NCBI GenBank assembly: GCA_965140785.1 | Contig: OZ223481.1 | Span: 608,001 to 672,000 of the forward strand | Source: an uncultured Ruficoccus sp. | Lineage (GTDB): Bacteria > Verrucomicrobiota > Verrucomicrobiia > Opitutales > Cerasicoccaceae | Direction: 5' to 3' | DNA: 64,000 nt | Part shown: positions 1 to 64,000 of the stretch, in pieces | Layout of the letters: the number at the start of each line of letters is the position of its first letter | Position numbering within the stretch: position 1 is the stretch's first letter | The notes under the pieces: model-generated | Told to the model about the DNA's origin: nothing | Databases searched by the model: none | Seen by the model: the letters and a program-made list of their open reading frames with translations, nothing else | Translations under genes and position numbers: made by a program

Positions 1-168
1 GGAGGACGTCCGTCTGCGGGTGCCGGGGGAGGTTCCTGGTACAAGTTCGCTTTCAGGCACGACGGCGTTTGCCATGTGCTGATGCTCGACGGGCATGTCG
101 AATCTATCGAGGAAATCGGAAACGGCAAAGCGGACAATTACCCCCAGTTTAACTGGGGGGCGGAATAA
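1..168 (+). CDS. 3' end of a prepilin-type/H-X9-DG motif protein (partial)
   Basis: Frame 1 reads ...KFAFRHDGVCHVLMLDGHVESIEE...NWGAE*, containing the H-X9-DG motif typical of PVC prepilin-like proteins; stop at 166-168. Confidence 0.75.
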   Translation, partial: GGRPSAGAGGGSWYKFAFRHDGVCHVLMLDGHVESIEEIGNGKADNYPQFNWGAE

Positions 169-276
169 TCACATAGGGATGTCAGCATTGGGACATGGAT
201 CGCGTCCACGAAGACTGAACAGGCCCTAGTCTGGGCACATCGCAAGGATTCAGAAGGTGAAGACCAAGCAATGCTC

Positions 277-446
277 GACCTAAAAAGTCACTAGGATTTT
301 TGTCCAGTTGAGGCTATTCAGGGCAAATTCAGGGAATGCTTAAAAATCGAAAAATATCGATTAAATGCCTGATATGCAGAGGTTTACGCCTAAAATAGCA
401 TGGTGCGAGCGGAGGGAATCGAACCCTCATCTCAGGCTTGGGAAGC
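277..446. repeat. Left att direct repeat (includes displaced 46-bp tRNA-Gly 3' end at 401-446)
   Basis: Matches 27475-27654 with 6 substitutions and one 10-bp indel by eye; 401-446 is identical to 27609-27654. Confidence 0.95.
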
Positions 447-483
447 GGCCGGACACCCGCATTGTTGTGAGGAATTGTCGATT

Positions 484-540
484 AGGTCACTAAAAAGTCA
501 CTAGAATTTTTGACGAGCCTTCTCTCGCGTCTAGTGACTT
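484..540. promoter_or_regulatory. Putative integrase arm-type sites, left arm
   Basis: AGGTCACTAA 484-493, AAGTCACTAG 495-504 and inverted CTAGTGACTT 531-540; the same 10-mer occurs three times at 27466-27502. Confidence 0.65.
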
Positions 541-610
541 TTGCGCATTTTGGGCGCCTCCGAATCCGGGTTCGAATGACGTGATTTCGCGGCAATGCAC
601 ACAGCTTGAA

Positions 611-1087
611 TTACTCCCCCAATTTCTCGCGGATGGCCTTGAGCTTTTGGATGGTCTGCCGGTCTTTCTCCCGGTTCATTGCGCTCTTGGCCTTGATCAG
701 CCCGTCGAAGTCGAGGGTGCGCACGGAACCGAAAACCAGCCGGATCTCCCGGGCGTACTCAAGCACAATATCATAATCGCCGAGCCCCAGAATCGACCCG
801 AGGCAGTCCAGGGCTCCCAGGTCCGTGAGCAGGTAGAGGTTTTTGATGGAATCGGCGGTGAAAGCCTCGCGGTTGAGCGCGGGTTTGTTGGGATGCATCC
901 GGTAGCGGGGATGCAGGTCCTCGATCGCGTCATAGAGTCGGCTTAAATTCTCGTCCCCGAGCCGGACGCAGACATCCAGGTCTTGGGTGAGCAGGTCACT
1001 ACCCAAAATCATGGACGCGTACCCGCCTACGATGATGAACTCAACGCGGTGGTCATGAAACCGCCTCAATAGCGTCAGAAAGTCCAT
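611..1087 (-). CDS. Nucleotidyltransferase-family protein
   Basis: IIVGGYA...TQDLDV motif (GG/DxD) and C-terminal LIKAK...REKD. Confidence 0.8.
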   Translation of the reverse strand: MDFLTLLRRFHDHRVEFIIVGGYASMILGSDLLTQDLDVCVRLGDENLSRLYDAIEDLHPRYRMHPNKPALNREAFTADSIKNLYLLTDLGALDCLGSILGLGDYDIVLEYAREIRLVFGSVRTLDFDGLIKAKSAMNREKDRQTIQKLKAIREKLGE

Positions 1088-1265
1088 GGATTTGCTTCAG
1101 GGCCGCTCTGCGCAAAGCCATAGCCTGGGATATAGCCCGGTCGTGACGGACGCAGCGTTCCTGGTAGGAAAGCTCGAGGTTGGCTTCGATCAGGGACATG
1201 TCGCACCCCTCGTCCTGAGCTTGCTCCCAGGCACTTGTTGATGGCAGGCGATCTTCCCCTTTCAT
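1053..1265 (-). CDS. Small protein upstream of and overlapping the nucleotidyltransferase gene (possible partner/antitoxin)
   Basis: 70 aa, DMSLIEANLELSYQERCVRHD; overlaps the next gene. Confidence 0.6.
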   Translation of the reverse strand: MKGEDRLPSTSAWEQAQDEGCDMSLIEANLELSYQERCVRHDRAISQAMALRRAALKQIHGLSDAIEAVS

Positions 1266-1349
1266 TACTACTTACTCTATACGAACGAGGCCATCAGGCA
1301 AGTTCAACCGCATGACGTATTTACAAAAGAGCGCCCTTGCGTCACTAAT

Positions 1350-1499
1350 ATGGCTACGGAAGCCAGGAAAATCCACGCTCTGAAATCCGAGCACAAGAAA
1401 TTGATAGCCCTTTATGAAGAGCCCACTGAGCGCTCGATCTACCGACACGGCTTCCTGGATGCCCTCGAAGCGGCGGCAATGGTGGATGGGGTGGGGTGA
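1350..1499 (+). CDS. Possible 49-aa protein
   Basis: ATG at 1350 to TGA at 1499, MATEARKIHALKSEHKK...; not in the ORF track; no family recognised. Confidence 0.3.
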   Translation: MATEARKIHALKSEHKKLIALYEEPTERSIYRHGFLDALEAAAMVDGVG

Positions 1500-1635
1500 G
1501 CGTACGCGCTATTTTTCAGGTTAAATGAATTCGTGGGCCCTTTGCATTGCTTGAACTCATATTCGGGGATTGGGTTGAGGCAGAAATCTTTTGATAGACC
1601 GCAGTCGGAGAACGCAATAGAACACAGATATTATC

Positions 1636-4125
1636 ATGCCCCGGAAAGCGACCGCACACAAACCCGCGAAGCCAAAAGGAAAAGCCAAGCAACCTCGTGA
1701 TCTGTTTATTTTAGGCTTTGATGCAGAGTGGGTCCGGGATCGCGAGAACGTGAACGAAAACCGCATCCTGAGTTATCAGTGGTATGTTATCAATGGAAGT
1801 AAACGAGGTGGGGGCCTGTTTCTTACGAGAGAAACGGGTCGCCTGGGTTTCGCAAAGTTCATTTCTCTCAGTCTTGAAGATGCCAAGCAGCAGGCGTTGT
1901 TTAAGCACTACCCTGAGACCGTTATTCTTGTGTCCCACTTTACGCGTGCAGACCTGAGTTCATTCAGTGATTACCATAGTGTACTCAAGAAATCTTTCGA
2001 TAACGTCCGTAAAAGCTATACCAGCTTAGGGACCACCTACAAGGTTACCTTGACGGACAGCAATCGGAACCAACGTAAGATTGACGTCACGCTGAGGGAT
2101 ACGATGCATATCGCTCCCGCCGGAAGTTCGCTGGAAGCGTTGGGTGAATTGCACAAAGTGAAAAAAGTTACCCTGCCGGCGGGTGCTATTGAGCATATGG
2201 ATGAACTTCTGGAGACGAACCCGGAGTTATTCAAACAATATGCTGTCAGGGACGCGGAGATTACGGCCCTACATGCACTGAAGATGGCGGAATCCTCCGA
2301 AAAGATGTTTGGTGAACGTGAAGTACCGATCACCCTGGGCGGGATGGGGGTGAAATATTGTCAGCATTTATGGCGTGCCAATGGGATGACCCCCTTGAGG
2401 GTTCTGGGACAGCACGAGGTCGCTAGGACATTCTTCGATGAGAAAACCCGCCGCCGAAAGAAGGTGAAGGAAATTCAGTTTATTCCTGAAGTGTCAGCGT
2501 CTGAAAACCTTGTCATTGATGCCTATCATGGTGGTCGAAATGAATCCTTTTTCTTTGGGGCGACGCCTGAAGATGATTGGCGGGATATCGATTTGAAAGG
2601 AGCGTATTCGACGGCTATGGCCACGATTCGTCAACCCGTCTGGAAGCGTGTCGAGCACACGACGGACGTTGACCGTTACGATCTCGATACCATGGGGTTT
2701 GCTTACGTTTATTTCGTTTTCCACCAGGAGATGCGATTTCCTGGACTACCTGTGAGGCACGATGGCAGTCTCTTTTTCCCTCGGGAGGGGCGGACCCATG
2801 CAACTGCTTCAGAAATCGCGTTGGCCCGTCTGCAGGGTGCTAGGGTTGAAGTGTTGGATGGAGTTGTCGTACCTTTAGAGCAGGATAACTACCCCATCCG
2901 CGAGATCGTACTGAAGGCAACGCAGTCCCGCAATAACGCGAAAACGACACTTGAGAACAAACTCTATAAGGAGTTGATCAATTCGTTCTACGGGAAATTT
3001 GCGCAGGGGCTAAGGCGTAGCCGTGGGTTGAATACGCGTTCAGGGGAGATTGAGGATTTGCCGCCGTCGAAAATTACGCAGGCATATTTTGCGGCGCATA
3101 TCACCGGACTTGTACGAGCGGTTCTTAGTGAGATCATGAACCGCATTCCTGAGAAATACGATGTAATCAGCGTGACGACGGACGGCTTCATTACCAACGC
3201 GCCTGAAGAGGTGACGGCGGAAGCCTCTCAAGGACCTATTAGCGCAATTTTCAAGCAAGCTCGCGGGATATTGACGGGTAGCGACGATAGCATCTTGGAA
3301 GAGAAACATCGCGTTCGGCAGGTTCTCTCGTGGGCAACAAGGGGGCAGGCAACGCTTAAATCGGCTGATGGGGGAAAGGCCATTTTAGCTAAAGCAGGAA
3401 TTCAGGCTCCGAGAGAGTTGAGCGCGGAAGGCCAGAACCAATGGGTCGTGGACCTGTTCAAGAACCGTGACGAGAATAGTAAGCTGGAGATAACGCAACT
3501 CAAAGGAATGAGTGCTATGTACCATGAGGAGTCCGGTGGGTTGGTCGATTTGCATAAAACCCGCTCGTTGCAGATGGATTTTGATTTTAAGCGTCAAGTT
3601 AATCATCATAAAAAGGGGATGCGAGCCGTTGATGGGATGGATCATGTATGGTTTAAAACATACCCTTGGCAATGCATAGACGACTGCGTTCGTGCCCGGA
3701 ATACGATTCAGCGTTTCCGTAGCGAGGAGAAGCGATGTCTAAAAACGCTTGATGATCTGTATCATTTCCAGCGATGCTACGAAGCGACCGCACTTCCTGG
3801 AGGATTCAACCGTACACGAGGCGGCGGGACGGTTGATGATGCCGTTCGTGTCCTTATACGCGCGATGGTTCAGGACAAGTGGAACTTGAGCTTAAAGGGT
3901 AGAACCCACACGGAGTGGTGTGAGTGGTTTGGACAGCATGGTTATTCGGTATCCATCGATCAGTTTAAGAAAGCATCGGCCAATCCTGTCATTTCCAATG
4001 CAATAGAGCTGGGGGCTGAGGTGTCTAAACTGATCGATCTAATAAAATCAGAATTCCCTGAGTTCGATCATAACATCCTCCTTACGATGCGCCCGAAGAG
4101 TGAGGATTCGTCTGATGAGGAATGA
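1636..4125 (+). CDS. Family B DNA polymerase, primer-independent piPolB-like
   Basis: ExoI GFDAEW, ExoII HFTRADL, ExoIII YAVRDA, YHGGRNE, motif A DLKGAYST, motif B KELINSFYGKFAQ, motif C SVTTDGF (TTD rather than DTD), EKH...WATRG; 829 aa. Confidence 0.9.
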   Translation: MPRKATAHKPAKPKGKAKQPRDLFILGFDAEWVRDRENVNENRILSYQWYVINGSKRGGGLFLTRETGRLGFAKFISLSLEDAKQQALFKHYPETVILVSHFTRADLSSFSDYHSVLKKSFDNVRKSYTSLGTTYKVTLTDSNRNQRKIDVTLRDTMHIAPAGSSLEALGELHKVKKVTLPAGAIEHMDELLETNPELFKQYAVRDAEITALHALKMAESSEKMFGEREVPITLGGMGVKYCQHLWRANGMTPLRVLGQHEVARTFFDEKTRRRKKVKEIQFIPEVSASENLVIDAYHGGRNESFFFGATPEDDWRDIDLKGAYSTAMATIRQPVWKRVEHTTDVDRYDLDTMGFAYVYFVFHQEMRFPGLPVRHDGSLFFPREGRTHATASEIALARLQGARVEVLDGVVVPLEQDNYPIREIVLKATQSRNNAKTTLENKLYKELINSFYGKFAQGLRRSRGLNTRSGEIEDLPPSKITQAYFAAHITGLVRAVLSEIMNRIPEKYDVISVTTDGFITNAPEEVTAEASQGPISAIFKQARGILTGSDDSILEEKHRVRQVLSWATRGQATLKSADGGKAILAKAGIQAPRELSAEGQNQWVVDLFKNRDENSKLEITQLKGMSAMYHEESGGLVDLHKTRSLQMDFDFKRQVNHHKKGMRAVDGMDHVWFKTYPWQCIDDCVRARNTIQRFRSEEKRCLKTLDDLYHFQRCYEATALPGGFNRTRGGGTVDDAVRVLIRAMVQDKWNLSLKGRTHTEWCEWFGQHGYSVSIDQFKKASANPVISNAIELGAEVSKLIDLIKSEFPEFDHNILLTMRPKSEDSSDEE

Positions 4126-4151
4126 GAAACAGGTAACGTTTGGACCCTCAA

Positions 4152-4269
4152 AAACTACGAAAATCGGACGTTTTTCGTAGTTTATTTGCGTCGATTGTTG
4201 TTTGTAAGTACTTGCTTATAAGTATATAATGGAATAGGTTCCGTAACCGGGTATGGGTATACCCGAACC
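4152..4269. repeat. Hairpin + 19-mer module, copy 1
   Basis: AAACTACGAAAA-tcggacgt-TTTTCGTAGTTT (4152-4183), then CGTAACCGGGTATGGGTAT (4242-4260); recurs at 23131-23240. Confidence 0.85.
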
Positions 4270-4370
4270 ATGTTAGCGCACCAGCCTCCCTCGCATAGTT
4301 TCTAGACGCATTAGGCTAGTTCCAGTTCTTGCTGATGTTGTAGGCGATGACACTCAGAACCCTTGTGCGT

Positions 4371-5006
4371 TTACCTGAAATTCCGCTCTGCCATTTTGGG
4401 TACGAGCACCACCGAAAATGCTTTGCTGACAAATATTCTTAGATGGTAACCCTTTTGGACGGATGAGTACTCCCAGTAGGAAGGGATTCGTTTGTTGGTA
4501 AAGTAGTCCGTCCTGTACTTTACGTTTAGCTCAGGGATACCGTAGGAGCTCATGAATAATTTCGCGAAATCACGTCCTGTGAGGTCTGCTACTTTAAAGA
4601 GGTGGTTGACGCCTTCCTCGGTAAGCATGAAACCGATAACAACATTTTCGTAAACATAGACTGCGCCGTAATTTACCCCGTTTACTTCAAATTGGTTAAT
4701 GATCTGTGGACTATGCCCGATGGGAAAGACGAAATCCGGTGGAATATCCTGTTTCAAATACTTGATGTTCCCCTCGACAACTTGATTCAGTTGGCTGGTA
4801 AACTCTCTTGCCGCCATGCCGGGGTATAGCCCGTGGACGATCAAGCCTGCGCTATACTCGGGTACATAAAAGCGAGAGTCAGGTATGGATTGCCTGGTCC
4901 CTCCTTCATCGGGATTTTCCGTTTGAGCCGTGGCAACGGATACAACATTCATGATGCCGATAAGCAGGGCGAGGTGCAGGGTTACATTAGGCAGTAGGTT
5001 TTTCAT
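4371..5006 (-). CDS. Hypothetical exported protein
   Basis: 211-aa ORF with signal-peptide-like N-terminus (…VSVATA|Q); overlaps the upstream gene. Confidence 0.7.
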   Translation of the reverse strand: MKNLLPNVTLHLALLIGIMNVVSVATAQTENPDEGGTRQSIPDSRFYVPEYSAGLIVHGLYPGMAAREFTSQLNQVVEGNIKYLKQDIPPDFVFPIGHSPQIINQFEVNGVNYGAVYVYENVVIGFMLTEEGVNHLFKVADLTGRDFAKLFMSSYGIPELNVKYRTDYFTNKRIPSYWEYSSVQKGYHLRIFVSKAFSVVLVPKMAERNFR

Positions 5007-5458
5007 TTTGTGGGCTTTATTTTGATTAAATCGTGTATGTCAGGCTGCCTATGGATGCGGACCGCTAACACGGTGATTGGCAGCCGAAAGCTCTCCGTAA
5101 CCTGTTCCAGGCGCAGCAGGTATTTTTCGTCGGAGGGACTTTCGATAATCAGGATGATGACCGCCTGGTTCCCTGACTCCGCCGCGTAGTTCAGGCTTTG
5201 TCCAATGGCCTCGGCCCACTTGTCCGCGAACTCCACCTCGATCGCGTACTTATCTGTCAGGATGTCGCAGCGGGTTCCGTTGGGAAGAACGACTTCGGTA
5301 TGACCATCCAGAACGCCCGCCGCCTGCTCCTGATAGTAAGACTCGGGATTTTTACGTGCCGCTTCCAGGGATGTGACTGCCAGCAGAAGGGGAAGGAGGT
5401 ACCTCAGCCGCAGGTACTGGAACAAGCGCTCTGGCGGTATTTTAAAGCCGTTTCGCAT
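5003..5458 (-). CDS. Hypothetical protein with PD-(D/E)XK-like motifs and a hydrophobic N-terminus
   Basis: E..LPNGTRCDILT..YAIEVEFADKWAEAIGQSLNYA; N-terminal LRYLLPLLLAVTSLEA. Confidence 0.65.
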   Translation of the reverse strand: MRNGFKIPPERLFQYLRLRYLLPLLLAVTSLEAARKNPESYYQEQAAGVLDGHTEVVLPNGTRCDILTDKYAIEVEFADKWAEAIGQSLNYAAESGNQAVIILIIESPSDEKYLLRLEQVTESFRLPITVLAVRIHRQPDIHDLIKIKPTK

Positions 5459-5697
5459 GTTTAAAGTCGATTCGCATGTCTTGCGGGCCGGGTCAGTGGA
5501 GCGGGGATCTACCTTGCGGGTGTAGCCGGTTGAGCGGTTCGAGGTCGTGGTGGCAGATTTTCGGATGGTGTGCGGTTATGGAGGCGTGATCCGGGCATGA
5601 ATGCACAATCACCTCATGATCATGGGGTCTGTGTGTCAATTAAAAACCTTACGTTCATGGGGTGTCCTGCCGAACCCTGCGCTCGTATGGTGGTCGG

Positions 5698-5971
5698 GTG
5701 AATAATTCTCTGACGGAACTGGGCGATCGCCTGCGGGCATTACGGGCCAAACACGGCCTCACGCAGGAGGAATTTGCCCAACTGGCTGGCATCGGCTACA
5801 AGTTCTACCAGCAGATCGAGGGAGCGCGTAAAAAGGAGATCTGGCTCTCGACCGTCGAACGTCTCGCCGCCCCCTACGGCCTGCGCGCCTGGCAACTCCT
5901 GGCTCCCTGACATGCCCGAAGATTCCAAGCTGACCCGCAAAGTCCCCAGCAGCCGGGTGCATCGGGGGTAG
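5698..5971 (+). CDS. XRE-family HTH regulator (apparent frameshift near 5905)
   Basis: LRALRAKHGLTQEEFAQLAGIGYKFYQQIE; frame stops at 5910 and plausibly continues as PDMPEDSK...RG* to 5971. Confidence 0.7.
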
Positions 5972-6138
5972 GCTAAATCAAACGCGAAATTCGAGAGGGA
6001 GGTTGATACGAAATCCCTCAACCTCTTCGGTCTGCCCGGACGAATAGTCTAGATCATGCTGAATTCGGTACTTCGAATAAGTTTTGAACTATCAATATAT
6101 ATCTTGCAGATGCTATGTTATCACCCTGTAATACAGTG

Positions 6139-6290
6139 ATGCCTATTACTGAAAGCTTACCGGATCTCGTTAAGTCCGTGCGAAAACAGCTAGGACTGAG
6201 TCAAGAAGGCCTGGCGAGGGAGATTGGTGTCAGTTTTTCAAGCATTAGCCGGTGGGAAAGCGGCAAAACGGCACCCATGCCCCTGCAACG
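6139..6290 (+). pseudogene. XRE-family HTH protein, apparently truncated
   Basis: LVKSVRKQLGLSQEGLAREIGVSFSSISRWESGKTAP, then unrelated sequence. Confidence 0.6.
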
Positions 6291-6371
6291 GAGACAGTCT
6301 AAAGGAACGCCTGGGGGAGGAGGCGAGGGTCCGGATTGCGGCGACCACGTTTTCGATCTATGCCTTCGAGG

Positions 6372-6479
6372 CTCTTTGAGAATGCGATTTTCCTCCAACA
6401 GGTAGTCGATGACTGTCTGCTGTTTACGCCCCTGACCACTCGGCCAGCCCAGTAGAAATGTCAGTAGAGCTGTAAATTG
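6372..6479 (-). pseudogene. N-terminal fragment of an integrase-core (rve) transposase
   Basis: LLTFLLGW...KQQTVIDYLLEENRILKE resembles the W.NRQQQ.VIDYL.EENR.L N-terminus of PVC rve transposases. Confidence 0.55.
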
Positions 6480-6877
6480 TGTATCCAAAGTAACGTATTC
6501 TGTTTTTCTGCAATTAGTTATCAAACATAGGTTCTCTATCTGAGGATCATGAGGTTGTATGGGGCAGAATCGAAATTGTCGTAATTATCAAACCTTTCTA
6601 CGCTTTGATTCCCATCCTTGGATCTTCAATGACAAGGTTTATGACGGATTACTGATCGACAGTTTTGTAGTCATAGCTTCTGTCTGTCGTTTTTTTTTGC
6701 GAGTCGTCGAGGGTAGAGAATATGCAACACTCTTAGTCGTTGTTTTTAGTCGCAACGTTCTTGTATTCATTGATTTGAATTGGTTCAGATTTAAAACACT
6801 TTCCAGTCCTGAGCTACTTTTGTATATTTTCACAATCAACTTCCGTTTATGTATTGTTTAACCTCATCACAAATATC

Positions 6878-7909
6878 ATGAGAATCTCTATGCCTTACTC
6901 GTATAAAATATTGTCTAGCCGTAGCCGAATGGTCTTAGTCACGGCTTTCTTTGCTTTTTCTGCGTTCTCTGTTAAGCTTGATGCGGCATTGCTGGCCTAT
7001 GAATCTTTTGATTATGGCCAGAGTAGCAGTAATCTTAACCTAGTTTCCGAGAGTCAGCGTCAAACCGGACTGGGCGGGACGTGGAATTCAGTTCCCGGAT
7101 ACAACATTCCTTGGTACAATGCCGGATCGAGTCTTTCGTTTGGCTCCCTGCAGACATTTGGCGGTCACATCGCTCAGTCGACCAGTACGGCTAACGGGCG
7201 GGCAAAGGTTCCGCTGGGCGTCGATACAAAAGGGACGACCGGAACTATATACCTGAGCTATCTGTTCCGCGCCGAGCCCTACGGCGGGGCAGAGTATAAT
7301 CCAGGGGTTGCGGCCTATGTCTCGCTCAATTCCTCCTCGTTCTTTGGCTCTTCGCAGGCCATATCGGATACAAGCGGCGTGCTTACTACGGATGCCCGAT
7401 ACAGCAATATCATTGCCTCCAGCGGATTGTATGGGGCCTCGAATGCAGATTTAAGAGCGCTGCAGGCATCTACAACCTACATGGTTATTACCGAATTTAC
7501 AAACGTTGGGTTGCCGCTTACCGGAGGCAACCCGGGGGTTGCAACGATGTGGGTGCTTACTTCTGCGCAGTACGACTACTTCATAACTAGTGGAGCCACG
7601 ACAGAGGCGCTGAATGCGGCGTCTATCGGCAGCGATGCCGACTCTGTCTTCTCTCGCGGTAGCGCACCCAAGTCCAGCGGTACCTGGACTCTGGCCGAGG
7701 ATGCATCCCTGACTGTTTATATGCATCCTTCTGTAGACAATTACTCAGCCTCTGTCGGTGCATACTTCCGCATGGATGAGATCCGGCTTGCGACAACGTT
7801 ATCCGATGCATTAACCGGTACGGTTGTTATTCCGGAGCCATCGGCCGTCGCGTTTGGAATCGGAGTCATTGCTCTAGTTGCGGCTGTTATGCGCCGCCGC
7901 CGCTCCTGA
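6878..7909 (+). CDS. PEP-CTERM surface protein
   Basis: Signal peptide, ALLAYESFDY start of mature chain, C-terminal IPEPS-TM-RRRR. Confidence 0.92.
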   Translation: MRISMPYSYKILSSRSRMVLVTAFFAFSAFSVKLDAALLAYESFDYGQSSSNLNLVSESQRQTGLGGTWNSVPGYNIPWYNAGSSLSFGSLQTFGGHIAQSTSTANGRAKVPLGVDTKGTTGTIYLSYLFRAEPYGGAEYNPGVAAYVSLNSSSFFGSSQAISDTSGVLTTDARYSNIIASSGLYGASNADLRALQASTTYMVITEFTNVGLPLTGGNPGVATMWVLTSAQYDYFITSGATTEALNAASIGSDADSVFSRGSAPKSSGTWTLAEDASLTVYMHPSVDNYSASVGAYFRMDEIRLATTLSDALTGTVVIPEPSAVAFGIGVIALVAAVMRRRRS

Positions 7910-8007
7910 TCTTCATCCGATTATTATGTACACAGATTTCCGGCCAGACTTGTCTGTGCTGGCCGGGAATCATTTATCTTCCCCGTCTGATTTGAAAAAA
8001 TACGATC

Positions 8008-8733
8008 ATGGAAAAGCCTTTAGTGATTCAGGACGGATCTCGTTGTCGTGGTCGGCATGGTTTTACTCAGACCGAATTACTCGCCGCAATCGCAATCATT
8101 CTGGTGCTGGCGGCCATCATTATCCCCGTTGTGGGCATGGTGCGCGAGGGAGCGACGGTTGTTCAATGCCAGTCAAACCTGCGGCAGATCTATACTGCAT
8201 TGATGATATTCACCGTAGAGAACGATGACTATCTGCCTCCCGGTCCGAACTGGCCGAAGGGACTAACCTACACTCAGTACGGCGGGTATTCGGCAAGCAA
8301 CTACTCGCAGATGGCATCGCATCTGGCCCCCTATATGGGCAAGGAGGTATTGACTGGTGACCGCATTGACACGACCTGGTTTTGCCCTGGGCAGTCCAAG
8401 GGTCCTTCCACCTTTTTTGAGTTTGCAAACTGTCGCTGCTATGCGATTCCGTATTTCGGGAGCTACAGCAATTATCCGTTTGGTAATATTCATCAGGGGG
8501 GCATGAAGTCTTCGAGAATGAATGACTATCTGGGGGACAGACTACCCAGTGTTGCGTGGGTGTTGCGTGATATTGACCGCAGTGTTTCCCGCTATGATGT
8601 TCCCGATGTCACCCCGTCGCGCAGTCACAGAAATGGGCACAACTTCCTTTATTTCGACGGATCTGTACGTCTGCTTACGGATCAGGAGCAGGCTGAAAGG
8701 CTTGTCGAGATCGAAAGCGGAAGAAGACCCTGA
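8008..8733 (+). CDS. Prepilin-type N-terminal cleavage / H-X9-DG domain protein
   Basis: GFTQTELLAAIAIILVLAAII, CQSNLRQI, C-terminal HRNGHNFLYFDGSV. Confidence 0.88.
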   Translation: MEKPLVIQDGSRCRGRHGFTQTELLAAIAIILVLAAIIIPVVGMVREGATVVQCQSNLRQIYTALMIFTVENDDYLPPGPNWPKGLTYTQYGGYSASNYSQMASHLAPYMGKEVLTGDRIDTTWFCPGQSKGPSTFFEFANCRCYAIPYFGSYSNYPFGNIHQGGMKSSRMNDYLGDRLPSVAWVLRDIDRSVSRYDVPDVTPSRSHRNGHNFLYFDGSVRLLTDQEQAERLVEIESGRRP

Positions 8734-8805
8734 TAGGTGTAGTGTATGATCTGATAGATATCGGAGTAACGATATTCTATGTTCTAATTAAAATTATTTT
8801 ATATC

Positions 8806-9837
8806 ATGTCTATAAGTCAAACAGCGATAAGCTACTATGGTCTTAGTTATGTTGAACACGCAGAGCGGGATTTTCGCGAGATGGCCGGACATGGCTGCTC
8901 AACGGTGATTCTTGCTGTTACCGAGTTCGATTTTGATTTCTGGAGGCCGAACATCGGTAAGATTGTTGATCAAGCTCATGAACTCGGGTTGAGGGTTCTG
9001 CTGGATCCGTGGGGGATCGGCAAGTTCTTTGGCGGAGAGCAGGTCAGCCTATTCCTGCAAAACAATATTGAAAACCGTCAGGTTTCGGCCCTCACCGGAG
9101 AGAAACTTCCGTATGCCTGCTTTAATACTCAAGCATTTCGTGATTATTTTCAGAATATCTGCCTCACGCTTGCCCGCGAAACAGATGCGGACGGATTTTT
9201 CTGGGATGAACCGCACTACGCGTTCCCTAAGTCCTATGCATCGATTACGGGCGGGGCAGGGGATGACTGGAGCTGTCGCTGCCCTGTGTGCATGGCGAAG
9301 TTCAAGACGTACTATGGTTATGAAATGCCGCGCCTGATGAATGATGATGTGAAGCAGTTTCGCTGGCGTGAAGCGCTGTTTATTTTGGAGGATACCTCGC
9401 GGAAGCTCAAGGAACTCAAGCCGCAACTGGAGATAACCTGCTGCGTACATGCCACGCTCAACAGCTACTACGTAACCGAGCATCGCGGCTACGATAACTG
9501 GGACATGGTGGCAGCATCGCCTTATTTTGACGTGTTCTCAACGACAATCATCAATTGGGATCTGCCGCATTCCTTCTTTGAGCACATCACACGCCGGACA
9601 GTTGAGATTGCTCGGAAACATGGGAAAAAGTCGGAGCGCTGGCTGATGGGCTATTACAAGCAGCCTGCCGATTTTTCTGATCTGGATAAGGTTGTCGATC
9701 TCTATGTTGATCTCGGCGTCGATCGCCTGGCCACATGGACGTACCGTGGAGGATACGGCACCGTTCTTGCCGCTCCGGACGCGATCAAGCTGTGGGATAA
9801 GATTGGCGAAAACTATAACCGTGTTCTTGTTAAATAA
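8806..9837 (+). CDS. Glycoside-hydrolase-like TIM-barrel protein
   Basis: DGFFWDEPH, CRCPVC Cys cluster; position in a sugar locus. Confidence 0.7.
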   Translation: MSISQTAISYYGLSYVEHAERDFREMAGHGCSTVILAVTEFDFDFWRPNIGKIVDQAHELGLRVLLDPWGIGKFFGGEQVSLFLQNNIENRQVSALTGEKLPYACFNTQAFRDYFQNICLTLARETDADGFFWDEPHYAFPKSYASITGGAGDDWSCRCPVCMAKFKTYYGYEMPRLMNDDVKQFRWREALFILEDTSRKLKELKPQLEITCCVHATLNSYYVTEHRGYDNWDMVAASPYFDVFSTTIINWDLPHSFFEHITRRTVEIARKHGKKSERWLMGYYKQPADFSDLDKVVDLYVDLGVDRLATWTYRGGYGTVLAAPDAIKLWDKIGENYNRVLVK

Positions 9838-9848
9838 ATTTTATTGTT

Positions 9849-10607
9849 ATGAGAGATCTTAATGACTTTGGATATCTTGATCAGGTTGTTAGCAACCTGA
9901 AAAAAGTGAAAGAAACTCAGGCGGAGAATATCGCAGATGCCGCGCGACTTATGGCTGGCGCAATTGCGGAGGATCGCCTGATCCATGTGTATGGCGGCGG
10001 CGGCCACACGACTCTGGTTATGGGTGAAATGTTTTTCAGAGCCGGTGGCCTTGCCAACATCAACCCGATTATGGAGACGGGACTTTCCGTATTTAATCAG
10101 GCGTTGAAGTATCTGGAACTGGAGCGCACGGAGAACTATGGCTCTGCCATTGTGAAATACTATGAGCTGCAGGAAGGAGATGTTCTGATCATATTCCATA
10201 ACATCGGGATTAACGCAGCGACGATTGATGCGGCAATGGAGGCAAAGAGAGCTGGTGCGAAGATTATCGCCGTTTCCAGCAGTTTCTGGCAGAATGAAAT
10301 GCCGTCAGATCATTTCATCCGACACAGTTCGGCACGGAATCTTTTTGAATTCGCCGATGTGTGTATCGATGACTTTAATCCTGTCGGGGACTCAGTTGTG
10401 ACTGTTCCTGGGTTTGCGACTCCGATCGCACCGATCTCCAATGTGGTAGACTTTACTATCGCCCACTGGCTGGAGATTGAGTGCATTCGTCAATGCGTTG
10501 AGCGCGGGGTTGTTCCTCCGGTCTGGCGGAGTGCAAACGCTCCGGGAGGTGATCAGTTTAATGCTGAGAATCTTAAAAAGTACCGCCCGCTGGTTAAAAG
10601 TCTTTAG
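9849..10607 (+). CDS. SIS-domain sugar isomerase-like protein
   Basis: IHVYGGGGH..EMFFRAGGLA, GINAATID, PPVWRSAN. Confidence 0.85.
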   Translation: MRDLNDFGYLDQVVSNLKKVKETQAENIADAARLMAGAIAEDRLIHVYGGGGHTTLVMGEMFFRAGGLANINPIMETGLSVFNQALKYLELERTENYGSAIVKYYELQEGDVLIIFHNIGINAATIDAAMEAKRAGAKIIAVSSSFWQNEMPSDHFIRHSSARNLFEFADVCIDDFNPVGDSVVTVPGFATPIAPISNVVDFTIAHWLEIECIRQCVERGVVPPVWRSANAPGGDQFNAENLKKYRPLVKSL

Positions 10608-10625
10608 GGGAAATGCCGAATGAAA

Positions 10626-10654
10626 CCCTGATCCGAAAGTCATTTTCGGATCAG
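10626..10654 (+). terminator. Intergenic hairpin
   Basis: CCCTGATCCGAAA-gtcat-TTTCGGATCAGGG right after the SIS gene; no clear U-tract. Confidence 0.45.
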
Positions 10655-10691
10655 GGACAGTCTCTAAAAATTGCTATAAATACCCTCTATT

Positions 10692-13600
10692 ATGTATAAC
10701 TTAATTGCAGTTATTTTGTTTCTTGCTATCTTCATTCGTCCGCTGAATTCCCAGACTCTGGAAGTTATTAATGAGGCCGGAAATTCCAACATTCTGTTCA
10801 AAGTCGAATCGTTAGAAATCTCTGACGATATCAATTACTTCGGAGGAAAAAACTGGGACAGCTATGAGAACAAAGTGACACTTGATGCTGACGGGATTGC
10901 TGTGCTAAATACATATGGTACGGAGGCTGATTGGTCATTCCGGCGGGAGATTGGTGTTTTGGCTGGCGGCCATGAAGTGGAAATCACCATTCAGGCATAT
11001 CAGAAAGCATATAGCAATGTGCAGGGTAATCATTTTGAATATGTGATAAGGATGCCGCGGGTCGGGCTTGAAGGCATTCGCTGGGAGGCGATTGTCGGGC
11101 GCTCGAAGCGAACGGCAGAGGAATCCGGCGTTGTCGATTCTGCTGCTTCCAATGGGGGGCTTCCGGTAAGTCCTTGCCGCTGGATCAACTTCGATTTGCC
11201 TTCCGGTAGTATTGTTTTCGATTTCAATCCCGAGGGTGTTACTTCCTACTCCGACTGGGGGCAGACGCTGATCCGCGGGCAGTGGATAATAAGGGTTCGT
11301 GGCGACTTTATTGAGTTCGTATTCTCCCAGTCTGCGGGCATTACTGGATTTACGATCAACAGCAAAGTTCTCATTTTTGAAGGGACACTTGCTGACTATG
11401 ATGCGCGTCACACGGAAAAGAAGTATTACTATTACGATAACTTCCGCGCGGCAAAAAGCTTTAGCTTTGGTGCGTCAGTTCCCGGCGAATCATTTACCCG
11501 CGTTGACGATACATTGTTTTCGAACAATGCTCAGGCCGGTTGGTTGGATAATGCGCCGGTTGCATTGGGGAAAATTGCGGATAAGGGAGGGTTTTACGGC
11601 TACGCAGAGGGGAGCGAAGCGTCCGTATTCCAAAGCGTGGTCGATCCCGGTCTGTATCTGATAAATGTCTCCGTGGCCAGTGGTGAGGATGCTCTGAATC
11701 CGTTTACGATCAGCTCGAACGGCCGGCTTGTTTCTGATGACTCGGCTTTGCCTGCTGAAAACTTGCGCACCTACACCTTTTCGCAGTGGCTTGACGACGG
11801 CATCTTTCGCCTTGAGCTTGGTTCCGACTGGAGGATATCGGCTGTTACGTTGCAATTGATCCAGCGTCGGACTGAAGACTATAAAGTGCGGCGCTCTTTT
11901 TGGCGCGTTTCCGATCTGTATGAGCCGTCAACGCTTTATAGTTCCTTTGACTATTCAGGGGAGCCGGATTATAAGGTGGTTGTTCAGGATCAGCCACTGC
12001 CTGTTTATATTGATTCGGATATTCCCAATGCGATTATTCAGGCGGATAGTGAGGTGTTGCTTCCGGATCAGCGCAGTCCGAGTTTTGCCTGGCGGACAAA
12101 TTCGACCCTAGGAAGTTTGGGGACGGGAGTCTTGGGCAGTTTTGATGAGTTTAATACGCCTGAGCTTATTGCTCGCCGCGTTGCCGAGCTTAAAGAGCGC
12201 GGGATTACTGCGATCACTGTTGACGGGCTGCACTCGCGCCTGCTTTTTTCCGAGCAACTGCCGAAGGTGGAGGAGAATATGCGAATGCTGGTTGAGGAGT
12301 GCCATCGCAACGGCATCAAGGTCATTGACCATTACAGCCTTACTCTGCTTTGGAACTGGGGGAACGGCACCCGTTTTTTGGTCGAGCATCCGGACTGGTT
12401 GCAGCGTTCGGTATCGGAAAATCTTCCGAATCGGGGTATCTGCCCCAATAACCCAGAGTTTCGAGAGTTCTACTTTGACTATGTTAAAGATTTTATCGCG
12501 AAGACGGATATTGACGGCATGATGATTGACGAGATCGGTTTTCAGAATAAGAGCACTTGCGCCTGTATTTACTGCCGCGAGGCCTTCACCCGAGATACGG
12601 GGCTTGTGCTACCTTTGAATGAAACTTCGCATCTTGTTGATCACATCAGTACTAACTTAGGCAAAAGTTATCTCGCATGGCGTGCGCGTTCCATTGGTGA
12701 CTTCTACGTTGAAATGCGTCGTGAAATTAATAAAGTAAAGCCCGAGTTTACGTTGTTAAACTATACTACACACCGCCTTTTTTTCGAGAGTGAATGTGTG
12801 ATTGCTAACGGCGTGAGTATTACGGAGGCAGCACGCGGATCAGACTGGCTTGGGATCGAGTTTATGACGCGGGCACCGATGGCGTCCCATCGTACCAATC
12901 TTGCATTTGGGAAACTGACAAATTCGCTACGCATGGCGTACGATGCCCCGATCTTTCGTCTGGTCTATACAAATGATTATGATGTCGCGTATTTTTGCTG
13001 GGCACAAAACGCGATGCTGGGGCAGGTGACGTGGTTTATCAATCCGGTTCCCGAATCCAAGGGCAGAGACTTCTCCCAATATAAAAGCGGAATGGATGTT
13101 AACAGCGCCACGCCGCGCGCAACGGTTGCGATGTTTTTCTCTACGCAGAGCCGCGACTGGGCGGGGCGGGGTATGCCGCATGCTCCCGACGCGGTTGGCT
13201 TTCTGCAAAACCTTGGTGATCGCAATGTACCGGCCATTGCCCTTATTGAGCCTTCATTCAGCCCTGAAGAATTGTCGGAGTATCCGGTTCTGATTCTGCC
13301 GAGTGCATCCTGTATGTCGGATCGTGAGGTTGAGGTCGCTCTGGATTTTGTGAAAGACGGCGGCTATCTGGTGGTGACGGGTGATACCGCAACGTTGGAT
13401 GAGGCAGGAAACCCGCGCACGGTCTGGCCTTTTGCCTCGCTGTTTGGCATCTCTCCGGAGCCATTTAAGCGGGTGCGTATATCGACGATTCAGTCCGGTG
13501 ATTCCGTTGTGGCGGCTCCTGCCAACATGAGGTTCGCTGCTCTTAAGAACGTAGAGCATGCCAAGGGGGATGTTGTTTTTGAAGCTACCGAGCCTAACGG

Positions 13601-14132
13601 GCGCACTTATCCGGTCGGTTTGGCCGTCGATTACGGCAAGGGCAAGGCCCTTTATCTGTCCGGACAGTTTGGTGTTTTAAACTACGAGCCTTATGAGCAG
13701 AAACTGGGGGTTGTGCCGGTTCTGTCGCGCAGTGCCGAGCAGGATGCTGTTATGGATGCCTTGCTGGGAGAGGTTCTCGCGGGTCGGAATTTTTTCGATT
13801 TCCCATACTCAGGAGATCGTATTGCGTCCACGGTTTATACTGAGAAGACGGCTGATGGGGAGGCGACGCTTGTGCATCTTCTCAATACAGCCGGGGCCGG
13901 CTATCCATCCGGAGTCATTGTGCGTGAAGTAGCTTATGGCGATCCGTTTCCTGCGCTTGAAGCCATTACTTTTGGCATCGCAACGCAGCCAATTGTGTCT
14001 GCCAAACTTACATCTCCTGATTTTGACGGCGAGATTAAGTTGGCATGGCAGAAACGTGCAGACGGAACTTTTCAGATTGAAATCCCCGGTGGGACTTTTT
14101 CCAGCTATGCGATTGTTCGTCTGGAGCACTGA
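10692..14132 (+). CDS. Large exported glycoside-hydrolase-like protein with beta-galactosidase trimerisation-like domain
   Basis: Signal peptide; CPNNPEFR, DGMMIDE, CACIYC; YPVLILPSASCMSD...FVKDGG; 1146 aa. Confidence 0.75.
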   Translation: MYNLIAVILFLAIFIRPLNSQTLEVINEAGNSNILFKVESLEISDDINYFGGKNWDSYENKVTLDADGIAVLNTYGTEADWSFRREIGVLAGGHEVEITIQAYQKAYSNVQGNHFEYVIRMPRVGLEGIRWEAIVGRSKRTAEESGVVDSAASNGGLPVSPCRWINFDLPSGSIVFDFNPEGVTSYSDWGQTLIRGQWIIRVRGDFIEFVFSQSAGITGFTINSKVLIFEGTLADYDARHTEKKYYYYDNFRAAKSFSFGASVPGESFTRVDDTLFSNNAQAGWLDNAPVALGKIADKGGFYGYAEGSEASVFQSVVDPGLYLINVSVASGEDALNPFTISSNGRLVSDDSALPAENLRTYTFSQWLDDGIFRLELGSDWRISAVTLQLIQRRTEDYKVRRSFWRVSDLYEPSTLYSSFDYSGEPDYKVVVQDQPLPVYIDSDIPNAIIQADSEVLLPDQRSPSFAWRTNSTLGSLGTGVLGSFDEFNTPELIARRVAELKERGITAITVDGLHSRLLFSEQLPKVEENMRMLVEECHRNGIKVIDHYSLTLLWNWGNGTRFLVEHPDWLQRSVSENLPNRGICPNNPEFREFYFDYVKDFIAKTDIDGMMIDEIGFQNKSTCACIYCREAFTRDTGLVLPLNETSHLVDHISTNLGKSYLAWRARSIGDFYVEMRREINKVKPEFTLLNYTTHRLFFESECVIANGVSITEAARGSDWLGIEFMTRAPMASHRTNLAFGKLTNSLRMAYDAPIFRLVYTNDYDVAYFCWAQNAMLGQVTWFINPVPESKGRDFSQYKSGMDVNSATPRATVAMFFSTQSRDWAGRGMPHAPDAVGFLQNLGDRNVPAIALIEPSFSPEELSEYPVLILPSASCMSDREVEVALDFVKDGGYLVVTGDTATLDEAGNPRTVWPFASLFGISPEPFKRVRISTIQSGDSVVAAPANMRFAALKNVEHAKGDVVFEATEPNGRTYPVGLAVDYGKGKALYLSGQFGVLNYEPYEQKLGVVPVLSRSAEQDAVMDALLGEVLAGRNFFDFPYSGDRIASTVYTEKTADGEATLVHLLNTAGAGYPSGVIVREVAYGDPFPALEAITFGIATQPIVSAKLTSPDFDGEIKLAWQKRADGTFQIEIPGGTFSSYAIVRLEH

Positions 14133-14249
14133 GGAGCGGGGTGGCCTCTGTATCCGTAATGGGTCGGATTGCTGTTTGCGGGCGATCTGCGCAGGTGGGA
14201 CAATCGCTGTTTTACCCGACTGAATTTTAAATAAATATCCGCTTTAGTT

Positions 14250-14900
14250 ATGAAGCCTGTAATATCTTTGTATGCAGCCTCGAAGCGTAATGATGACGCT
14301 TATGTCGCTGCACTTCTTTGGAGAGCAAGCCCGATCCTGTTGCGGGTGAAGCAAGCGGTTGTGGAAAACTCCTGCGGAGAGCTACGCTCACTGCGCTTTA
14401 CATGGTCGCGCCCGAAGAAGCGTGCATCAGGCAGTGCGGATTTTGTCTACGGGACATTGGGGGCGATGCTGGATGGCGTGTGTGCACTGGTGGGAGGTGA
14501 CTGCAGGAGCTTGCATATCGAGAAGTGCGAGGGGGCAAACATTTTGTTCGCTCTGGCCGAGTTTACCGGAGGTGTTGTGGCCGAGTTTGAACTGAATGAA
14601 TGCCTGCCGGACTCAATGCCCGATATCTGCTTTGTTAAGGCGAATTTTACCGATGGACATCTTACGAATCAGCCTCTGGTTGGGTATTTAAATGATGAAG
14701 GTGCGATCTTTGCAGATGATGAATCACTCCGCTTTCCGATGCCGCTGGGCAATGGAGAACTGACGGTGGAGGGGCCGGTCGAATATCTCGGGCACTGTTT
14801 CAAGACAGCAGTGCAATCGGGCACAATCCCGTGCGGTGCGCAAAACTCAGCCCGTTTAATTAAACTTATTGATGTAGCTCTGACCCATGCAGAAAATTAA
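14250..14900 (+). CDS. Gfo/Idh/MocA C-terminal-like protein
   Basis: VKQAV...GELRSLRF pattern; overlaps the downstream oxidoreductase. Confidence 0.55.
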   Translation: MKPVISLYAASKRNDDAYVAALLWRASPILLRVKQAVVENSCGELRSLRFTWSRPKKRASGSADFVYGTLGAMLDGVCALVGGDCRSLHIEKCEGANILFALAEFTGGVVAEFELNECLPDSMPDICFVKANFTDGHLTNQPLVGYLNDEGAIFADDESLRFPMPLGNGELTVEGPVEYLGHCFKTAVQSGTIPCGAQNSARLIKLIDVALTHAEN

Positions 14901-16002
14901 CATACTCATTGCCGGAACGGGAAACCCGCATATCCCTGCTTACCTTCGGGGGAGCGGGCGTGATGTGAGCGGGCTGAACATCGTTGCAGTTTCGGATGCG
15001 GACGCAGGGCGTTTGGAGCGGGCGGGGGAAATGCTCGGTGACGACTCCGCCCGTGTACGCTTTTACCGTGACCACAGGGAAATGTTTGCCGCGCATCCGG
15101 ATGCGGATGCCGTGATTATCGGCAGTGATAATATCGATCATCTACGCATGTTTGAAGATGCGGTTTTCCACAATTTTCACATCTTTATGATGAAGGTGAT
15201 CTCGATGGATGAGAGAGAGTGCCGTCGGATGCTTGAGTTGGTCAAGAGCTATGACAGGGTGGTGCAGTGCGAGCTGGAGCTGCACTTTCACCCTCAGTTC
15301 AGGGCTGCGCGGGAGCTTGTCCGCTCGGACAGACTGGGCGAAATAAAATCCATATACCTGAGCAATATCAGCCAGAGCCCTTGCAATTATTTCCCCAACT
15401 GGGGCGACCCGGTGCTGTCGTACGGAAAGAAAATTCCGATTCGTCCGGGAGCGGATTATTACCGCGGAGGGGCATTGACTGATCACCCCCATGCCTTTGA
15501 CATGGTGCGCTGGATTACCGGTGCAGAGTTTGATACCGTGCGTGCGCTGTCTGCCCTGAACCAGCGTTCGCATCTAGAAGTTGAGGATCATGTTGCCGTC
15601 ATGGGGCGTCTGGACAACGGCGTGAAATATTTTATCAATCCTTCGTACTCCAATCTGGAGGAGCGGGTTGCGACACGCAGATTGCTCTGGCCGAAATCTT
15701 TGGAGTGTAATCTGAAGATCACGGGCACCGCAGGGTATTATTCCTGTGATTTCTTTGACCATCACTGCTACATAATCGGTAGCAATTATGTCTCTGCAAA
15801 TCGTCTGATCGTTGACAGCACTCCGCGCCCTAAACCCGATCAGGATGATTCGATTATCGGGAGCTTTATTGCGTGCATCCATAAGCGGCGGGAGCATCCC
15901 GAGTCTGCGCTGGCCGATTCTTATGCCGCAGTAAGAGTGATGAATGCGGCCTATGAGTCGATTTATCATAATTGCGAAATCACACTGGAGCCGCTGCGGT
16001 AA
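14887..16002 (+). CDS. Gfo/Idh/MocA oxidoreductase
   Basis: ILIAGTGNPH, DAVIIGS, GGALTDHPHAFD. Confidence 0.88.
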   Translation: MQKINILIAGTGNPHIPAYLRGSGRDVSGLNIVAVSDADAGRLERAGEMLGDDSARVRFYRDHREMFAAHPDADAVIIGSDNIDHLRMFEDAVFHNFHIFMMKVISMDERECRRMLELVKSYDRVVQCELELHFHPQFRAARELVRSDRLGEIKSIYLSNISQSPCNYFPNWGDPVLSYGKKIPIRPGADYYRGGALTDHPHAFDMVRWITGAEFDTVRALSALNQRSHLEVEDHVAVMGRLDNGVKYFINPSYSNLEERVATRRLLWPKSLECNLKITGTAGYYSCDFFDHHCYIIGSNYVSANRLIVDSTPRPKPDQDDSIIGSFIACIHKRREHPESALADSYAAVRVMNAAYESIYHNCEITLEPLR

Positions 16003-17348
16003 TGAGTGTTGTTGAAAATACGTATCGCTGTGGCACGCTGACTTACACGAGGCTCGGATTGATCAATCTGTTCGTCTGGCTGCTGTGGGGAGACTTTTGT
16101 TATACCATCATGGCTACCATGATGCCGACTCTGGTCCCGCTGATGCTGCGCAGCCATGATGCCAGTAATTTCACGATCGGACTTTTGGTCGGGAGCGTAC
16201 CTGCGATCCTGAACTTTATTATCAATCCGATTGTCAGCACAACCAGTGACCGTACGCGGAGCCGCTGGGGACGCCGCCGTCCGTTCCTGATGTTCTCACC
16301 ACCTTTTGTGGTGATATCGCTGATCCTCCTTGGCTGGAGCGACAACATCGGCGCATTCTTCTATCAGATGGCTTGGGGAGATGAGGGGAGCCCGGCAACA
16401 TTCATCATCTGCCTGATTGCCATCTTTACGATCTCATATCAGGCCTTTGATCTGTTTGTCGGCGCAGTGTACTCTTATCTGTTTGCCGATGTTGTGCCGC
16501 TGCAGTTTATCGGCCGCTTTATGGCTCTGTTCCGTATGGTCGGTGCATTGGGCGGAATGTGCTTCAATCTTGTCGTGCTGCCGTTGGCCGATGTGCATAT
16601 GCCTATGATCTTTACGGTCATTGCGATTATCTACTTTCTCAGTTTCACTGCAATGTGCATTAATGTGAAAGAGGGCGAGTACCCGCCTCCGGCAACGGTT
16701 GCCCCCGGTATTTTGCCAATGGTGAAGATGTATGTGCGGGAATGCTTCAGTATCCCCTTCTTTTTCATTCTGTTTATCGGGCTCGGGATGAACTACGCAT
16801 CCACGGTTTGCCGTGGAATATTCAATCTGCTTTTCGCTACCGAGACGTTGGGCCTCAGCCTGAGACAGTATGGGAATATTGCAGTCGTTGGCTCGATTGT
16901 CGCCATTGTGCTCTATATCCCTGCCGGTATTCTGGTTGACCGGCTTCACCCGCTGCGGGTTTACATGATGGGGGCCGTGCTAGTCATACTTGCAAATTTA
17001 TTTGGATTTTTCTTCGTCAGCGATTTCTACAGCTTCTTCATCGTCGCCGTCGTTATTGCGATTGTCTACGTGTTTCAGGACAGCAGTATGCTGCCTATCT
17101 GTGTTAAGCTCTATCCGAAGGCAAAGTTCGGGCAGTTTTGTTCGGCTGCGGCTATGGTGAAGGCGCTGCTCCTTGTGGCGGCCAATGCCGGTGGGGGAGC
17201 ATTTATTGACTGGCTTGGGTATCAGTATATCTTTATCTGGGACCTTATATTCACTTCGATTTGCTTATGTGTCCTTATCTGGGTATATCGCAAATGGAAG
17301 ACTCTCGGCGGAGATCGGAACTACACGCCGCCGTGTGTTGAAACGTAA
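16002..17348 (+). CDS. MFS transporter
   Basis: About 12 hydrophobic segments; SDRTRSRWGRRRPF motif. Confidence 0.9.
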   Translation: MSVVENTYRCGTLTYTRLGLINLFVWLLWGDFCYTIMATMMPTLVPLMLRSHDASNFTIGLLVGSVPAILNFIINPIVSTTSDRTRSRWGRRRPFLMFSPPFVVISLILLGWSDNIGAFFYQMAWGDEGSPATFIICLIAIFTISYQAFDLFVGAVYSYLFADVVPLQFIGRFMALFRMVGALGGMCFNLVVLPLADVHMPMIFTVIAIIYFLSFTAMCINVKEGEYPPPATVAPGILPMVKMYVRECFSIPFFFILFIGLGMNYASTVCRGIFNLLFATETLGLSLRQYGNIAVVGSIVAIVLYIPAGILVDRLHPLRVYMMGAVLVILANLFGFFFVSDFYSFFIVAVVIAIVYVFQDSSMLPICVKLYPKAKFGQFCSAAAMVKALLLVAANAGGGAFIDWLGYQYIFIWDLIFTSICLCVLIWVYRKWKTLGGDRNYTPPCVET

Positions 17349-17404
17349 TGCGGGTCAGGCCTGCGATGTGCTGCATCTCTGATGCTGCGTTGTTGCCGGT
17401 AGCA

Positions 17405-18466
17405 TCAGGGCGCCGGAGTGCTCTTTAACGGACCGCGCAGAGTCGGCCCCTCCGTCCACTGCGGGCGGAGCAGCAACTCGCGGCTTGCTGAAGGAATGCC
17501 TGTGTCACCGCGCAGGATGAGGCTGTGCATGAGATCGATTGCTCCTTCGCCGATCTGATCGACGTTAAGGATGATGCCTGCGGCCTCGGGCGAATGGATG
17601 TTGGTAATCAGTGAAACACCGACATCTTCAGGCACCCTGACTCCGGTGGAGCGGATCCAGTTGATGGCTTTTACCTGCGGTGTCACCACGACTTCGGGTC
17701 TTTCGCTGAGAAACCACTCGGTGAAGTCTTCCTGCTCGATCTGGTCGGGCAAATAGGGGCGGACGTACTCCAGCTTCCGGTCGTGGGGCAGGTGCCATTC
17801 TTTACTGAGGCCACCAAGCCACTCAAACCGGTGTCGTTGCAATAAATGGCGTTGCTGTGCGAGGCCGATTCTGCGCACTCCGCGTGCTTTGAGTTGTTTG
17901 CAAATCAGATGCATCGACGAATACGCGTCAACTGCCACGCGGTGCCATTGTTCGACATAGGCAGGGTCGCCAACTCCGACGCCGACCAATGAATAGTATT
18001 TCCAGTCCATCTTTGGCAGCTTCGCGGTTTCATTGCGAAAAGGCAGAACGATTAGACCTCTTGTGCCTCGCGCCTTCAGAATACGATCCGGCTGCTTCCA
18101 ATTGTGTAGGTGCTTTTCTAAAAGAACTTCGTTCAGGGCATAGCCGTATAAAGCCGCAGCCTTATGCATTCCCGACAGGCACAGCTTGAGCCATGAGTTG
18201 TCTTCGCCAGCACGGTCATCCGTCCAGCAGTCATCAATGATAACTGCAAGATTTGCCAGTGCGCGCCGCTGGCCACGCCGTGCAACCAGTGCGGCCAGTA
18301 TCGGATCTGGCCTGTAGCCCAATTCCTTGGCAGCCTCTCTGAGCCGTGCCCGTGTGGAAGCTGCGATTTCTGGGTTATTACGTAGCCCCATGCTTGCGGT
18401 TGCTATGCTTACGCCGGCATGGTTTGCGACATCTCTCAACGTGATGTTTTTTTCGTCAGATGGCAT
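17405..18466 (-). CDS. LacI-family transcriptional regulator
   Basis: ITLRDVANHAGVSIATAS...LGYRPD, VRVPEDVG; ATG at 18466 preferred. Confidence 0.9.
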   Translation of the reverse strand: MPSDEKNITLRDVANHAGVSIATASMGLRNNPEIAASTRARLREAAKELGYRPDPILAALVARRGQRRALANLAVIIDDCWTDDRAGEDNSWLKLCLSGMHKAAALYGYALNEVLLEKHLHNWKQPDRILKARGTRGLIVLPFRNETAKLPKMDWKYYSLVGVGVGDPAYVEQWHRVAVDAYSSMHLICKQLKARGVRRIGLAQQRHLLQRHRFEWLGGLSKEWHLPHDRKLEYVRPYLPDQIEQEDFTEWFLSERPEVVVTPQVKAINWIRSTGVRVPEDVGVSLITNIHSPEAAGIILNVDQIGEGAIDLMHSLILRGDTGIPSASRELLLRPQWTEGPTLRGPLKSTPAP

Positions 18467-18494
18467 AATCCCCTTTGATATGTATTTATATGCA

Positions 18495-19580
18495 GCGCGG
18501 ATTCCAACTTCTAAGGAATCATTGTTGTGCTGGGTTGAGCTGGTCAAGCTGCGAGGTGTAGTTTGAGGTTGTTGGGTGAAAGGAAGTGGAGGGTTTTGCG
18601 TGGGCGTTGGTTGAGTTGGGCTTCGATGTGGGCGAGCCTAGGCTCGCCCACATCGAGGAAGTTCGTGCCTTTGGGAAAGTATTGTCGGACCAGTCCGTTG
18701 AAGTTCTCGAGGCCGCCTTTTTCCCATGAGTGGTAGGGCTTGCAAAAGAATCCGGCTGCGCCGAGGGCCTCACTGAGGCGTTGGTGTCCGGCGAACTCGA
18801 GCCCGTTGTCATAGGTGATGGTGTGCACGCGGTAGCCTTGCAAGGCGGCGATGATGGCCTCAGCGGTCTCGTTGGCATCTTTGCTTTGCAACAGTGCCAG
18901 CCGCCCATAGCGGCTCTTGCGCTCGTAAAGGCTCAGCACGTAACCACCACCCCGGCAGCCCGCGATGAGGTCCGCCTCCCAGTCGCCGTAACGCTCGCGC
19001 CGCTGCACGATGGCAGGCCGCAGCTCAATGTCCACGCGGGCCGGAAGCTTGTGGCGGCGGGCTTTGTTCTTGTGCCGATAGCGGCGTTTACCGTTGATGC
19101 GCAGGTGCAGGTAAAGCTGGCCTCCGCGGTCGCGCTCGGCCTGGATAAACGTGTAGATGCTCGTGCGCGAAGGAACCGCCTGGCCTTCGCGACGCAGCGC
19201 CCCGCTGATCTGCTCGGGGCTGTGCTTGCACTCAAGCCGCTCACGCACAAGGGTCTCCAACTCTGCCTCGATCACTCGGTGGCGGCGACGCTTGCCGCGT
19301 TGACGCTCAAGCGCCTTGGCATGCGCCTGACCAGGACGATAACCGCGTAGCCCGTGATTACGACTCAGCTCCTTGCTGATCGTCGATTGAGAAAATCCCA
19401 GATAATGGGCGATCTCACGCTGACTCTTTCCGGCTTTACGCATGCGATAAATGATGGGACGATCCTCCACGCGGAGGCGACGGTAGCTCTTCTTCGGCAT
19501 TTTGATTGTGGTAAATCGCAATGCTTGAGCACCTGCTCGACCTCCGCACCTTTTTATTCCCTAGATGGTGGCATCCGCCC
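18495..19580 (-). mobile_element. IS30-family insertion sequence
   Basis: Imperfect terminal IRs GCGGATTCCAACTTCTAAGGAA (from 18497) and TTCCCTAGATGGTGGCATCCGC (to 19578); ends approximate. Confidence 0.85.
18544..19500 (-). CDS. IS30-family transposase
   Basis: STISKELSRN, GDWEADLI, TITYDNGLEF, PYHSWEKG..ENFNGLVRQYFPK, LNQRPRK. Confidence 0.93.
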   Translation of the reverse strand: MPKKSYRRLRVEDRPIIYRMRKAGKSQREIAHYLGFSQSTISKELSRNHGLRGYRPGQAHAKALERQRGKRRRHRVIEAELETLVRERLECKHSPEQISGALRREGQAVPSRTSIYTFIQAERDRGGQLYLHLRINGKRRYRHKNKARRHKLPARVDIELRPAIVQRRERYGDWEADLIAGCRGGGYVLSLYERKSRYGRLALLQSKDANETAEAIIAALQGYRVHTITYDNGLEFAGHQRLSEALGAAGFFCKPYHSWEKGGLENFNGLVRQYFPKGTNFLDVGEPRLAHIEAQLNQRPRKTLHFLSPNNLKLHLAA

Positions 19581-19626
19581 AGCTTAATATTGCGATTTTA
19601 AAGGAATAAATCGCTGGTTTGATTGC

Positions 19627-20117
19627 TTAACTTATACGGAATTTACGCCTATAGGATTGCGGGGTAAGACCAATGACTTTTTTGAATCCGCGGTTGAAGT
19701 GGGCGCTGTCGGCAAATCCCAACTGGTGGGCAATCTCTGAGGATGTCGCGTTGCTGGAAAGCAGGCGGCGGCATGCGCGATGAATCCTTCGGCGTTGGAA
19801 ATAATCGCTGGCAGTCAGTCCTGTAGTCATCTTAAAAAGTCGACAGAAGTGTGATGCGGATGCTCCAGAATGGGAGGCAATCATTTTCATATCGGGCGTT
19901 TCTCCGGTACGTACCGGTCGTTCGATTTCCAGTAGTCCGCGCATGACGGAATCGGGCCATGCTCTGCTGGCTGTTGCATTGAACTCGCGTACGTAGGAGC
20001 GAATCATGCGGATCAGGCACTTAAGAAAGCAGGCCTCAAGGAACAGCGTCTGTCCGTCGGGGGAATCGCCCTTGCGTTGAAGTTGTTGAAAGTCGACAAG
20101 ACATTCGTCTAGCTGTC
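19627..20117 (-). pseudogene. AraC-family regulator, 5' part displaced by IS3
   Basis: SHFCRLFK...IAHQLGFADSAHFNRGFKKVIGLTP; upstream sequence is the IS3 left end. Confidence 0.8.
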
Positions 20118-21162
20118 TGAGCCTCCCGAAAGTGGTCCATTGCTGATGAGATGATTTTCTGTCAGATGACAGATAATCGAGTATGAAACGAGGAAGACGA
20201 AGCACCGAAGAGATCATCCGCATCCTTCGCGCGAGCGAAGGGCTAAACGTCGAGGATGCCTGCCGCGAGCACGGTATCAGCACGGCGACGTACCATCGCT
20301 ACAAGCGCCAGTATGGGGGGTTGGATGTGAAGGAGGCACAGCGGCTACGGGACTTGGAGAAGGAGTTCACGAGCGTAGCGAGAAGGCCTGACACTCCGAG
20401 TTGAAGAAGCTGCTTGCCGACCAGTTGCTCAAGACCAAAGCCCTTGAGATTGCGTTGGAAAAAAACGCCTGAGCCCGGATCACCAGCGCGGGGCGGCCGC
20501 CAAGGTCGTCGCCGCGCTTCGGTGCTCCGGGAGACAAGTGTGCCGGTGGCTGGACATTCATCGATCAACCTATCGTTACCAACCCAAGCCGCTGCCCGAG
20601 AAGAAGCGGCTGCTCGAAGCCCAGATCGTGAAGATGAGCCAAGGTCACGCGCAAACTGCGAGAGGCCGGTTGGGCCGTGGGCAAGAAGCTGGTGCAACGC
20701 GTACGTCGACAAGAGGGCCTGCAAGTGCCTGCTCCTAAACCACGCACACGTCGTCAGGGCTTGTCGACCGGACTGCCGCAGCAGGCCACGCATCGCAACC
20801 ATGTCTGGGCCTGGGACTTCGTCTCCGACCATACTCAGCGCGGCGGCGCCCTGCGTTGCGTTAACCTCATCGACGAGTTTACGCGGGAGTGTCATTGCAT
20901 CCATGCGGATCGCTCGATCAAGGCCGATGATGTACTCGCCGTGCTCAAGCAGGCAATCGCCACCCATGGCGCGCCCGAGTATATCCGCTCCGATAATGGG
21001 CCTGAGTTTATCGCCAGGCCCATTAAGCGCTGGTTGGCCGACAACCAGATCAAGACGCTCTATATCGATCCGGGGTGCCCTTGGCAGAATGGCTACGTCG
21101 AATCCTTCAACAGCCGCTTCCGGCAGGAGTGTCTGGATCGCGAACTGCTCTATACCCTCAGC
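20118..21162 (+). mobile_element. Degenerate IS3-family element (orfA disrupted, orfB truncated)
   Basis: TG start; orfA ACREHGISTATYHRYK; orfB VWAWDFV, IRSDNGPEF, PWQNGYVESFN, cut off after LLYTLS. Confidence 0.85.
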
Positions 21163-21440
21163 GTAAGCGTCACGTGTAGCACCATCGGATATGGCTTGTC
21201 TTGGCCCTTGTGGTCGTATGTGGGCGAGCTACGACGGTTATGACAGTTACGACTCAGGCTGCGTGCGGCGCTGTGAGCCGTTTGCTTTTGGCAATGGCGA
21301 CAGGAGTCATACTCGGGATGCGTCGAGTGGTGGCAGCCGGGAGGGTTTTGAGCAGGAAGAGGATGTAGGGGTCGAGGCCGTGTCGCTTGGCGGACTCGAT
21401 GAGGGTGGAGAGGATGGCGGAGGTTTCCGAGTCGATCATC
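21163..21440 (-). mobile_element. IS66-family right-end remnant (TnpC C-terminus plus IR)
   Basis: GTAAGCGT at the IS3 breakpoint; SAILSTLIESAKRHGLDPY matches the IS66 C-terminal motif. Confidence 0.7.
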
Positions 21441-21446
21441 ATATCC

Positions 21447-21555
21447 CAGCTAAAAGTAAAGTCCCCCCTCTTGCTGCCCCTGCATACGAGGCGAGTACGG
21501 AAGGGGAGCTTTTCTGGGAATGTAAACCATGGTTTACACTTTGGTGGTCGGCATG
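21447..21555. repeat. ~105-bp direct repeat, copy 1
   Basis: Near-identical to 22189-22293; perfect palindrome TGTAAACCATGGTTTACA at 21521-21538. Confidence 0.92.
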
Positions 21556-21630
21556 CTGACCCAAACGTAGAAGTGCAATTAACATTTAAATTATTGACAT
21601 GACCCCTTCCTCTCCTGCAATGACACTGTT

Positions 21631-22067
21631 ATGACTACCGATAGGTTTGAAAAAAAGCTCTTCGAGAAGTAAAAAAAGAACAACCGGATTTTCAAAAAGC
21701 AGTTCGGATTCTAGAAGAAGGCATAGCCTTGGGGTCGGGTGAGTGCTCTTACGCGCTGGGAACGTGGTACCTTCATGGCGAACATGTCAAAAAAAACATG
21801 AGACGTGCAATATCTCTGTTGAGAATAGGGGTAAAGTGTGGAATTGCAAATGCTTGCTACGATTTAGCAGTATGCTATGAAAATGGAGCCGGTGTAAGGA
21901 AAAATTTATCCAAAGCATTTGAGTTATATACATTGGCAATGTTAAATGGAGATAAGCAATCGATTATGGAAATTGGGAGGTGTTTCTATTATGGGATAGG
22001 AGTTGAGGTAAATAGGAAGGTCGCTAGAGTATGGCTTGATCACGCCAATGCGTTAGGTCTAAAATAG
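21631..22067 (+). CDS. Sel1-like repeat protein (frameshift in A7 run at 21650-21656)
   Basis: YALGTWYLHGEHVKKN, YDLAVCYENGAGVRKN, EIGRCFYYGIGV; AT-rich; ATG at 21631 is out of frame by one base. Confidence 0.8.
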
Positions 22068-22095
22068 AGGCTTACAAGCAGACAGCATTCTTGTG

Positions 22096-22190
22096 GTGCA
22101 GCCACAGTTTCAGCTTCTCTTGTGCATGTTGGCGGGTTGGATGAATCGCCAACAGCAGCAGCTGATCGAGTATTTTCAGGTGGTGCGTCA
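22096..22190 (+). pseudogene. N-terminal fragment of an integrase-core (rve) transposase
   Basis: Reads VQPQFQLLLCMLAGWMNRQQQQLIEYFQ; same family as 6372-6479. Confidence 0.6.
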
Positions 22191-22293
22191 GCTAAAGAAA
22201 AGCCCCTCTTGCTGCCCCTGCATACGAGGCGAGTACGGAAGGGGATCTTTTCTGGGAATGTAAACCATGGTTTACACTGTGGTAGTCGGCATG
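22189..22293. repeat. ~105-bp direct repeat, copy 2
   Basis: Matches 21447-21555; palindrome at 22259-22276. Confidence 0.92.
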
Positions 22294-22330
22294 TCTTGGC
22301 ACTCTTGAGGGCGCGGGTGTCCGCTTCTGC

Positions 22331-23101
22331 TCAGTTCAGCCCTAAGGTTTTGTCGAGGAGTTGGTGGAGGCGGTGGGTGCGTTCGGGGAGGAGGCCGATG
22401 CGGCCCTTGAAGACCTCGGTGAAGGCGTTCTGGAGGCTCCAGGCGGTGCGGGGCTTAAAAACCTCATGCCGGGGGTGGCGCCATTCGTGCAGGACTTTGG
22501 GGATGTACCCGTTGGCCATGACACCGGCATCCACAGCGCGGATGATGAGGTCGTGGGCGCAGCGGTCGTTGAGGCGGACGCGGCGGTAATAATCGACCCG
22601 CCGGTCGTGTCGGTCCCAGTAGCGTTTGAGGCCCGCGACAGCATCCATGGCCAGCGCGGGCAGGTCTTGAAGGATGCGCGGGGTGTGTTTGCGAGCGAGT
22701 TGTATCTCCCCGGAGAAAGAGAGATTGTCGCAGACGAGGACTTGGCTTCCGGCAACGACCCCGGCGGAGAAGCGTTGGTCATGGCTGTTGCGCACACCGA
22801 CGACGTAGTTGTATTCGAGTCCCGATACGTGGGCGTCGATTTCGAGCAGGCCAAAGTACCGGGCGCGGTCATGGGTGAGCCCGTGGGCCTGTCCGGCGAC
22901 GGTAAAACCCTGTTCGAGCAAGGCGATCTCGACGACCTGCAAGAGCTGGATGTGCGGAATGGGCCTCCACGTGCGGGTGGCACGGGGCGTTTCGGTCTGG
23001 GCAAGTTCGCTCAGGCTGATGGCATGGCTACCGTGGTGCAGGAGCAGGTTGCAGCGCTTGGGAGCGGCGGGTGAGACGGGTTCGAGGGTGTCTGTGATCA
23101 T
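22331..23101 (-). CDS. DUF932-family phage/plasmid protein
   Basis: TWRPIPH, RNSHDQRFSAGVVAG...VCDNLSFSG, RKHT, TAWSLQNAFTE. Confidence 0.82.
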   Translation of the reverse strand: MITDTLEPVSPAAPKRCNLLLHHGSHAISLSELAQTETPRATRTWRPIPHIQLLQVVEIALLEQGFTVAGQAHGLTHDRARYFGLLEIDAHVSGLEYNYVVGVRNSHDQRFSAGVVAGSQVLVCDNLSFSGEIQLARKHTPRILQDLPALAMDAVAGLKRYWDRHDRRVDYYRRVRLNDRCAHDLIIRAVDAGVMANGYIPKVLHEWRHPRHEVFKPRTAWSLQNAFTEVFKGRIGLLPERTHRLHQLLDKTLGLN

Positions 23102-23130
23102 GGTTTTTGTGGGTTGGATTTGAGGGTTAA

Positions 23131-23243
23131 AAACTACGAAAAATGTTCGATTTTCGTAGTTATTGGAAAATGCTTACCAGCCTGCATGGTCGATGAATAA
23201 AGGCCCCGTTCGTCGCGGTGTCGTAACCGGGTATGGGTATCCC
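23131..23243. repeat. Hairpin + 19-mer module, copy 2
   Basis: AACTACGAAAA-atgttcga-TTTTCGTAGTT (23132-23161), then CGTAACCGGGTATGGGTAT (23222-23240). Confidence 0.85.
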
Positions 23244-23311
23244 AGATGGCTTTTACGGCACCGGGCGGCATCGGTGAGGTGGGCAGGCTGATGGAGGGTG
23301 CGGGAAAAGAC

Positions 23312-23346
23312 AAAAACCCCGCCCCGGTGGAAGGGCCGGAGCGGGG
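23312..23346 (-). terminator. Intrinsic terminator-like hairpin
   Basis: Minus strand CCCCGCTCCGG...CCGGGGCGGGG followed by TTTTT. Confidence 0.6.
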
Positions 23347-23374
23347 CTGTATTGACCTGTCATGACATGCAGGC

Positions 23375-23611
23375 TCAGCGGTAGCGTTCGCGCTCCCGTT
23401 CGTACTCGGGGTATTCCGGCATGAAGGGCGAACGCCTCACGGCCCCCACTGCGTAGCCGATGGCCCCGATGAGGACGGCCACGGAGATGACCAGGAACGG
23501 ACTGAGTGCTTCCTTGGCCTCGTTGACGGCTCCGATGGCTACGGGCCCCACAAGCGTCCCGACGCTGTAGGCCGTGAGCGCGACGAGTGCGAGCTTAAGG
23601 ACGGCATTCAT
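23375..23611 (-). CDS. Small membrane protein
   Basis: 78 aa, two hydrophobic segments, overlaps the upstream ORF. Confidence 0.6.
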   Translation of the reverse strand: MNAVLKLALVALTAYSVGTLVGPVAIGAVNEAKEALSPFLVISVAVLIGAIGYAVGAVRRSPFMPEYPEYERERERYR

Positions 23612-23867
23612 GGTCGGGCGGGTTGCGGGGATTGTTCCTGGCCGGGAGGTACGGAGCCCGATGCTTATACCGGGCCGCCCGTACGAGGCTGCTTCCCCAG
23701 ATCAGTGAGCAGGCGACCGAACAGCCCCCGACCCAGTACAGGGCATGAACCAGGGGAAGGAGGGACGGCTGCTCGACGGGTGGAGGCGCGGGTGGCTCGT
23801 CGTGGTCGTTGAGCATGAAGAGGCCCGCCCCCAGGCTGAGCGCGGCGATTATGATGGTCTGGATCAT
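23595..23867 (-). CDS. Small membrane protein
   Basis: MIQTIIIAALSLGAGLFML...; ATGA overlap with the nuclease stop. Confidence 0.55.
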   Translation of the reverse strand: MIQTIIIAALSLGAGLFMLNDHDEPPAPPPVEQPSLLPLVHALYWVGGCSVACSLIWGSSLVRAARYKHRAPYLPARNNPRNPPDHECRP

Positions 23868-24685
23868 CGCTCGCCTCCCGTCCATTTCGCGCACCGGGAA
23901 CGGAAGCTGCACCAGGCGCAGTGCATCCCCGGCTGCGGGTGGAAACGCTCGTGGTAGATGCCGTCCACCGCCGCGCAGGCGATGTCGAGCACGCGTTGCT
24001 TTTCCTTATCGGTGGCCGCAGGGAGTCGGTGGACGATAACCTTTGGTTTCTTGGTTTTCACGAGGAAGACCAGTTCGCGTCCCTCGACGTGTTCGTCGGT
24101 GGCCGATTCGATCAGCAGTTGGTAGAGCGTGAGCTGGACCTCGTGCTGGAAGGCTTCGAGCTGGACATCCGGTGTGCTCGCACAGGTCTTGTAATCGACC
24201 GGCACGTTGCCCGGACGCACGAGGTCAATGTAGCCGAGTACCGGGCTGGGAATCGCCGGCAGGTCCTCCTCCAACTGGACCTCGACGCCCAGCGGAAGCT
24301 CCTCCATCCGTCCATGGTCGGAGTCCAGGTAAGCTTCGACGATGGCAACGCCTTTGTCGTGGTTGGTCTGACGTGTATTCGTATTTGGATACGAGGCGGC
24401 CTCTGCCGGCGCATTAAACGCCGCCGTGAAGGCCTTGAGCACCGTCTCCTTGTCATGGCACTCGCCGCGCCAGCGAGCGCGGTGGAAGTGCTGGAGGGCG
24501 GCATGGACAGCCTTGCCCAGGTGCAGGCTGGGTGAGATCGGTTCGGGCAGCTTGAGGACTTTTTTGTACCAGAACTTCAACGGGCAGGTCAGGTAGAGCT
24601 TGATCGAGCTCGCGGAGATGTGGGCGAGCAGGCCGTCGGTCGATGGCTGCTGGCCGTTGCGGTTGTGTTCGAGCGGCTGGATCAT
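23864..24685 (-). CDS. PD-(D/E)XK nuclease, Cas4/RecB-like
   Basis: HISASSIKLYLTCP, GKAVH, GYIDLV, VDYKT, QLTLY, HCAWCSFRSRC; ATG at 24685 overlaps the upstream stop. Confidence 0.88.
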   Translation of the reverse strand: MIQPLEHNRNGQQPSTDGLLAHISASSIKLYLTCPLKFWYKKVLKLPEPISPSLHLGKAVHAALQHFHRARWRGECHDKETVLKAFTAAFNAPAEAASYPNTNTRQTNHDKGVAIVEAYLDSDHGRMEELPLGVEVQLEEDLPAIPSPVLGYIDLVRPGNVPVDYKTCASTPDVQLEAFQHEVQLTLYQLLIESATDEHVEGRELVFLVKTKKPKVIVHRLPAATDKEKQRVLDIACAAVDGIYHERFHPQPGMHCAWCSFRSRCAKWTGGER

Positions 24686-25155
24686 GAGCGTGCCCTTCCT
24701 TTGGTCGGGCCGTAGGTGCCGATCAATTCGTCGATCAGCCCCGAGGCCTGCATCTTGTTCAGGTGCGCGAGCGGGGCGCGGAAGCGGCTTTGGGCCAGCT
24801 CCTCCAGTGCGTCGCGGGTGATGCCGTGGTCTTTCATCAGCCGTTCGATCAGGCCCTTTTGTTTGAGGGAGCAGGCCCATTCTCCCGGCTGACGGTTGAC
24901 GTTTACCCGGCCCGGCGGGACTCCCATGGAGATCGCCGGTGACGGGGCTCCAGTTCGGGGCGGGGAGGGGAGGAATCCGGTTTGCTGGATGTCCCGGTCC
25001 ACCGCGTCCTGGAGTTGCCGATACAGGTGCGTGCTGGCTTCGTGGATGTGCGCGAGGTCGTTGACCTCCGTGCGCACGGTGATCGAGTATTGATGAGATG
25101 AATACGCGGGCAGCCCCAGTTTTTTCGAGTAGTTGGCTTCGAGCGTGATCGCCAT
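24682..25155 (-). CDS. Hypothetical mobile-element protein
   Basis: MAITLEANYSKKLGLPAYSSHQ..., CSLKQKGLI, LNKMQASGLID; AAGGA RBS upstream. Confidence 0.75.
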   Translation of the reverse strand: MAITLEANYSKKLGLPAYSSHQYSITVRTEVNDLAHIHEASTHLYRQLQDAVDRDIQQTGFLPSPPRTGAPSPAISMGVPPGRVNVNRQPGEWACSLKQKGLIERLMKDHGITRDALEELAQSRFRAPLAHLNKMQASGLIDELIGTYGPTKGRARS

Positions 25156-25187
25156 AATGGTTCCTTTGCTTGCGACCGTGCAGGTAC

Positions 25188-25222
25188 AAAAAAGCCCGGC
25201 GAGGGGTCGGCTCGCCGGGCTT
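25188..25222 (-). terminator. Terminator-like hairpin ~30 nt upstream of the 25155 start
   Basis: AAGCCCGGCGAG-ccgacc-cCTCGCCGGGCTT followed by TTTT on the minus strand. Confidence 0.7.
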
Positions 25223-25613
25223 CTGATAGCGGGTCAGTCCGCCATCATGGATATATAGCGCACTTGCGGGTTTTATTGCAGGACGAGGGCAGTTCGATTG
25301 GGCCTGTTTGGTTGAGGTGTCAAAAACCGCAGTATCCGATGGTTAATCGCCTGTGGGCCAGCTCAGGATTTTTTCGTTAAAAACAAATGGTTAACTTTAT
25401 CTTGTTTTTGGAAATGCCTGTCGCGTCGGAAGGGGGGTGTGTTGCGCCTCATTTGTCATTTTTTTTGGCCCACTTTCACGGGGAAAAAGGGCCTTGCTCG
25501 CGAAATTGGACCCTTGTTCGGGATCGATTCGACCTTGCTCAGGTTTTCCAATGGCCGGTTTTCGGGAGCGTTGTGGAATTGCATTTACGGGCGGCAGGCG
25601 TCAAAACTTCTGG

Positions 25614-26033
25614 ATGGCTCCTGATGAGTTGACGCCGCCCTATCCCTTTTCCCACAGAACAAGTCCCGAAGATCTGCGGGCCTATCATGAGGCAATGGAA
25701 CGGGATGCAGTCACCTCGCTTTTTCGGAGATGGGCTCAAGAAGAGGAGGCCCGGGATGCCGAGCTTGAGCGCAAGGAGCAGGAGCAACTCGTGAAGCGCG
25801 AACTGCAAGACACGCTGCGTAAGCTGGCAGATAATAGCGACGCGATGAAGACCGCCTCCGCGTTGAATCATAAAATCTGGATGGGACGGCAGGAGGCTGC
25901 GGACTATCTGGGGATTTCAACACGGACGCTCGACCGAAAGCGGGAAACGGGGACGCTACGTGGCTATCTCGTGGAGGGGACGAAAGCTTATCGTTTTAAG
26001 CGTTCAGATTTAGACGCATTGATGGAGGGCTGA
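25614..26033 (+). CDS. Excisionase-like HTH protein
   Basis: WMGRQEAADYLGISTRTLDR...YRFKRSDLD; convergent with the integrase. Confidence 0.8.
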   Translation: MAPDELTPPYPFSHRTSPEDLRAYHEAMERDAVTSLFRRWAQEEEARDAELERKEQEQLVKRELQDTLRKLADNSDAMKTASALNHKIWMGRQEAADYLGISTRTLDRKRETGTLRGYLVEGTKAYRFKRSDLDALMEG

Positions 26034-26058
26034 AGGGACTGACGCTTCGGCTTGTGTA

Positions 26059-27432
26059 TCAAGTAGGCGTAGGTTCCTTTCGGCTCCAGTGTCCGCGTGG
26101 CGTGGATTTGAGGCCGAGTTTTTTGAGGTGTTTCCTGACCGCTTGATCGGAAACGCCCAAGGCGCAGGCGATATGGGTGACGGGTTGCTGCTTGACCAGC
26201 ACTTTCAGATCTTCACGCGACGGCCAGTCGGCCTTGTGTGCATGGGGATCGACTTTGCGTTGTAGCGTGTAGGTAGTCTGGGAGGGAGTGATAGCGAAAA
26301 AGGCTTTTCCCGCGGCATTCGGGGCCATGCCCTTGTAAAACTCCTCCAGCGTCTGTTGGCTGCGGTGGCCAGTCCATCCGCAGACTTTTCCGGGGTTGGA
26401 GGTGAAGGCGACCCCATAAGTGGCAAAACTGTGACGGGCGGCATTGTGGGGATACTGGATACCGGCGCTTACGCAAAGCCGATGACGGCGTCGATCGAGG
26501 TTCTGCTTGTCCAGCATGACATGGCTGTTGTCGTCCAGGAAGGGCTTTAGCCAAGACCAGAGCGTACCGGGCAGCTTCTCAATGTAGCGAGGGAGCGGGC
26601 GTCCCTTGCGCTTTCTCTTGGCTACCTCGGGGCGTATGTTAATCGCCTTGTCCTCAACATGAATGTCCTCGGGGGAGAGGCGTTTGATTTCCTCGGTCCT
26701 GATTCCGGCGAAGAAGGCCAGAGCCAGGCAGGGGAGAAGACCAGGGTCTTTCTTTTCGGCCTCGCGGAAGAGCTTTTCGACATCGTCAACACGGAGGAAC
26801 TCCTTGGCCGGCGCATCTTCGCGTTTGTATTCGAGGGCTTCCGCAGGCGAGTTGGAGATGAAGCGGAACTGCCGCTTGGTACACCATTTGAAAAACGTCT
26901 TATAGGCGCGAAGGTAGTTGTTGTAGGTTGTGTCGGAGAAGGGGAGGTCGTCCAGGAGCTCTTCGAGCATTTCGGGTGTAATATCCCGGATGGGTAATGT
27001 GCCGAGCGATTCACTGAGAAGGTTGAAGGTGGATTTCATCCCGGCGACCGTCGTATCCCGAAAATCCGGATAGGCCTTGTCTTCGTACTGCTTGAGCGCG
27101 TCGGTGAGGGTGATCCCTTCGTCCTGGGGATGCCTTTCAATCCAGAACTTAGCGGCGTCTCGCAGGTCAATATCCTTCAAGATGGCTTTTGCCTCCCGGT
27201 ATTCTGCCAGTTCCGCCTGGGTCAGGTTTCCGCTGATTCCCAGCTCCTGATGGGTCTGTCTTTGTTGCCGGAGCCAGGCCTCCGCCGCCCCTTTGGTGGC
27301 AACGGTTTTCTCCTTTTGGGCATAGATGCGTTTGCCCGTTGGGGAAAGGCGCGTCGTAGGGATTTGCGCCCGGGCTTTCCACTTACCATTCGGCAGTTGG
27401 CAGGGGTTGGGCCGGGTAGGAGAGGCGGTCAC
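26059..27432 (-). CDS. Tyrosine integrase with a C-terminal HTH extension
   Basis: AGIRTEE (R), HNAARHSFATY (HxxR), TGH, FY (Y); adjacent to the att/tRNA. Confidence 0.92.
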   Translation of the reverse strand: MTASPTRPNPCQLPNGKWKARAQIPTTRLSPTGKRIYAQKEKTVATKGAAEAWLRQQRQTHQELGISGNLTQAELAEYREAKAILKDIDLRDAAKFWIERHPQDEGITLTDALKQYEDKAYPDFRDTTVAGMKSTFNLLSESLGTLPIRDITPEMLEELLDDLPFSDTTYNNYLRAYKTFFKWCTKRQFRFISNSPAEALEYKREDAPAKEFLRVDDVEKLFREAEKKDPGLLPCLALAFFAGIRTEEIKRLSPEDIHVEDKAINIRPEVAKRKRKGRPLPRYIEKLPGTLWSWLKPFLDDNSHVMLDKQNLDRRRHRLCVSAGIQYPHNAARHSFATYGVAFTSNPGKVCGWTGHRSQQTLEEFYKGMAPNAAGKAFFAITPSQTTYTLQRKVDPHAHKADWPSREDLKVLVKQQPVTHIACALGVSDQAVRKHLKKLGLKSTPRGHWSRKEPTPT

Positions 27433-27474
27433 ATACCTAGTGAATCGAACCCGCCTCGATTTTTCAAGTCACTA

Positions 27475-27654
27475 GACCTAAAAAGTCACTAGAAGTCACT
27501 AGGATTTTTGTCCAGTTGAGGCTATTTGGGGCAAATTCAGGGAATGCTTAAAAATCGAAAAATATCGATTAAATGCCCGATATGCAGCGACTTACGCCTA
27601 AAATAGCATGGTGCGAGCGGAGGGAATCGAACCCTCATCTCAGGCTTGGGAAGC
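27475..27654. repeat. Right att direct repeat
   Basis: Matches 277-446; carries AAGTCACTAG at 27483 and 27493, with a third copy at 27466. Confidence 0.95.
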
Positions 27655-27683
27655 CCACATAATAGCCGTTATACGACGCTCGC
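27609..27683 (-). tRNA. tRNA-Gly(CCC)
   Basis: GCGAGCG acceptor stem, anticodon loop TTCCCAA, GGTTCGATTCC T-arm, encoded CCA. Confidence 0.96.
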
Positions 27684-27940
27684 ACGTAAGCCCATCACGA
27701 TAGTGTTCGCGGTGACGCTGTAAAGGGTGATTCCGTAGGGGAGTGAAGAAATGCGAGTGAGAGAGCAAGGAATAACGAAGGAGTGGGAACTTCCGGCAGA
27801 CGCGGTGTAATGTAAAATATATGCTAAAGCCGTGCATTAAAAACCCTTGCCTGCGATGGCTTTAGACTGGCCAAGGTGTCTGGGCAGGAGGTAGCTTGGG
27901 TGCCTGCTCTATCTCCTGTTGAACGTCATTTTGAAGCCAC

Positions 27941-28927
27941 ATGAAGGTCATTTTTTGGGGCACCCAAGGGTCATTACCGGCAAGCGTGAACGAGAAAACC
28001 GTTCGCGAGAAGATTTTCATGGCCTTGCAGGCGGCCCAAGGGTACGAGCTGGGGTCGGCAGAGGCGATCAACCAGTTTATCGACAGTGAATTGCCCTTCG
28101 CCGTGCGCGGGACCTACGGGACGAATACCGCCTGCGTGCAACTGGATAACCCGGGGGGCGACTTTATCATCCTTGACGCGGGCTCCGGCCTGCGCGAGCT
28201 GGGGCTCTCGCTGGTGCGCGACGGGCGGGCCAAGGAGCCCTCGACCTACCACTTTGTGATGAGCCACCTGCACTGGGATCACCTCCAGGGCTTCCCGTTC
28301 TTCGTCCCGGCCTTCATTCCCGGCAACAAGATCGTCATCCACGCCTACCATCCGGAGACGGAGGCGTGTTTCCGCGAGCAGATGTCCGGACAGTTTTTTC
28401 CGATCCATTTTGACCAGTTAGCAGCGGACATCAGCTTTGAGATTCGGGAGCCGGACACACCTTTCGAGCTGGCAGGCTTCCAGGTCAGCAGCCGGGCCCA
28501 GAACCACCCCGGCATCTCCTACGGGTACCGGTTCGAGAAGGAGGGTAAATGCGTGGTGTACTCGACCGACTCCGAGCATAAACACGACGCCTACGAAAAG
28601 AATTACCCCTTCGTGGACTTTTTCCGAGGGGCGGATCTGCTGATTTTCGACGCCCAGTATACGATGGCCGACGCGACCTTTACCAAGGCCAACTGGGGGC
28701 ACTCGAGCAATGTCATGGGGGTGGAGTTGGCCGCCCGCTCAGGCGTGCGCAACCTGGTTATTTTCCACCATGAGCCGACCAGCAGCGACGCGGCACTGGA
28801 AGAATTTCTTTTCAACACCCGTATGTACTGCAATATATACCATCAGGAAACGGGCAGCAAACTCGGACACGAGCGTTACCCGGAACAAATTTTGCTCGCA
28901 TATGACGGGTTGGAGATGGAGATATAG
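27941..28927 (+). CDS. MBL-fold metallo-hydrolase
   Basis: FWGTQGS, DAGSG, SHLHWDHLQG, WGHS. Confidence 0.9.
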   Translation: MKVIFWGTQGSLPASVNEKTVREKIFMALQAAQGYELGSAEAINQFIDSELPFAVRGTYGTNTACVQLDNPGGDFIILDAGSGLRELGLSLVRDGRAKEPSTYHFVMSHLHWDHLQGFPFFVPAFIPGNKIVIHAYHPETEACFREQMSGQFFPIHFDQLAADISFEIREPDTPFELAGFQVSSRAQNHPGISYGYRFEKEGKCVVYSTDSEHKHDAYEKNYPFVDFFRGADLLIFDAQYTMADATFTKANWGHSSNVMGVELAARSGVRNLVIFHHEPTSSDAALEEFLFNTRMYCNIYHQETGSKLGHERYPEQILLAYDGLEMEI

Positions 28928-29617
28928 ATGGCAGGAAAGACTTTAGCAAATTTGGAACAAGAGACTGAAATTGAGGCGCTGCCGTACGCCACGAGCATTA
29001 CCAAAGCCGAAATCAACGACCTTCCACTCTTCCGCTATGAGGGGACAATCCACCTCATCGACAATGCTGAAGAGGCGCGCAAGGCTGTCAAAATCCTGAA
29101 GAACGAGCCGGTGCTGGGCTTCGACACCGAGTCGCGCCCGTCCTTCCGCAAGGGGGACCACTTCCTGCCGTCGCTGGTGCAGTTTGCCACCGTCGAGGAG
29201 GTTTACCTGTTCCAGATCGGGCAGTTTGACGGGATCGAGGTGCTCAAGCCCGTTCTCAGCAGCAAGTCCGTGGCCAAGGTCGGTGTCGCCCTGCACGACG
29301 ATGTGCGCCGCTTGCAGGAAATCGCCCCCTACAAGGACCGGGGCTTTGTGGAAATCGCCACCATGACCAAGCAGTTGGGCATCAAGAATACCGGTCTGCG
29401 TTCCCTGGCCGGTATTTTGCTGGACTTCCGCATCTCCAAAGGGGCCCAAGTCTCGAACTGGGCACGGACGAAGCTGACCCGTAGCCAGCTCACCTACGCG
29501 GCGACAGATGCCTGGGTCAGCCGGATGCTCTATGAGGCAGCCAGCGAGCTGGTCGAAACCTACGGTCAAGCGGTGAAACCGGCCTCGAAGGACAAAAAAG
29601 CCCGCCGGAAGGGTTGA
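28928..29617 (+). CDS. DEDDy 3'-5' exonuclease (RNase D/WRN-like)
   Basis: LGFDTE, SNW...L...QLTYAATDA. Confidence 0.88.
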   Translation: MAGKTLANLEQETEIEALPYATSITKAEINDLPLFRYEGTIHLIDNAEEARKAVKILKNEPVLGFDTESRPSFRKGDHFLPSLVQFATVEEVYLFQIGQFDGIEVLKPVLSSKSVAKVGVALHDDVRRLQEIAPYKDRGFVEIATMTKQLGIKNTGLRSLAGILLDFRISKGAQVSNWARTKLTRSQLTYAATDAWVSRMLYEAASELVETYGQAVKPASKDKKARRKG

Positions 29618-29665
29618 TTTTCAGCCCGGCGGATACACGCCGATTTCATTATTTGCCAACCCTGC

Positions 29666-31388
29666 TCAGGGCAGGTTGTCCTGGATTTTCTTGCGAACGC
29701 GCTTTTCCTGTTCTTCGAGCTGGAGTTGGCTCAAGGTGGACTGCCAGGTTTCGGCCTGAGAGGTTTCGCCGGTGCGGTGGGCGGTCTCGATAGCGGCGGC
29801 ATAGTAGGTGGTGAGGGCGGCTGGGGTATCCTCGGCCAGATCGATAAGATACTCGTATACGTCGAGGGCTTTCCGGCCTTCGCCCACCGATTCCAGGAAG
29901 GCTCCGATCTCGTAGTAGAGGCTCCACTGACTGACGCTCAGCTCCGGCTCGTCCAGCCAGGGTTCGAGCATTTCCATCGCCTTGTTATGGGAGCCGCGCA
30001 TCTGGTACTGGCGGGCCAGGGAAAAAGCCAGCGCGAGGCCGTGGAGCTTGCGGTTCTCCTCGATGCCATAGACGAAGGCGTCCTCGTACTGCTTGTCGGC
30101 GCGCATGAGCTTCATCTTGCGCAGGACGACGTACTGGGACAGCTCGTCCGGCTGGTTCTCCATCTGGCTGAGCTGGGCGTCGAGGTCGGTCTTGAAGGGC
30201 TGGTAGAGCGGGTCGCCGACGAAGACGGTCATCCAGCTCAGGACGGGTAGCGAATAGTAGGCGGCCTCGCCCGCGCACATACCGCGTACGGCCATGCCCT
30301 CCATAAAGAGATTGGGGCGGTGGGTCAGTTGCAGGTAGGGCTCGTAGAAATTTCCGACAGTGATGGCGGCTCCGCGGTCGATGAGCGGGCCTGTCCAGCG
30401 GTTCTGCGGGTGGCGCATGCCGGAGGCCGAGAAGCTGTGGATGTGAAACGCGATGGCACCGGGCGGGAAGCGGAAGTCCGGATCGGCAAAGACGCCGAAC
30501 GCATTCGTGCTCCACCAGCCGAAGTAAAAGGCGGCGGCATCGACGCGGTTTTTCCAGTTGATGAGTGGTTTTTCCTTGTCCCAGCTAACCGGGTAGCCCA
30601 GGCGTTCGATAAACTTGCCGGCCTGCTCGATCCACCGGTCACCGTCTCCGTGGGGGGCCGCCCATGTCGATGTAGCCGCGTCCGCGCAGGCCGAGGCGTT
30701 CACCTTCCAGGGCCGAGTCGATGCTGCGCTTGACCGCTTCGAAGCCGGGGCCGTCGAGCCGGGCCACTTTGACGATGGCCTCCTCGTTGATTTTGGGCAG
30801 GTTAAATTTGCCAAACAGAGGATTGGAGACGAAGCCGATGGTGGGCGTGTCATTTTGCATGAGCAGGCTCAGCTCACTGTCTACCGTGCCGCTGTTGACC
30901 CGGAATTCACGCTTGGAGGGGGGATTCTCGGCCCGTGCCAGGCGCGCGCTGTCCCGGCGGATGCCGGTCGGCAGTCGGCACAGGACGAGGAAGTCGATGT
31001 TGTTGCTGGCCAAGGCAGCCTGAATGCGTCCTTCGCTGTCCGTCTGGCTGCTGAGGGTGCCGCTGAGCCAGTCCTGCTCCACCAACTGGCGGCGGAGGGG
31101 GTTGTAAATCGTGGCGATAAAGTCGTCCCAACTGATCTGCTCTTCGGTTGTCGTCTCCAGTTCGATCAGGTTCTTCTCCGGGATGCCGCGCTGCTCCATG
31201 TAGTAGCGGGCTATTTGTTCGGAGACCGGATCGGCGGAGTTGGCGACCACGACCACGCGCTCGGGGGAGACGTCAGCCTGGGCGAGCGCGATTGAAAATA
31301 CCCACGCCAGCAAACCGATAATAAAGGACAATCCAAAACGGAGGTGAATGGGCGGGCAAATATGTCGGATGGGAGCGGTGCGCGTCAT
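29666..31388 (-). CDS. TIGR03790-family protein (single frameshift near 30655)
   Basis: VVVVANS...IARYY, VDSEL, VARLDGP, YFGW, PGAIAFHIHSFSA, EPYL, VGDPLYQPF; split at a G6 run; start uncertain. Confidence 0.75.
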
Positions 31389-31443
31389 GAGCAGGTCAGC
31401 TAAAGGCGAGGATTGCGATGGAAGATTTTTTGAAGACTCCGCC

Positions 31444-31818
31444 CTAAACCCGGGCAGTCAGTCCGGCGAGTTTGAGGCCGACGACGACCGCGATCAGCGT
31501 CAGGATGAGGTTCAGAGCAATGTTGGCGATTGCGCCGAAGGTGTTGCCCTCCTTGAACAGGGCGATGGTCTGGTAGCTGAAGGTGGAGAAAGTGGTCAGT
31601 GCGCCGCAGAAACCGGTCGTCAGCATGATACGCAGGTTCGGGCTGAGGTGGTGAAAGGCCTCCAGACCGAAAATAAAGCCGATGAGGAGGGAGCCGAGCA
31701 CGTTGACCACGAGGGTCGCCCACGGGTACTCGGTGGGAATCCAGATGCCGATAACCGCGCGGCAGACGGCCCCGAGGGCGCCGCCCAGGGCGATCCAGAT
31801 GAAATGCACGGCATTCAC
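31444..31818 (-). CDS. crcB: Fluoride efflux channel Fluc
   Basis: GGALGAVCR, PWATLVVN, TGFCGALTTFSTF. Confidence 0.92.
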   Translation of the reverse strand: MNAVHFIWIALGGALGAVCRAVIGIWIPTEYPWATLVVNVLGSLLIGFIFGLEAFHHLSPNLRIMLTTGFCGALTTFSTFSYQTIALFKEGNTFGAIANIALNLILTLIAVVVGLKLAGLTARV

Positions 31819-31828
31819 GACGACAAAC

Positions 31829-32845
31829 TTATCCCTTCCCGCGAAGGATATTGAGCTTCTTCTGGTACAGCAGGATGCCTTCCACCAGCGCGTCGGCAAG
31901 TTTATCCCGCGCCTCGGCGGTTTTGAGGCGCTCGGCCTCGGTGGGATTGGAGAGGAAGCCGCCCTCGACGAGGACGCCGGGGCAGTTCAGGTCGCGCAGC
32001 ACGGCGAAGCGGGCGCGCTTGAGCCCGCGGTCGGTTACGCCGAGATTGCGGACCATGGAGGTTTGCAGGTAGTAGGCTGCCAGGACGTTCCAGGTGTCGT
32101 TTTTATTACCCGGATAGCTCTTGCGGGCCGAGGCGGTGAGGGAGGAACTGCTGGTCGAAGGCTGGTAGGGCGGAGTCATGGCAAAGGTTTCCACCCCGCT
32201 GACCCGGGAGTCGCCCACCGAGTTAAAATGCAGGCTAATGAAGAAGTCGGCATCGACGCGGTTGGCGATGGCGGGGCGGCCTTCGAGCGGAATAAAAGTA
32301 TCCGTTTCGCGCGTGAGGTGGACCCGGTAGCCATAGGTTTCGAGCTTGCGCTTGAGGCGCTGGGCCACATCGAGGGTGAGGGTCTTCTCGTTCACGCCCC
32401 GGTACTTGTTTTGGGCGCCGGGGTCCTTGCCGCCGTGGCCGGGATCGATGACGATACGGTAGAGCTTGGGAACGGGCTCGAACTGCGTCGGCGTCAGCAG
32501 CGGGCGGATGGTGGCGTCGTAGTCGCGTTTGGCCATCATCAGCTGCCCGCGGTTGGAGGCCACGGGGAAACCGAGGTAGATGCGCTCGCCGTTGAGGGTG
32601 AGCCAACGCTTGTGAAGGGTGAAGCCGATCGCCGTCCACTGGCTTTTCAACTGGAGCTCCTCGCCGCTTTTGATCCAGTTGGTGCCCATGCCGAGCTGGC
32701 TGGCGATGGTGTCCAGCGAGAGGTAAGTGGTGCCGTTGATGGTGGCCTGAGCGGCGTTCGCCCTGGGCAGCAGGGGGCCTACGATCAGGGAAAGCAACAG
32801 CAGGAGCAGAACCGGGGGCCGGGAGCGTGTAGGCAGTTTACTCAT
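31829..32845 (-). CDS. N-acetylmuramoyl-L-alanine amidase (Amidase_3)
   Basis: VIDPGHGGKDPGA, EK, ISLHFN, LVEGGFLSN. Confidence 0.92.
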   Translation of the reverse strand: MSKLPTRSRPPVLLLLLLSLIVGPLLPRANAAQATINGTTYLSLDTIASQLGMGTNWIKSGEELQLKSQWTAIGFTLHKRWLTLNGERIYLGFPVASNRGQLMMAKRDYDATIRPLLTPTQFEPVPKLYRIVIDPGHGGKDPGAQNKYRGVNEKTLTLDVAQRLKRKLETYGYRVHLTRETDTFIPLEGRPAIANRVDADFFISLHFNSVGDSRVSGVETFAMTPPYQPSTSSSSLTASARKSYPGNKNDTWNVLAAYYLQTSMVRNLGVTDRGLKRARFAVLRDLNCPGVLVEGGFLSNPTEAERLKTAEARDKLADALVEGILLYQKKLNILRGKG

Positions 32846-32979
32846 GTCACAGTCGGGGCCGTATTGTTGCCACGTCCACCGGCCCGAGCCGAGACAATTT
32901 CGTGCCCGCCGGGCGGTTCACGGATTGCAAACGGCTGTAGCACCCGGTGCGGGTGCGTTAACTCCGGGGCCGGGAACGA

Positions 32980-33633
32980 TTATTCCTCGGTGTCGTCCTC
33001 ATCCTCGTCGTCGTCGTCATCGTCGATGTCGACGTTGTACTTGAGCTTGCGCTTGTTCGCAGGCAAGGGCGACATGGTGAGCGTAATGTTCCGGCCGACG
33101 AGCTTGGCAGGCGCATCGGGGTTGGCGATGTGCGAGAGATCCTCTACGGCGCGCTTGATTACGTCAAAGCCCAAGTCCTTATGTTCCATTTCACGTCCAC
33201 GGAACATGAGGGTCATCTTGAGCTTGGAGCCCTTGGCCAGGAATTTCTCCCCGCGCTTGATCTTGGTCATGTAGTCATGCTCCTCGATGCGGACGCGGAA
33301 CTTGACCTCCTTGAGCTTGCTGGAGGAGTTGTTGGACTTGGCCTTGCTCTCCTTCTCCTTCTTGCTCTGCTCGTACATGTACTTGCCGTAGTCGAGAATA
33401 CGGCAGACCGGCGGGCGGGCAGAGGGGGAGATCTCGATCAGGTCGAGCCCGTTGTTCTGGGCAAGAGCGAGGGCTTCACGCGTCTGCATGACCCCGATCT
33501 GCTTGCCATCGGGGCCGATGACACGAATTTCCGGTACACGGATGCGCTCGTTTTTACGAGGTCCCCGGTTGTGGTTATGGCGGCGGCGTCCACCTGGACG
33601 GCGACCACCTCCTGAAAACGGCATGTTACCCAT
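32980..33633 (-). CDS. infC: Translation initiation factor IF-3
   Basis: [38 protein letters not shown]. Confidence 0.95.
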
Positions 33634-33891
33634 TACGAATCGAGTTGCCGTGAAGACGCGGCAGGCCCTTCACAAGTGGGCGCGGGGTCTGTGATGTGTG
33701 GAACCTTGTTGTTCAGCATAAATTGAATCAAATACGAAACTAAGCACAGAGTGTGCAACTTTCAATACTTTTTCCCGGAGCGTTTGGTAACAAAATCATG
33801 GCGGGCAAGGGGACCGGCTCGCCGTCCTCGAGAACGGCGCGGAACCGGTGTGCGCGGCAGAGGATTTATATCCGGTGGCTCTGAGGCGGGC

Positions 33892-35064
33892 TCAGGCGTC
33901 TAGGGGGGCGTCCACCTCCACGTCGGCCTCGTAATCCACGCCTTCGTAGCCGAAGCCGAAGAGCTTGAGGAAGTCGCTCTGGTACCCGGCGAAGTCGGAA
34001 ACGGTTTCGAGGTTTTCCGTGGTGACGGTCGGCCAGACGGCCTGGACGGCTTCCTGCACCTCGGGCTTCATCTCCCAGTCGTCGAGGCGGATGCGGTTCT
34101 CCGCGTCGGTCTCGGGCTGGCCGTTGCGATACTTTTGGGCGAAGAGGCGGACCATCTGCTCGATGCAGCCCTCGTGCAGGCCCTTTTCCTTCATCACCTT
34201 GAACAGGATCGAGACGTAGAGCGGGACGACCGGGATGGCCGAGCTGGCCTGGGTGACGACGGCCTTGTTGATGGCGACCCAGGCGGGGATGCCTTTTTCA
34301 GTCAGGGTGCCGGCGGTGTTTTCGAGATGTTCCTTGGCTTTGCCGATGGTGCCGCTGCGGTAGATCGGATGGGTGACTTCCGGTCCGATGTAGGAATAGG
34401 CGAGGGTGGCAGCGCCGTCGGCGAGCACGCCGGCTTCCTTCAGGGCGTCCATCCACAGGACCCAGTCTTCGCCGCCCATGACCTTAACTGTGTCGGCGAT
34501 TTCCTCCTCGGAGGCCGGTTCGATGACCTGCTCGCCGATGAGTTTTTTATCGGTGTCGAGGGTCTTGGCGGTAAAGGGGAAGCCCACGGGCTTGAGGACG
34601 GACTTGTAAATCTCGTCCGTGTCGGGGTCGGTGCGGCGGGGGGAGGCCAGGCTGTAAATGACCAGATCGACCTGCCCGAGCTTTTCGCGGATCATGTCGA
34701 TGGCCTTCTGCTTGATCTCATGGGAAAAGGCGTCGCCGTTGATGTTGCCGGCGAAGAGGCCCTTGGCCTCGGCGGCCTCGGTGAAGGCGGCGGTGTTGTA
34801 CCAGCCAGCGCTGGCGGGGCGGCCATTGGAGCTGGGACGCTCGAAGAACACCCCGACCGTGTCCGCGCCGAAGCCGAAGGCCGACACGATGCGCGAGGAA
34901 AGTCCGTAACCGGTGGAGGAGCCCACGACCAGCACGCGCTTGGGGCCGCCCTCGATGGCGCCCTGGCTGACGACGTGATCGATCTCTTCCTGCACGTGTG
35001 CGGCGCAACCGGCGGGGTGAGAGGTGATGCAGACAAATCCGCGTATTTTCGGCTTAATGACCAT
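33892..35064 (-). CDS. fabV: Enoyl-ACP reductase FabV
   Basis: IKPKIRGFVCITSHP, GSSTGYGLS, YSLASPRR, VMGGEDW. Confidence 0.93.
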   Translation of the reverse strand: MVIKPKIRGFVCITSHPAGCAAHVQEEIDHVVSQGAIEGGPKRVLVVGSSTGYGLSSRIVSAFGFGADTVGVFFERPSSNGRPASAGWYNTAAFTEAAEAKGLFAGNINGDAFSHEIKQKAIDMIREKLGQVDLVIYSLASPRRTDPDTDEIYKSVLKPVGFPFTAKTLDTDKKLIGEQVIEPASEEEIADTVKVMGGEDWVLWMDALKEAGVLADGAATLAYSYIGPEVTHPIYRSGTIGKAKEHLENTAGTLTEKGIPAWVAINKAVVTQASSAIPVVPLYVSILFKVMKEKGLHEGCIEQMVRLFAQKYRNGQPETDAENRIRLDDWEMKPEVQEAVQAVWPTVTTENLETVSDFAGYQSDFLKLFGFGYEGVDYEADVEVDAPLDA

Positions 35065-35171
35065 GGGGCGCAGTAAACCACTATTTACCCGGGGTAATCA
35101 CGCCTTTTTTTCCGGGACGTGACTAAAAAAGCCGTGCCCTCCCCCCCGGCTGCCGCCATGCTCCTGACTCC

Positions 35172-35831
35172 ATGGCAAGCCTGCAAGGAGCACTTTTTGA
35201 CTGGGACGGGGTCGTTATCGACTCGTCCGCCGCCCACGAACGGAGCTGGGACCTCCTGGCCGAGGAGGAAAAACGCCCGTTGCCGCCGGGGCACTTCAAG
35301 CGCGGATTCGGGCGCAAAAACACCGTCATCATCCCCGACATCCTCGGGTGGACGAGCGACCCGAAGGAGATCGCCCGCCTCGACGCCCGCAAGGAGGAGC
35401 TCTACCGCGAGATCATCCGCGAGCGAGGGATCGAGCCGCTGCCCGGCGTGCGGGAGCTGCTCCAGGGGCTGAAGGAGGCGGGCATTCCGTGTTGCGTCGG
35501 CACCTCCTCCTCGCGCGAGAATATCGAGACGATCATGGACATCGCCGACCTGCGGGAGTTTTTTGCCGACATCACCAGTGCCGAGGACGTCTCCCAGGGC
35601 AAGCCGGACCCGGAGGTCTTCGTCAAGGCGGCGCAGAAAATCCACCGCCAGCCGGAGGACTGCGTGGTCTTCGAGGACGCCATCCACGGCATCGAGGCCG
35701 GGCTGGCGGGTGGCATGAAAGTCGTGGCCGTCGCCACCACGAACAAACTCGAAGACCTCGGCATCGCCGATCTCGCCGTTGATCGCCTGACCGAGGTGGA
35801 TGTGGCGCGGTTACGCGAACTGTTTCAGTAA
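35172..35831 (+). CDS. HAD-family phosphatase
   Basis: FDWDGV, GKPDPE, VFEDA. Confidence 0.9.
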   Translation: MASLQGALFDWDGVVIDSSAAHERSWDLLAEEEKRPLPPGHFKRGFGRKNTVIIPDILGWTSDPKEIARLDARKEELYREIIRERGIEPLPGVRELLQGLKEAGIPCCVGTSSSRENIETIMDIADLREFFADITSAEDVSQGKPDPEVFVKAAQKIHRQPEDCVVFEDAIHGIEAGLAGGMKVVAVATTNKLEDLGIADLAVDRLTEVDVARLRELFQ

Positions 35832-35840
35832 GGGAGAATC

Positions 35841-36713
35841 TCAGACCAGCGGCTTGCCCTTTTTCCTCCGCCTGCGCAGGTCGCGCAACATCAGGCTCAG
35901 GAACAGGCCCCGGACGGCGAGCGGGAGGAGGCGGTTCATGAAGCCGAAGAACCGCATCAGCCGGTCGAAGTGTCTCTGTCGGCGTGCGTCCCAGGGCAGG
36001 CGCATTTTTTCTCGCACCTGAGGCGGGAGGAAGCCGGTCGTGACGAAGCGGTTGAAGCGCCCGAAAAGCCCGCTCAGAGGCCTTCCGAGAAACTCCAGCC
36101 CGGCGATGCGCAGGAGAAAGGCGCGCAGGGTCTCGTCGATAGTAAAGGCATTCAGGTTTTTTTCCCAGTAGGCCTCGAAGGCGTCCAGACTCGGGTGCCA
36201 GCGCTCCGGCGGCACTTGTAAGGTGGTGGCCAGGGGTTCGGACATTTTTAATAGCTTTTCGGTGTCGGCGCGGCTGGGCTCGCCGCGCAGCTTGCTCCAG
36301 ACATCGCGGAAGCCGTAGTACAGGCAGCTCGCCACCCACAATTGCAGTTCCGGGTCGAAGGCGTTGTAGCGCACGGGGGACTTTTCGGTGGAGCGCACCT
36401 GCTCGTGCGAGCGGTCCACGGCGGCGCGGTAGGCGAGTTTTTCCTCCGCCGTACCGGCCATGGCCACGGCCAGATAGGTAAAGGTCGTCCGCCCGCGCTT
36501 GTAGGGGTGGACGAAGACGTTGCCACTGCGCACGGTGCTTTCCTTGACCCCGTAGCCGACTGCGGGGTTGGAGAGTTGGAGGATGATGTTGGCCGCCCCC
36601 GAGAGCGTCGAGACGTTGTCGAAGAGGCCGGGGAAATGCCGCTCCCACTCCTGCAGGCTCGGCGAGTCGCCAGGCTGGTGAAGGTCGGCGGGGTGCGGTC
36701 CGGCGTCGTTCAT
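35841..36713 (-). CDS. Oxygenase MpaB/DUF2236-family protein
   Basis: ILQLSNPAVGYGV, RGRTTFTY, YNAFDPELQLWV. Confidence 0.82.
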   Translation of the reverse strand: MNDAGPHPADLHQPGDSPSLQEWERHFPGLFDNVSTLSGAANIILQLSNPAVGYGVKESTVRSGNVFVHPYKRGRTTFTYLAVAMAGTAEEKLAYRAAVDRSHEQVRSTEKSPVRYNAFDPELQLWVASCLYYGFRDVWSKLRGEPSRADTEKLLKMSEPLATTLQVPPERWHPSLDAFEAYWEKNLNAFTIDETLRAFLLRIAGLEFLGRPLSGLFGRFNRFVTTGFLPPQVREKMRLPWDARRQRHFDRLMRFFGFMNRLLPLAVRGLFLSLMLRDLRRRRKKGKPLV

Positions 36714-36852
36714 GGTTGGTTGCTGTTGTCGGGGAGGGCTTGCGGATGGGCGGACCCGAGTAGGGAAAGCGTAAGGCGGGAGGCGGGGCGGATTCAACCT
36801 TCGTTTGGGGATGCTGACTTGCGGCGGGGCGGAGTTGGCTGCATGGTAGGGC

Positions 36853-38895
36853 GTGCGTTTTGAACTGGCATCCGAGTATCAGCCGATGGGCGACCAGCCG
36901 GCGGCTATTGACAAGCTCACCCGCTCGATCCAGGCGGGCAACCCCTATCAGACGCTGCTCGGGGTGACCGGCTCGGGAAAGACCTTTACCGTGGCCAATG
37001 TGATTGAGCGCGTCCAGCGGCCCACGCTGCTGATCTCGCACAACAAGACCCTGGCCGCGCAGCTGTACTCCGAGCTGAAGGCGTTCTTTCCCAATAACGC
37101 GGTCGAGTACTTCGTCAGCTATTACGACTACTACCAGCCCGAAGCCTACGTGCCCTCGAGCGACACGTATATCGAAAAGGATTCCTCCATCAACGAGGAG
37201 ATCGAGCGCCTGCGCATCGCCGCGACCAGCTCCCTCATCAGCCGCCGCGACGTGATCGTGGTGGCGAGCGTCTCGTGTATTTACGGCCTGGGCTCGCCGG
37301 AGGATTTTGAGGAGATGATGATTCCGATCCGCGTGGGCGAGGAGCTCGGGCGCGACCACTTCCTGGAGCGGCTGGTGGAGAATCTCTACACGCGCAACGA
37401 TGTCGTTCTGTCGCGGGGAAACTTCCGCGTGCGCGGCGAGGTGGTGGATGTTTTTCCGGCCTACATGGAGAGCGCCATCCGGATCGAGTTCTGGGGCGAC
37501 GAGGTGGAGTCGGTTTCTGCGCTGGACCCGCTCACGGGCGATACCGGCGAGCGGATGGAGCACTTCCAGCTCTACCCGGCCAACCAGTACATCACGCCGC
37601 GCCGCAAGCTCGAAACCGCCGTCAAGGCCATCCGCGCGGAGTTGGACGGGCGGATTGACCGAGCTGGAGAAAACCCAGAGGCTGGTCGAGGCGCAGCGCC
37701 TGCGTATGCGCACCGAGTACGATATCGAGCTGTTGCAGGAGATGGGCTTTTGCAGTGGGATCGAGAACTACTCGCGCCACCTCAGTGGGCGTAATCCCGG
37801 CGACCGACCCTGGTGCCTGATCGACTTTTTCCCGGACGACTTTCTACTCGTGCTCGATGAAAGCCACGCCACCTGGCCGCAGATCGGCGCGATGTACAAG
37901 GGCGACCGTTCGCGCAAGGAGCGGCTGGTCGAGTACGGGTTTCGGCTGCCCTCGGCGCTGGACAACCGCCCTTTGCAGGACAGCGGAATTTCAGGAGGTG
38001 ACCGGACAGACCATTTTTGTCTCGGCCACGCCCGCTGCTTACGAGCTGGAAAACTCCAGCGTCATCGCCGAGCAGGTGATCCGCCCCACCGGCCTGCTTG
38101 ATCCCGGTGATGGAGGTCCGCCCGATCAAGGGCCAGGTCGAGCATCTCATCGGCGAGGTGAAAAATGCCGTCCGAACGGGGCGAGCGCGTGCTCGTGACG
38201 ACGCTGACCAAGCGCATGTCCGAGGACTTGACCACGTATTTGCGTGAATCCGGGGTGCGCGTGGAGTACCTGCACTCGGATATTGACGCGATCGAGCGGG
38301 TGGAGATTTTACGCAATTTGCGGCGGGGGGACTTCGACGTGTTGGTGGGGGTCAACCTCCTGCGCGAGGGGCTCGACTTGCCCGAGGTTTCGCTGGTGGC
38401 GATTCTCGATGCGGACAAGGAAGGCTTCCTGCGCAGTCGAGACGAGTCTGATTCAGACCTGCCGGTCGGGCGGCCCGCCATGAAAAGAGGCCGAGTGATT
38501 CTCTACGCCAATGTGATGAACGACTCCCTGCGGCGTACCCTGGAGGTGACAGAGAAAGCGCCGGGCTAGACAGGCTGCTTACAATGCCGAGCACGGTATT
38601 ACACCGCGGTCAGTTAAACGCGGCCTTCAGGCCAGCCTTGCATGTGCCCGGGGGCAAGGGCGAAGACGTTGACGTGGTCAATGTGGCGGAGGCCGGTGGC
38701 GACGAGGACGTGGCCGTGGTGCTGGCGGAGCTGGAGACCGAGATGCTGGAGGCGGCCGGGAATCTGGAGTTTGAGCGTGCCGCCGTGCTGCGTGACCAGA
38801 TTGACGCGCTCAAAAGCGGGGAGGCCAAGGGCGGCTTCTCCAAAAAGCGTCGGAAGTCTTCCTCGCGCGGTAAAAGATCTTCCAGGAAACGCTAG
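36853..38895 (+). CDS. uvrB: Excinuclease ABC subunit B (several frameshifts)
   Basis: [58 protein letters not shown] spread over several frames. Confidence 0.92.
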
Positions 38896-38957
38896 TTATT
38901 TGTGGCCAAGGAGTTGTCTTTGAGGAACATGCCTTCCTGCTGGCAATCAGCTTGGAT

Positions 38958-38996
38958 AAAAAAAAACAGGCGGACAAATGAATTGTCCGCCTGTTT
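38958..38996. terminator. Intrinsic terminator (T-tract on the minus strand)
   Basis: A-run then CAGGCGGACAA-atgaa-TTGTCCGCCTG. Confidence 0.75.
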
Positions 38997-39220
38997 GCTG
39001 ATCAAAAACAGAAAGCCTGTTTTTCAACAGATAGAAAATCGGTGTAGTGGAAGGCGTTTTGGCCGGAAACGGGCTCAAATCGCCTTGGCTCTAACTGGAC
39101 TCCATCGCGCACGCAAACGATGGACCCAATTATGTTGTTACCCTTTCGGGCTTGGTAATAGCGCAACCTGATTCGAGAATGCCAGTTGCGATATTGGTGA
39201 TAAACTCGCCTTAACGAGTG

Positions 39221-39433
39221 CTATTTTTTGCGGGCTGTCTTAAACGCTGCTGCTGGTTCGCTAGCAACGATGCCGTCCGCGAGTCTTTCGAGGTGAGTCG
39301 CAATGAAGTTGGAACGATTGCGATTCTCCTCATCCGCGAGCTTGTCGATACGCTCGACCAAGTTCTGCGGTAGACTGATGGAGATTTGAGTTTTTCCGGG
39401 CGCACGCCCGTGGTTTTGTTTTCTTTGTGCCAT
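39221..39433 (-). CDS. Ribbon-helix-helix (CopG-like) protein
   Basis: TQISISLPQNLVERIDKLADEENRNRSNFI. Confidence 0.8.
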   Translation of the reverse strand: MAQRKQNHGRAPGKTQISISLPQNLVERIDKLADEENRNRSNFIATHLERLADGIVASEPAAAFKTARKK

Positions 39434-39600
39434 ATGCAGTGTGCTTATTGATAAACCTTTATCTATTATACCGGCGGAAATGATTTTCAACAAAAATATC
39501 ATTCCTGTCGTATCTAATAGGATACGGGTTATCGCGGAATGTTCCGATTGCCATTCAACTGATGCTTACATCGGTAAGCATCAGTACGGACAGTTTATAA

Positions 39601-40476
39601 CTAACCTTTATAGATTTCAAGCAAGGTGTCGGCGATTTCCGACGGGGTCGGCGCGACAGCGATGCCTGCATCCTTGAGGGCAGCGATTTTTGTGTCCGCC
39701 GATCCGCTACTACCAGATACGATAGCGCCCGCGTGGCCCATACGGCGTCCGGGGGGAGCTGTCGTACCCGCGATGAACGCGGCGACGGGTTTGTTTACAT
39801 TGGCCTTGATGTAGGCAGCGGCTTCTTCTTCCGCGCTACCTCCGATTTCTCCGATGAGAATAATGGCGTCCGTTTCCGGATCGTCATTAAAGAGTTTGAC
39901 CGCATCGAGGTGGCTGGTGCCGTTGACGGGGTCGCCGCCGATGCCGATGCAGGTGCTCTGGCCGTGACCGCGCACGGTGAGCTGGTACATAGCCTCATAG
40001 GTGAGGGTGCCCGAGCGGCTGACTACGCCGACCCGGCCGGGTTGGGCGATGTAGCCGGGCATGATACCGATATTGCAGATGCCGGGGGTCATGATGCCGG
40101 GGCAATTCGGGCCGATGAGGCGCGTTTTGCTCTTTCTCAGGGCGTCTTTGACCAGGGTCATGTCGCGCACCGGGATACCCTCGGTGATGCAGATGACCGT
40201 CTCGATCCCGGCGGCGATGGCCTCCAGGATGGAGTCGGCGGCGAAGGGCGGCGGCACGAAAATGACCGAGGTGTTGGCCCCTTCCTTGTCGACGGCATCC
40301 TGAACCGTGTTAAAGATCGGGAGTTTGTCTTCCCAGGTGGTGCCGCCCTTTCCCGGCGTGACGGCAGCCACATAGTTGGTGCCGTAGGCGATGTTGTTCA
40401 GGGCGTGCAGGGTGCCGGCCTTACCGGTAATTCCCTGCCCGACCACGCGGGTGTCTTTTCCGACGAGAACGCTCAT
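39601..40476 (-). CDS. sucD: Succinyl-CoA synthetase alpha subunit
   Basis: [29 protein letters not shown]. Confidence 0.97.
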
Positions 40477-40524
40477 TGTACCAAATAGACAGTAAAAAGT
40501 TAAAAAATGGTTAGGTCGCCTGCT

Positions 40525-41712
40525 TTACTTTTTGGCGAGTTCGACGATTTTCTTGGCCGCGTCGGCCAGGGAGTCGGCGGAGGTCAGCTTGAGGCCGCTT
40601 TCGTCGAGGAGCTTCTTGCCCTCCTTGACTTCGTTGCCTTCGAGGCGGACGACCAGCGGGACGTTCAGATCGACGTTTTTGGCCGCGCCGATGATGCCCA
40701 GGGCGATGGTCTTGCAGCTCATGATGCCGCCGAAGATGTTGACCAGGATGCCCTCGACGTTCGGGTCGCTGAGGATGATGCGGAAGGCCTCGGTGACCTG
40801 CTGCTCATTGGCGCCGCCGCCGACATCGAGGAAGTTGGCCGGGTTGCCGCCGAAGTGTTTGATGATGTCCATCGTGGCCATGGCCAGGCCCGCGCCGTTG
40901 ACGAGGCAGGCGATGTTGCCGTCCAGGGCGATGTAGCTGAGGCCGAACTTGGAGGCTTCGATCTCCTTGGGGTCCTCTTCGCCGAGGTCGCGCAGGGCCT
41001 CGATCTCGGGATGGCGGTAGAGGGCGTTGCTGTCGAAGTTGACCTTGGCGTCGAGCGCTTCGACGTCGCCGTCGACCGTGGTGATGAGCGGGTTGATCTC
41101 GACCAGCGAGCAGTCTTTTTCCCAGAAAAAGTTGTAGAGCCCGGTCAGGAGCTTGTCCATCTGCTTGAGCTGCTCCTTGGTGGTGAGGCCCAGGGCGAAG
41201 GCCACGGCGCGCTTGTGGTGGGGCATCAGGCCGCCCGCCGGATCGACGTGGACGCGGGTGATCTTCTCGGGCGTCTCTTCGGCGACCTTCTCGATATCCA
41301 TGCCGCCCTCGGTCGAGGCGATGAAGACCGGCTGCGAGTTCTCGCGGTCTAGCAGAATCGCCAAGTAGTACTCCTTGGCGATCTTGCTGGCTTCGGTGAA
41401 ATAGACGGTCTTGACCTCGCGACCCTTGGGGCCGGTCTGGTGCGTGACCAGAGTGTTGCCCAGCATGGCCTTGCCGGCTTCAAAGGCGGCCTCCTTGCTG
41501 TCGAGGACCTTGACGCCGCCCTTGTAACCGTCGGTAAAGGTGCCTTTACCGCGTCCACCGGCATGGATCTGTGACTTAACGACGATTTTCTCGCCGGTCA
41601 CGCTGTCGATCGCCGCCTGGAATTCATCTACACTCTGAACCGCTTTACCTGCCGGCACCGGGATGCCGTACTCGGTAAACAGTTCCTTGGCCTGATATTC
41701 ATGAATATTCAT
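40525..41712 (-). CDS. sucC: Succinyl-CoA synthetase beta subunit
   Basis: [33 protein letters not shown]. Confidence 0.97.
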
Positions 41713-41799
41713 GTTGTGTACTGTGCTGTTATCACATGACGGGCGATTGATCCGTCATGGCAACCAATTTTTTTGCGATTGCAGGTATTAGAAGCACTC

Positions 41800-42531
41800 T
41801 TAACCGAGCACTTCAGCTTGACTGGCCGTAATCTGCGCGACGCCGTGTTTCCCCAGTTCCAGCAGACGGGCCAGCTGGTCGGACGAGAAGGTAGCTTCCT
41901 CGCCCGTGCCCTGCACTTCTACGTACTCCCCGCCGCCGGTCATGACAATGTTAAAGTCCACCGAGGCCTCGCGGTCTTCGTGGTAGTTGAGGTCGAGGAT
42001 CTCCAGTTCGTGGAAAATGCCTACGCTGACCGCCGCCACCGAGTCGCGGAAGGGGCTCTCGGCCAGAACGCCGTCGGCCATCAGGGTGCGCACGGCGAGC
42101 TGGGAGGCCACGTAGGCCCCGGAAATGGAAGCGGTGCGGGTGCCGCCGTCGGCCTGGAGCACATCACAGTCGATCCACAGGGTGTAGCCGGGGAGCTTTT
42201 TCAAGTCCACTACGGCGCGCATGGAGCGTCCGATCAGGCGCTGGATCTCGACCGAGCGTCCGTCGAGCCTGCCCTTGGAAATGTCGCGCTTCTTGCGGTC
42301 GTGGGTGGAGTAGGGGAGCATGGAGTACTCCGCTGTGATCCAGCCGCCCTCGACGCCCTGCTCGCGCATCCAGCCGGGGACGCGTTTCTCCAGCGTGGCC
42401 GCGCAGATGACCCGCGTGTTGCCGTAGCTGGCCAGCACGGACCCGGTGGCGTGGGGGGCGAAGCCCGGTTCAAAGGACAAAGGACGCAGCTGGTCCGCCA
42501 GCCGGCCGTCGAGACGTTTTTCTAAAGACAT
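41800..42531 (-). CDS. rph: Ribonuclease PH
   Basis: GWITAEYSMLP, EIQRLIGRSMR, QADGGTRTASI. Confidence 0.96.
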   Translation of the reverse strand: MSLEKRLDGRLADQLRPLSFEPGFAPHATGSVLASYGNTRVICAATLEKRVPGWMREQGVEGGWITAEYSMLPYSTHDRKKRDISKGRLDGRSVEIQRLIGRSMRAVVDLKKLPGYTLWIDCDVLQADGGTRTASISGAYVASQLAVRTLMADGVLAESPFRDSVAAVSVGIFHELEILDLNYHEDREASVDFNIVMTGGGEYVEVQGTGEEATFSSDQLARLLELGKHGVAQITASQAEVLG

Positions 42532-42603
42532 ACGCCGCTCAGCATGGGGACCGGCACCGATTGGGCAACGGGAAAGCGTTACTTCGGCCTCAACAGATCG
42601 GTT

Positions 42604-43047
42604 TTATAATGCCTCAATATACCTGATGGAGGCATTCATGGATTTTAGATCCTTTTGCAGTTCAGATAAAACAGATAAGGGCATGCCCAGGTATCTAAAC
42701 TTTTTGCCGTCTTTGAATTCGATTTGAACTGGCAAGGGAGACCTTACCCAGCGGACGGCGTAAATATCATCTATCGAACGAGTCTGGACTACGCGTCCAC
42801 AGACTCGCCAGCGGATTTCATCTCCTGAGACTTCAAAGTCGGTCACCATGGTCAGCAGCACAGTGCCCGGGAGCACTATGGCTATTACGCTGGCAATGAG
42901 AAATGCGGCGAGGATCGCAGAGACGCTGCCCTGTCGGCCATAAATGAGGCCAGTTGCGAGAACTATCACCAAAACGATTCCGCCGAACACACATCCGACA
43001 AATGCTACATGGCGCAAAGATTGAAGGTTGTTCCCGTAGCGTTTCAT
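42604..43047 (-). CDS. Hypothetical membrane protein
   Basis: 147 aa, two TM segments; lower GC than neighbours. Confidence 0.55.
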   Translation of the reverse strand: MKRYGNNLQSLRHVAFVGCVFGGIVLVIVLATGLIYGRQGSVSAILAAFLIASVIAIVLPGTVLLTMVTDFEVSGDEIRWRVCGRVVQTRSIDDIYAVRWVRSPLPVQIEFKDGKKFRYLGMPLSVLSELQKDLKSMNASIRYIEAL

Positions 43048-43229
43048 TCCTGTGGCGTGTCAATGAACCCTGAACGCGGTATCAACGATGGCCCTTGATC
43101 TTTGATGTCTGATCAGGGCTTGCTCTATTTTTGAATAAATCGGTTCGGGAGCACCGTGAATAGTGAATGTCCGATGCTCTCTGCGCCTCTGCTGTTAATA
43201 AAAAAAAGAGCGGCGGGGTGTCACCCGCC

Positions 43230-45269
<2,040 letters not shown>

Positions 45270-45357
45270 AGTTGTCTCAATTAAATTTCCTGGTGCCTGA
45301 AAACAAGGCAAAAGGGCGTCCGCGACGGCCCTTTGCGCTCAAAAGAAAGGGGACAGC

Positions 45358-47193
45358 CTACTCTTTCTGAGCGGGGAAAGCAATCGGGATCTCATACTGC
45401 TGCTGGCGCAGGGCTTGGCGCTTGGCCTCGGCGTCGCCGACCCAGTCGAGCGAGTCAAACAGTGTGATATATGCCATCAGCCCGAACAGGAGCACGACAA
45501 AGGCGCCGGTGGCGGCTTCGATCAGGCTGCGGGGCATGGGCCGACCCGTGAGCTTGGAAATGGTGGCGATGGTCATGTGCCCGCCGTCGAGCACGGGAAT
45601 GGGCAGCAGGTTGAGCAGGGCCAGGTTGACATTCAGGATCACGGCGAAGGCCAGCGCGGCGCGGAAGCCGTCCCACTTGCTCTGGTAGTTGTCGGGATTG
45701 GAAAAGCTGTGCATGAGCCGCCCGATGCCGACGGCCCCGTTCAGGTCCTTGAAGCCGATGTCCGAGCGCGGGCTGATCAGGCTGCCCAGCACGCGACCGA
45801 TCATTTTGATACTGGCGATGAACTGCTCGGGTGGCGTCGGGTGGACGATGATGAAGTCGTCCTGAATCCCGAAGCCGATCATGGTCCGGGTGATGGGCTT
45901 TACCAGCGACGCTTTCCAATCACCTTCGGATTGATAGACGTAGTCTTTATTGTCCTGGCTGAAGGTCAGTTGCGGGCCTGGGCCGGCTGCGCTGACGGTG
46001 GAGATGAGTGCTGAAAGACTGTCCACGGGCTGACCGTTGACGGCCAGCAACTGGTCGCCGGGTTCGAACTGGCCCTTGAGGGGGCTGTCTTCGGTCAGGT
46101 CAAAGAGCACGAGTTTGCCCGTCGTTTTCGGAGAGGCCGGGTTGGCTGTTTTGCTGGCATCATACACAGGCATGATCTCGGCGGTAGCCTCGGGCTGGTC
46201 GGCGGGGGCGAGGGAGACCAGCGGCTTGGTCCTGGGGACCTGCTCCGGGGAGACCGTGAGGCTCATGGGCTTGCCTTCGCGGATAAGAGAGAGGGTGACG
46301 GGCTCTCCGGGATGCTCCACAATGTAGTCATTAAGACCGAGCATGCTGTAAACTTTATGCCCGTCCACCGCCTCAATCAGGTCGCCGGGCTGGAGGCCGG
46401 CCTGTTCGGCGGGGGAGTTGGCCATGACGGAGCCGACGCGCAGCACCTGTGCTCCGGCAATACCGATGCGGCGGATGTCGCGCCCGGAGCGTTCATTGTA
46501 GGTCGAGAGCACGGGGAAAGCCTCGATCGGGAAGATGTCGCCGTCGCGCTCGACGAGGAGCTTGACGCGGGGGTTGCCGTCGGCGTCGCGCCCGGAACCG
46601 GTGGCTATGTACATGGCGACGTCCTGCCAGTCCTTGACGGGCTCACCGTCGATTTGCAGGATGCGGTCACCGGGCTGGAGCCCGGCCTTGGCGGCGGGCG
46701 AAGGAACGACGGTCTCGGCATCGATGGCAATCATCGGCTGAACGTAGCCGATGACGTTGGTCTCGATGGAACTGTGCGTCGGCATGCCCACCAGCCAGAC
46801 GGCGGTGCCCAGGATAAGGGCCAGGATCAGGTTGAAAAACGGTCCGGCGAAGGCCACGATCATCTTGTCGGCGTAGCTGATCGGGGGGAGTTGGTCGGCT
46901 TCCGGGCTATCGCCCTCGATGGTCTTCATGTCCGCCAGTTGGGGCAGGGCGACGAAGGCCCCGAAGGGAATCCAGCAGAAGCAGTACTCGACTCCGTCCT
47001 TACCGCGCCAGCCGAAGATCTTCGGTCCGAGCCCGAAAATCGAGAAGCGCTCGACCTTGAGCCCGCGCCACTTGGCGGCCAGGAAGTGACCCAGCTCATG
47101 GATGACGATGGCCCCGTTGAAAAACAGGATAATGAGCACCCAGCCCCACACGTTGGTGAAGAGACTGTGCAGGAGGTTGCCGTCGCCGCTCAT
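45358..47193 (-). CDS. rseP: RIP metalloprotease RseP with PDZ domains
   Basis: HELGH, AGPFFN, NLLPIPVLDGG; dxr context. Confidence 0.92.
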   Translation of the reverse strand: MSGDGNLLHSLFTNVWGWVLIILFFNGAIVIHELGHFLAAKWRGLKVERFSIFGLGPKIFGWRGKDGVEYCFCWIPFGAFVALPQLADMKTIEGDSPEADQLPPISYADKMIVAFAGPFFNLILALILGTAVWLVGMPTHSSIETNVIGYVQPMIAIDAETVVPSPAAKAGLQPGDRILQIDGEPVKDWQDVAMYIATGSGRDADGNPRVKLLVERDGDIFPIEAFPVLSTYNERSGRDIRRIGIAGAQVLRVGSVMANSPAEQAGLQPGDLIEAVDGHKVYSMLGLNDYIVEHPGEPVTLSLIREGKPMSLTVSPEQVPRTKPLVSLAPADQPEATAEIMPVYDASKTANPASPKTTGKLVLFDLTEDSPLKGQFEPGDQLLAVNGQPVDSLSALISTVSAAGPGPQLTFSQDNKDYVYQSEGDWKASLVKPITRTMIGFGIQDDFIIVHPTPPEQFIASIKMIGRVLGSLISPRSDIGFKDLNGAVGIGRLMHSFSNPDNYQSKWDGFRAALAFAVILNVNLALLNLLPIPVLDGGHMTIATISKLTGRPMPRSLIEAATGAFVVLLFGLMAYITLFDSLDWVGDAEAKRQALRQQQYEIPIAFPAQKE

Positions 47194-47397
47194 GATTGGT
47201 GGTAAGAGTTACCGCTGAGATACGGAATCGTGGAAAACGAAAAAGTCAAAGTCTGGATGCAAGAGAGCGTCATGGCGGGGGATTGAAGACAGAAAAAACA
47301 TGGGGGTGGCGGCTGCCATCCCGGAGAGGCTTCCTCAAAATCTATCACCTAAAACCGGAGCGGGCGGGAAATGTTCACTCGCCGGTGACAGATTTCT

Positions 47398-48585
47398 TTA
47401 CTTGGCGGTGGGGGTGGTGAGGCAGGTGGCGACTTTTCCGGCGGCGATGCGGCGGGCCTCGGCGTCGGCGGCGAGCAGGTCCTCCAGGTTGTCGGGGTCG
47501 TGGTTGGTGAGAGATTCGAGGGTTTGCTCAATGATGCGGGGGATGTCCAGGTAGCTGATTTTGTCCGCCACAAAGGCTTCCACCGCGACCTCGTTGGCTG
47601 CGTTGAAGGCGCCGGTGGCAATGCCGCCAGCGAGAGCGGCCTCCCGGGCCAGGCGCAGGCAGGGGAACTGGATCTCGTCCGGCGGGCGGAACTCGAGGTT
47701 CATGAGCTGGGAAAAGTCGAGGGTGGCGTCCACCCCCTCGGCCCGCTCGGGGTAGAGGAGGGTGTGCTGGATGGCGAAGGTCATGACCGGCGGGCAGAGC
47801 TGGGCCAGGATGGAGCCGTCCACGTACTGGACCATGGAGTGGACGATGCTCTGGGGGTGGATGGTGACGTCGATCCGGTCGGCGGGCAGGTCAAAGAGCC
47901 AGCGGGCCTCGATCAGCTCCAGGCCCTTGTTGGCCATGGTGGAGGAGTCGATGGTGATCTTCGGGCCCATGTCCCAGTTGGGGTGCTTGAGGGCCATTTC
48001 CTTGGTCACGGTGGCCATCTGCTCGCGGGAGAAGTCCCGGAAGGGGCCGCCCGAGGCGGTCAGAATCAGCCGGTCCACGTCCACCTTGCGCTCGCCCTGG
48101 AGGCACTGAAAGATAGCGTTGTGCTCACTGTCGAGGGGGAGCATGCGCGAGCCGGACTTTTTTGCCGTCTCCATGACGAATTTGCCCGCCAGCACGAGGA
48201 TTTCCTTGCTGGCCAGGGCAATGTCCTTGCCCTTTTCCAGGGCGGCCAGGGTGGGCTTGAGCGAGAGGGTGCCGACCACGGCGGGGACGACCAGCTCGGC
48301 CTCCTCCAGCACGGAAACGGCAATCAGCCCCTCGATCCCGCAGTAAAGCTTCGTCTCCGCCGGAAAGGCGCCCGCGGCCTTGGCCTCTTCGCAGGCGGCC
48401 TCGTCGTAGATGGCGACATGGGGGACGTTGAACTCCTTGGCGATGCGGGCCAGGTCGCGCCAGCGGCGGCGACCGGCGATGGCGAGCAGTTCAAGCTTGT
48501 CCGGGTGCTTGGCGACGACGCGCAGCGTGTTTTCACCAATGGAGCCGGTGGCCCCGAGCAGGACGATCTTTTTGGGACTGGACAT
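47398..48585 (-). CDS. dxr: DXP reductoisomerase
   Basis: LGATGSIG, PLDSEH, TASGGPF, HPNWDMGPKIT, NKGLE. Confidence 0.97.
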   Translation of the reverse strand: MSSPKKIVLLGATGSIGENTLRVVAKHPDKLELLAIAGRRRWRDLARIAKEFNVPHVAIYDEAACEEAKAAGAFPAETKLYCGIEGLIAVSVLEEAELVVPAVVGTLSLKPTLAALEKGKDIALASKEILVLAGKFVMETAKKSGSRMLPLDSEHNAIFQCLQGERKVDVDRLILTASGGPFRDFSREQMATVTKEMALKHPNWDMGPKITIDSSTMANKGLELIEARWLFDLPADRIDVTIHPQSIVHSMVQYVDGSILAQLCPPVMTFAIQHTLLYPERAEGVDATLDFSQLMNLEFRPPDEIQFPCLRLAREAALAGGIATGAFNAANEVAVEAFVADKISYLDIPRIIEQTLESLTNHDPDNLEDLLAADAEARRIAAGKVATCLTTPTAK

Positions 48586-48628
48586 GGAGGTACTAAAATC
48601 AATCGGGTCCGGGAACGCTGAGCAGCCC

Positions 48629-49420
48629 TCAGACCAGATAGTTCAATAAGAGGTACCCGGCGGGCGCGGTCAAGATCAGGCTGTCGGTCAAATCGAAGAT
48701 GCCCCCGATGCCGGGAATGACGGCGCCGGAGTCCTTAACCCCCGCCTTGCGCTTGATCATGGACTCGATCAGGTCCGAGACCAGGGCGATGTCCCCGAGA
48801 ATGGCGGCGATCAGCGCGCCCTTGAGCAGGCCCATGTCCGGCAGCAGGTCCCCGAAGCACAGCAGCAGGATGACCCCGACCAGCGCGGAGACGGCAATGC
48901 CGCCCAGGGCACCCTCAATGGTTTTTTTCGGGCTGATGTGGGGGCAGAGCTTGTGCTTGCCGAACTTCATCCCCACCAGCAGGCCCCCTACGTCGGAGAA
49001 CTTCGAGACGGCGATGATCCAGACCGAGGCCATGACCGTGCCGGTGTCGCCGATCAGCAGGCTGTAGTACTGGAGCATGAAGGGCACGTAAATGATCCCG
49101 AAAAGCGTCGGCATGAAGCTCTCGCGTACCCGCGGCACCGCCAGCAGGGTAAAGGCGAGGATGACCGCGGAGAGGGCCGTCAGGTCCATCGGATGCTGGA
49201 CGGGCAAGAAGTAGCCTCCGAGCAGGATAAAAGCCCCCAGCAGCACGCCGGTGGTCTTGAGGGGGCGGTAGCCCATCTTTTCCAGCAAGTGGTAGAACTC
49301 CAGCTGGGTCAGGGCGGTCAGGGCGGCCAGCAGGAGGACGCCGCCGGGCGCGCCGAAGAGCACCAGCACGGCGATAATGACGACCCACAGGGTCACGGTG
49401 CTGGCGATGCGCTTCCTCAC
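48629..49420 (-). CDS. cdsA: Phosphatidate cytidylyltransferase
   Basis: ISPKKTIEG, DLIESMIKR..VKDSG..IPG.GG. Confidence 0.93.
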   Translation of the reverse strand: MRKRIASTVTLWVVIIAVLVLFGAPGGVLLLAALTALTQLEFYHLLEKMGYRPLKTTGVLLGAFILLGGYFLPVQHPMDLTALSAVILAFTLLAVPRVRESFMPTLFGIIYVPFMLQYYSLLIGDTGTVMASVWIIAVSKFSDVGGLLVGMKFGKHKLCPHISPKKTIEGALGGIAVSALVGVILLLCFGDLLPDMGLLKGALIAAILGDIALVSDLIESMIKRKAGVKDSGAVIPGIGGIFDLTDSLILTAPAGYLLLNYLV

Positions 49421-50193
49421 CGGTTGATGGCGGGTTCGCTGGACGGGGTGTCCTTGATCTGCTCGCCGGTCTTGCCGAAGCGCCGCTGGCGCTGGCGGAA
49501 GCTTTCCACCGCGTCGAGAAAGTGTTTACGGTCGAAATCGGGCCAATAAACCGGGGTGAAGAACATTTCGGAATAGGCGCACTGCAGGAGGAGGAAATTG
49601 CTGACGCGGGTCTCGCCGGAGGTGCGGATGAGCAGGTCCGGGTCGGGGACGCCCGCTGTGTACAGGTAGCGCGAGAAAAGCGGCCAGTCGAGGTGGTTCG
49701 GGTCGGCCTTGCCCTGGGCCACGTCCTCGGAAAAGGCCCGCACGGCGTCCAGCACCTCGGTGCGCGAGCCGTAGTTGAGCGCTACCTGGAGCACGTAGTC
49801 CTTGAAGTCCTTGGTCGCCTCCAGGGCCTCTTCGAGTTTTTTCTGCACGCCCTCGGGCAGTTCCTCGGGGCGGCCGATGACGCGCAGGCGTACCTTGTTT
49901 TTGACCAATTCGCGGGTGTTGCGCTCCAGAAAGAACTCCAGCAGGCCCATGAGGGAGGAGATTTCCTCCGCCGGACGCTGCCAGTTCTCCACGGAGAAGG
50001 CGAACAGGGTCAGGGTGCGGATATCCAGCTCGCGGGCGACCTTCAGGATCTCGCGGACGTTTTTGACTCCCCGGCGGTGCCCCTCGATCCGCGGCAGCCC
50101 GCGCTGACGCGCCCAGCGACCATTGCCATCCATAATGATGGCGACATGGTTGAGCCCCGGTGTTTTGGGCGATTGGCTGGCAGATTCGGACAC
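49417..50193 (-). CDS. uppS: Undecaprenyl diphosphate synthase
   Basis: HVAIIMDGNGRWA, FSVENWQRP, IRTSGETRVSNF. Confidence 0.96.
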   Translation of the reverse strand: MSESASQSPKTPGLNHVAIIMDGNGRWARQRGLPRIEGHRRGVKNVREILKVARELDIRTLTLFAFSVENWQRPAEEISSLMGLLEFFLERNTRELVKNKVRLRVIGRPEELPEGVQKKLEEALEATKDFKDYVLQVALNYGSRTEVLDAVRAFSEDVAQGKADPNHLDWPLFSRYLYTAGVPDPDLLIRTSGETRVSNFLLLQCAYSEMFFTPVYWPDFDRKHFLDAVESFRQRQRRFGKTGEQIKDTPSSEPAINR

Positions 50194-50377
50194 GGTGGAG
50201 AGTTAGACTGCGGAAAGCGACAGAAGTTCTGTTCTTCCCTGCCGGGGACCGGCTTCAGGATGAACGGCCAACCTATAGGGGATTGACTTGGAAATGCAAA
50301 TCCCAATCGCGCCTCATTCGCGGGGGGGCTGGGGCGCTCGGTTTGACAGGCGGGCGGGGCGGGATTATCTTAATCGT

Positions 50378-50668
50378 ATGTCAGAACCTCTCAACACCGC
50401 CGCCATTGCCAACGCGCTGGCGGGCCTGCCCGGTTGGAGCCATGAAGACGACCGGCTCAAGAAAACCTACACTTTCGAGGATTTTTCCCACGCCCTGGCC
50501 TTCATTGTCCGTGTCGGCCTGGAAGCCGAGAAAATGAACCACCACCCGGAGCTTTTTAATGTGTACAACCGGGTCGAAGTGGCCCTGGCCACCCACGACG
50601 CCGACGGCAAAGTGACCCGCAAGGATGTCAACCTGGCCAAGGCGATTGAGGCGCTTGGCACGGATTAA
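50378..50668 (+). CDS. Pterin-4-alpha-carbinolamine dehydratase
   Basis: [13 protein letters not shown]. Confidence 0.9.
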
Positions 50669-50791
50669 GCAGCTTCCCGGCAACGCATTACTCGAAAAAA
50701 CACCCTTTTCAGCCCCGGGCCAAAAATCGCATTCCACTGTTGCACGGCGGAAGGTTGTAAGGTATGGCTGGGGGTTTCGACAGAAAAGCCG

Positions 50792-51763
50792 ATGAACGAA
50801 TCAGTTACATCCAACCTGAAAGGTGCGCCCGGTCACAAGCCGAAGGCGCACTACGACAAGGATTTCCAGGTTACCGACGCGTATCGCCAGACCCTGCCGG
50901 ACATGCAGAACAGCGACACGTCGGAAATTCAGGGCGCTAACGTGCCGATCATGCAGGTCGGCATCTCCAACTTTCGCCTGCCCCTGATCTATCTGAGCAA
51001 AGGCTGCGAAAAGCGCACGCTGGAGACCTCCGTCACCGGGACCGTTTCGCTGGGGGCCGATGCCAAGGGCATCAACATGTCCCGCATCATGCGCGCCTTC
51101 TACGATTTCAAGGACCGGGTCTTTTCGCTGGAACTGCTGGAGGAGATCCTCCTGCGCTACAAGCGTGAGATCGGCAGCAGCCGCGCCCGGCTCAAGCTGA
51201 ATTTCAACTACCCGATCGTCCAGAAAAGCCTGCGCAGCGGGCTGGAGGGTTTTCAGTATTACCAGGTGGCTTACGAGGGCTTCATCGACGACCTCGACCG
51301 CTACCGCCGGTTCATTCACTTCGATTTCGTGTACTCCTCGGCCTGCCCGTGTTCGTCCGAACTCTCCGAGCATGCCCGCTCCGAGCGCGACATTTACGCC
51401 ATTCCGCACTCTCAGCGCAGCAAGGCCCGCGTCAGCGTGGAGGTCCGCGAGGGCCAGGACCTGCCGATCGAAGACTTGCAGCAGCTCTGCCTGGAGGCGC
51501 TCAAGACCGAGACCCAGGTCATGGTCAAGCGCGAGGACGAGCAGGCTTTCGCCGAGTTGAATGGCGCTTACGTCAAGTTCGTCGAGGACGCCGCCCGGCT
51601 CCTCTACGAGCAGCTCGACACCGAGCCCCGGATCAAAGACTTTCAGGTCGCCTGTGCGCATCTGGAGTCGCTCCACTCGCACGACGCTGTGGCTGTGATC
51701 AACAAGGGCCTGCCCGGCGGCTTCACCGGCGACACCCGCGATTTTCACGACCTGATCTGCTAG
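50792..51763 (+). CDS. folE2: GTP cyclohydrolase FolE2
   Basis: [40 protein letters not shown]. Confidence 0.93.
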
Positions 51764-51768
51764 AGGCG

Positions 51769-51847
51769 GGTTGCACGCGCTGGCAATGAGGGGCTGTGCC
51801 CCTACGACAGGTTGCACCTGCGGGCAATGAGGGGCTGCGCCCCTACG
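51769..51847. repeat. Tandem REP-like repeat, two 41-bp-period units
   Basis: GGTTGCAC...GGCAATGAGGGGCTGYGCCCCTACG twice, each with an AGGGGC/GCCCCT hairpin. Confidence 0.75.
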
Positions 51848-52006
51848 GAGCCAGAAAGGCTCCTACCCCGGGACGCTCATTCAGAGAAGGGCAACGCACC
51901 TGCTTTGCTCTGTTACCGGTTAATAGGCTCGGCGGCTCGGGTTGGTGAGTCGGGCGGCGGTCGGATTCTGCTTGTCCGAAAGGGGGCGCAGTTGTATGAC
52001 GGAGTC

Positions 52007-52516
52007 ATGACTCATACCCCCACGCTATCCCTGATTCTGGTCTTGGCTTTTGGCCTCTGCGGCCTCCTGCGCGCGGACGATGAACTGCTGCGCAACGGCG
52101 ATTTCTCCCGTGGCACCAGCGGCTGGAAGGGGGACCGCAATATCGAGGAGGACGACAAGGGCAACAAATACATGCTCATCGAAGCCGATGACGACGAGGA
52201 GCAGGTATTCATGCAGGAGGACCTCGACACGAAGGATCTAACGGCCTTTCTGCTGACTTTCCGATGCCGCCCGAGCGAGGATTATGTCGGCAAGGGGCTG
52301 GCCATCCGTTTTTCCCACCCCAGTGGCATGTATTATGAGTTCAAGATACTGCTCAAGAATCAGGGTGAGTGGGACACCATCAAGGGCCGCTTCCGGGAAA
52401 TGCGGACGTCCGATGAAGTGACGCTGGAGATTCACGTCCTGCCCGGCGAGGGCACGGTTATGTTCGACGACATATCCCTGAAACCTCTGGGCGCGGAAGA
52501 CGAGGAAGACTCCTAA
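52007..52516 (+). CDS. Exported carbohydrate-binding-module-like protein
   Basis: Signal peptide; LLRNGDFS.G..GW and FDDISL. Confidence 0.6.
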   Translation: MTHTPTLSLILVLAFGLCGLLRADDELLRNGDFSRGTSGWKGDRNIEEDDKGNKYMLIEADDDEEQVFMQEDLDTKDLTAFLLTFRCRPSEDYVGKGLAIRFSHPSGMYYEFKILLKNQGEWDTIKGRFREMRTSDEVTLEIHVLPGEGTVMFDDISLKPLGAEDEEDS

Positions 52517-52652
52517 GTCGGTTTCGCTTTATCGGCCTGCGGTGGGAATTCATGCGCAGAGTCCCCAATGGTCATTTGGAAACTCAGCGCACACGACACT
52601 GGGAATGTGAAAAAGAACTGGCACGGCGGCGCAGGTGTGGCATGGTGAGGCC

Positions 52653-54737
52653 ATGGATTTTTCCGGACCCAGCGTCAGTATCGACGACCAGTTTGCGCCC
52701 ATCGACTACGCCCGCGAGCTCAACCCGCAGCAGTTGGCGGCGGTGCAGGCTGCCGACGGTCCTGCGCTGGTACTGGCCGGGGCTGGCTCCGGCAAGACCC
52801 GGACCCTGACCTATCGGGTGGCCTGGCTCCTGGAGCAGGGCGTGTGGCCGGGCGAAATTCTTTTGCTCACCTTTACCAACAAAGCCGCCCGCGAAATGCT
52901 CGGGCGTGTCGAAGACCTCACCGGCGTGCCGCGCTGGAAGTTCTGGGGCGGCACCTTCCACTCCATTGGCCAGCGCTCCCTGCGCATTCATGGAGCAAGC
53001 ATCGGGATCGAAAAGGGCTTCACCATCCTCGACCAGGGCGACGCCGAGTCGCTGTTGGGCGATGTCATCCGCGAGCGCGACAGCACCTTTCTCAAAAACA
53101 AGGAGCACCCCAAGGCCCGCGTCGTGGCCGAGATGATCAGCTACGCGCGCAACACCCGCCAGCCGCTGGAGAACGTTATCCTCACCCGCTACCCCTGGCT
53201 GGAGGATATTCTGGAGACGCTCCTGAGCTTCGGCCGCGGCTACGCCGAGCGCAAGCTGCGCCAGCAGACACTCGACTACGACGACCTGCTGGAGCACTGG
53301 CTCCGGCTGCTCCAAACCGACGAGGAGGCCCGCAACTACTATCAGGACCGCTTTCGCCACATCCTGGTGGACGAGTTTCAGGACACCAACAAGCTCCAGG
53401 GCTCCATCGTCAACCTGCTCGCGGCCAAGCGACGCAACATCATGGTCGTCGGTGACAATTGGCAGTGCATTTATACCTGGCGCGGGGCTGAGTTCGCCAA
53501 CATGGAGGACTTCGCCGAGGTCTTCCCGGAGCGCAAGATTTACAAGATCGAGACCAACTACCGTTCCAGCCCGCAGATTCTGGCCTTTGCCAATCACATG
53601 ATGGGCGGACACCCCTCCATCCCCGGCTATCCGCTGGAGCTCCAGGCGCACCAGCCCATGCGCGACCGGCCTTACGTGCTGCCGTGCATGGATACCCGGC
53701 AGCAGGCCGACCTGGTGATTCGCCGGCTGGAGGCATTGCGCGAGGAGGGCCGCTCGCTCAAGGATGTGGCCGTGCTCTACCGCGCCCATTATCAGGCCAT
53801 GGACCTCCAAATGGAGCTTTCCCGCCGCGGCGTGCCCTACACGATCACCAGTGGCGTGCGTTTCTTCGAGCAGGCGCACATCCGCGATCTGGTGGCGCAA
53901 CTGCGCGTCGTGGCCAACCCGCGCGACAGCGCCGCCTTTGAGCGGCTCGCCATGCTCCTGCCTCGCGTGGGGGCGGTCACGGCGAAGAAACTTTACAAGG
54001 CCGCGCATGAGTTGGCCGAACAGGAGCACACCTCGCTGGTCTGGGCCATGCTCGGCGACCCGATCGTGAAAAAAGTCCCCGCCGATGCCCGCGAGGAGTG
54101 GAAAGACCTCGCCCAGACGCTGATTGATATGGAGCGGGCCATGGGCGGCCCCGCCGTCGCTCCGGCGCAAAAGGACGAGCCCGACCTCTTCGACCACGCG
54201 CAAAAGCAGGACCCCGGAGAAACGAGGGTAGCGGCCACCCCGCAGGAGATCGTCAAGCTCGCCATCGAGGGTTGGTACGGCGACTACCTGCGCAATATTT
54301 ACGACAACTGGCAGAGTCGCCGTGACGACCTCGACAGCCTGCTCGGCTTCGCCGCCCGCTACGAGGACATGAGCGAACTGCTGGCCCAGCTCGTCCTGCT
54401 CAACTCCGAGACGAGCGATCGCCGCATCGATCCGGACGAGGAGACGATCAAGCTCACCACCATCCACCAGTCCAAGGGGCTGGAGTTTCCGGTCGTCTTC
54501 GTGCTCGGGCTTTCCGAGGGACTGCTGCCGCTCAAGCGCGCCATCGAGGAGGGGGATGTCGAGGAGGAGCGCCGCCTGCTCTACGTCGCCGTGACCCGCG
54601 CCATGGAGGAACTCTACCTGTGCTTCCCACGGGTGACGACCTCCGGCGGACCGCCCCAGATCATGGAGCCCTCACGTTTCCTCACCGCTGTATCGGAAGA
54701 ATACTACGAGGTGTTGCGCGTCGGCGGCGGGCGCTGA
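52653..54737 (+). CDS. UvrD/PcrA-family helicase
   Basis: AGAGSGKT, TFTNKAA, VDEFQD, TIHQSKGLEF, EERRLLYVAVTRA. Confidence 0.93.
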   Translation: MDFSGPSVSIDDQFAPIDYARELNPQQLAAVQAADGPALVLAGAGSGKTRTLTYRVAWLLEQGVWPGEILLLTFTNKAAREMLGRVEDLTGVPRWKFWGGTFHSIGQRSLRIHGASIGIEKGFTILDQGDAESLLGDVIRERDSTFLKNKEHPKARVVAEMISYARNTRQPLENVILTRYPWLEDILETLLSFGRGYAERKLRQQTLDYDDLLEHWLRLLQTDEEARNYYQDRFRHILVDEFQDTNKLQGSIVNLLAAKRRNIMVVGDNWQCIYTWRGAEFANMEDFAEVFPERKIYKIETNYRSSPQILAFANHMMGGHPSIPGYPLELQAHQPMRDRPYVLPCMDTRQQADLVIRRLEALREEGRSLKDVAVLYRAHYQAMDLQMELSRRGVPYTITSGVRFFEQAHIRDLVAQLRVVANPRDSAAFERLAMLLPRVGAVTAKKLYKAAHELAEQEHTSLVWAMLGDPIVKKVPADAREEWKDLAQTLIDMERAMGGPAVAPAQKDEPDLFDHAQKQDPGETRVAATPQEIVKLAIEGWYGDYLRNIYDNWQSRRDDLDSLLGFAARYEDMSELLAQLVLLNSETSDRRIDPDEETIKLTTIHQSKGLEFPVVFVLGLSEGLLPLKRAIEEGDVEEERRLLYVAVTRAMEELYLCFPRVTTSGGPPQIMEPSRFLTAVSEEYYEVLRVGGGR

Positions 54738-54803
54738 GCTGTACGTTTTTTTAAAAGCAGGTCGAGGCGAGATGTCGATGCCTCTGCCGTGAGCGTGGAC
54801 ACA

Positions 54804-54833
54804 AAAAAACGCCGGGCGTGTGGCCCGGCGTTG
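54804..54833. terminator. Terminator between convergent genes
   Basis: A-run, CGCCGGGC-gtgtg-GCCCGGCG. Confidence 0.65.
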
Positions 54834-54860
54834 GATAAAATCTATAAAAGCTCGTCCGCC

Positions 54861-55103
54861 TTACTTGTCGGACTCGGTGGCCTCGTTAACCTTCTTCTTG
54901 GTGTCTTCGTAGGCATTCTTCACGGCGTCGCCAGTCTTGTCAGCGGCATCGCTGATCGCGTCGCCCGTCTTATCGGCAGCGTCGGAGATGTGGTCGCCGG
55001 CTTCCTTCATGTCGTCCTTGGCTTCTTTACTGCAGCCGGCGGCGAAGGTGATCACGGCGGCGGCGGTGAGAGCGGTTAAAAAACGGATCAATGATTTCAT
55101 CAT
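54861..55103 (-). CDS. Small repetitive lipoprotein (YtxH/LEA-like)
   Basis: Lipobox FAAG|C; 11-aa repeats ISDAADKTGDA. Confidence 0.75.
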   Translation of the reverse strand: MMKSLIRFLTALTAAAVITFAAGCSKEAKDDMKEAGDHISDAADKTGDAISDAADKTGDAVKNAYEDTKKKVNEATESDK

Positions 55104-55339
55104 GTTGAGTGGGATTAGTGGTTCTTGGATTATTATTTATAAGAGATGATAGACGGTAACGGTGAGGAGTCTAGGGCGTTTTTGATGGAAAGCAATGGCC
55201 TAATTTGTCCAGTGTGCGAGCGGGGAGCCCGTGGAAGAGATTTCGGCCCAGGCGCCATCGGTCTGTTGAAAACATTAAAAAAACGCCGGATGCATGCAGC
55301 ATCCGGCGTCCAGCTAAACTGTTATGCGCTCAGGGGGCG

Positions 55340-55546
55340 TTAGTTGGCTTTGTCGGTGGCGTCTTCCACGCTGTCACCGGCGTCTTCAACGGCATCGCCC
55401 ACGGAGTCTGTAGCCTTGTCGGCGGCCTTGGAGATGCTGTCTCCGGCGTCTTCGAGGTGGTCGCCAGCGGACTTTTCACACCCAGCTGCAAAAGCGAGAG
55501 CAGCGGCAGCCATAAGCACAGTTAGAAAGCGGAACAGTGATTTCAT
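55340..55546 (-). CDS. Small lipoprotein, paralogue of the neighbouring gene
   Basis: MKSLFRFLTVL...FAAG|C; DAGDS repeats. Confidence 0.75.
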   Translation of the reverse strand: MKSLFRFLTVLMAAAALAFAAGCEKSAGDHLEDAGDSISKAADKATDSVGDAVEDAGDSVEDATDKAN

Positions 55547-55715
55547 GATGAGGTCCTTGTTAATGTTTTATGATTAGCGGATTAGTATTTATTGGATTGT
55601 AACGGTTGCCAGTATAGGCCCATTTCCGGCCGAATGCAAAACTCCGTCGTTTTTTTGCCGCCCGGTAAAACCTGGGGGCAGCCCGTGGGTCTGCTCGATT
55701 ATATGTAAGGCAGTA

Positions 55716-56234
55716 TCAGGCAGCCTCTTGGGAGAGCTCCCAGACCAAGTGGAAACTCGGCGCATGGTCGTCGGGATGGGCCGCCATGTCCGCAGAAAGC
55801 TCCTCAGCCGTGAACCATTTCCCCTCACTGATTTCCTCCGGGTCGAAGACGATCTCGTCGTCCCAAACCAGCTTATACACGGAGATAAACTCGTAGCCGG
55901 TGGCGCGGCAGGGGCTGTGGGAGAAAAGAAAGTCGAGTGTATCCATGCCATCGATACGGATGCCGAGCTCTTCTCCCAGCTCGCGAATGGCGGCAGTGCT
56001 GTAGGTCTCGCCCGCATCGACATGGCCCGAGCAGGAGGTGGTCCAGCGGTTGGGGTAGGTGTCCTTGGTGGGGGAGCGGCGTTGCACGTAGATATCGCCT
56101 TTGCTGTTGAAGACGAGGATGTGCACGGCGCGGTGAAACAGCCGCCGCCGGTGTACCTCGTGCCGCGGCAGTTGTGTGATGACCTCGTCACGCTGGTTGA
56201 CGACGTCGAAGGGTTCGTTGGGATTGGATGGCAT
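55716..56234 (-). CDS. NUDIX hydrolase (IPP-isomerase/YfcD-like)
   Basis: HRAVHI, QRRS..K, SCSGHVDAGE..AAIRELGEELGI. Confidence 0.88.
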   Translation of the reverse strand: MPSNPNEPFDVVNQRDEVITQLPRHEVHRRRLFHRAVHILVFNSKGDIYVQRRSPTKDTYPNRWTTSCSGHVDAGETYSTAAIRELGEELGIRIDGMDTLDFLFSHSPCRATGYEFISVYKLVWDDEIVFDPEEISEGKWFTAEELSADMAAHPDDHAPSFHLVWELSQEAA

Positions 56235-56314
56235 GGTGGATGGATGGGGAAGGAGAACGAGACTTCGTGTGTAGTTTTTTTTAATACGTTCATGAGCCCG
56301 GGCGGGCTGGCAGT

Positions 56315-57034
56315 TTAAAGGTCGCCGCTGAGCGGTTGCAGCCAGAGTTCATCGACCACGGTTTTGGCCGGGAGTTCCCAGGCATTTACGACGGCGAGGG
56401 CGACATCCTCGGCGGGCATGAGGCGCTCGCGCAGGGTTTCCGCGTCGAGGCCGGACTGGCTCCAGGCATCCGTGAGGGTGGGGCCGGGCAGGATACAGAG
56501 GACGCGCACGTCGTGCGCCATCAACTCCTGCCGCATGACGCGGCTCATGCCGAGCAGCCCGTACTTGGCGGCGCTGTAGGCACCCATCCCGGGGAAAATC
56601 TTCCGCGAGGCCGAGGAGGCGATGTTGACGATGGTGCCGCTTTTGCGCGTGGCCATGGCCGGGGCGAAGGCCTGCGAGACGAGAAACGCGCTGCGCAGGT
56701 TCGCCGCGATCACGGTGTCGAAGTCTTCCGTCGTCAGTTCGAGGAAGGGCTTGCCGAGATAGAAACCGGCGTTGTTGACCACGGTGTCGGGCTCGCCCTG
56801 AGCGCTTCGGATGGCTTCGGCCAGAGCGGTAACGGCTCCGGCGTCAGCCACATCGCAGGGGTAGGGGCGTGCCTCCACGCCGAGCGCTTCGCAGGCGCGG
56901 GCGGTGGCTTCGAGTTGGTCGGCGGAGCGGGCGGTGAGCGCGAGGCGGACCCCGCCCCGTTGCGCAAAAGCCCGGGCGATGGCCGCGCCGATGCCGCGCC
57001 CCCCGCCGGTGATCAAAATCAGAGGTTTATCCAT
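56315..57034 (-). CDS. SDR oxidoreductase
   Basis: TGGGRGIG, VNNAG, YSAAK. Confidence 0.92.
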   Translation of the reverse strand: MDKPLILITGGGRGIGAAIARAFAQRGGVRLALTARSADQLEATARACEALGVEARPYPCDVADAGAVTALAEAIRSAQGEPDTVVNNAGFYLGKPFLELTTEDFDTVIAANLRSAFLVSQAFAPAMATRKSGTIVNIASSASRKIFPGMGAYSAAKYGLLGMSRVMRQELMAHDVRVLCILPGPTLTDAWSQSGLDAETLRERLMPAEDVALAVVNAWELPAKTVVDELWLQPLSGDL

Positions 57035-57217
57035 GCGCCGCAGACTAACTCCCGCCCCCGCCTCCGCCAAGCCACGAAGCGGATTAATTTTCCGGGCCGG
57101 GTCACACCCGGGGGCAATCAGGGGGTAGCCGCCTTGCTGGCGGCGTAGGGGAACTTGTTCCCCTCAATGTCTTGTGCGGCCAGGCACTGCGGGTCCGGGC
57201 TGCATAAGCCCGGAAGG

Positions 57218-58154
57218 TCAGCCTGCCCGCACGCCGCTGGCCAGGAGGGTCTCGAAGTACGGCTCCTGCTCCTCGCGGGCGACGACGGAGACATCGACAT
57301 GGTCGAAGCCCAGCTCCTTGAGCCACTGGTAGAGCGTGTTCTCGGCGAAGCCCAGCCAGGTGTCGGCGTAGAGTTCGCGGGCCTTTTCGAAGGTATGCTC
57401 CTTCAGGTCGAGGATGATCAGGCGTCCGCCGGGCCGGAGGATGCGGTGGGCCTCGCTGAGGGCGCGGAAGGGCTTGCGGGCGTGGTGGAGGGCCTGGCTG
57501 AGATAGGCCAAGTCCACGCTGGCGTCGGCCAGCGGCACCTCCTCGATGTCGCCGAGTTGGTAGTAAAGGTTGTCAATGCCGTGGCGCTGGGCCAGGTCGG
57601 TGCCGACCTCGACCATCTTTTTGGAATTGTCGATGCAGTAAACGGCTTCGGCGCGCTGGGCCAGGAGCTGGGCGAGCACGCCTTCGCCCGCGCCCAGGTC
57701 GGCGATGCGGATACGCGGGGTCAGGTGGAGCAGGAAGTGCCCGATGCCCTCCCACGAACGGCCGGGGCAGTAGTTTTTGCCTAAACGCCCGGCGACCTGA
57801 TTAAAATATTGCTCGGCCTGGCGGCGGCGCTTGTCGAGGATGCGGGCGAGGTTGGCCGCGTCGGTCTCCAGCTCGGGCTGGTGGGCGGTGGCGCGGCAGG
57901 CGGCCTCGATGAGCTGGCGCTCGCCGGCGGGAAGGTTGCGCGCGAGCGAGTAAAAGCTGCGCTTGCCGTCGCGCCGGTCGCTGGTCAGCCCGCCCTTGCG
58001 CAGGAGCGAGAGGTGCGAGGAGATGCGCGACTGGCCCATGCCGAGGATCTCCTGAAGCTCCGCCACCGACAACTCCTCCTGCGCCAGCAGGGCGACCACG
58101 CGTAGGCGTGTCGGGTCGGCCAGGAGTTTCAGGGTTTCGAGCGGGGTCGGACAT
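57218..58154 (-). CDS. ArsR HTH plus SAM methyltransferase fusion (frameshift near the start)
   Basis: ELSVAELQEILGMGQSRISSHL; ADLGAGEG; ATG at 58154 is out of frame with LKLLADPTRL. Confidence 0.85.
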
Positions 58155-58435
58155 CGCGGGCCATGTGTCGCGGGTCGTCAGGCCGGGGTCAATGCGAATG
58201 GTGGGTTGGGGAAAATGACGGCGAACTTACTTTTGTGAGGGGAAGGGTAACGCAGCAAGCGTAGCATTTGCGCTCTGAAATACGGTTAGCGTTATCGGTC
58301 AGGTTGAACCGGGAGTTCCTTCGCCTCGCTCCGCTTGCTCAGGATGATAACGGAGAGATGGGTTTAGTACTGTACAAAAAAAGCGGGGCCGTTTCGGGCC
58401 CCGCGTGGGTAAAGAAAACAAATGGCGGCTGTATC

Positions 58436-60295
58436 CTAGAGCTTCCGTCCCGAGTCGAGCCAGCGGGAGATGCTCTTGAGCTTCCAGTTGTGGACGGCGC
58501 CGTCGATTTCGGTCTGGACGGTGTCGCCGACGTGCTTGTTCATGAGGGCCTGGCCGAGCGGGGTCTTGTAGGAGAGGACATTATGCTCGGGGGCGGAGTC
58601 CCAGGCGCCCAGCAGGGCGTAGTTCTGTACCTCGCCGGAGCCGGTGTCCTCGACCTCGACGATGGAGCCGATGCCGACGGTGTCGTTGGTCACATCGGTG
58701 AAGTCGGTCACGCGGGCGCGGTTGAAGTCTTTTTCGAGCAGGGCCTTGCGGGCCATGAGGGTTTCCTGGTCCTGGCGGGCCATCTTGTACTCGGCGTTTT
58801 CGCGCAAGTCCCCGTGTTCGCGGGCGGTCTCAATGGCCTCCTTGTTCTCGGGGATTTTGACATTGATGAGCTCGTCGTACTCGGCCTTGCGGTCGTCGAG
58901 GCTCTTCTGGGAGACGATGAGCTCGTCCACCTTCTGCTCGGCCTCGCCGGAGACGAGGTTCTGGATGCTCGGGAAACGCTTGATGAAGCGGGCCAGGAGG
59001 GACTTCTTGGTCAGGTCCTCGAAGCCCTGGTTGAGGATGAGGCCCTGGGCGAGGTCGCGGGCGACTTCGTCGTTGGCGTCGGCGAGCATGTCCGGGATGA
59101 GCTCCTGGTCGTCGCTGAGGACGTCGGCGAGCTGGATGCGGCGGTTGCCGGTGCTTTGGAGGGCCTCGTAGTCGATGGCGTAAAGAATGGCGTTGAGCAT
59201 GCGCGGGCTGACCATGCCGTCCACCAGTTTGGCGAACTTGCGCGAGTTGCGGTTTTTGACGATCCAGTAGAGGACCGGGCCCTTGAGGTTCTGCTCGTTG
59301 AGCCAGCGCTTGAAGTGCTCGTGGACCATGTCCCCGCAGTCGCGATCGACCAGGAAGCTGATCGACTCGCTGGTCATCTTGCCCTCGGAGTTTTTCAGAA
59401 TGTCAATGAGGACGCTCTTCCAGTCCTCGGGGTAGACGCGTGTGAGCAGATCGAGGAAACGCTTGTGGTAGCCGTTGGGGATCTGGGAGGCCAGCTCGTT
59501 GAGGTCGTTGGCCCCGAGGATGAGGGACTTGGAGGTCGGCTCGATGGTTTCGGGGTCTTCGTCGAGGTGACGGGCGAGGTCGTTGCGGACCCAGACCCCG
59601 TGCAGGCGCTCGGCGTGGTTGAGGCCCATGGCGTCCTTGACCGCCTCGGTCAGGTGCTCGAAGATGTTGGGCAGGTCGCTGGCGATCTCTTCGACGTTTT
59701 CGGAGATCTGGTAAAGTTTCTCGGCCAGAGCGATCTTCTTCTTGGGCTGCTTGACCATGTAGAAATCCTCGAGGATTTCCTGTTCGGGCTTGAGCGGCTC
59801 GTCGCGCAGGGAGTAGGGATCGGTCTTGCGGCTGGGGGTGGCGATGCGCGGATCCTTGACCAGGACTTTCTTGGTGGCGGTCCACCACTTCTTGAATTTG
59901 ACGGGTCCGAGCAGGCGGGTGAGGAGGTTTTCCAGTTCGGTCGGACTGGCGGATTGGTCGTCGCAGTGGGAAAGGATCTCGGCCACGAGGTCACCCGGGC
60001 GCTTTTTGATCATGTCGGCGATGACTTCGGGCTCCGTGCGTTGGCGCACGAGGATGCTGCTGGCGTCGAGCAGGTCGAGCTTGTCGGCGCAGAAGGCCGG
60101 GTCCATGGCGTGGCCGGGCTTTTCGTCGAAATCGATGATAAGCTTGTCCTGGGCCTCGTCATAGGCGGTAATTTGGCCGAAGCCCCAACTGCGGTGCATG
60201 CAATATGTGCCCGGTTGCATGGCTTCCAATTTGGAGCGCAAGCGTTTCATGTCGGGCTTTTTTGCGATGATCGTATCGATCACATCTTTGTCCAT
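58436..60295 (-). CDS. greA: GreA-family elongation factor with long N-terminal extension
   Basis: C-terminal AREHGDLRENAEY, SYKTPLGQAL; N-terminal HRSWGFG. Confidence 0.85.
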   Translation of the reverse strand: MDKDVIDTIIAKKPDMKRLRSKLEAMQPGTYCMHRSWGFGQITAYDEAQDKLIIDFDEKPGHAMDPAFCADKLDLLDASSILVRQRTEPEVIADMIKKRPGDLVAEILSHCDDQSASPTELENLLTRLLGPVKFKKWWTATKKVLVKDPRIATPSRKTDPYSLRDEPLKPEQEILEDFYMVKQPKKKIALAEKLYQISENVEEIASDLPNIFEHLTEAVKDAMGLNHAERLHGVWVRNDLARHLDEDPETIEPTSKSLILGANDLNELASQIPNGYHKRFLDLLTRVYPEDWKSVLIDILKNSEGKMTSESISFLVDRDCGDMVHEHFKRWLNEQNLKGPVLYWIVKNRNSRKFAKLVDGMVSPRMLNAILYAIDYEALQSTGNRRIQLADVLSDDQELIPDMLADANDEVARDLAQGLILNQGFEDLTKKSLLARFIKRFPSIQNLVSGEAEQKVDELIVSQKSLDDRKAEYDELINVKIPENKEAIETAREHGDLRENAEYKMARQDQETLMARKALLEKDFNRARVTDFTDVTNDTVGIGSIVEVEDTGSGEVQNYALLGAWDSAPEHNVLSYKTPLGQALMNKHVGDTVQTEIDGAVHNWKLKSISRWLDSGRKL

Positions 60296-60358
60296 GAGCG
60301 GAATTTCTTGTCTTTATAATAGAAAATCAAGCCGATAACCTTTTGGCTATAAAAGGTC

Positions 60359-61643
60359 ATGACTCAATTTAAACCAACGGAATCGCCGTGGCAGACTGCC
60401 GCTGGTCTATGTGAAGTTTATCAAGCGCAGCCCGCCAAGGCGGAAACGCTAATAATGGATATCACCTTCCAATGCAGCGCGGATCGGCGCCGTTGTCAAT
60501 TCCTGTTCTACGGGGTTCTTCGGCACCGCCGACGGATCGAGGAACTGCTCGGGCGGCTGATTTCGCGTCGGCCCAAGCCCCGGCTGGCGGCCATGCTGCA
60601 GGTGGCGGTCTTTGAGCTGATGAGCGCCGGACCCGAGCGCCAACCGAAAGTGGTGGACTACGCTGTGGGGCAGATCCGTCGGCGCATGAGCCGTTCCGAG
60701 GCCGGACTGGCCAACGCCGTTTTGAGAAAAATACCCGCCGAGGCGGCGAAACTCGACCGCGAGGCCCCGGCGGCGGTTCGCCTCAGCCATCCCGACTGGC
60801 TGGCGGCGCGCTGGAGGCAGAACTTCGGCCCCGAGGCGGCGGAAAAACTCATGGCCTGGAACCTGGAGCCGCCGCCGGTGACCTTCCGGGTGCGGGGGGA
60901 TTTACCCCAAACGGAGGCGCTCGCGGCCACGGACTGGGCGGGGTTCGTGCAGCTCTCGGGCGCGTGGGCGGCGGTGGAGCCGCTGCTCAAATCCGGCAAA
61001 CTCTACGCCCAGGACCCCTCCACGCGCCTGGCTCCGGCGGCGCTGGCCGTGCGGCCCGGCGAATCCGTGCTCGACCTGTGCGCCGCTCCCGGCGGCAAGA
61101 CCCTCATGCTGGCCGACGCCCTCGGGTGCGACCCGAAGGGCCTGCTGGTTGCGGTGGATCTGCCCGGAGCCCGGCTGGTCCCGCTGGACGAAAACCTCCG
61201 CAAGCTCGACGACGGCGACGGCCCGCGGGTCAGCCTGCTGGGGCTGGACGTGCGCCGGCTGACGCCGGAGGTTTTGGAGAAAGAGGGTTTTTGCGACAGC
61301 CTTCGACGCCGTCCTCCTCGACGCTCCCTGCTCGAATACCGGGGTCCTGCGCCGCCGCCCCGATGCCAAGTGGCGGCTCCAGCCGGAGGACGTGCCTGCC
61401 AGCGTGGCGCTTCAGGGTGAACTGCTTGCCCATGCCGCTTCGCTGGTCAAGCCTGGCGGACGACTGGTTTACTCCACCTGCTCGCTCGAGCCGGAGGAAA
61501 ACGCCGGGGTCGTAAAAACCTTTCTCCAGCGCCCCATCGGGCAGGACTTCACCTGCCGCTCGCAGACTCTTTCGCTCCCCTGGGAAAGCGGTCACGACGG
61601 CGCCGGGGTGGCGGTGCTGCAATTGGCGGGACCGGCAGACTGA
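60359..61643 (+). CDS. RsmB/NOL1 RNA m5C methyltransferase (frameshift near 61290)
   Basis: NusB-like N-terminus, SHPDW, QD, DLCAAPGGKT, then DAPCS and VYSTCS in the next frame. Confidence 0.85.
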
Positions 61644-61650
61644 CTCCGGG

Positions 61651-62529
61651 TTATTGGTGCGGGCTGGTGCCCGTTCCCGGGGCTGCGGCTGGATTGATCA
61701 GGCCCTGCTCCTGGAGAAATTGCTGGATGCGGGCCATGGTCTGATCCCGGATGGGTTGTTTCATATAAAAACCGTGGTCGCCCCCCTCGTTCGTGATGAG
61801 GACACAGACATCGCTGTTGGCCTGGGCTTTTTCGGTGAAAGCGACAGGGCCGGCGTAGGGGACGGTCCGATCGCCCGTGCCGTGGAAGATAATCGTTGGC
61901 GGCAGGCCCGGACGCAGACGGTGCAGGGGGGAGTAGGTCTCCCAGTTTTCCTTCAGCTTGCCGTAGCCGTAGCCCTGGCGGGAGGTGTCGATGACGGGGT
62001 TGAACAGCACGAGCGCAGCCGGGCGATAGGCCCCTGGGTCATCGGCTTTGCTCTGGTCGTCGAAGAGCGCCAACCCGGCGGCCAGATGTGCCCCCGCCGA
62101 GCCGCCACAGGCGATGATGCGATCCGGGTCGATGTTGAGTTCCTCCGCATGGGCGTAAAGGTAGCGCATGCCGTCCTGCGCGTCTGCCACCGCGTCGATA
62201 ACGCTGACCGGCGGGGTGGCGTCCTTGTCGTAAAGTCGGTACTCCAGGCAGGCCACAACCAGCCCCATATCTCGCAGGGGCCGGGCGAGGAAGTAGTAAG
62301 CTTGGGGGCTGCCCTTGACCCAGCCGCCGCCGTGGATGAGCAGCAGGCAGGGTCGGGGGGACTTGAGTTGATCGCCGGTGGTTTCGGGGTCGAAAATGTG
62401 AAGGGTCAGCTCCCGCCCGTCCACTTCCTTGTAGGGGATGATGGCCGTTGGAGGGTCGGCCCCAAAGACCGGGGAGGCCAGCAGGCCGAGCGTTAACAGG
62501 GTGACGGACAGGGTGCGGAAGCGGGGCAT
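61651..62529 (-). CDS. Exported alpha/beta hydrolase (esterase)
   Basis: IHGGGW, GGSAG, HGTGD, DHGF. Confidence 0.9.
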   Translation of the reverse strand: MPRFRTLSVTLLTLGLLASPVFGADPPTAIIPYKEVDGRELTLHIFDPETTGDQLKSPRPCLLLIHGGGWVKGSPQAYYFLARPLRDMGLVVACLEYRLYDKDATPPVSVIDAVADAQDGMRYLYAHAEELNIDPDRIIACGGSAGAHLAAGLALFDDQSKADDPGAYRPAALVLFNPVIDTSRQGYGYGKLKENWETYSPLHRLRPGLPPTIIFHGTGDRTVPYAGPVAFTEKAQANSDVCVLITNEGGDHGFYMKQPIRDQTMARIQQFLQEQGLINPAAAPGTGTSPHQ

Positions 62530-62769
62530 GATGGGCAGTGAAGGGATGGATGTTGTTGTTGGGCGTGGCAGACCGATCGGGGCAAAGTCCGCCTGGCGGA
62601 CGTGCCAGGAAACGATCCGTTAAAGCCACCGGATGAAGCTTCCTCTATATTAGAGACTGGGGCCTGCTCTGTCTATAGACCGCGTTGATAATCCTTTCAC
62701 TATCCTGACGGCGGGCGGCCGACGGCTCGCTAGCGGAGGCAGCCCTTCCCCCTGGAGCCCCTTGCGTGT

Positions 62770-64000
62770 CTATTCCCGCGCCGGCTGCCTTACCTTCGCC
62801 AGCAGCATGAGGGGCAGAATGAGGACGGCAGCCCCGACGGCGTAGGTCACGCTGGAGCCCAGGCAATAATAGAGCAGGGCGGCCAGGATCGGGCCGATGG
62901 CGCGGGCGAGGGCTCCGGCGCTGCGGAACAGCCCCAGGTAGCGGCCTTGTTCGGCGCTGCCGGCATGGAGGGAGACCAGCGCGACCAGGCAGGGGAAGAC
63001 CAGCCCGGAACCGATCGACATGAAGCCCAGCGCGACGAAAAACGAGCTTTGCCGGATAATGGCCGCGATCAGCAGGAAGGACAGCGCCATGAACACGATG
63101 CCCGCCAGGGTGAGGCGTTTCTCGCCCAGCCGCGGAGCCATCCGGCGGACGAATCCGCCCTGCACGAGGATCAGGATGAAGCCGATGAAGAGAAACATCA
63201 TCCCGATGTCCTTCGTCGAGTAGGCGAAGTGCTCGACCACGTAAAAGGTCAGCATGAACTCCATCCCGCTAAAGGAGAGGGTGTAGAAGAAGTTCGTGTT
63301 GCAGATCCGGCGGATGTCCGGCAGGGGGATGCGGAAGAGCGCCAGCAGGCTGCGGTCGGTCTTGGAGGAGCTGGCGCGGGCGGCTTCGCGGTCAGCGTCG
63401 CTGAGGGTTTCCCGAAAACCCCACTGGATGAAAATGAGGTTGATCACAGACAGGCCGCAGGCGATGGCGGCGGGCACGGAAAAGGGATTGATGCCCCAGG
63501 CTTCCCAGGAGGGGTTAGCGGCGAGCCAGTTCCACTGGGCGCTGATGCCGCCGATGGCCGGTCCGAGCAGGAACCCCAGCGCGAAGGCGACCCCGACGAG
63601 GGCCATGCCACGCGAGCGGGCTTCGCGGCCCGTCACATCGGAGACAGCGGCAGTGGCCACGGCGATGTTGCCGCTCATGACCCCGGCCAGCACGCGGGTG
63701 GCCAGCAGAATCCAGAGCTGGCCGGAGAAAATCCAGCCCAGGTAGCTCAGGGCGGTGGCGCTCATGGTCAGCAGCAGGACCGGGCGGCGGCCAATGCGGT
63801 CTGAGAGCCGCCCCCAGATGGGGGAGAAGACGAACTGAAGCAGCGAAAAAAGCGAGCCGAAGATGCCGCCGAAGATGACCGTGACCAGGAAGCGCGAGTG
63901 CTCATTGGCGAAGGTTTCCCCCAGCCAGCCGCCGCCGTCGGGCCCGAGGTAGTAGTCCAGCATCGCCGGATAGAGCGGGAAAATGATGGAAAAGCCCATC
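62770..64000 (-). CDS. MFS transporter, DHA1/TetA-like (5' partial)
   Basis: WGRLSDRIGRRPVL, GFLLGPAIGG. Confidence 0.88.
   Translation of the reverse strand, partial: MGFSIIFPLYPAMLDYYLGPDGGGWLGETFANEHSRFLVTVIFGGIFGSLFSLLQFVFSPIWGRLSDRIGRRPVLLLTMSATALSYLGWIFSGQLWILLATRVLAGVMSGNIAVATAAVSDVTGREARSRGMALVGVAFALGFLLGPAIGGISAQWNWLAANPSWEAWGINPFSVPAAIACGLSVINLIFIQWGFRETLSDADREAARASSSKTDRSLLALFRIPLPDIRRICNTNFFYTLSFSGMEFMLTFYVVEHFAYSTKDIGMMFLFIGFILILVQGGFVRRMAPRLGEKRLTLAGIVFMALSFLLIAAIIRQSSFFVALGFMSIGSGLVFPCLVALVSLHAGSAEQGRYLGLFRSAGALARAIGPILAALLYYCLGSSVTYAVGAAVLILPLMLLAKVRQPARE

Follow-up and report, generated by a model that had tools for sequence, protein, structure and literature searches.

Positions 274–27654 of the DNA stretch analyzed here (64,000 nt, referred to as the window) probably represent an integrated pipolin composed of four modules, in which a piPolB would serve as the replication module of a chassis that is common in the genus. 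The island is a real mobile element, as seen from its anatomy and from its presence in one genome and absence from another, while its DUF932/Cas4-like/integrase backbone is not pipolin-specific and also occurs in polymerase-less elements, which are the more numerous kind in the genus. The features of the island are collected in Table 1.

Table 1. Features of the island and its target site (window positions).
Feature	Position	Strand	Remarks
Distal att repeat (attL, ExplorePipolin naming)	274-446		401-446 is a copy of the 3′ 46 nt of tRNA-Gly(CCC)
Inner left arm	447-560		two copies of the 10-nt AAGTCACTAG, at 495 (+) and 531 (-)
158-aa ORF	611-1087	-	weak nucleotidyltransferase-like match, DUF6036, E 0.002, under the Pfam cut-off
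piPolB	1636-4125	+	829 aa, no internal stop; Ala567 at the place of E. coli Lys623
Palindrome-bearing non-coding stretch	4150-4293		3′ of PolB; again upstream of DUF932 (23129-23273) and in the sister element
Two ORFs, 211 and 151 aa	4371-5458	-	open reading frames
Conserved non-coding stretch and small HTH_3 regulator (6115-6405)	5684-6405	+	Pfam; DNA similarity to the sister element
Cargo slot	6298-22188		15.9 kb
Sugar-utilisation cluster	6854-18547		within the cargo slot
IS30 transposase	18544-19521		cargo slot
IS3 integrase-core ORF, 188 aa	20677-21243		cargo slot
DUF932 protein	22331-23101	-	first gene of the conserved backbone module
Two small hydrophobic proteins, 78 and 105 aa	23375-23912	-	kept in all G001 backbone copies
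Cas4-like PD-(D/E)XK nuclease	23864-24685	-	273 aa from an ATG overlapping the upstream stop codon; C-terminal CxxCx5C
157-aa two-part protein	24682-25155	-	always adjoins the nuclease
Excisionase-type HTH protein	25437-26033	+	TIGR01764, PF12728
Tyrosine integrase, 457 aa	26059-27432	-	PF00589; phrog_1, E 4e-29
tRNA-proximal arm and att repeat (attR)	27455-27654		three AAGTCACTAG words, 116 nt, then the tRNA 3′ part
tRNA-Gly(CCC)	27609-27683	-	intact; integration target; sole tRNA of the window

Borders and Mobility of the Island

The island measures 27.2 kb, is low in GC (about 50–52% across 447–22188 vs 62% in the host DNA), and is bounded by direct repeats of 162 nt (285–446 and 27493–27654, 96% identical) that overlap the 3′ part of the tRNA-Gly(CCC) gene. 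When a 10-nt indel is allowed, the repeats reach out to 274 and 27472. Their six mismatches all fall between 319 and 383, leaving an identical core of 63 nt (384–446 = 27592–27654), which includes 46 nt of the tRNA 3′ part. The word AAGTCACTAG occurs six times in the window, exclusively at the two ends of the island, those on the attR side lying at 27466, 27483, and 27493; 1.5 matches are expected, and none of 100 shuffles reaches six. These words are candidates for arm-type sites to which the integrase or the excisionase binds. The island thus combines a piPolB, a tyrosine recombinase, an excisionase, and att-like repeats at a tRNA, which is the working definition of a pipolin. A preliminary description of this DNA had proposed a complete pipolin-like element at a tRNA-Gly, with repeats over the tRNA 3′ end, an integrase, and an excisionase-like gene, and all of these components were confirmed.

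G002, another genome of the genus, carries on a single contig both the left flank, which reaches window position 205, and the tRNA side, which begins at window position 27493, with 161 nt between them, so that 27 kb present in one genome are missing in the other. G002 retains nothing of the island there but a scar made up of the arm words, the 116-nt stretch, and some 53 codons of the integrase gene. The island accordingly behaves as an insertion, present in one close relative and absent from another. In the public-run contigs, which break at the repeat, neither an excised circle nor an empty junction of the strain itself was seen.

Genes of the island are under purifying selection, with dN/dS of 0.10–0.17 for four backbone genes and, for the PolB, dN of 0.20 with dS saturated. 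This bears on the alternative that the island is a fixed remnant, no longer mobile, whose repeats and genes were left from a past integration. The IS30 transposase and the IS3 integrase-core ORF, which we judge to be a transposase fragment, indicate that the island is not pristine, and the six mismatches and the 10-nt indel in the outer 100 nt of the repeats, the loss of the basic residue of KTRG in the polymerase (see below), and the junction not being seen in the contigs also speak for a remnant. We nevertheless consider it rather unlikely, because the two copies of the 63-nt core do not differ at any position, the ORFs of the integrase, the excisionase, the PolB, the nuclease, and the DUF932 protein have kept their full length, with low dN/dS wherever it could be computed, and G002 lacks the island at this site.

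Identity of the Polymerase

The 829-aa protein had been described beforehand as an intact PolB with exonuclease, YxGG, A, B, and TTDG motifs, which agrees with the 26-sequence alignment. The exonuclease residues D29/E31 (ExoI) and Y202/D206 (ExoIII) lie in invariant columns, and they are followed by YHGG at 297–300, motif A (D319..Y324), and motif B (K445..Y452-G453-K454). Motif C reads SVTTDG (512–517, D516), while the two tectivirus rows show YCDTDS; the motif of piPolBs is SxTTDG, with Thr in place of the first Asp of DTDS (PMC5695915). The KH-X8-xTRG element is formed by K557-H558, eight residues, and A567-T568-R569-G570, of which K557, R569, and G570 are invariant across the 26 rows.

The sole Pfam match is PF03175 ("organellar and viral" type B, E 9.5e-13), and the best solved fold for the AF2 model (pLDDT 89.5) is phi29 polymerase, with Z 21.0, rmsd 3.8, and 506 of 570 residues aligned (chain 6–575), all other family-B polymerases giving Z of 13.1 or less. 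Since so much of phi29 polymerase is covered, most of its TPR1 and TPR2 regions would probably have counterparts in the model, as judged from the overall alignment. These matches would suit a protein-primed (phage or plasmid) or casposon-type PolB, an assignment that is largely refuted by the remaining evidence and that we regard as extremely improbable. In tblastn, the PolBs of E. coli, Citrobacter, Enterobacter, and Buttiauxella align over residues 26–810 with 32–34% identity and E of about 1e-124, as opposed to the phage pPolBs, including those of tectiviruses, whose matches have E of 6e-4 or worse and cover 19–37% of the protein. The pPolBs of phi29, Bam35, and PRD1 share with it the overall fold and the exonuclease and palm motifs, but they lack KH-X8-xTRG, which here takes the place of KxY, and differ at motif C, as well as in the extra C-terminal region of about 180 residues (~647–829) that the window PolB has in common with piPolBs. 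No terminal-protein gene was recognized among the window ORFs, and none adjoins the PolB gene; the direct repeats at the tRNA would fit site-specific integration rather than a linear protein-primed genome, and the island carries a tyrosine integrase instead of the Cas1 of a casposon.

The phylogeny leads to the same assignment. The window PolB pairs with that of another genome of the genus (G001, support 100) within a five-row verrucomicrobial group (96), which is sister (99) to a group with the enterobacterial piPolBs. The plasmid piPolBs of Staphylococcus and Fusobacterium branch outside of these groups, and the tectivirus pPolBs serve as a distant outgroup. The tree, which had been suggested as a check, comprises 81 rows, after removal of 8 that were duplicates or fragments, and was obtained by a quick search under LG+G4, with SH-aLRT as the sole support measure; two of its outgroup branches are very long, and casposon and RNA-primed PolBs were left out. 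Within this sampling, the window protein falls inside the Gram-negative piPolBs and not with protein-primed or phage PolBs. By family membership, as read from its sequence, the polymerase is a piPolB, and de novo primer-independent synthesis is predicted for it on the same basis.

One feature of piPolBs is absent from the window PolB, in which Ala567 replaces the basic residue that opens the KTRG motif (K623 in E. coli). The position is basic in 199 of 205 aligned rows (166 Arg, 33 Lys), and the non-basic rows are the window PolB (Ala), the sister protein (Thr, two rows), one probable fragment (Pro), and the two tectivirus outgroups. The residue numbering was checked on the E. coli ORF, where K613/H614/K623/R625 fall as published when counted from Met22. 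The WATRG reported in the preliminary description was thus read correctly and constitutes a real, rare deviation. As a consequence, the window PolB may prime or extend poorly unless something compensates for the change.

Relation to Known Pipolins

The E. coli pipolins (3-373-03_S1_C2 type, Redrejo-Rodriguez 2017, PMC5695915) resemble the window element in having a polymerase that is homologous over its full length (compared through the ORF of locus L061) and that shows the same SxTTDG and KH-X8-xTRG architecture. They also have in common a tyrosine recombinase and an excisionase, long att-like direct repeats over a tRNA 3′ end, and a layout of core and cargo. While the E. coli pipolins use tRNA-Leu, the window element is inserted at tRNA-Gly(CCC), and it differs further in the Ala at the position of Lys623 and in a metabolic rather than defensive cargo. 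According to the 2024 survey, the core of the enterobacterial type consists of piPolB, IntSXT, IntP2, DUF2787, and WYL (PMC11551731); neither DUF2787 nor WYL had a match among 25 window ORFs (Pfam, E up to 0.01).

A much closer relative is found in G001, which belongs to the same genus as the window DNA and whose PolB is letter-identical to an NCBI protein named as Ruficoccus sp. ZRK36, in line with the verrucomicrobial host proposed beforehand. Its PolB is 73% identical to that of the window, and the order of PolB, small HTH, cargo slot, DUF932, two small proteins, Cas4-like nuclease, 157-aa protein, and integrase is the same, the backbone DNA being 78% identical across 3.1 kb. It is likewise repeat-bounded at a glycine tRNA and has likewise lost the KTRG lysine. 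In contrast to the window element, it targets tRNA-Gly(TCC), located at the PolB end, with perfect 62-nt repeats. Its terminal recombinase has 389 aa (phrog_1, E 1e-15), to which the window integrase has no match at E 1e-5, and a search for an excisionase homologue in the element found none. Its cargo comprises a Type III restriction-modification system, a DUF4062/ATPase protein, and a Gabija-like pair, where the window has sugar genes.

The Ruficoccus sp. ZRK36 assembly is a piPolB holder in the supplement of the 2024 survey (Mateo-Caceres & Redrejo-Rodriguez, PMC11551731), which also lists at least 15 other Verrucomicrobiota assemblies. The window element is therefore not a new kind, verrucomicrobial pipolins being already catalogued. 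The identification as a PVC-lineage pipolin stands, and the question of cataloguing, which the preliminary description had left open, is settled by this listing.

Polymerase-less Siblings and the Role of the Polymerase

G001 contains five backbone copies and one PolB. The polymerase-less siblings (G001 copies 1, 2, 4, and 5, and elements in G002 and G003) share with the window element the module of DUF932, small proteins, Cas4-like nuclease, 157-aa protein, and integrase, with proteins 70–94% identical to those of the window, as well as the layout with a cargo slot and integration at tRNAs. Perfect 53-nt repeats flank copy 5 at tRNA-Lys(CTT), and the G003 sibling occupies the same tRNA-Gly(CCC) as the window element; bounding repeats were searched for in copies 1, 2, and 4 and not found. 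Unlike the window element, the siblings have no piPolB, and their cargo consists of metal efflux, methyltransferase, or GmrSD genes. The DUF932 and Cas4-like nuclease genes of the preliminary description are real, and its contrast between this backbone and that of enterobacterial pipolins holds, but the backbone is not one of pipolins as such. No description of these siblings was found in the pipolin literature from 2024 or in that on piPolB with primase-helicase.

The siblings hint at the role of the polymerase. At its position, G001 copies 2 and 5 have BT4734-like_N + DUF5906 proteins of 748 and 765 aa that match the PHROG "DNA primase" and "primase/helicase" families (E 1e-35 to 1e-17); these genes lie at the distal end, and their orientation with respect to the 151-aa ORF and DUF932 is that of the window PolB. 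In G002, a primase gene of this type and a DUF932 gene are 19 kb apart on one contig. Because polymerase-less siblings carry an AEP-type primase-helicase at the same position, the piPolB is assigned a putative replicative role. The picture of one replication module per element is incomplete, since Pfam reveals no primase-helicase or other replication gene in copies 1 and 4.

These two copies would also suit a scenario in which the piPolB is accessory cargo rather than a replicase, serving the host or the island otherwise, for example in damage tolerance or defence, while the chassis persists by integration alone. Such a scenario gains from the absence of piPolB in four of the five G001 copies and in G003 and G004, which have backbone nucleases, and from the GC content of about 51% for the PolB module and cargo vs 62% for the backbone module, which fits a later import. 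The ExplorePipolin paper moreover calls the role of piPolB still unclear and mentions putative damage tolerance or repair. We consider it unlikely, however, because the gene in the same place and orientation in two G001 siblings is a primase-helicase, which points to replication initiation and not to repair or defence, and because the order of PolB and backbone is unchanged between two elements with different cargo, integrases, and target tRNAs. The pattern of the genus does not generalize, as islands lacking only piPolB are strongly under-represented in Gammaproteobacteria, according to the survey (PMC11551731).

With the piPolB taken as the replication module, the element would work as follows. 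The integration module (integrase, excisionase, and clustered 10-nt arm words) would recombine within the 63-nt identical core derived from the tRNA-Gly(CCC) 3′ part, such that the island is excised as a circle and can be re-inserted. The replication module lies at the far end, where the piPolB would both initiate and continue the synthesis of DNA on the excised element, with no need for a separate primase. The conserved module (DUF932, the two small membrane proteins, the Cas4-like nuclease, and its 157-aa partner) and a swappable cargo slot, here holding the sugar-utilisation cluster and IS elements, complete the element.

Cargo and Accessory Genes

The DNA similarity to the sister element stops at 6297, which sets the left limit of the cargo slot. 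In place of defence genes, the slot carries a sugar-utilisation cluster. Its members are PEP-CTERM-type, DUF1559 prepilin-type, SIS-domain, and 1146-aa glycoside-hydrolase-like proteins, a Gfo/Idh/MocA oxidoreductase, an MFS transporter, and a LacI regulator; an AraC regulator and a Sel1 gene are also present in the slot. Among the left-end genes, the 158-aa ORF was searched for in the sister element, where no relative was found, and the 151-aa protein has 67–71% identical relatives in two polymerase-less G001 siblings. The 157-aa protein and the nuclease are also located beside the piPolB of an unrelated Verrucomicrobiia MAG (L014).

Identity and Phylogenetic Position of the Polymerase

Pipolins are mobile elements defined by the primer-independent family-B DNA polymerase (piPolB) that they encode, whose cellular role remains unsettled. 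The element of the window is a pipolin of a known kind, from a phylum already listed, and the basic classification is unchanged. It makes three modest additions: a rare active-site-adjacent substitution, a metabolic cargo, and a possible swap of replication modules on a common chassis.

Pfam assigns PF03175 alone to the polymerase, and no NCBIfam model matches it. The best of 144 relatives in the protein search is 73% identical and bears the name of Ruficoccus sp. ZRK36 as its source, ahead of proteins from metagenomes and Alphaproteobacteria. Among species genomes, 359 relatives were detected, and the 80 loci kept include those of E. coli, Citrobacter, Enterobacter, Buttiauxella, and Aeromonas (32-34% identity, residues 26-810). 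When the E. coli ORF is numbered from Met22, K613, H614, K623, and R625 are found as in the published numbering of the characterised piPolB (Redrejo-Rodriguez 2017, PMC5695915), and the ORF is therefore a fair stand-in for that enzyme.

In the tree (81 rows), the window protein pairs with that of G001, a genome of the same genus, with a support of 100. The pair lies inside a five-row verrucomicrobial group (support 96). The sister of that group (99) contains the piPolBs of enterobacteria, Aeromonas, Aurantimonadaceae, Methylobacterium, and some Roseobacteraceae; plasmid enzymes of Staphylococcus and Fusobacterium fall outside, and two tectivirus protein-primed polymerases (pPolBs) form a long-branched outgroup. 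The tree left out L082, L083, L084, L001, L040, L041, L048, and L019, which are duplicates or fragments, and was built without casposon, polinton or RNA-primed PolBs. The preliminary description had called the element a pipolin and proposed a tree as a check. The call is borne out both by the E. coli-type relatives and by a position inside the piPolBs, apart from the tectivirus pPolBs. A search of 50,697 phage records gives 11 tectivirus matches only, with E values of 6e-4 or worse and 19-37% coverage.

The AF2 model of the polymerase (pLDDT 89.5, pTM 0.81) has the phi29 polymerase as its best Foldseek match (E 4.8e-17, TM 0.69 on the target). VIA-align places 506 of 570 residues on that enzyme with a Z of 21.0 and an rmsd of 3.8, and no other family-B polymerase exceeds a Z of 13.1. 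No solved piPolB is among the matches of the structure search, and searches of the PDB sequences with the window protein and with a 26-row profile give no polymerase match.

As for the distribution, Verrucomicrobia are never mentioned in the main text of the 2024 survey of pipolins (PMC11551731). The piPolB holders in its supplement do include Ruficoccus sp. ZRK36 (GCA_019603315.1), together with at least 15 further assemblies assigned to Verrucomicrobiota, Limisphaerales, Spartobacteria, and Verrucomicrobiae. The polymerase of G001 and the ZRK36 protein agree in every letter; the genus Ruficoccus belongs to Verrucomicrobiota, Opitutia, Puniceicoccales. Five of the 401 genomes in an even sample of the phylum, which includes the genome of the window, have a PolB match with an E value no higher than 1e-20 (a fragment in one case), and so do 3 of the 41 genomes comprising that genome and 40 close relatives. 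A verrucomicrobial genome of another family, G361, carries two full-length piPolB genes (C12:571028-573400 and 641363-643726; L114 and L117), 70 kb apart on opposite strands of one contig. In an unrelated verrucomicrobial MAG, some 450 nt separate a tRNA-Gly(CCC) gene from the end of a piPolB gene (L056:35-2890), and glycine tRNAs may be a recurrent target of the pipolins of this phylum.

Substitution in the KTRG Motif

The position of E. coli K623 was inspected in an alignment of 205 rows (the window protein, 84 loci, and 119 database proteins, with 2 tectivirus outgroups included). It is occupied by Arg in 166 rows and by Lys in 33. The exceptions are Ala567 of the window protein, Thr in the sister protein of G001 (two rows), Pro in one probable fragment, and the two outgroups. 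The remark in the preliminary description that the polymerase reads WATRG instead of KTRG is thus right, Ala567 standing where 199 of the 205 rows have Arg or Lys. The rest of the motif is intact, with K557, H558, the eight-residue spacing, and T568-R569-G570, as is SVTTDG. At the level of the alignment, the deviation is rare and lineage-specific. The E. coli enzyme is crippled by mutation at the residue that matches this natural Lys-to-Ala or Lys-to-Thr change, and the natural Ala and Thr forms offer a ready-made variant for enzymology.

Gene Content and Cargo

The features are collected in the table. All of the genes named in the preliminary description, i.e., the polymerase, integrase, excisionase-type HTH, DUF932, Cas4-like nuclease, and small membrane proteins, are located.

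Features of the pipolin and of its two ends (window coordinates)
Feature	Position	Strand	Remarks
Direct repeat pair	285-446 and 27493-27654		162 nt, 96% identity
AAGTCACTAG copies	285, 495, 531, 27466, 27483, 27493		copy at 531 on the minus strand
Weak nucleotidyltransferase-like ORF	611-1087	-
PolB	1636-4125	+	829 aa
Two ORFs	4371-5458	-	without assigned function
Small HTH regulator	6115-6405
Sugar-utilisation cluster	6854-18547		PEP-CTERM-type protein, DUF1559 prepilin-type protein, SIS-domain protein, 1146-aa glycoside-hydrolase-like protein, Gfo/Idh/MocA oxidoreductase, MFS transporter, LacI regulator
IS30 transposase, AraC regulator, IS3 integrase-core ORF, Sel1 gene			after the sugar cluster; IS3 ORF read as a fragment
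DUF932	22331-23101	-
Two small hydrophobic proteins	23375-23912	-
Cas4-like PD-(D/E)XK nuclease	23864-24685	-
157-aa protein	24682-25155	-
Excisionase-type HTH protein	25437-26033	+
Tyrosine integrase	26059-27432	-
tRNA-Gly(CCC)	27609-27683	-	sole tRNA gene of the window

Judged from its domain content, the cargo would confer a sugar-utilisation trait on the host, which would extend the pipolin cargo slot beyond defence genes. PADLOC, run on 12 ORFs of the window with the sugar genes left out, gives generic Cas4 and HTH matches and no defence system. Among 40 relatives, the 1146-aa protein finds just two matches, both weak and partial. The 157-aa protein belongs to no Pfam family, and its matches in the Atlas are 'hypothetical protein' clusters alone, from viruses and Verrucomicrobiota.

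The extent of the cargo slot follows from a comparison with the sister element of G001, since the DNA similarity between the two ends at window 6297 and returns at 22189. The sister element begins with PolB, a 344-aa ORF, and the same small HTH gene. Its cargo comprises genes for Type III restriction-modification and for a DUF4062/ATPase protein, as well as a Gabija-like pair; next come DUF932, the two small proteins, the nuclease, the 157-aa protein, and a 389-aa integrase-like ORF (phrog_1 at E 1e-15). It is bounded by a perfect 62-nt repeat, which lies on the 3' part of tRNA-Gly(TCC) and again 21.6 kb away. The target tRNA, the end of the element at which it is found, and the integrase all differ from those of the window island. 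Such differences fit an exchange of integrases, by analogy with the exchange described for other pipolins in the survey (PMC11551731). The genes of the nuclease module are conserved and evolve under purifying selection: between the two elements, dN/dS is 0.13 (DUF932), 0.14 (nuclease), and 0.17 (157-aa protein). The window integrase and its G001 homologue give 0.10, and for PolB dN is 0.20 with dS saturated.

Two repeated segments were seen in this part of the island. A stretch of about 145 nt occurs in two copies of 72-85% identity, one right after PolB (4150-4293) and one just upstream of DUF932 (23129-23273). It contains a near-perfect AT-rich palindrome (4150-4182), has pieces at the corresponding G001 places, and could act as operator, terminator or recombination site. 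A 91-nt direct repeat of 97% identity (21465-21555 and 22203-22293) flanks the Sel1-repeat gene on the right-hand margin of the cargo slot and looks like a small duplication from the insertion of that gene.

Boundaries and Insertion at the tRNA Gene

The repeat pair reaches 274 and 27472 if a 10-nt indel is allowed. Its six mismatches are all confined to 319-383, and 384-446 and 27592-27654 are therefore identical over 63 nt, of which 46 are the 3' part of the tRNA gene. Contigs from three sequencing runs of one study break at the repeat, and no junction is seen in them. All six copies of the 10-nt word AAGTCACTAG in the 64 kb are at the two ends of the island, compared to 1.5 copies expected, and none of 100 shuffles attains six; these copies are putative arm-type sites for the integrase or the excisionase.

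The window corresponds to C10:608001-672000 of a 4.36-Mb assembly. One contig of the same-genus genome G002 matches the left flank at 92% identity as far as window 205 and, 161 nt further on, matches window 27493-29535 at 80%. By alignment and tblastn, these 161 nt and the adjoining tRNA-side match constitute a scar, in which arm words, the 116 nt downstream of the tRNA, and some 53 codons from the 5' end of an integrase gene are preserved. The 27 kb are therefore absent from G002, yet a related element was formerly present there. We infer that the outer part of the left repeat, with its 94% identity, is the arm of such an older element, and that a new copy then entered at the tRNA core, displacing the old arm to the far end.

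The 116 nt follow the tRNA in G001 and G002 and lie beside the integrase in the genome of the window, in G001, and in the G002 scar; they were not found after the tRNA of the same-genus genome G003. The latter two observations speak against native host DNA, which we have also considered for this segment, and the 116 nt may well be an element arm left behind by an earlier related insertion.

The anatomy of the island and its absence at the same site in G002 point to excision, in which the integrase and the excisionase would recombine the two 63-nt cores to free a circle and restore the tRNA.

Two further segments lie near the left end. About 80 nt (window 197-276) lie between the left repeat and the flank that the window has in common with G002, and show no resemblance to the element, the sister loci or G002; the region 190-290 was likewise without a counterpart in the element or the sister loci. 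Outside the window, some 400 nt before its first base, about 55 nt of the left flank (L093:11550-11605) have 77-94% identity to many contigs of G001-G004, all of the same genus.

Backbone Copies and Replication Modules

The DUF932/Cas4-like backbone is not specific to pipolins. G001 has five modules of DUF932, small proteins, nuclease, 157-aa protein, and integrase, at about 1.006, 1.033, 1.474, 1.849, and 3.222 Mb (copies 1-5), with one PolB among them. At least two full backbone nucleases are found in G002, whose piPolB, on a 3.7-kb contig, is divided between two frames. At least three occur in G003 and one in a further same-genus genome, G004, neither of which has a piPolB. Two other piPolB-bearing verrucomicrobial genomes, G086 and G361, give no match to the backbone module. 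In the G003 sibling at the same tRNA-Gly(CCC), the integrase is 38% and the nuclease 82% identical.

Copy 5 of G001 is bounded by perfect 53-nt repeats at tRNA-Lys(CTT) and carries at its tRNA end a 765-aa BT4734-like_N + DUF5906 protein, a 748-aa relative of which is found at the distal end of copy 2. Both match the PHROG 'DNA primase' and 'primase/helicase' families (E 1e-35 to 1e-17), and they mirror the window PolB in place and orientation relative to the homologue of a 151-aa ORF and to DUF932. In G002, a 70%-identical primase and a DUF932 gene are 19 kb apart on one contig. The chassis thus occurs together with piPolB both in the window and in a single copy of G001; a primase-helicase accompanies it in two other copies of G001 and, probably, in G002. 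No primase-helicase or other replication gene is recognised in copies 1 and 4, the latter holding a DnaE-like fragment, a WYL protein, and GmrSD; simple searches give no bounding repeats for copies 1, 2, and 4.

It is conceivable, at a little short of even confidence, that piPolB and the AEP-type primase-helicase are interchangeable replication-initiation modules on one integrative-element chassis in this genus. Most likely, the circle would be copied starting from the priming activity of piPolB itself, as suggested by the biochemistry of the family in E. coli and by the primase-helicase that replaces piPolB in the siblings. The survey raised piPolB as possibly 'only a replicative (cargo) gene', and gives islands lacking only piPolB as strongly under-represented in Gammaproteobacteria (PMC11551731), whereas in the present genus the polymerase-less forms are the majority. 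If true, the module swap would be natural-experiment evidence for piPolB in vivo as the primase and replicase of its own element, and a counter-example to the rarity of polymerase-less pipolin-like islands in Gammaproteobacteria. With Ala or Thr in place of the KTRG lysine, this lineage would then have a polymerase that handles the primer terminus differently. A chassis with piPolB, with a primase-helicase or with neither provides a simple comparative and genetic handle on the service of piPolB to the element.

Inside the repeats, the GC content is about 50-52% over 447-22188, 62% over 22189-25262, and 55.5% over 25263-27492, the host DNA to the right of the island having 62%. The PolB module and the cargo are low in GC and the backbone is host-like, which suggests that the chassis is resident in the genus and that the PolB end was imported.

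Two arrangements in G001 may be mentioned here. In copy 4, a 495-aa ORF (L123:9656-11143; G001:C1:1838655-1840142) has DNA polymerase III alpha finger and NTPase domains and is neighboured by a WYL/WCX regulator, a GmrSD nuclease, and an IS66 transposase. At L105 (C1:1000000-1013000), a 76%-identical integrase lies beside the 116-nt arm and a 3' fragment of tRNA-Gly(CCC), 195 kb from the intact tRNA-Gly(CCC) with the same 116 nt in direct orientation (L106, C1:1196000-1209000), and a second backbone copy is found 22 kb beyond the integrase; this arrangement could reflect tandem elements or a large rearrangement.

Follow-up and report, generated by a model that had tools for sequence, protein, structure and literature searches.

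Tyrosine-recombinase core sites consist of two arms around a spacer, and in lox/FRT-type sites a mismatch between spacers blocks strand exchange. Frpo/ssi elements form a long stem that bears -35 and -10 boxes. For pipolins, our literature search found no description of an origin, and the 2017 piPolB paper describes initiation by piPolB without a strong sequence requirement. Here, we analysed a 64,000-nt window from an uncultured Ruficoccus sp. (genome G000), which carries a 27-kb pipolin integrated at a tRNA-Gly gene, together with two further genomes of the same genus (G013 and G015). An earlier note had described a hairpin and a 19-mer, each present twice in this window, and had proposed them as a replication origin or a second recombination site. 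The hairpin shares the arm-spacer-arm geometry of recombinase core sites; unlike Frpo/ssi elements, the fold of the cassette to which it belongs has no long stem with -35/-10 boxes.

The island is bounded by direct repeats comprising the 3' portion of tRNA-Gly plus adjoining sequence, attL at the left end (300-446) and the attR repeat on the minus strand (27508-27654), which overlaps tRNA-Gly(ccc) at 27609-27683. In the repeat search they were 96% identical over 147 nt, with an exact common core (384-446 = 27592-27654), and attL gave a weak tRNA match at 404-460. The plus strand carries the piPolB gene (829 aa, 1636-4125; Pfam DNA_pol_B_2, E = 9.5e-13; 74% identical to its G013 counterpart across residues 23-827) and two backbone genes for Xre-type HTH regulators (Pfam; 5662-5910 and 6115-6405), both of which are conserved in G013 island E1 and the first in E2. 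The cargo, which includes the IS30-type transposase, ends on the right at a 91-nt repeat (21465-21555 and 22203-22293). On the minus strand lie a DUF932 gene (Pfam; 22331-23101), with homologues in 24 of the 401 genomes of the class sample, and a backbone operon (23375-25189) encoding a PD-(D/E)XK nuclease (23864-25189), o23595 (23595-23912) and o23375 (23375-23611). The operon is followed by a GC-rich intrinsic terminator (23315-23348, minus strand; 13 pairs, then TTTGTCTTTT), possibly bidirectional given its A-run and T-run flanks. Pfam also identified an excisionase-like HTH_17 gene (25437-26033, plus strand) and a tyrosine integrase gene (26059-27432, minus strand), and found no second recombinase. 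The arm-type motif of the integrase, AGTCACTAG, is repeated near both att ends and is unrelated to the cassette.

The cassette is ~145 nt of non-coding DNA made of an A/T-flanked hairpin, a 56-58-nt linker and block 2, a ~50-nt imperfect palindrome. In the copy after piPolB (M1), the hairpin lies between convergent genes (4150-4183: A-run, CTACGAAAA, loop, TTTTCGTAG, T-run), with CTACGAAAA-tcggacg-TTTTTCGTAG at 4155-4180 and RNA folding energies of -13.3 (plus) and -12.4 (minus) kcal/mol. In the copy upstream of DUF932 (M2) it spans 23129-23162 (A-run, CTACGAAAA(A), loop, TTTTCGTAG, T-run), with CTACGAAAAA-tgttcga-TTTTCGTAG at 23134-23159. The plus-strand M1 linker (4181-4236; 56 nt, 27% GC) contains a sigma-70-like match, TTGTAA-17-TATAAT, at 4202-4230; that of M2 (23160-23216; 57 nt) contains TTGGAA (23164-23169) and, 16-17 nt away, CATGGT (TATGTT in relatives), as well as ATAAAGGCC. 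Block 2, also on the plus strand, spans 4237-4283 in M1 (GGTTCCGTAAC...GTTAGCGCACC; 62.7 bits with covariance model R1 over 4234-4291) and 23217-23266 in M2 (GGTGTCGTAAC...TTACGGCACC; 71.4 bits over 23212-23271, outer stem of 11 pairs). The 19-mer CGTAACCGGGTATGGGTAT, identical and on the plus strand at 4242-4260 and 23222-23240, is the 5' half of the conserved block 2 palindrome, of which GGTKYCGTAAC...GTTAnsGCACC is common to all copies. The second hairpin that the earlier note saw in copy 1, CGGGTAT-gggt-ATACCCG, is present as the apical part of this larger palindrome. Two distances needed correction: the piPolB stop lies 29 nt, not 26 nt, before CTACG (ORF end 4125), and the 19-mer begins 61-62 nt, not 59-60 nt, after the last hairpin base. 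In window shuffles, 0.01 matches to the 19-mer with at most 3 mismatches were expected by chance; neither motif recurs anywhere else in the 4.36-Mb assembly, which excludes a genome-wide REP. Beyond M1, a conserved right flank (4290-4350, minus strand) holds what is left of a minus-strand gene, its C-terminus (...IAYNISKNWN*); only G013 E1 has this gene at full length (344 aa); over ~110 nt this flank shares 88% identity with G015 C57 and 73% with G013 E1.

The M2 hairpin was indeed closer to the reverse complement of the M1 hairpin, with 24 of 26 matches, than to its direct sequence, with 21 of 26; the repeat search gave 35 nt of complementary match at 91% and 33 nt of direct match at 85%. 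The flipped loop is confined to the piPolB-side copy of this genome and does not characterise the system as a whole. The intervening sequences had been called unrelated, which is not wholly true: the right-aligned linkers of all 10 copies have common positional motifs, TTTTGGAAA, GCCTGTATG and ATAAAGGCC. Copy 1 of the window is the most diverged. Likewise, the copies bracket the cargo, as proposed, but also the backbone Xre-type HTH genes and DUF932.

We found 10 copies of the cassette in the three genomes, all within one island family and at 1-3 per island, and none outside these genomes. The earlier note's view of a composite cis element specific to such islands, and conserved among them, agrees with these counts (2 copies in the genome, 10 in the genus). 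Six copies are M2, three are M1, and one (M0) lies inverted before piPolB, so that in G015 piPolB is bracketed by inverted M0 and M1. Three G013 sibling islands lacking piPolB retain M2, among them E2, which has a primase-helicase instead; copies beyond M2 occurred in 3/3 piPolB islands versus 0/3 of these siblings. The G013 sibling E5 has the same Int / PD-(D/E)XK / o23595 / o23375 / DUF932 backbone without hairpin, linker or block 2, and the difference is one clean ~145-nt indel that leaves DUF932 intact. In the phylum sample, the downstream module was absent from 3/3 distant piPolB genes. Ten distant DUF932 loci (G072, G156, G308, G114, G014, G479, G598, G078, G222 and G583) have a GC-rich hairpin no more than ~45 nt from the DUF932 start codon, or from the position aligned with it, and lack block 2.

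Conservation was assessed in these three related genomes, in which the four G013 M2 copies are near-identical, so that few of the comparisons are independent. Hairpin and block 2 profile matches paired one-to-one in the G013 and G015 island regions and throughout the G000 genome; no solitary hairpin was found in these searches, and the hairpin is degenerate in one of 10 copies, G015 M1, which also has a 1-nt deletion in the 19-mer. Linker lengths were 56, 57, 57, 58, 58, 57, 57, 57, 58 and 58 nt, with 27% GC in copy 1 of the window versus 44-50% in the other nine. Linker identity has drifted to 45-64%, whereas 21 nt of the block 2 5' half (GGTGYCGTAACCGGGTATGGG) are near-invariant and the partner arm drifts. 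Variation in the 19-mer region follows the genome and not the site: all G000 and G015 copies read GGGT and the five G013 copies all read GGGA, a pattern that fits either a common trans partner or conversion among the copies. Where the hairpin arms have changed, pairing is preserved, as in CTGTG/CGTAG via two G-T pairs (G015 M2) and CC(T)GCG/CGCGG (G015 M0). Of the block 2 cells, 86% pair, versus 21-49% for slid partners, a value that shuffles equal; no pair was altered on both sides, and covariation did not exceed that of shuffles. In the hairpin, two pairs were altered on both sides, a count reached by 208 of 500 shuffles; for three other covariation measures, 18-34 of 500 shuffles reached the observed values.

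From this anatomy, conservation, unit character and set of gene contexts, we infer transcription of the cassette, its strand, promoter use and any regulatory role. Our favoured reading, which we put at somewhat less than an even chance, is that the cassette may be a self-contained transcription unit in which the hairpin terminates transcription from both sides, the linker resembles a promoter and the plus strand yields a structured RNA. Flanked by an A-run and, on the opposite side, by a T-run, the AT-rich hairpin would work in both directions as an intrinsic terminator, and as an insulator, where genes end: each of the 10 copies lies between genes, at a gene end, the stop codon of piPolB in G013 E1 falls within the hairpin, and most copies have T runs of at least 4 after the stem on both strands, although the hairpin was not called under terminator-scan criteria. 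The linker would carry a plus-strand promoter, with TTGTAA-17-TATAAT in copy 1 of the window and TTGGAA...TATGTT-type motifs elsewhere. The former matches 10/12 consensus positions, and its predicted RNA start is the first bases of block 2; it was the only call of the promoter scan (1 site found versus 1.2 expected in shuffles). M2 linker motifs matched at most 8/12 positions and were not called by the scan, but TTGGAA/TTGGGA and TATGTT/CATGGT are conserved 16-17 nt apart around a variable stretch, and the predicted start lies ~19 nt upstream of that in copy 1. Block 2 would then be the folded 5' portion of a short RNA from the plus strand. Its outer stem has 8 G-T cells (plus-strand pairs) versus 1 A-C, while the hairpin is without strand bias (7 versus 7); summed RNA folding energies over the 10 copies were -236 (plus) versus -213 (minus) kcal/mol, and the 161-nt M2 region folded at -54.9 versus -39.6 kcal/mol. 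This RNA would extend towards the converging gene's 3' end, halting at the terminator of that gene. A GC-rich, A/T-flanked terminator lies 45-80 nt past block 2 in 6/6 M2 copies, and CCGTCC-CCCCTC-GGACGG-TTTTT directly 3' of block 2 in G015 M1; none was evident by eye after block 2 in G000 M1 or G015 M0. A partner RNA or protein may recognise the near-invariant 21 nt; searches for a target complementary to the 19-mer found none in the window at up to 3 mismatches and none in the genome at up to 2. The flipped loop of copy 1 would be a by-product of a small inversion or ectopic conversion between palindromes rather than a functional flip/flop.

Transcription in the other direction is an unlikely alternative. 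Here block 2, 57 nt and the hairpin with its U-run, after a co-oriented gene, would form a minus-strand leader or regulated terminator, in which an island factor bound to block 2 RNA sets read-through of RNA polymerase at the hairpin. The start of DUF932 or piPolB comes next in M2 and M0, 32 nt (window) and ~46 nt (in-frame start, G015) from the hairpin, and read-through at M1 would yield piPolB antisense RNA. The uniform orientation (10/10 copies), with block 2 facing the 3' end of a minus-strand gene, the minus-strand runs of at least 4 T past the stem in 8/10 copies, and the position of the hairpin, which is that of the terminator-like hairpin at distant DUF932 loci, all fit. But at M2 the strong GC-rich terminator separates the upstream operon from block 2, the 40 nt between them are GC-rich and contain no promoter match, the 8 G-T cells become C-A mismatches with weaker folding, M1 has no downstream gene to regulate, and the E5 DUF932 gene is intact without a cassette. 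About equally improbable is a duplex-DNA architecture for island DNA-binding proteins, for instance the two Xre-type HTH regulators: two unlike palindromes, ~93 bp centre to centre, would flank a promoter and serve as paired operators or as a looping site, with DUF932, piPolB and adjacent genes under joint control. Both sub-sites are palindromic, their spacing is constant within 1 nt in 10/10 copies, a near-invariant half beside a drifting partner suits sequence recognition rather than pairing, the conserved backbone includes the two HTH genes, and paralogous copies have the genome-specific GGGT/GGGA variant in common. Yet 24 bp separate the half-sites of block 2, unusual for one dimer, pairing is kept in the hairpin arms although a plain duplex site does not need it, and no similar palindrome was found before the HTH genes.

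The proposals on DNA transactions fared less well. That the cassette is a joint swapping or rearranging modules (the piPolB segment or inter-copy DNA), as a recombinase site or short homology patch, is improbable, although several features point that way: between G000 and G015, DUF932 is 96% identical (127 residues on the contig) and the nuclease 86%, but piPolB only 47-53%; similarity returns abruptly from base one of block 2 onward (88% identity over 4237-4350); piPolB is flanked by inverted M0 and M1 in G015; extra copies are limited to piPolB islands; the cassette is a presence/absence polymorphism; and the hairpin has the arm-spacer-arm geometry. Against it, the IS30-type transposase is cargo and Pfam revealed no second recombinase; in matching orientation the M1 and M2 spacers differ at 2/8 positions, so lox-type exchange would be blocked, and that orientation is inverted while the 19-mers are direct. 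The second recombination site of the earlier note is not supported. In addition, M2 lies inside the conserved backbone rather than at a homology break, G013 lacks a Y1 transposase despite its 5 copies, and the contigs of runs X1 and X2, in which rare forms are invisible, were colinear across both copies and contained no joint between them. Similarly doubtful is the proposal that replication of the excised island, or initiation on a single strand, begins at the cassette, where folded plus-strand hairpins would mark the start for piPolB or another replicase. M1 is directly 3' of piPolB in 3/3 piPolB islands, its linker in the window is 73% A+T between two palindromes, block 2 has the plus-strand G-T bias, the plus strand folds as ssDNA (z = -2.8 for M2, -2.3 for M1), and the papers searched describe no pipolin origin. 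However, M2 persists in the three islands without piPolB and distant piPolB genes lack the module, so a piPolB origin is not supported; moreover, E5 lacks the whole cassette, each site has a single 19-mer and no iterons, only 1/10 copies has an AT-rich linker, the fold lacks the Frpo/ssi-type stem, and piPolB is reported to initiate without a strong sequence requirement. Least likely is a repeat without current function, decaying or selfish, such as a former palindrome-associated (IS200/IS605-dependent) small mobile unit or a duplicated intergenic relic. The presence/absence polymorphism, the degenerate G015 M1 and the shuffle-level covariation of block 2 would suit it, but copies are restricted to one island family in three intergenic contexts, with 2 in 4.36 Mb, 21 nt and a 56-58-nt length are held while linkers drift, and the five G013 copies occur without a Y1 transposase.

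Taken together, the carriers of the cassette are a tRNA-integrated island family of one Verrucomicrobiota genus, in which the cassette resembles a terminator plus regulatory-RNA unit more than it does an origin of replication or a site of recombination.

Two copies of a hairpin followed by an identical 19-mer had been described in the earlier note, and both hairpins (4155-4180, after the piPolB gene, and 23134-23159, upstream of the DUF932 gene) and both 19-mers were found exactly where they had been placed. The expectation for the 19-mer in shuffles of the window was 0.01 with 3 mismatches allowed. Hairpin and 19-mer are each present in 2 copies in the 4.36-Mb assembly, both inside the island. 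A genome-wide REP, which the note had named among the outcomes that would refute its reading, was thus looked for and not found, and REP/BIME-type repeats, which occur in many copies chromosome-wide, were ruled out. The 19-mer forms the 5' half of block 2, a ~50-nt imperfect palindrome (GGTKYCGTAAC-(24 nt)-GTTAnsGCACC). A covariance model of block 2 was run over five genomes of the genus (G000, the genome of the window, and its relatives G012, G013, G014 and G015) and gave 10 strong copies at 57-73 bits (2 in G000, 5 in G013 and 3 in G015) and no copy in G012; a weak match in G014 (E = 0.047) was rejected because it falls within an unrelated gene's coding sequence. Nine of the ten copies have a hairpin of one type before block 2, and in the remaining one (M1 of G015) it is degenerate; all ten keep a separation of 56-58 nt between hairpin and block 2. 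No hairpin lacking block 2 was found in profile searches of the island regions and the whole G000 genome. The linkers between the two palindromes are 45-64% identical between site types and, when right-aligned, have the positional motifs TTTTGGAAA, GCCTGTATG and ATAAAGGCC in common. A guide-like linker was rejected, as linkers match elsewhere in the genome only chance 12-15-mers. By inspection, M0 and M1 do not preserve the 8-codon ORF seen in M2 linkers, so a leader peptide was set aside, and sigma-54 and ECF-type promoter readings of block 2 are not conserved across copies. Hairpin, linker and block 2 form a ~145-nt cassette that is real, conserved, specific to the islands and better defined than in the earlier note.

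The cassette occupies three sites. Six copies, termed M2 (in G000, G015 and the G013 islands E1-E4), lie between the terminator of the nuclease/o23595/o23375 operon, in which o23595 and o23375 are small backbone ORFs, and the start of DUF932. Three copies, termed M1 (in G000, G013 E1 and contig C57 of G015), directly follow piPolB, and the piPolB stop codon of G013 E1 falls inside the M1 hairpin. The single M0 copy, on C57 of G015, is upstream of piPolB and inverted relative to M1; therefore, piPolB is bracketed there by an inverted pair. In 10 of 10 copies, block 2 is turned to a converging gene at its 3' end, and the hairpin to the other neighbour. G015 is a fragmented MAG in which M2 and piPolB are on different contigs ending nearby, so that they possibly do not belong to one element. 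Among the G013 islands piPolB is present in E1 only, and E2 has a primase-helicase in its place (BT4734-like_N, DUF5906 and VapE-like domains). M2 is the sole cassette copy in E2, E3 and E4. E5 has kept the Int/nuclease/o23595/o23375/DUF932 backbone, and a single ~145-nt indel accounts for its lack of hairpin, linker and block 2.

The five sibling islands of G013 are located on its contig C1 at ~1.006, 1.033, 1.46-1.48, 1.849 and 3.22 Mb (loci L082, L094, L033, L083 and L012) and have a common Int/PD-(D/E)XK/o23595/o23375/DUF932 backbone. The cargo of E1 comprises type III restriction-modification and AAA_15/UvrD (Gabija-like) genes, and that of E2 type III restriction-modification and the primase-helicase. 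On C57 of G015 (locus L014, 3702 bp) the piPolB frame is split near reverse-complement positions 1403-1578, through either a real frameshift or a MAG assembly error, and the contig ends in what we take to be the C-terminus of an IS5-type transposase (motif ...ATRYDKRA...), inserted beside the M1 flank. Beyond M1 of the window, at 4314-4373, the stop codon of the ORF at 4371-5006 is followed by 19 in-frame codons ending in ...IAYNISKNWN*; this tail is conserved at the DNA level in G013 E1 and G015, and the remainder of the gene differs.

The island of the window is delimited by a 147-nt direct repeat (300-446 and 27508-27654, 96% identical) that includes the 3' part of a tRNA-Gly(ccc) gene at 27609-27683. 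A DUF6036-like gene is leftmost between these att repeats, followed by piPolB at 1636-4125, an 829-aa ORF with a match to Pfam DNA_pol_B_2 (E = 9.5e-13). Judged by this Pfam match, the predicted polymerase is of the piPolB-type family B that defines a pipolin and a putative member of the primer-independent clade, and the island also has flanking direct repeats at a tRNA, a tyrosine recombinase and an excisionase-like gene, as pipolins do. To the right of piPolB are two ORFs without a family, two Xre-type HTH genes (5662-5910 and 6115-6405), and sugar-use cargo with LacI, IS30-type transposase and AraC genes. A Sel1-repeat gene (21729-22067) lies between the cargo and DUF932 (22331-23101, minus strand), beyond which are two small ORFs and the PD-(D/E)XK nuclease (23375-25189, minus strand), the HTH_17 excisionase-like gene (25437-26033) and the tyrosine integrase (26059-27432). 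The cargo at 8008-17348 serves carbohydrate use, not defence, and encodes a DUF1559/N-terminal-methylation protein, a SIS-domain protein, a 1146-aa glycoside-hydrolase-like protein, a GFO/IDH/MocA oxidoreductase, an MFS transporter and the LacI regulator. A 91-nt direct repeat (21465-21555 and 22203-22293, 97% identical) is found on both sides of the Sel1-repeat gene and as a single copy downstream of DUF932 in G013 E1-E4. In each copy in the window a terminator-like hairpin is followed by a perfect 18-bp palindrome, TGTAAACCATGGTTTACA, which occurs a third time on contig C4 of G000. The right boundary of the variable cargo is set by the 91-nt repeat and not by M2. Motifs of the AGTCACTAG type are repeated just inside both att ends (478-520 and 27465-27515), three of them adjoining the integrase gene; these motifs, unrelated to the cassette, probably serve the integrase as arm-type binding sites. 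In addition, a perfect 34-bp palindrome (17 + 17 nt, no spacer) was observed at 18623-18656, near the 3' end of the IS30-type transposase ORF.

Pairing was examined in both palindromes. In the 11-pair outer stem of block 2, 86% of cells pair versus 21-49% in the slid-partner control, and in the 13 pairs of the hairpin 88.5% pair versus 42-55%. No pair of the outer stem is changed on both sides, and shuffles do as well; in the hairpin 2 pairs (4 cells) are changed on both sides, a count reached by 208 of 500 shuffles, and 18-34 of 500 shuffles reach the observed values on three other measures. G-T cells outnumber A-C cells 8 to 1 in block 2 and equal them in the hairpin (7 vs 7). Summed RNA folding energies on the plus and minus strands are -236 vs -213 kcal/mol for block 2 and -125.5 vs -104 kcal/mol for the hairpin. 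Thus, both palindromes are conserved; the data hint modestly at the plus strand as the one that folds, and selection on pairing is not proven from ten related copies.

The flipped spacer noticed earlier was also confirmed. The first hairpin matches the reverse complement of the second at 24 of 26 positions and its direct sequence at 21 of 26, and a repeat search gave 91% of 35 nt in the complementary versus 85% of 33 nt in the direct orientation. Loops of M2 have one orientation in all six copies (AAAYGTYC), and those of G013 E1 M1, G015 M0 and G015 M1 are of another type, GAGTAGGAG-like, that holds or mimics the piPolB stop codon. An M2-type loop at M1 occurs only in the window, where it is inverted; therefore, the flip is a local event and does not characterise the system. 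Small inversions readily affect a loop enclosed by short inverted repeats, and a paralogue can convert a palindrome in either orientation. In the non-coding DNA of chloroplast genomes, minute inversions have been described in which, as here, the loop of a hairpin is reverse-complemented and the flanks are unchanged. Unlike those cases, however, the flipped M1 also resembles a conversion from a paralogous M2-type hairpin, and the other piPolB-side hairpins have a different loop.

Beyond the genus the cassette was not recovered. A degenerate 21-mer scan of the GTDB species genomes returned only two G015 contigs and 2 unrelated matches; a pattern scan of JGI metagenomes gave 6 unrelated matches (carboxyltransferase GDGVVTGYG coding sequence and others), none with island proteins; and none of the 10 matches to a looser pattern in IMG/VR scored as block 2 (best 15 bits vs 57-73 for true copies). 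By blastn, M2 had no match among plasmids and M1 none among phages, and cmscan of window positions 1-28000 against Rfam (E up to 1) found nothing at either copy. Genes for piPolB were present in 4 of 401 sampled genomes of the phylum, and the cassette was absent downstream of all three distant ones (33-37% identical). DUF932 was present in 24 of 401 genomes of the class sample. Distant DUF932 loci (e.g. in G072, G156, G308, G114, G014 and G479) have a GC-rich hairpin within ~45 nt of the start or aligned position, and block 2 was absent from those inspected. At loci L036-L053, where this hairpin is upstream of the DUF932 start or aligned region, GGTTGAAA(C)GA(C)GAA stands directly before it in G072, G114, G479, G598 and relatives; motif and hairpin may be a family-wide leader feature of DUF932 genes. 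The gene upstream of distant DUF932 loci is variable and, by eye, RadC-like in several.

The DUF932 protein was modelled as a clue to a trans-acting factor. The AlphaFold2 model, built from 19 homologues with pLDDT 78, comprises a helical domain and a domain with a five-stranded sheet. Foldseek against the PDB returned nothing at E up to 0.001, and the best VIA-align match was the C-terminal domain of Tn7 TnsE at Z = 8.0 (rmsd 3.0 over 117 residues), a score within the chance range typical for models without a real match. Titles and abstract openings of papers mentioning DUF932 gave nothing on its function.

Because it explains most of the features, we tentatively prefer to read the cassette, from its sequence, as a self-contained transcription unit that combines a terminator with a regulatory RNA. 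The hairpin would act as a bidirectional terminator and insulator. It has A-run and T-run flanks, lies at gene ends, with a stop codon inside or just before the stem in two relatives, and takes the position of the GC-rich hairpin of distant DUF932 loci; in this it resembles bidirectional intrinsic terminators between convergent genes. Its stem of 9-12 pairs with a 7-8-nt loop has T-runs on both sides and an RNA folding energy of -8 to -18 kcal/mol in nine of ten copies, but is AT-rich with only 3 G-C pairs and was not called by terminator criteria in a consensus scan. It also differs from such terminators in that a second conserved palindrome accompanies it in every case, 56-58 nt away. The linker would carry a plus-strand promoter: that of M1 in the window has the match TTGTAA-17-TATAAT at 4202-4230, which would place the RNA start at block 2, and M2 linkers have the conserved blocks TTGGAA and TATGTT/CATGGT spaced 16-17 nt. 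Block 2 would then be the 5' stem-loop of a short plus-strand RNA that ends at the terminator of the converging gene. All M2 copies have a GC-rich, A/T-flanked terminator after block 2, and M1 of G015 has a plus-strand-only terminator there. The clean presence or absence of the cassette revealed by E5 fits a small accessory gene. Counting against a transcription unit, promoter motifs outside the first copy are weak, a plus-strand terminator is not evident in two copies, and a target was looked for but not found. Lambda OOP and par of pAD1 are small antisense or regulatory RNA genes that converge on a neighbour and have a common terminator with it. The cassette resembles them as a short unit with a promoter-like motif and a conserved 5' stem-loop that is gained or lost whole, and it appears likewise to converge on a gene and to end in its terminator region, but it differs in that one to three paralogous cassettes per island stand beside three different genes.

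The same consistent orientation of the copies could also serve a minus-strand leader or regulated terminator, which we consider unlikely, as the strand bias and the strong terminator ahead of block 2 in M2 argue against it. Cis-acting antitermination RNAs are found twice per element as lambda nutL/nutR and HK022 putL/putR. The cassette likewise has two or three structured copies per element, upstream of a terminator and regulated genes, but its G-T bias favours the other strand, a strong terminator precedes the motif in M2, and no N-like or Q-like factor was identified for it. Fixed spacing and an invariant 21 nt would suit a pair of duplex protein-binding sites, for example for the two HTH regulators, a reading we hold to be no more probable than the leader. 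A functionless or selfish repeat is very improbable. Dependence on IS200/IS605, as in palindrome-associated elements, was rejected, since matches to the Y1 transposase family PF01797 number 0 in G013, which has 5 cassettes, 2 in G000 and 4 in G015, and the copies are not scattered but confined to the island family.

The cassette may instead act as DNA, as a cis site of fixed geometry whose two folded palindromes would be a replication start of the excised circle or a joint for module swaps, replication modules (piPolB, or a primase-helicase) being swapped in, out or inverted at it. Such a reading is compatible with the extra copies found only beside piPolB, the inverted pair in G015 and a break in homology exactly at block 2; we judge it doubtful. 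For an origin or single-strand initiation site alone, proposed in the earlier note, M1 adjoins piPolB, but three piPolB-less islands keep M2, E5 has lost the cassette, all three distant piPolB genes do without it, and iterons are lacking, with one 19-mer per site and a linker GC of 27% in one copy and 44-50% in nine others. In SaPI-type origins iterons flank an AT-rich stretch beside a replicase gene. M1 of the window lies directly 3' of a polymerase gene with an AT-rich 56-nt stretch between two repeats, but this AT-richness is not conserved. Initiation by piPolB reportedly has no strong sequence requirement (PMC5695915), which also argues against an origin, a reading we hold to be improbable. 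Single-strand promoters of the Frpo/ssi kind are defined by a long single-strand stem that rebuilds -35 and -10 boxes (PMC11541004). They were rejected because in single-stranded DNA folds the cassette forms a pair of short, separate hairpins, and a long stem carrying promoter boxes is lacking.

The recombination site proposed in the earlier note fared no better. Past the diverged piPolB, G000 and G015 become similar again from the first base of block 2 onward, piPolB of G015 stands between two inverted copies, and extra copies occur only with piPolB; a recombination joint is nevertheless improbable, because no recombinase was found, the spacers are mismatched and no joints were seen in contigs. 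The arms (CTACGAAAA, 7-8 nt, TTTTCGTAG) do have the geometry of lox, FRT and dif, with 9-12 bp inverted arms and a 7-8 bp asymmetric spacer. Unlike at those sites, the spacers TCGGACGT and TCGAACAT (reverse complement of the second copy) differ at 2 of 8 positions (5 of 8 in direct orientation); a lox-type pair, which needs identical spacers, is thus not supported. Pfam detected as recombinases in the island, where several ORFs have no family, only the att-site integrase and the cargo IS30-type transposase, and the repeated binding motifs of this integrase are different ones, its att site being that at tRNA-Gly. Nor did the suggested inversion or deletion between the copies appear: in a check of runs X1-X4 over 3800-23600, assembled contigs, in which rare forms are invisible, were colinear across both copies, with no joint between them and no alternative loop. 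Records 1 and 8 of X1 had 0 differences across both copies. Integron attC sites pair RYYYAAC with GTTRRRY, form cassette arrays and are served by the IntI integrase. They were rejected in a consensus comparison, in which the AAC/GTT cores alone fit (CCGTAAC...GTTACGG); the two sites are 19 kb apart, with no array and no IntI. Overall, the origin and recombination readings are not supported but keep a low probability.

The pipolin literature, in the portions searched, describes no cis-acting sequence beyond att repeats. In the main text of the 2024 NAR pipolin survey (PMC11551731), the terms origin of replication, inverted repeat, hairpin, DUF932 and Verrucomicrobi occur 0 times each, and the available part of the 2017 Cell Reports piPolB paper (PMC5695915) holds a single remark, that replication origins may be randomly selected. 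For a Verrucomicrobiota pipolin and for its sibling islands lacking piPolB, the cassette defines a non-coding unit that is compact, conserved and testable. With 0, 1, 2 or 3 copies, the sibling islands provide a natural series in which association with the DUF932 backbone can be told apart from association with piPolB. If the cassette is a terminator with a small RNA, it would be an ordinary but new regulatory part. If it is a site that acts as DNA, it would open pipolin replication or module exchange to experiment and would be the first defined cis element of pipolin biology.
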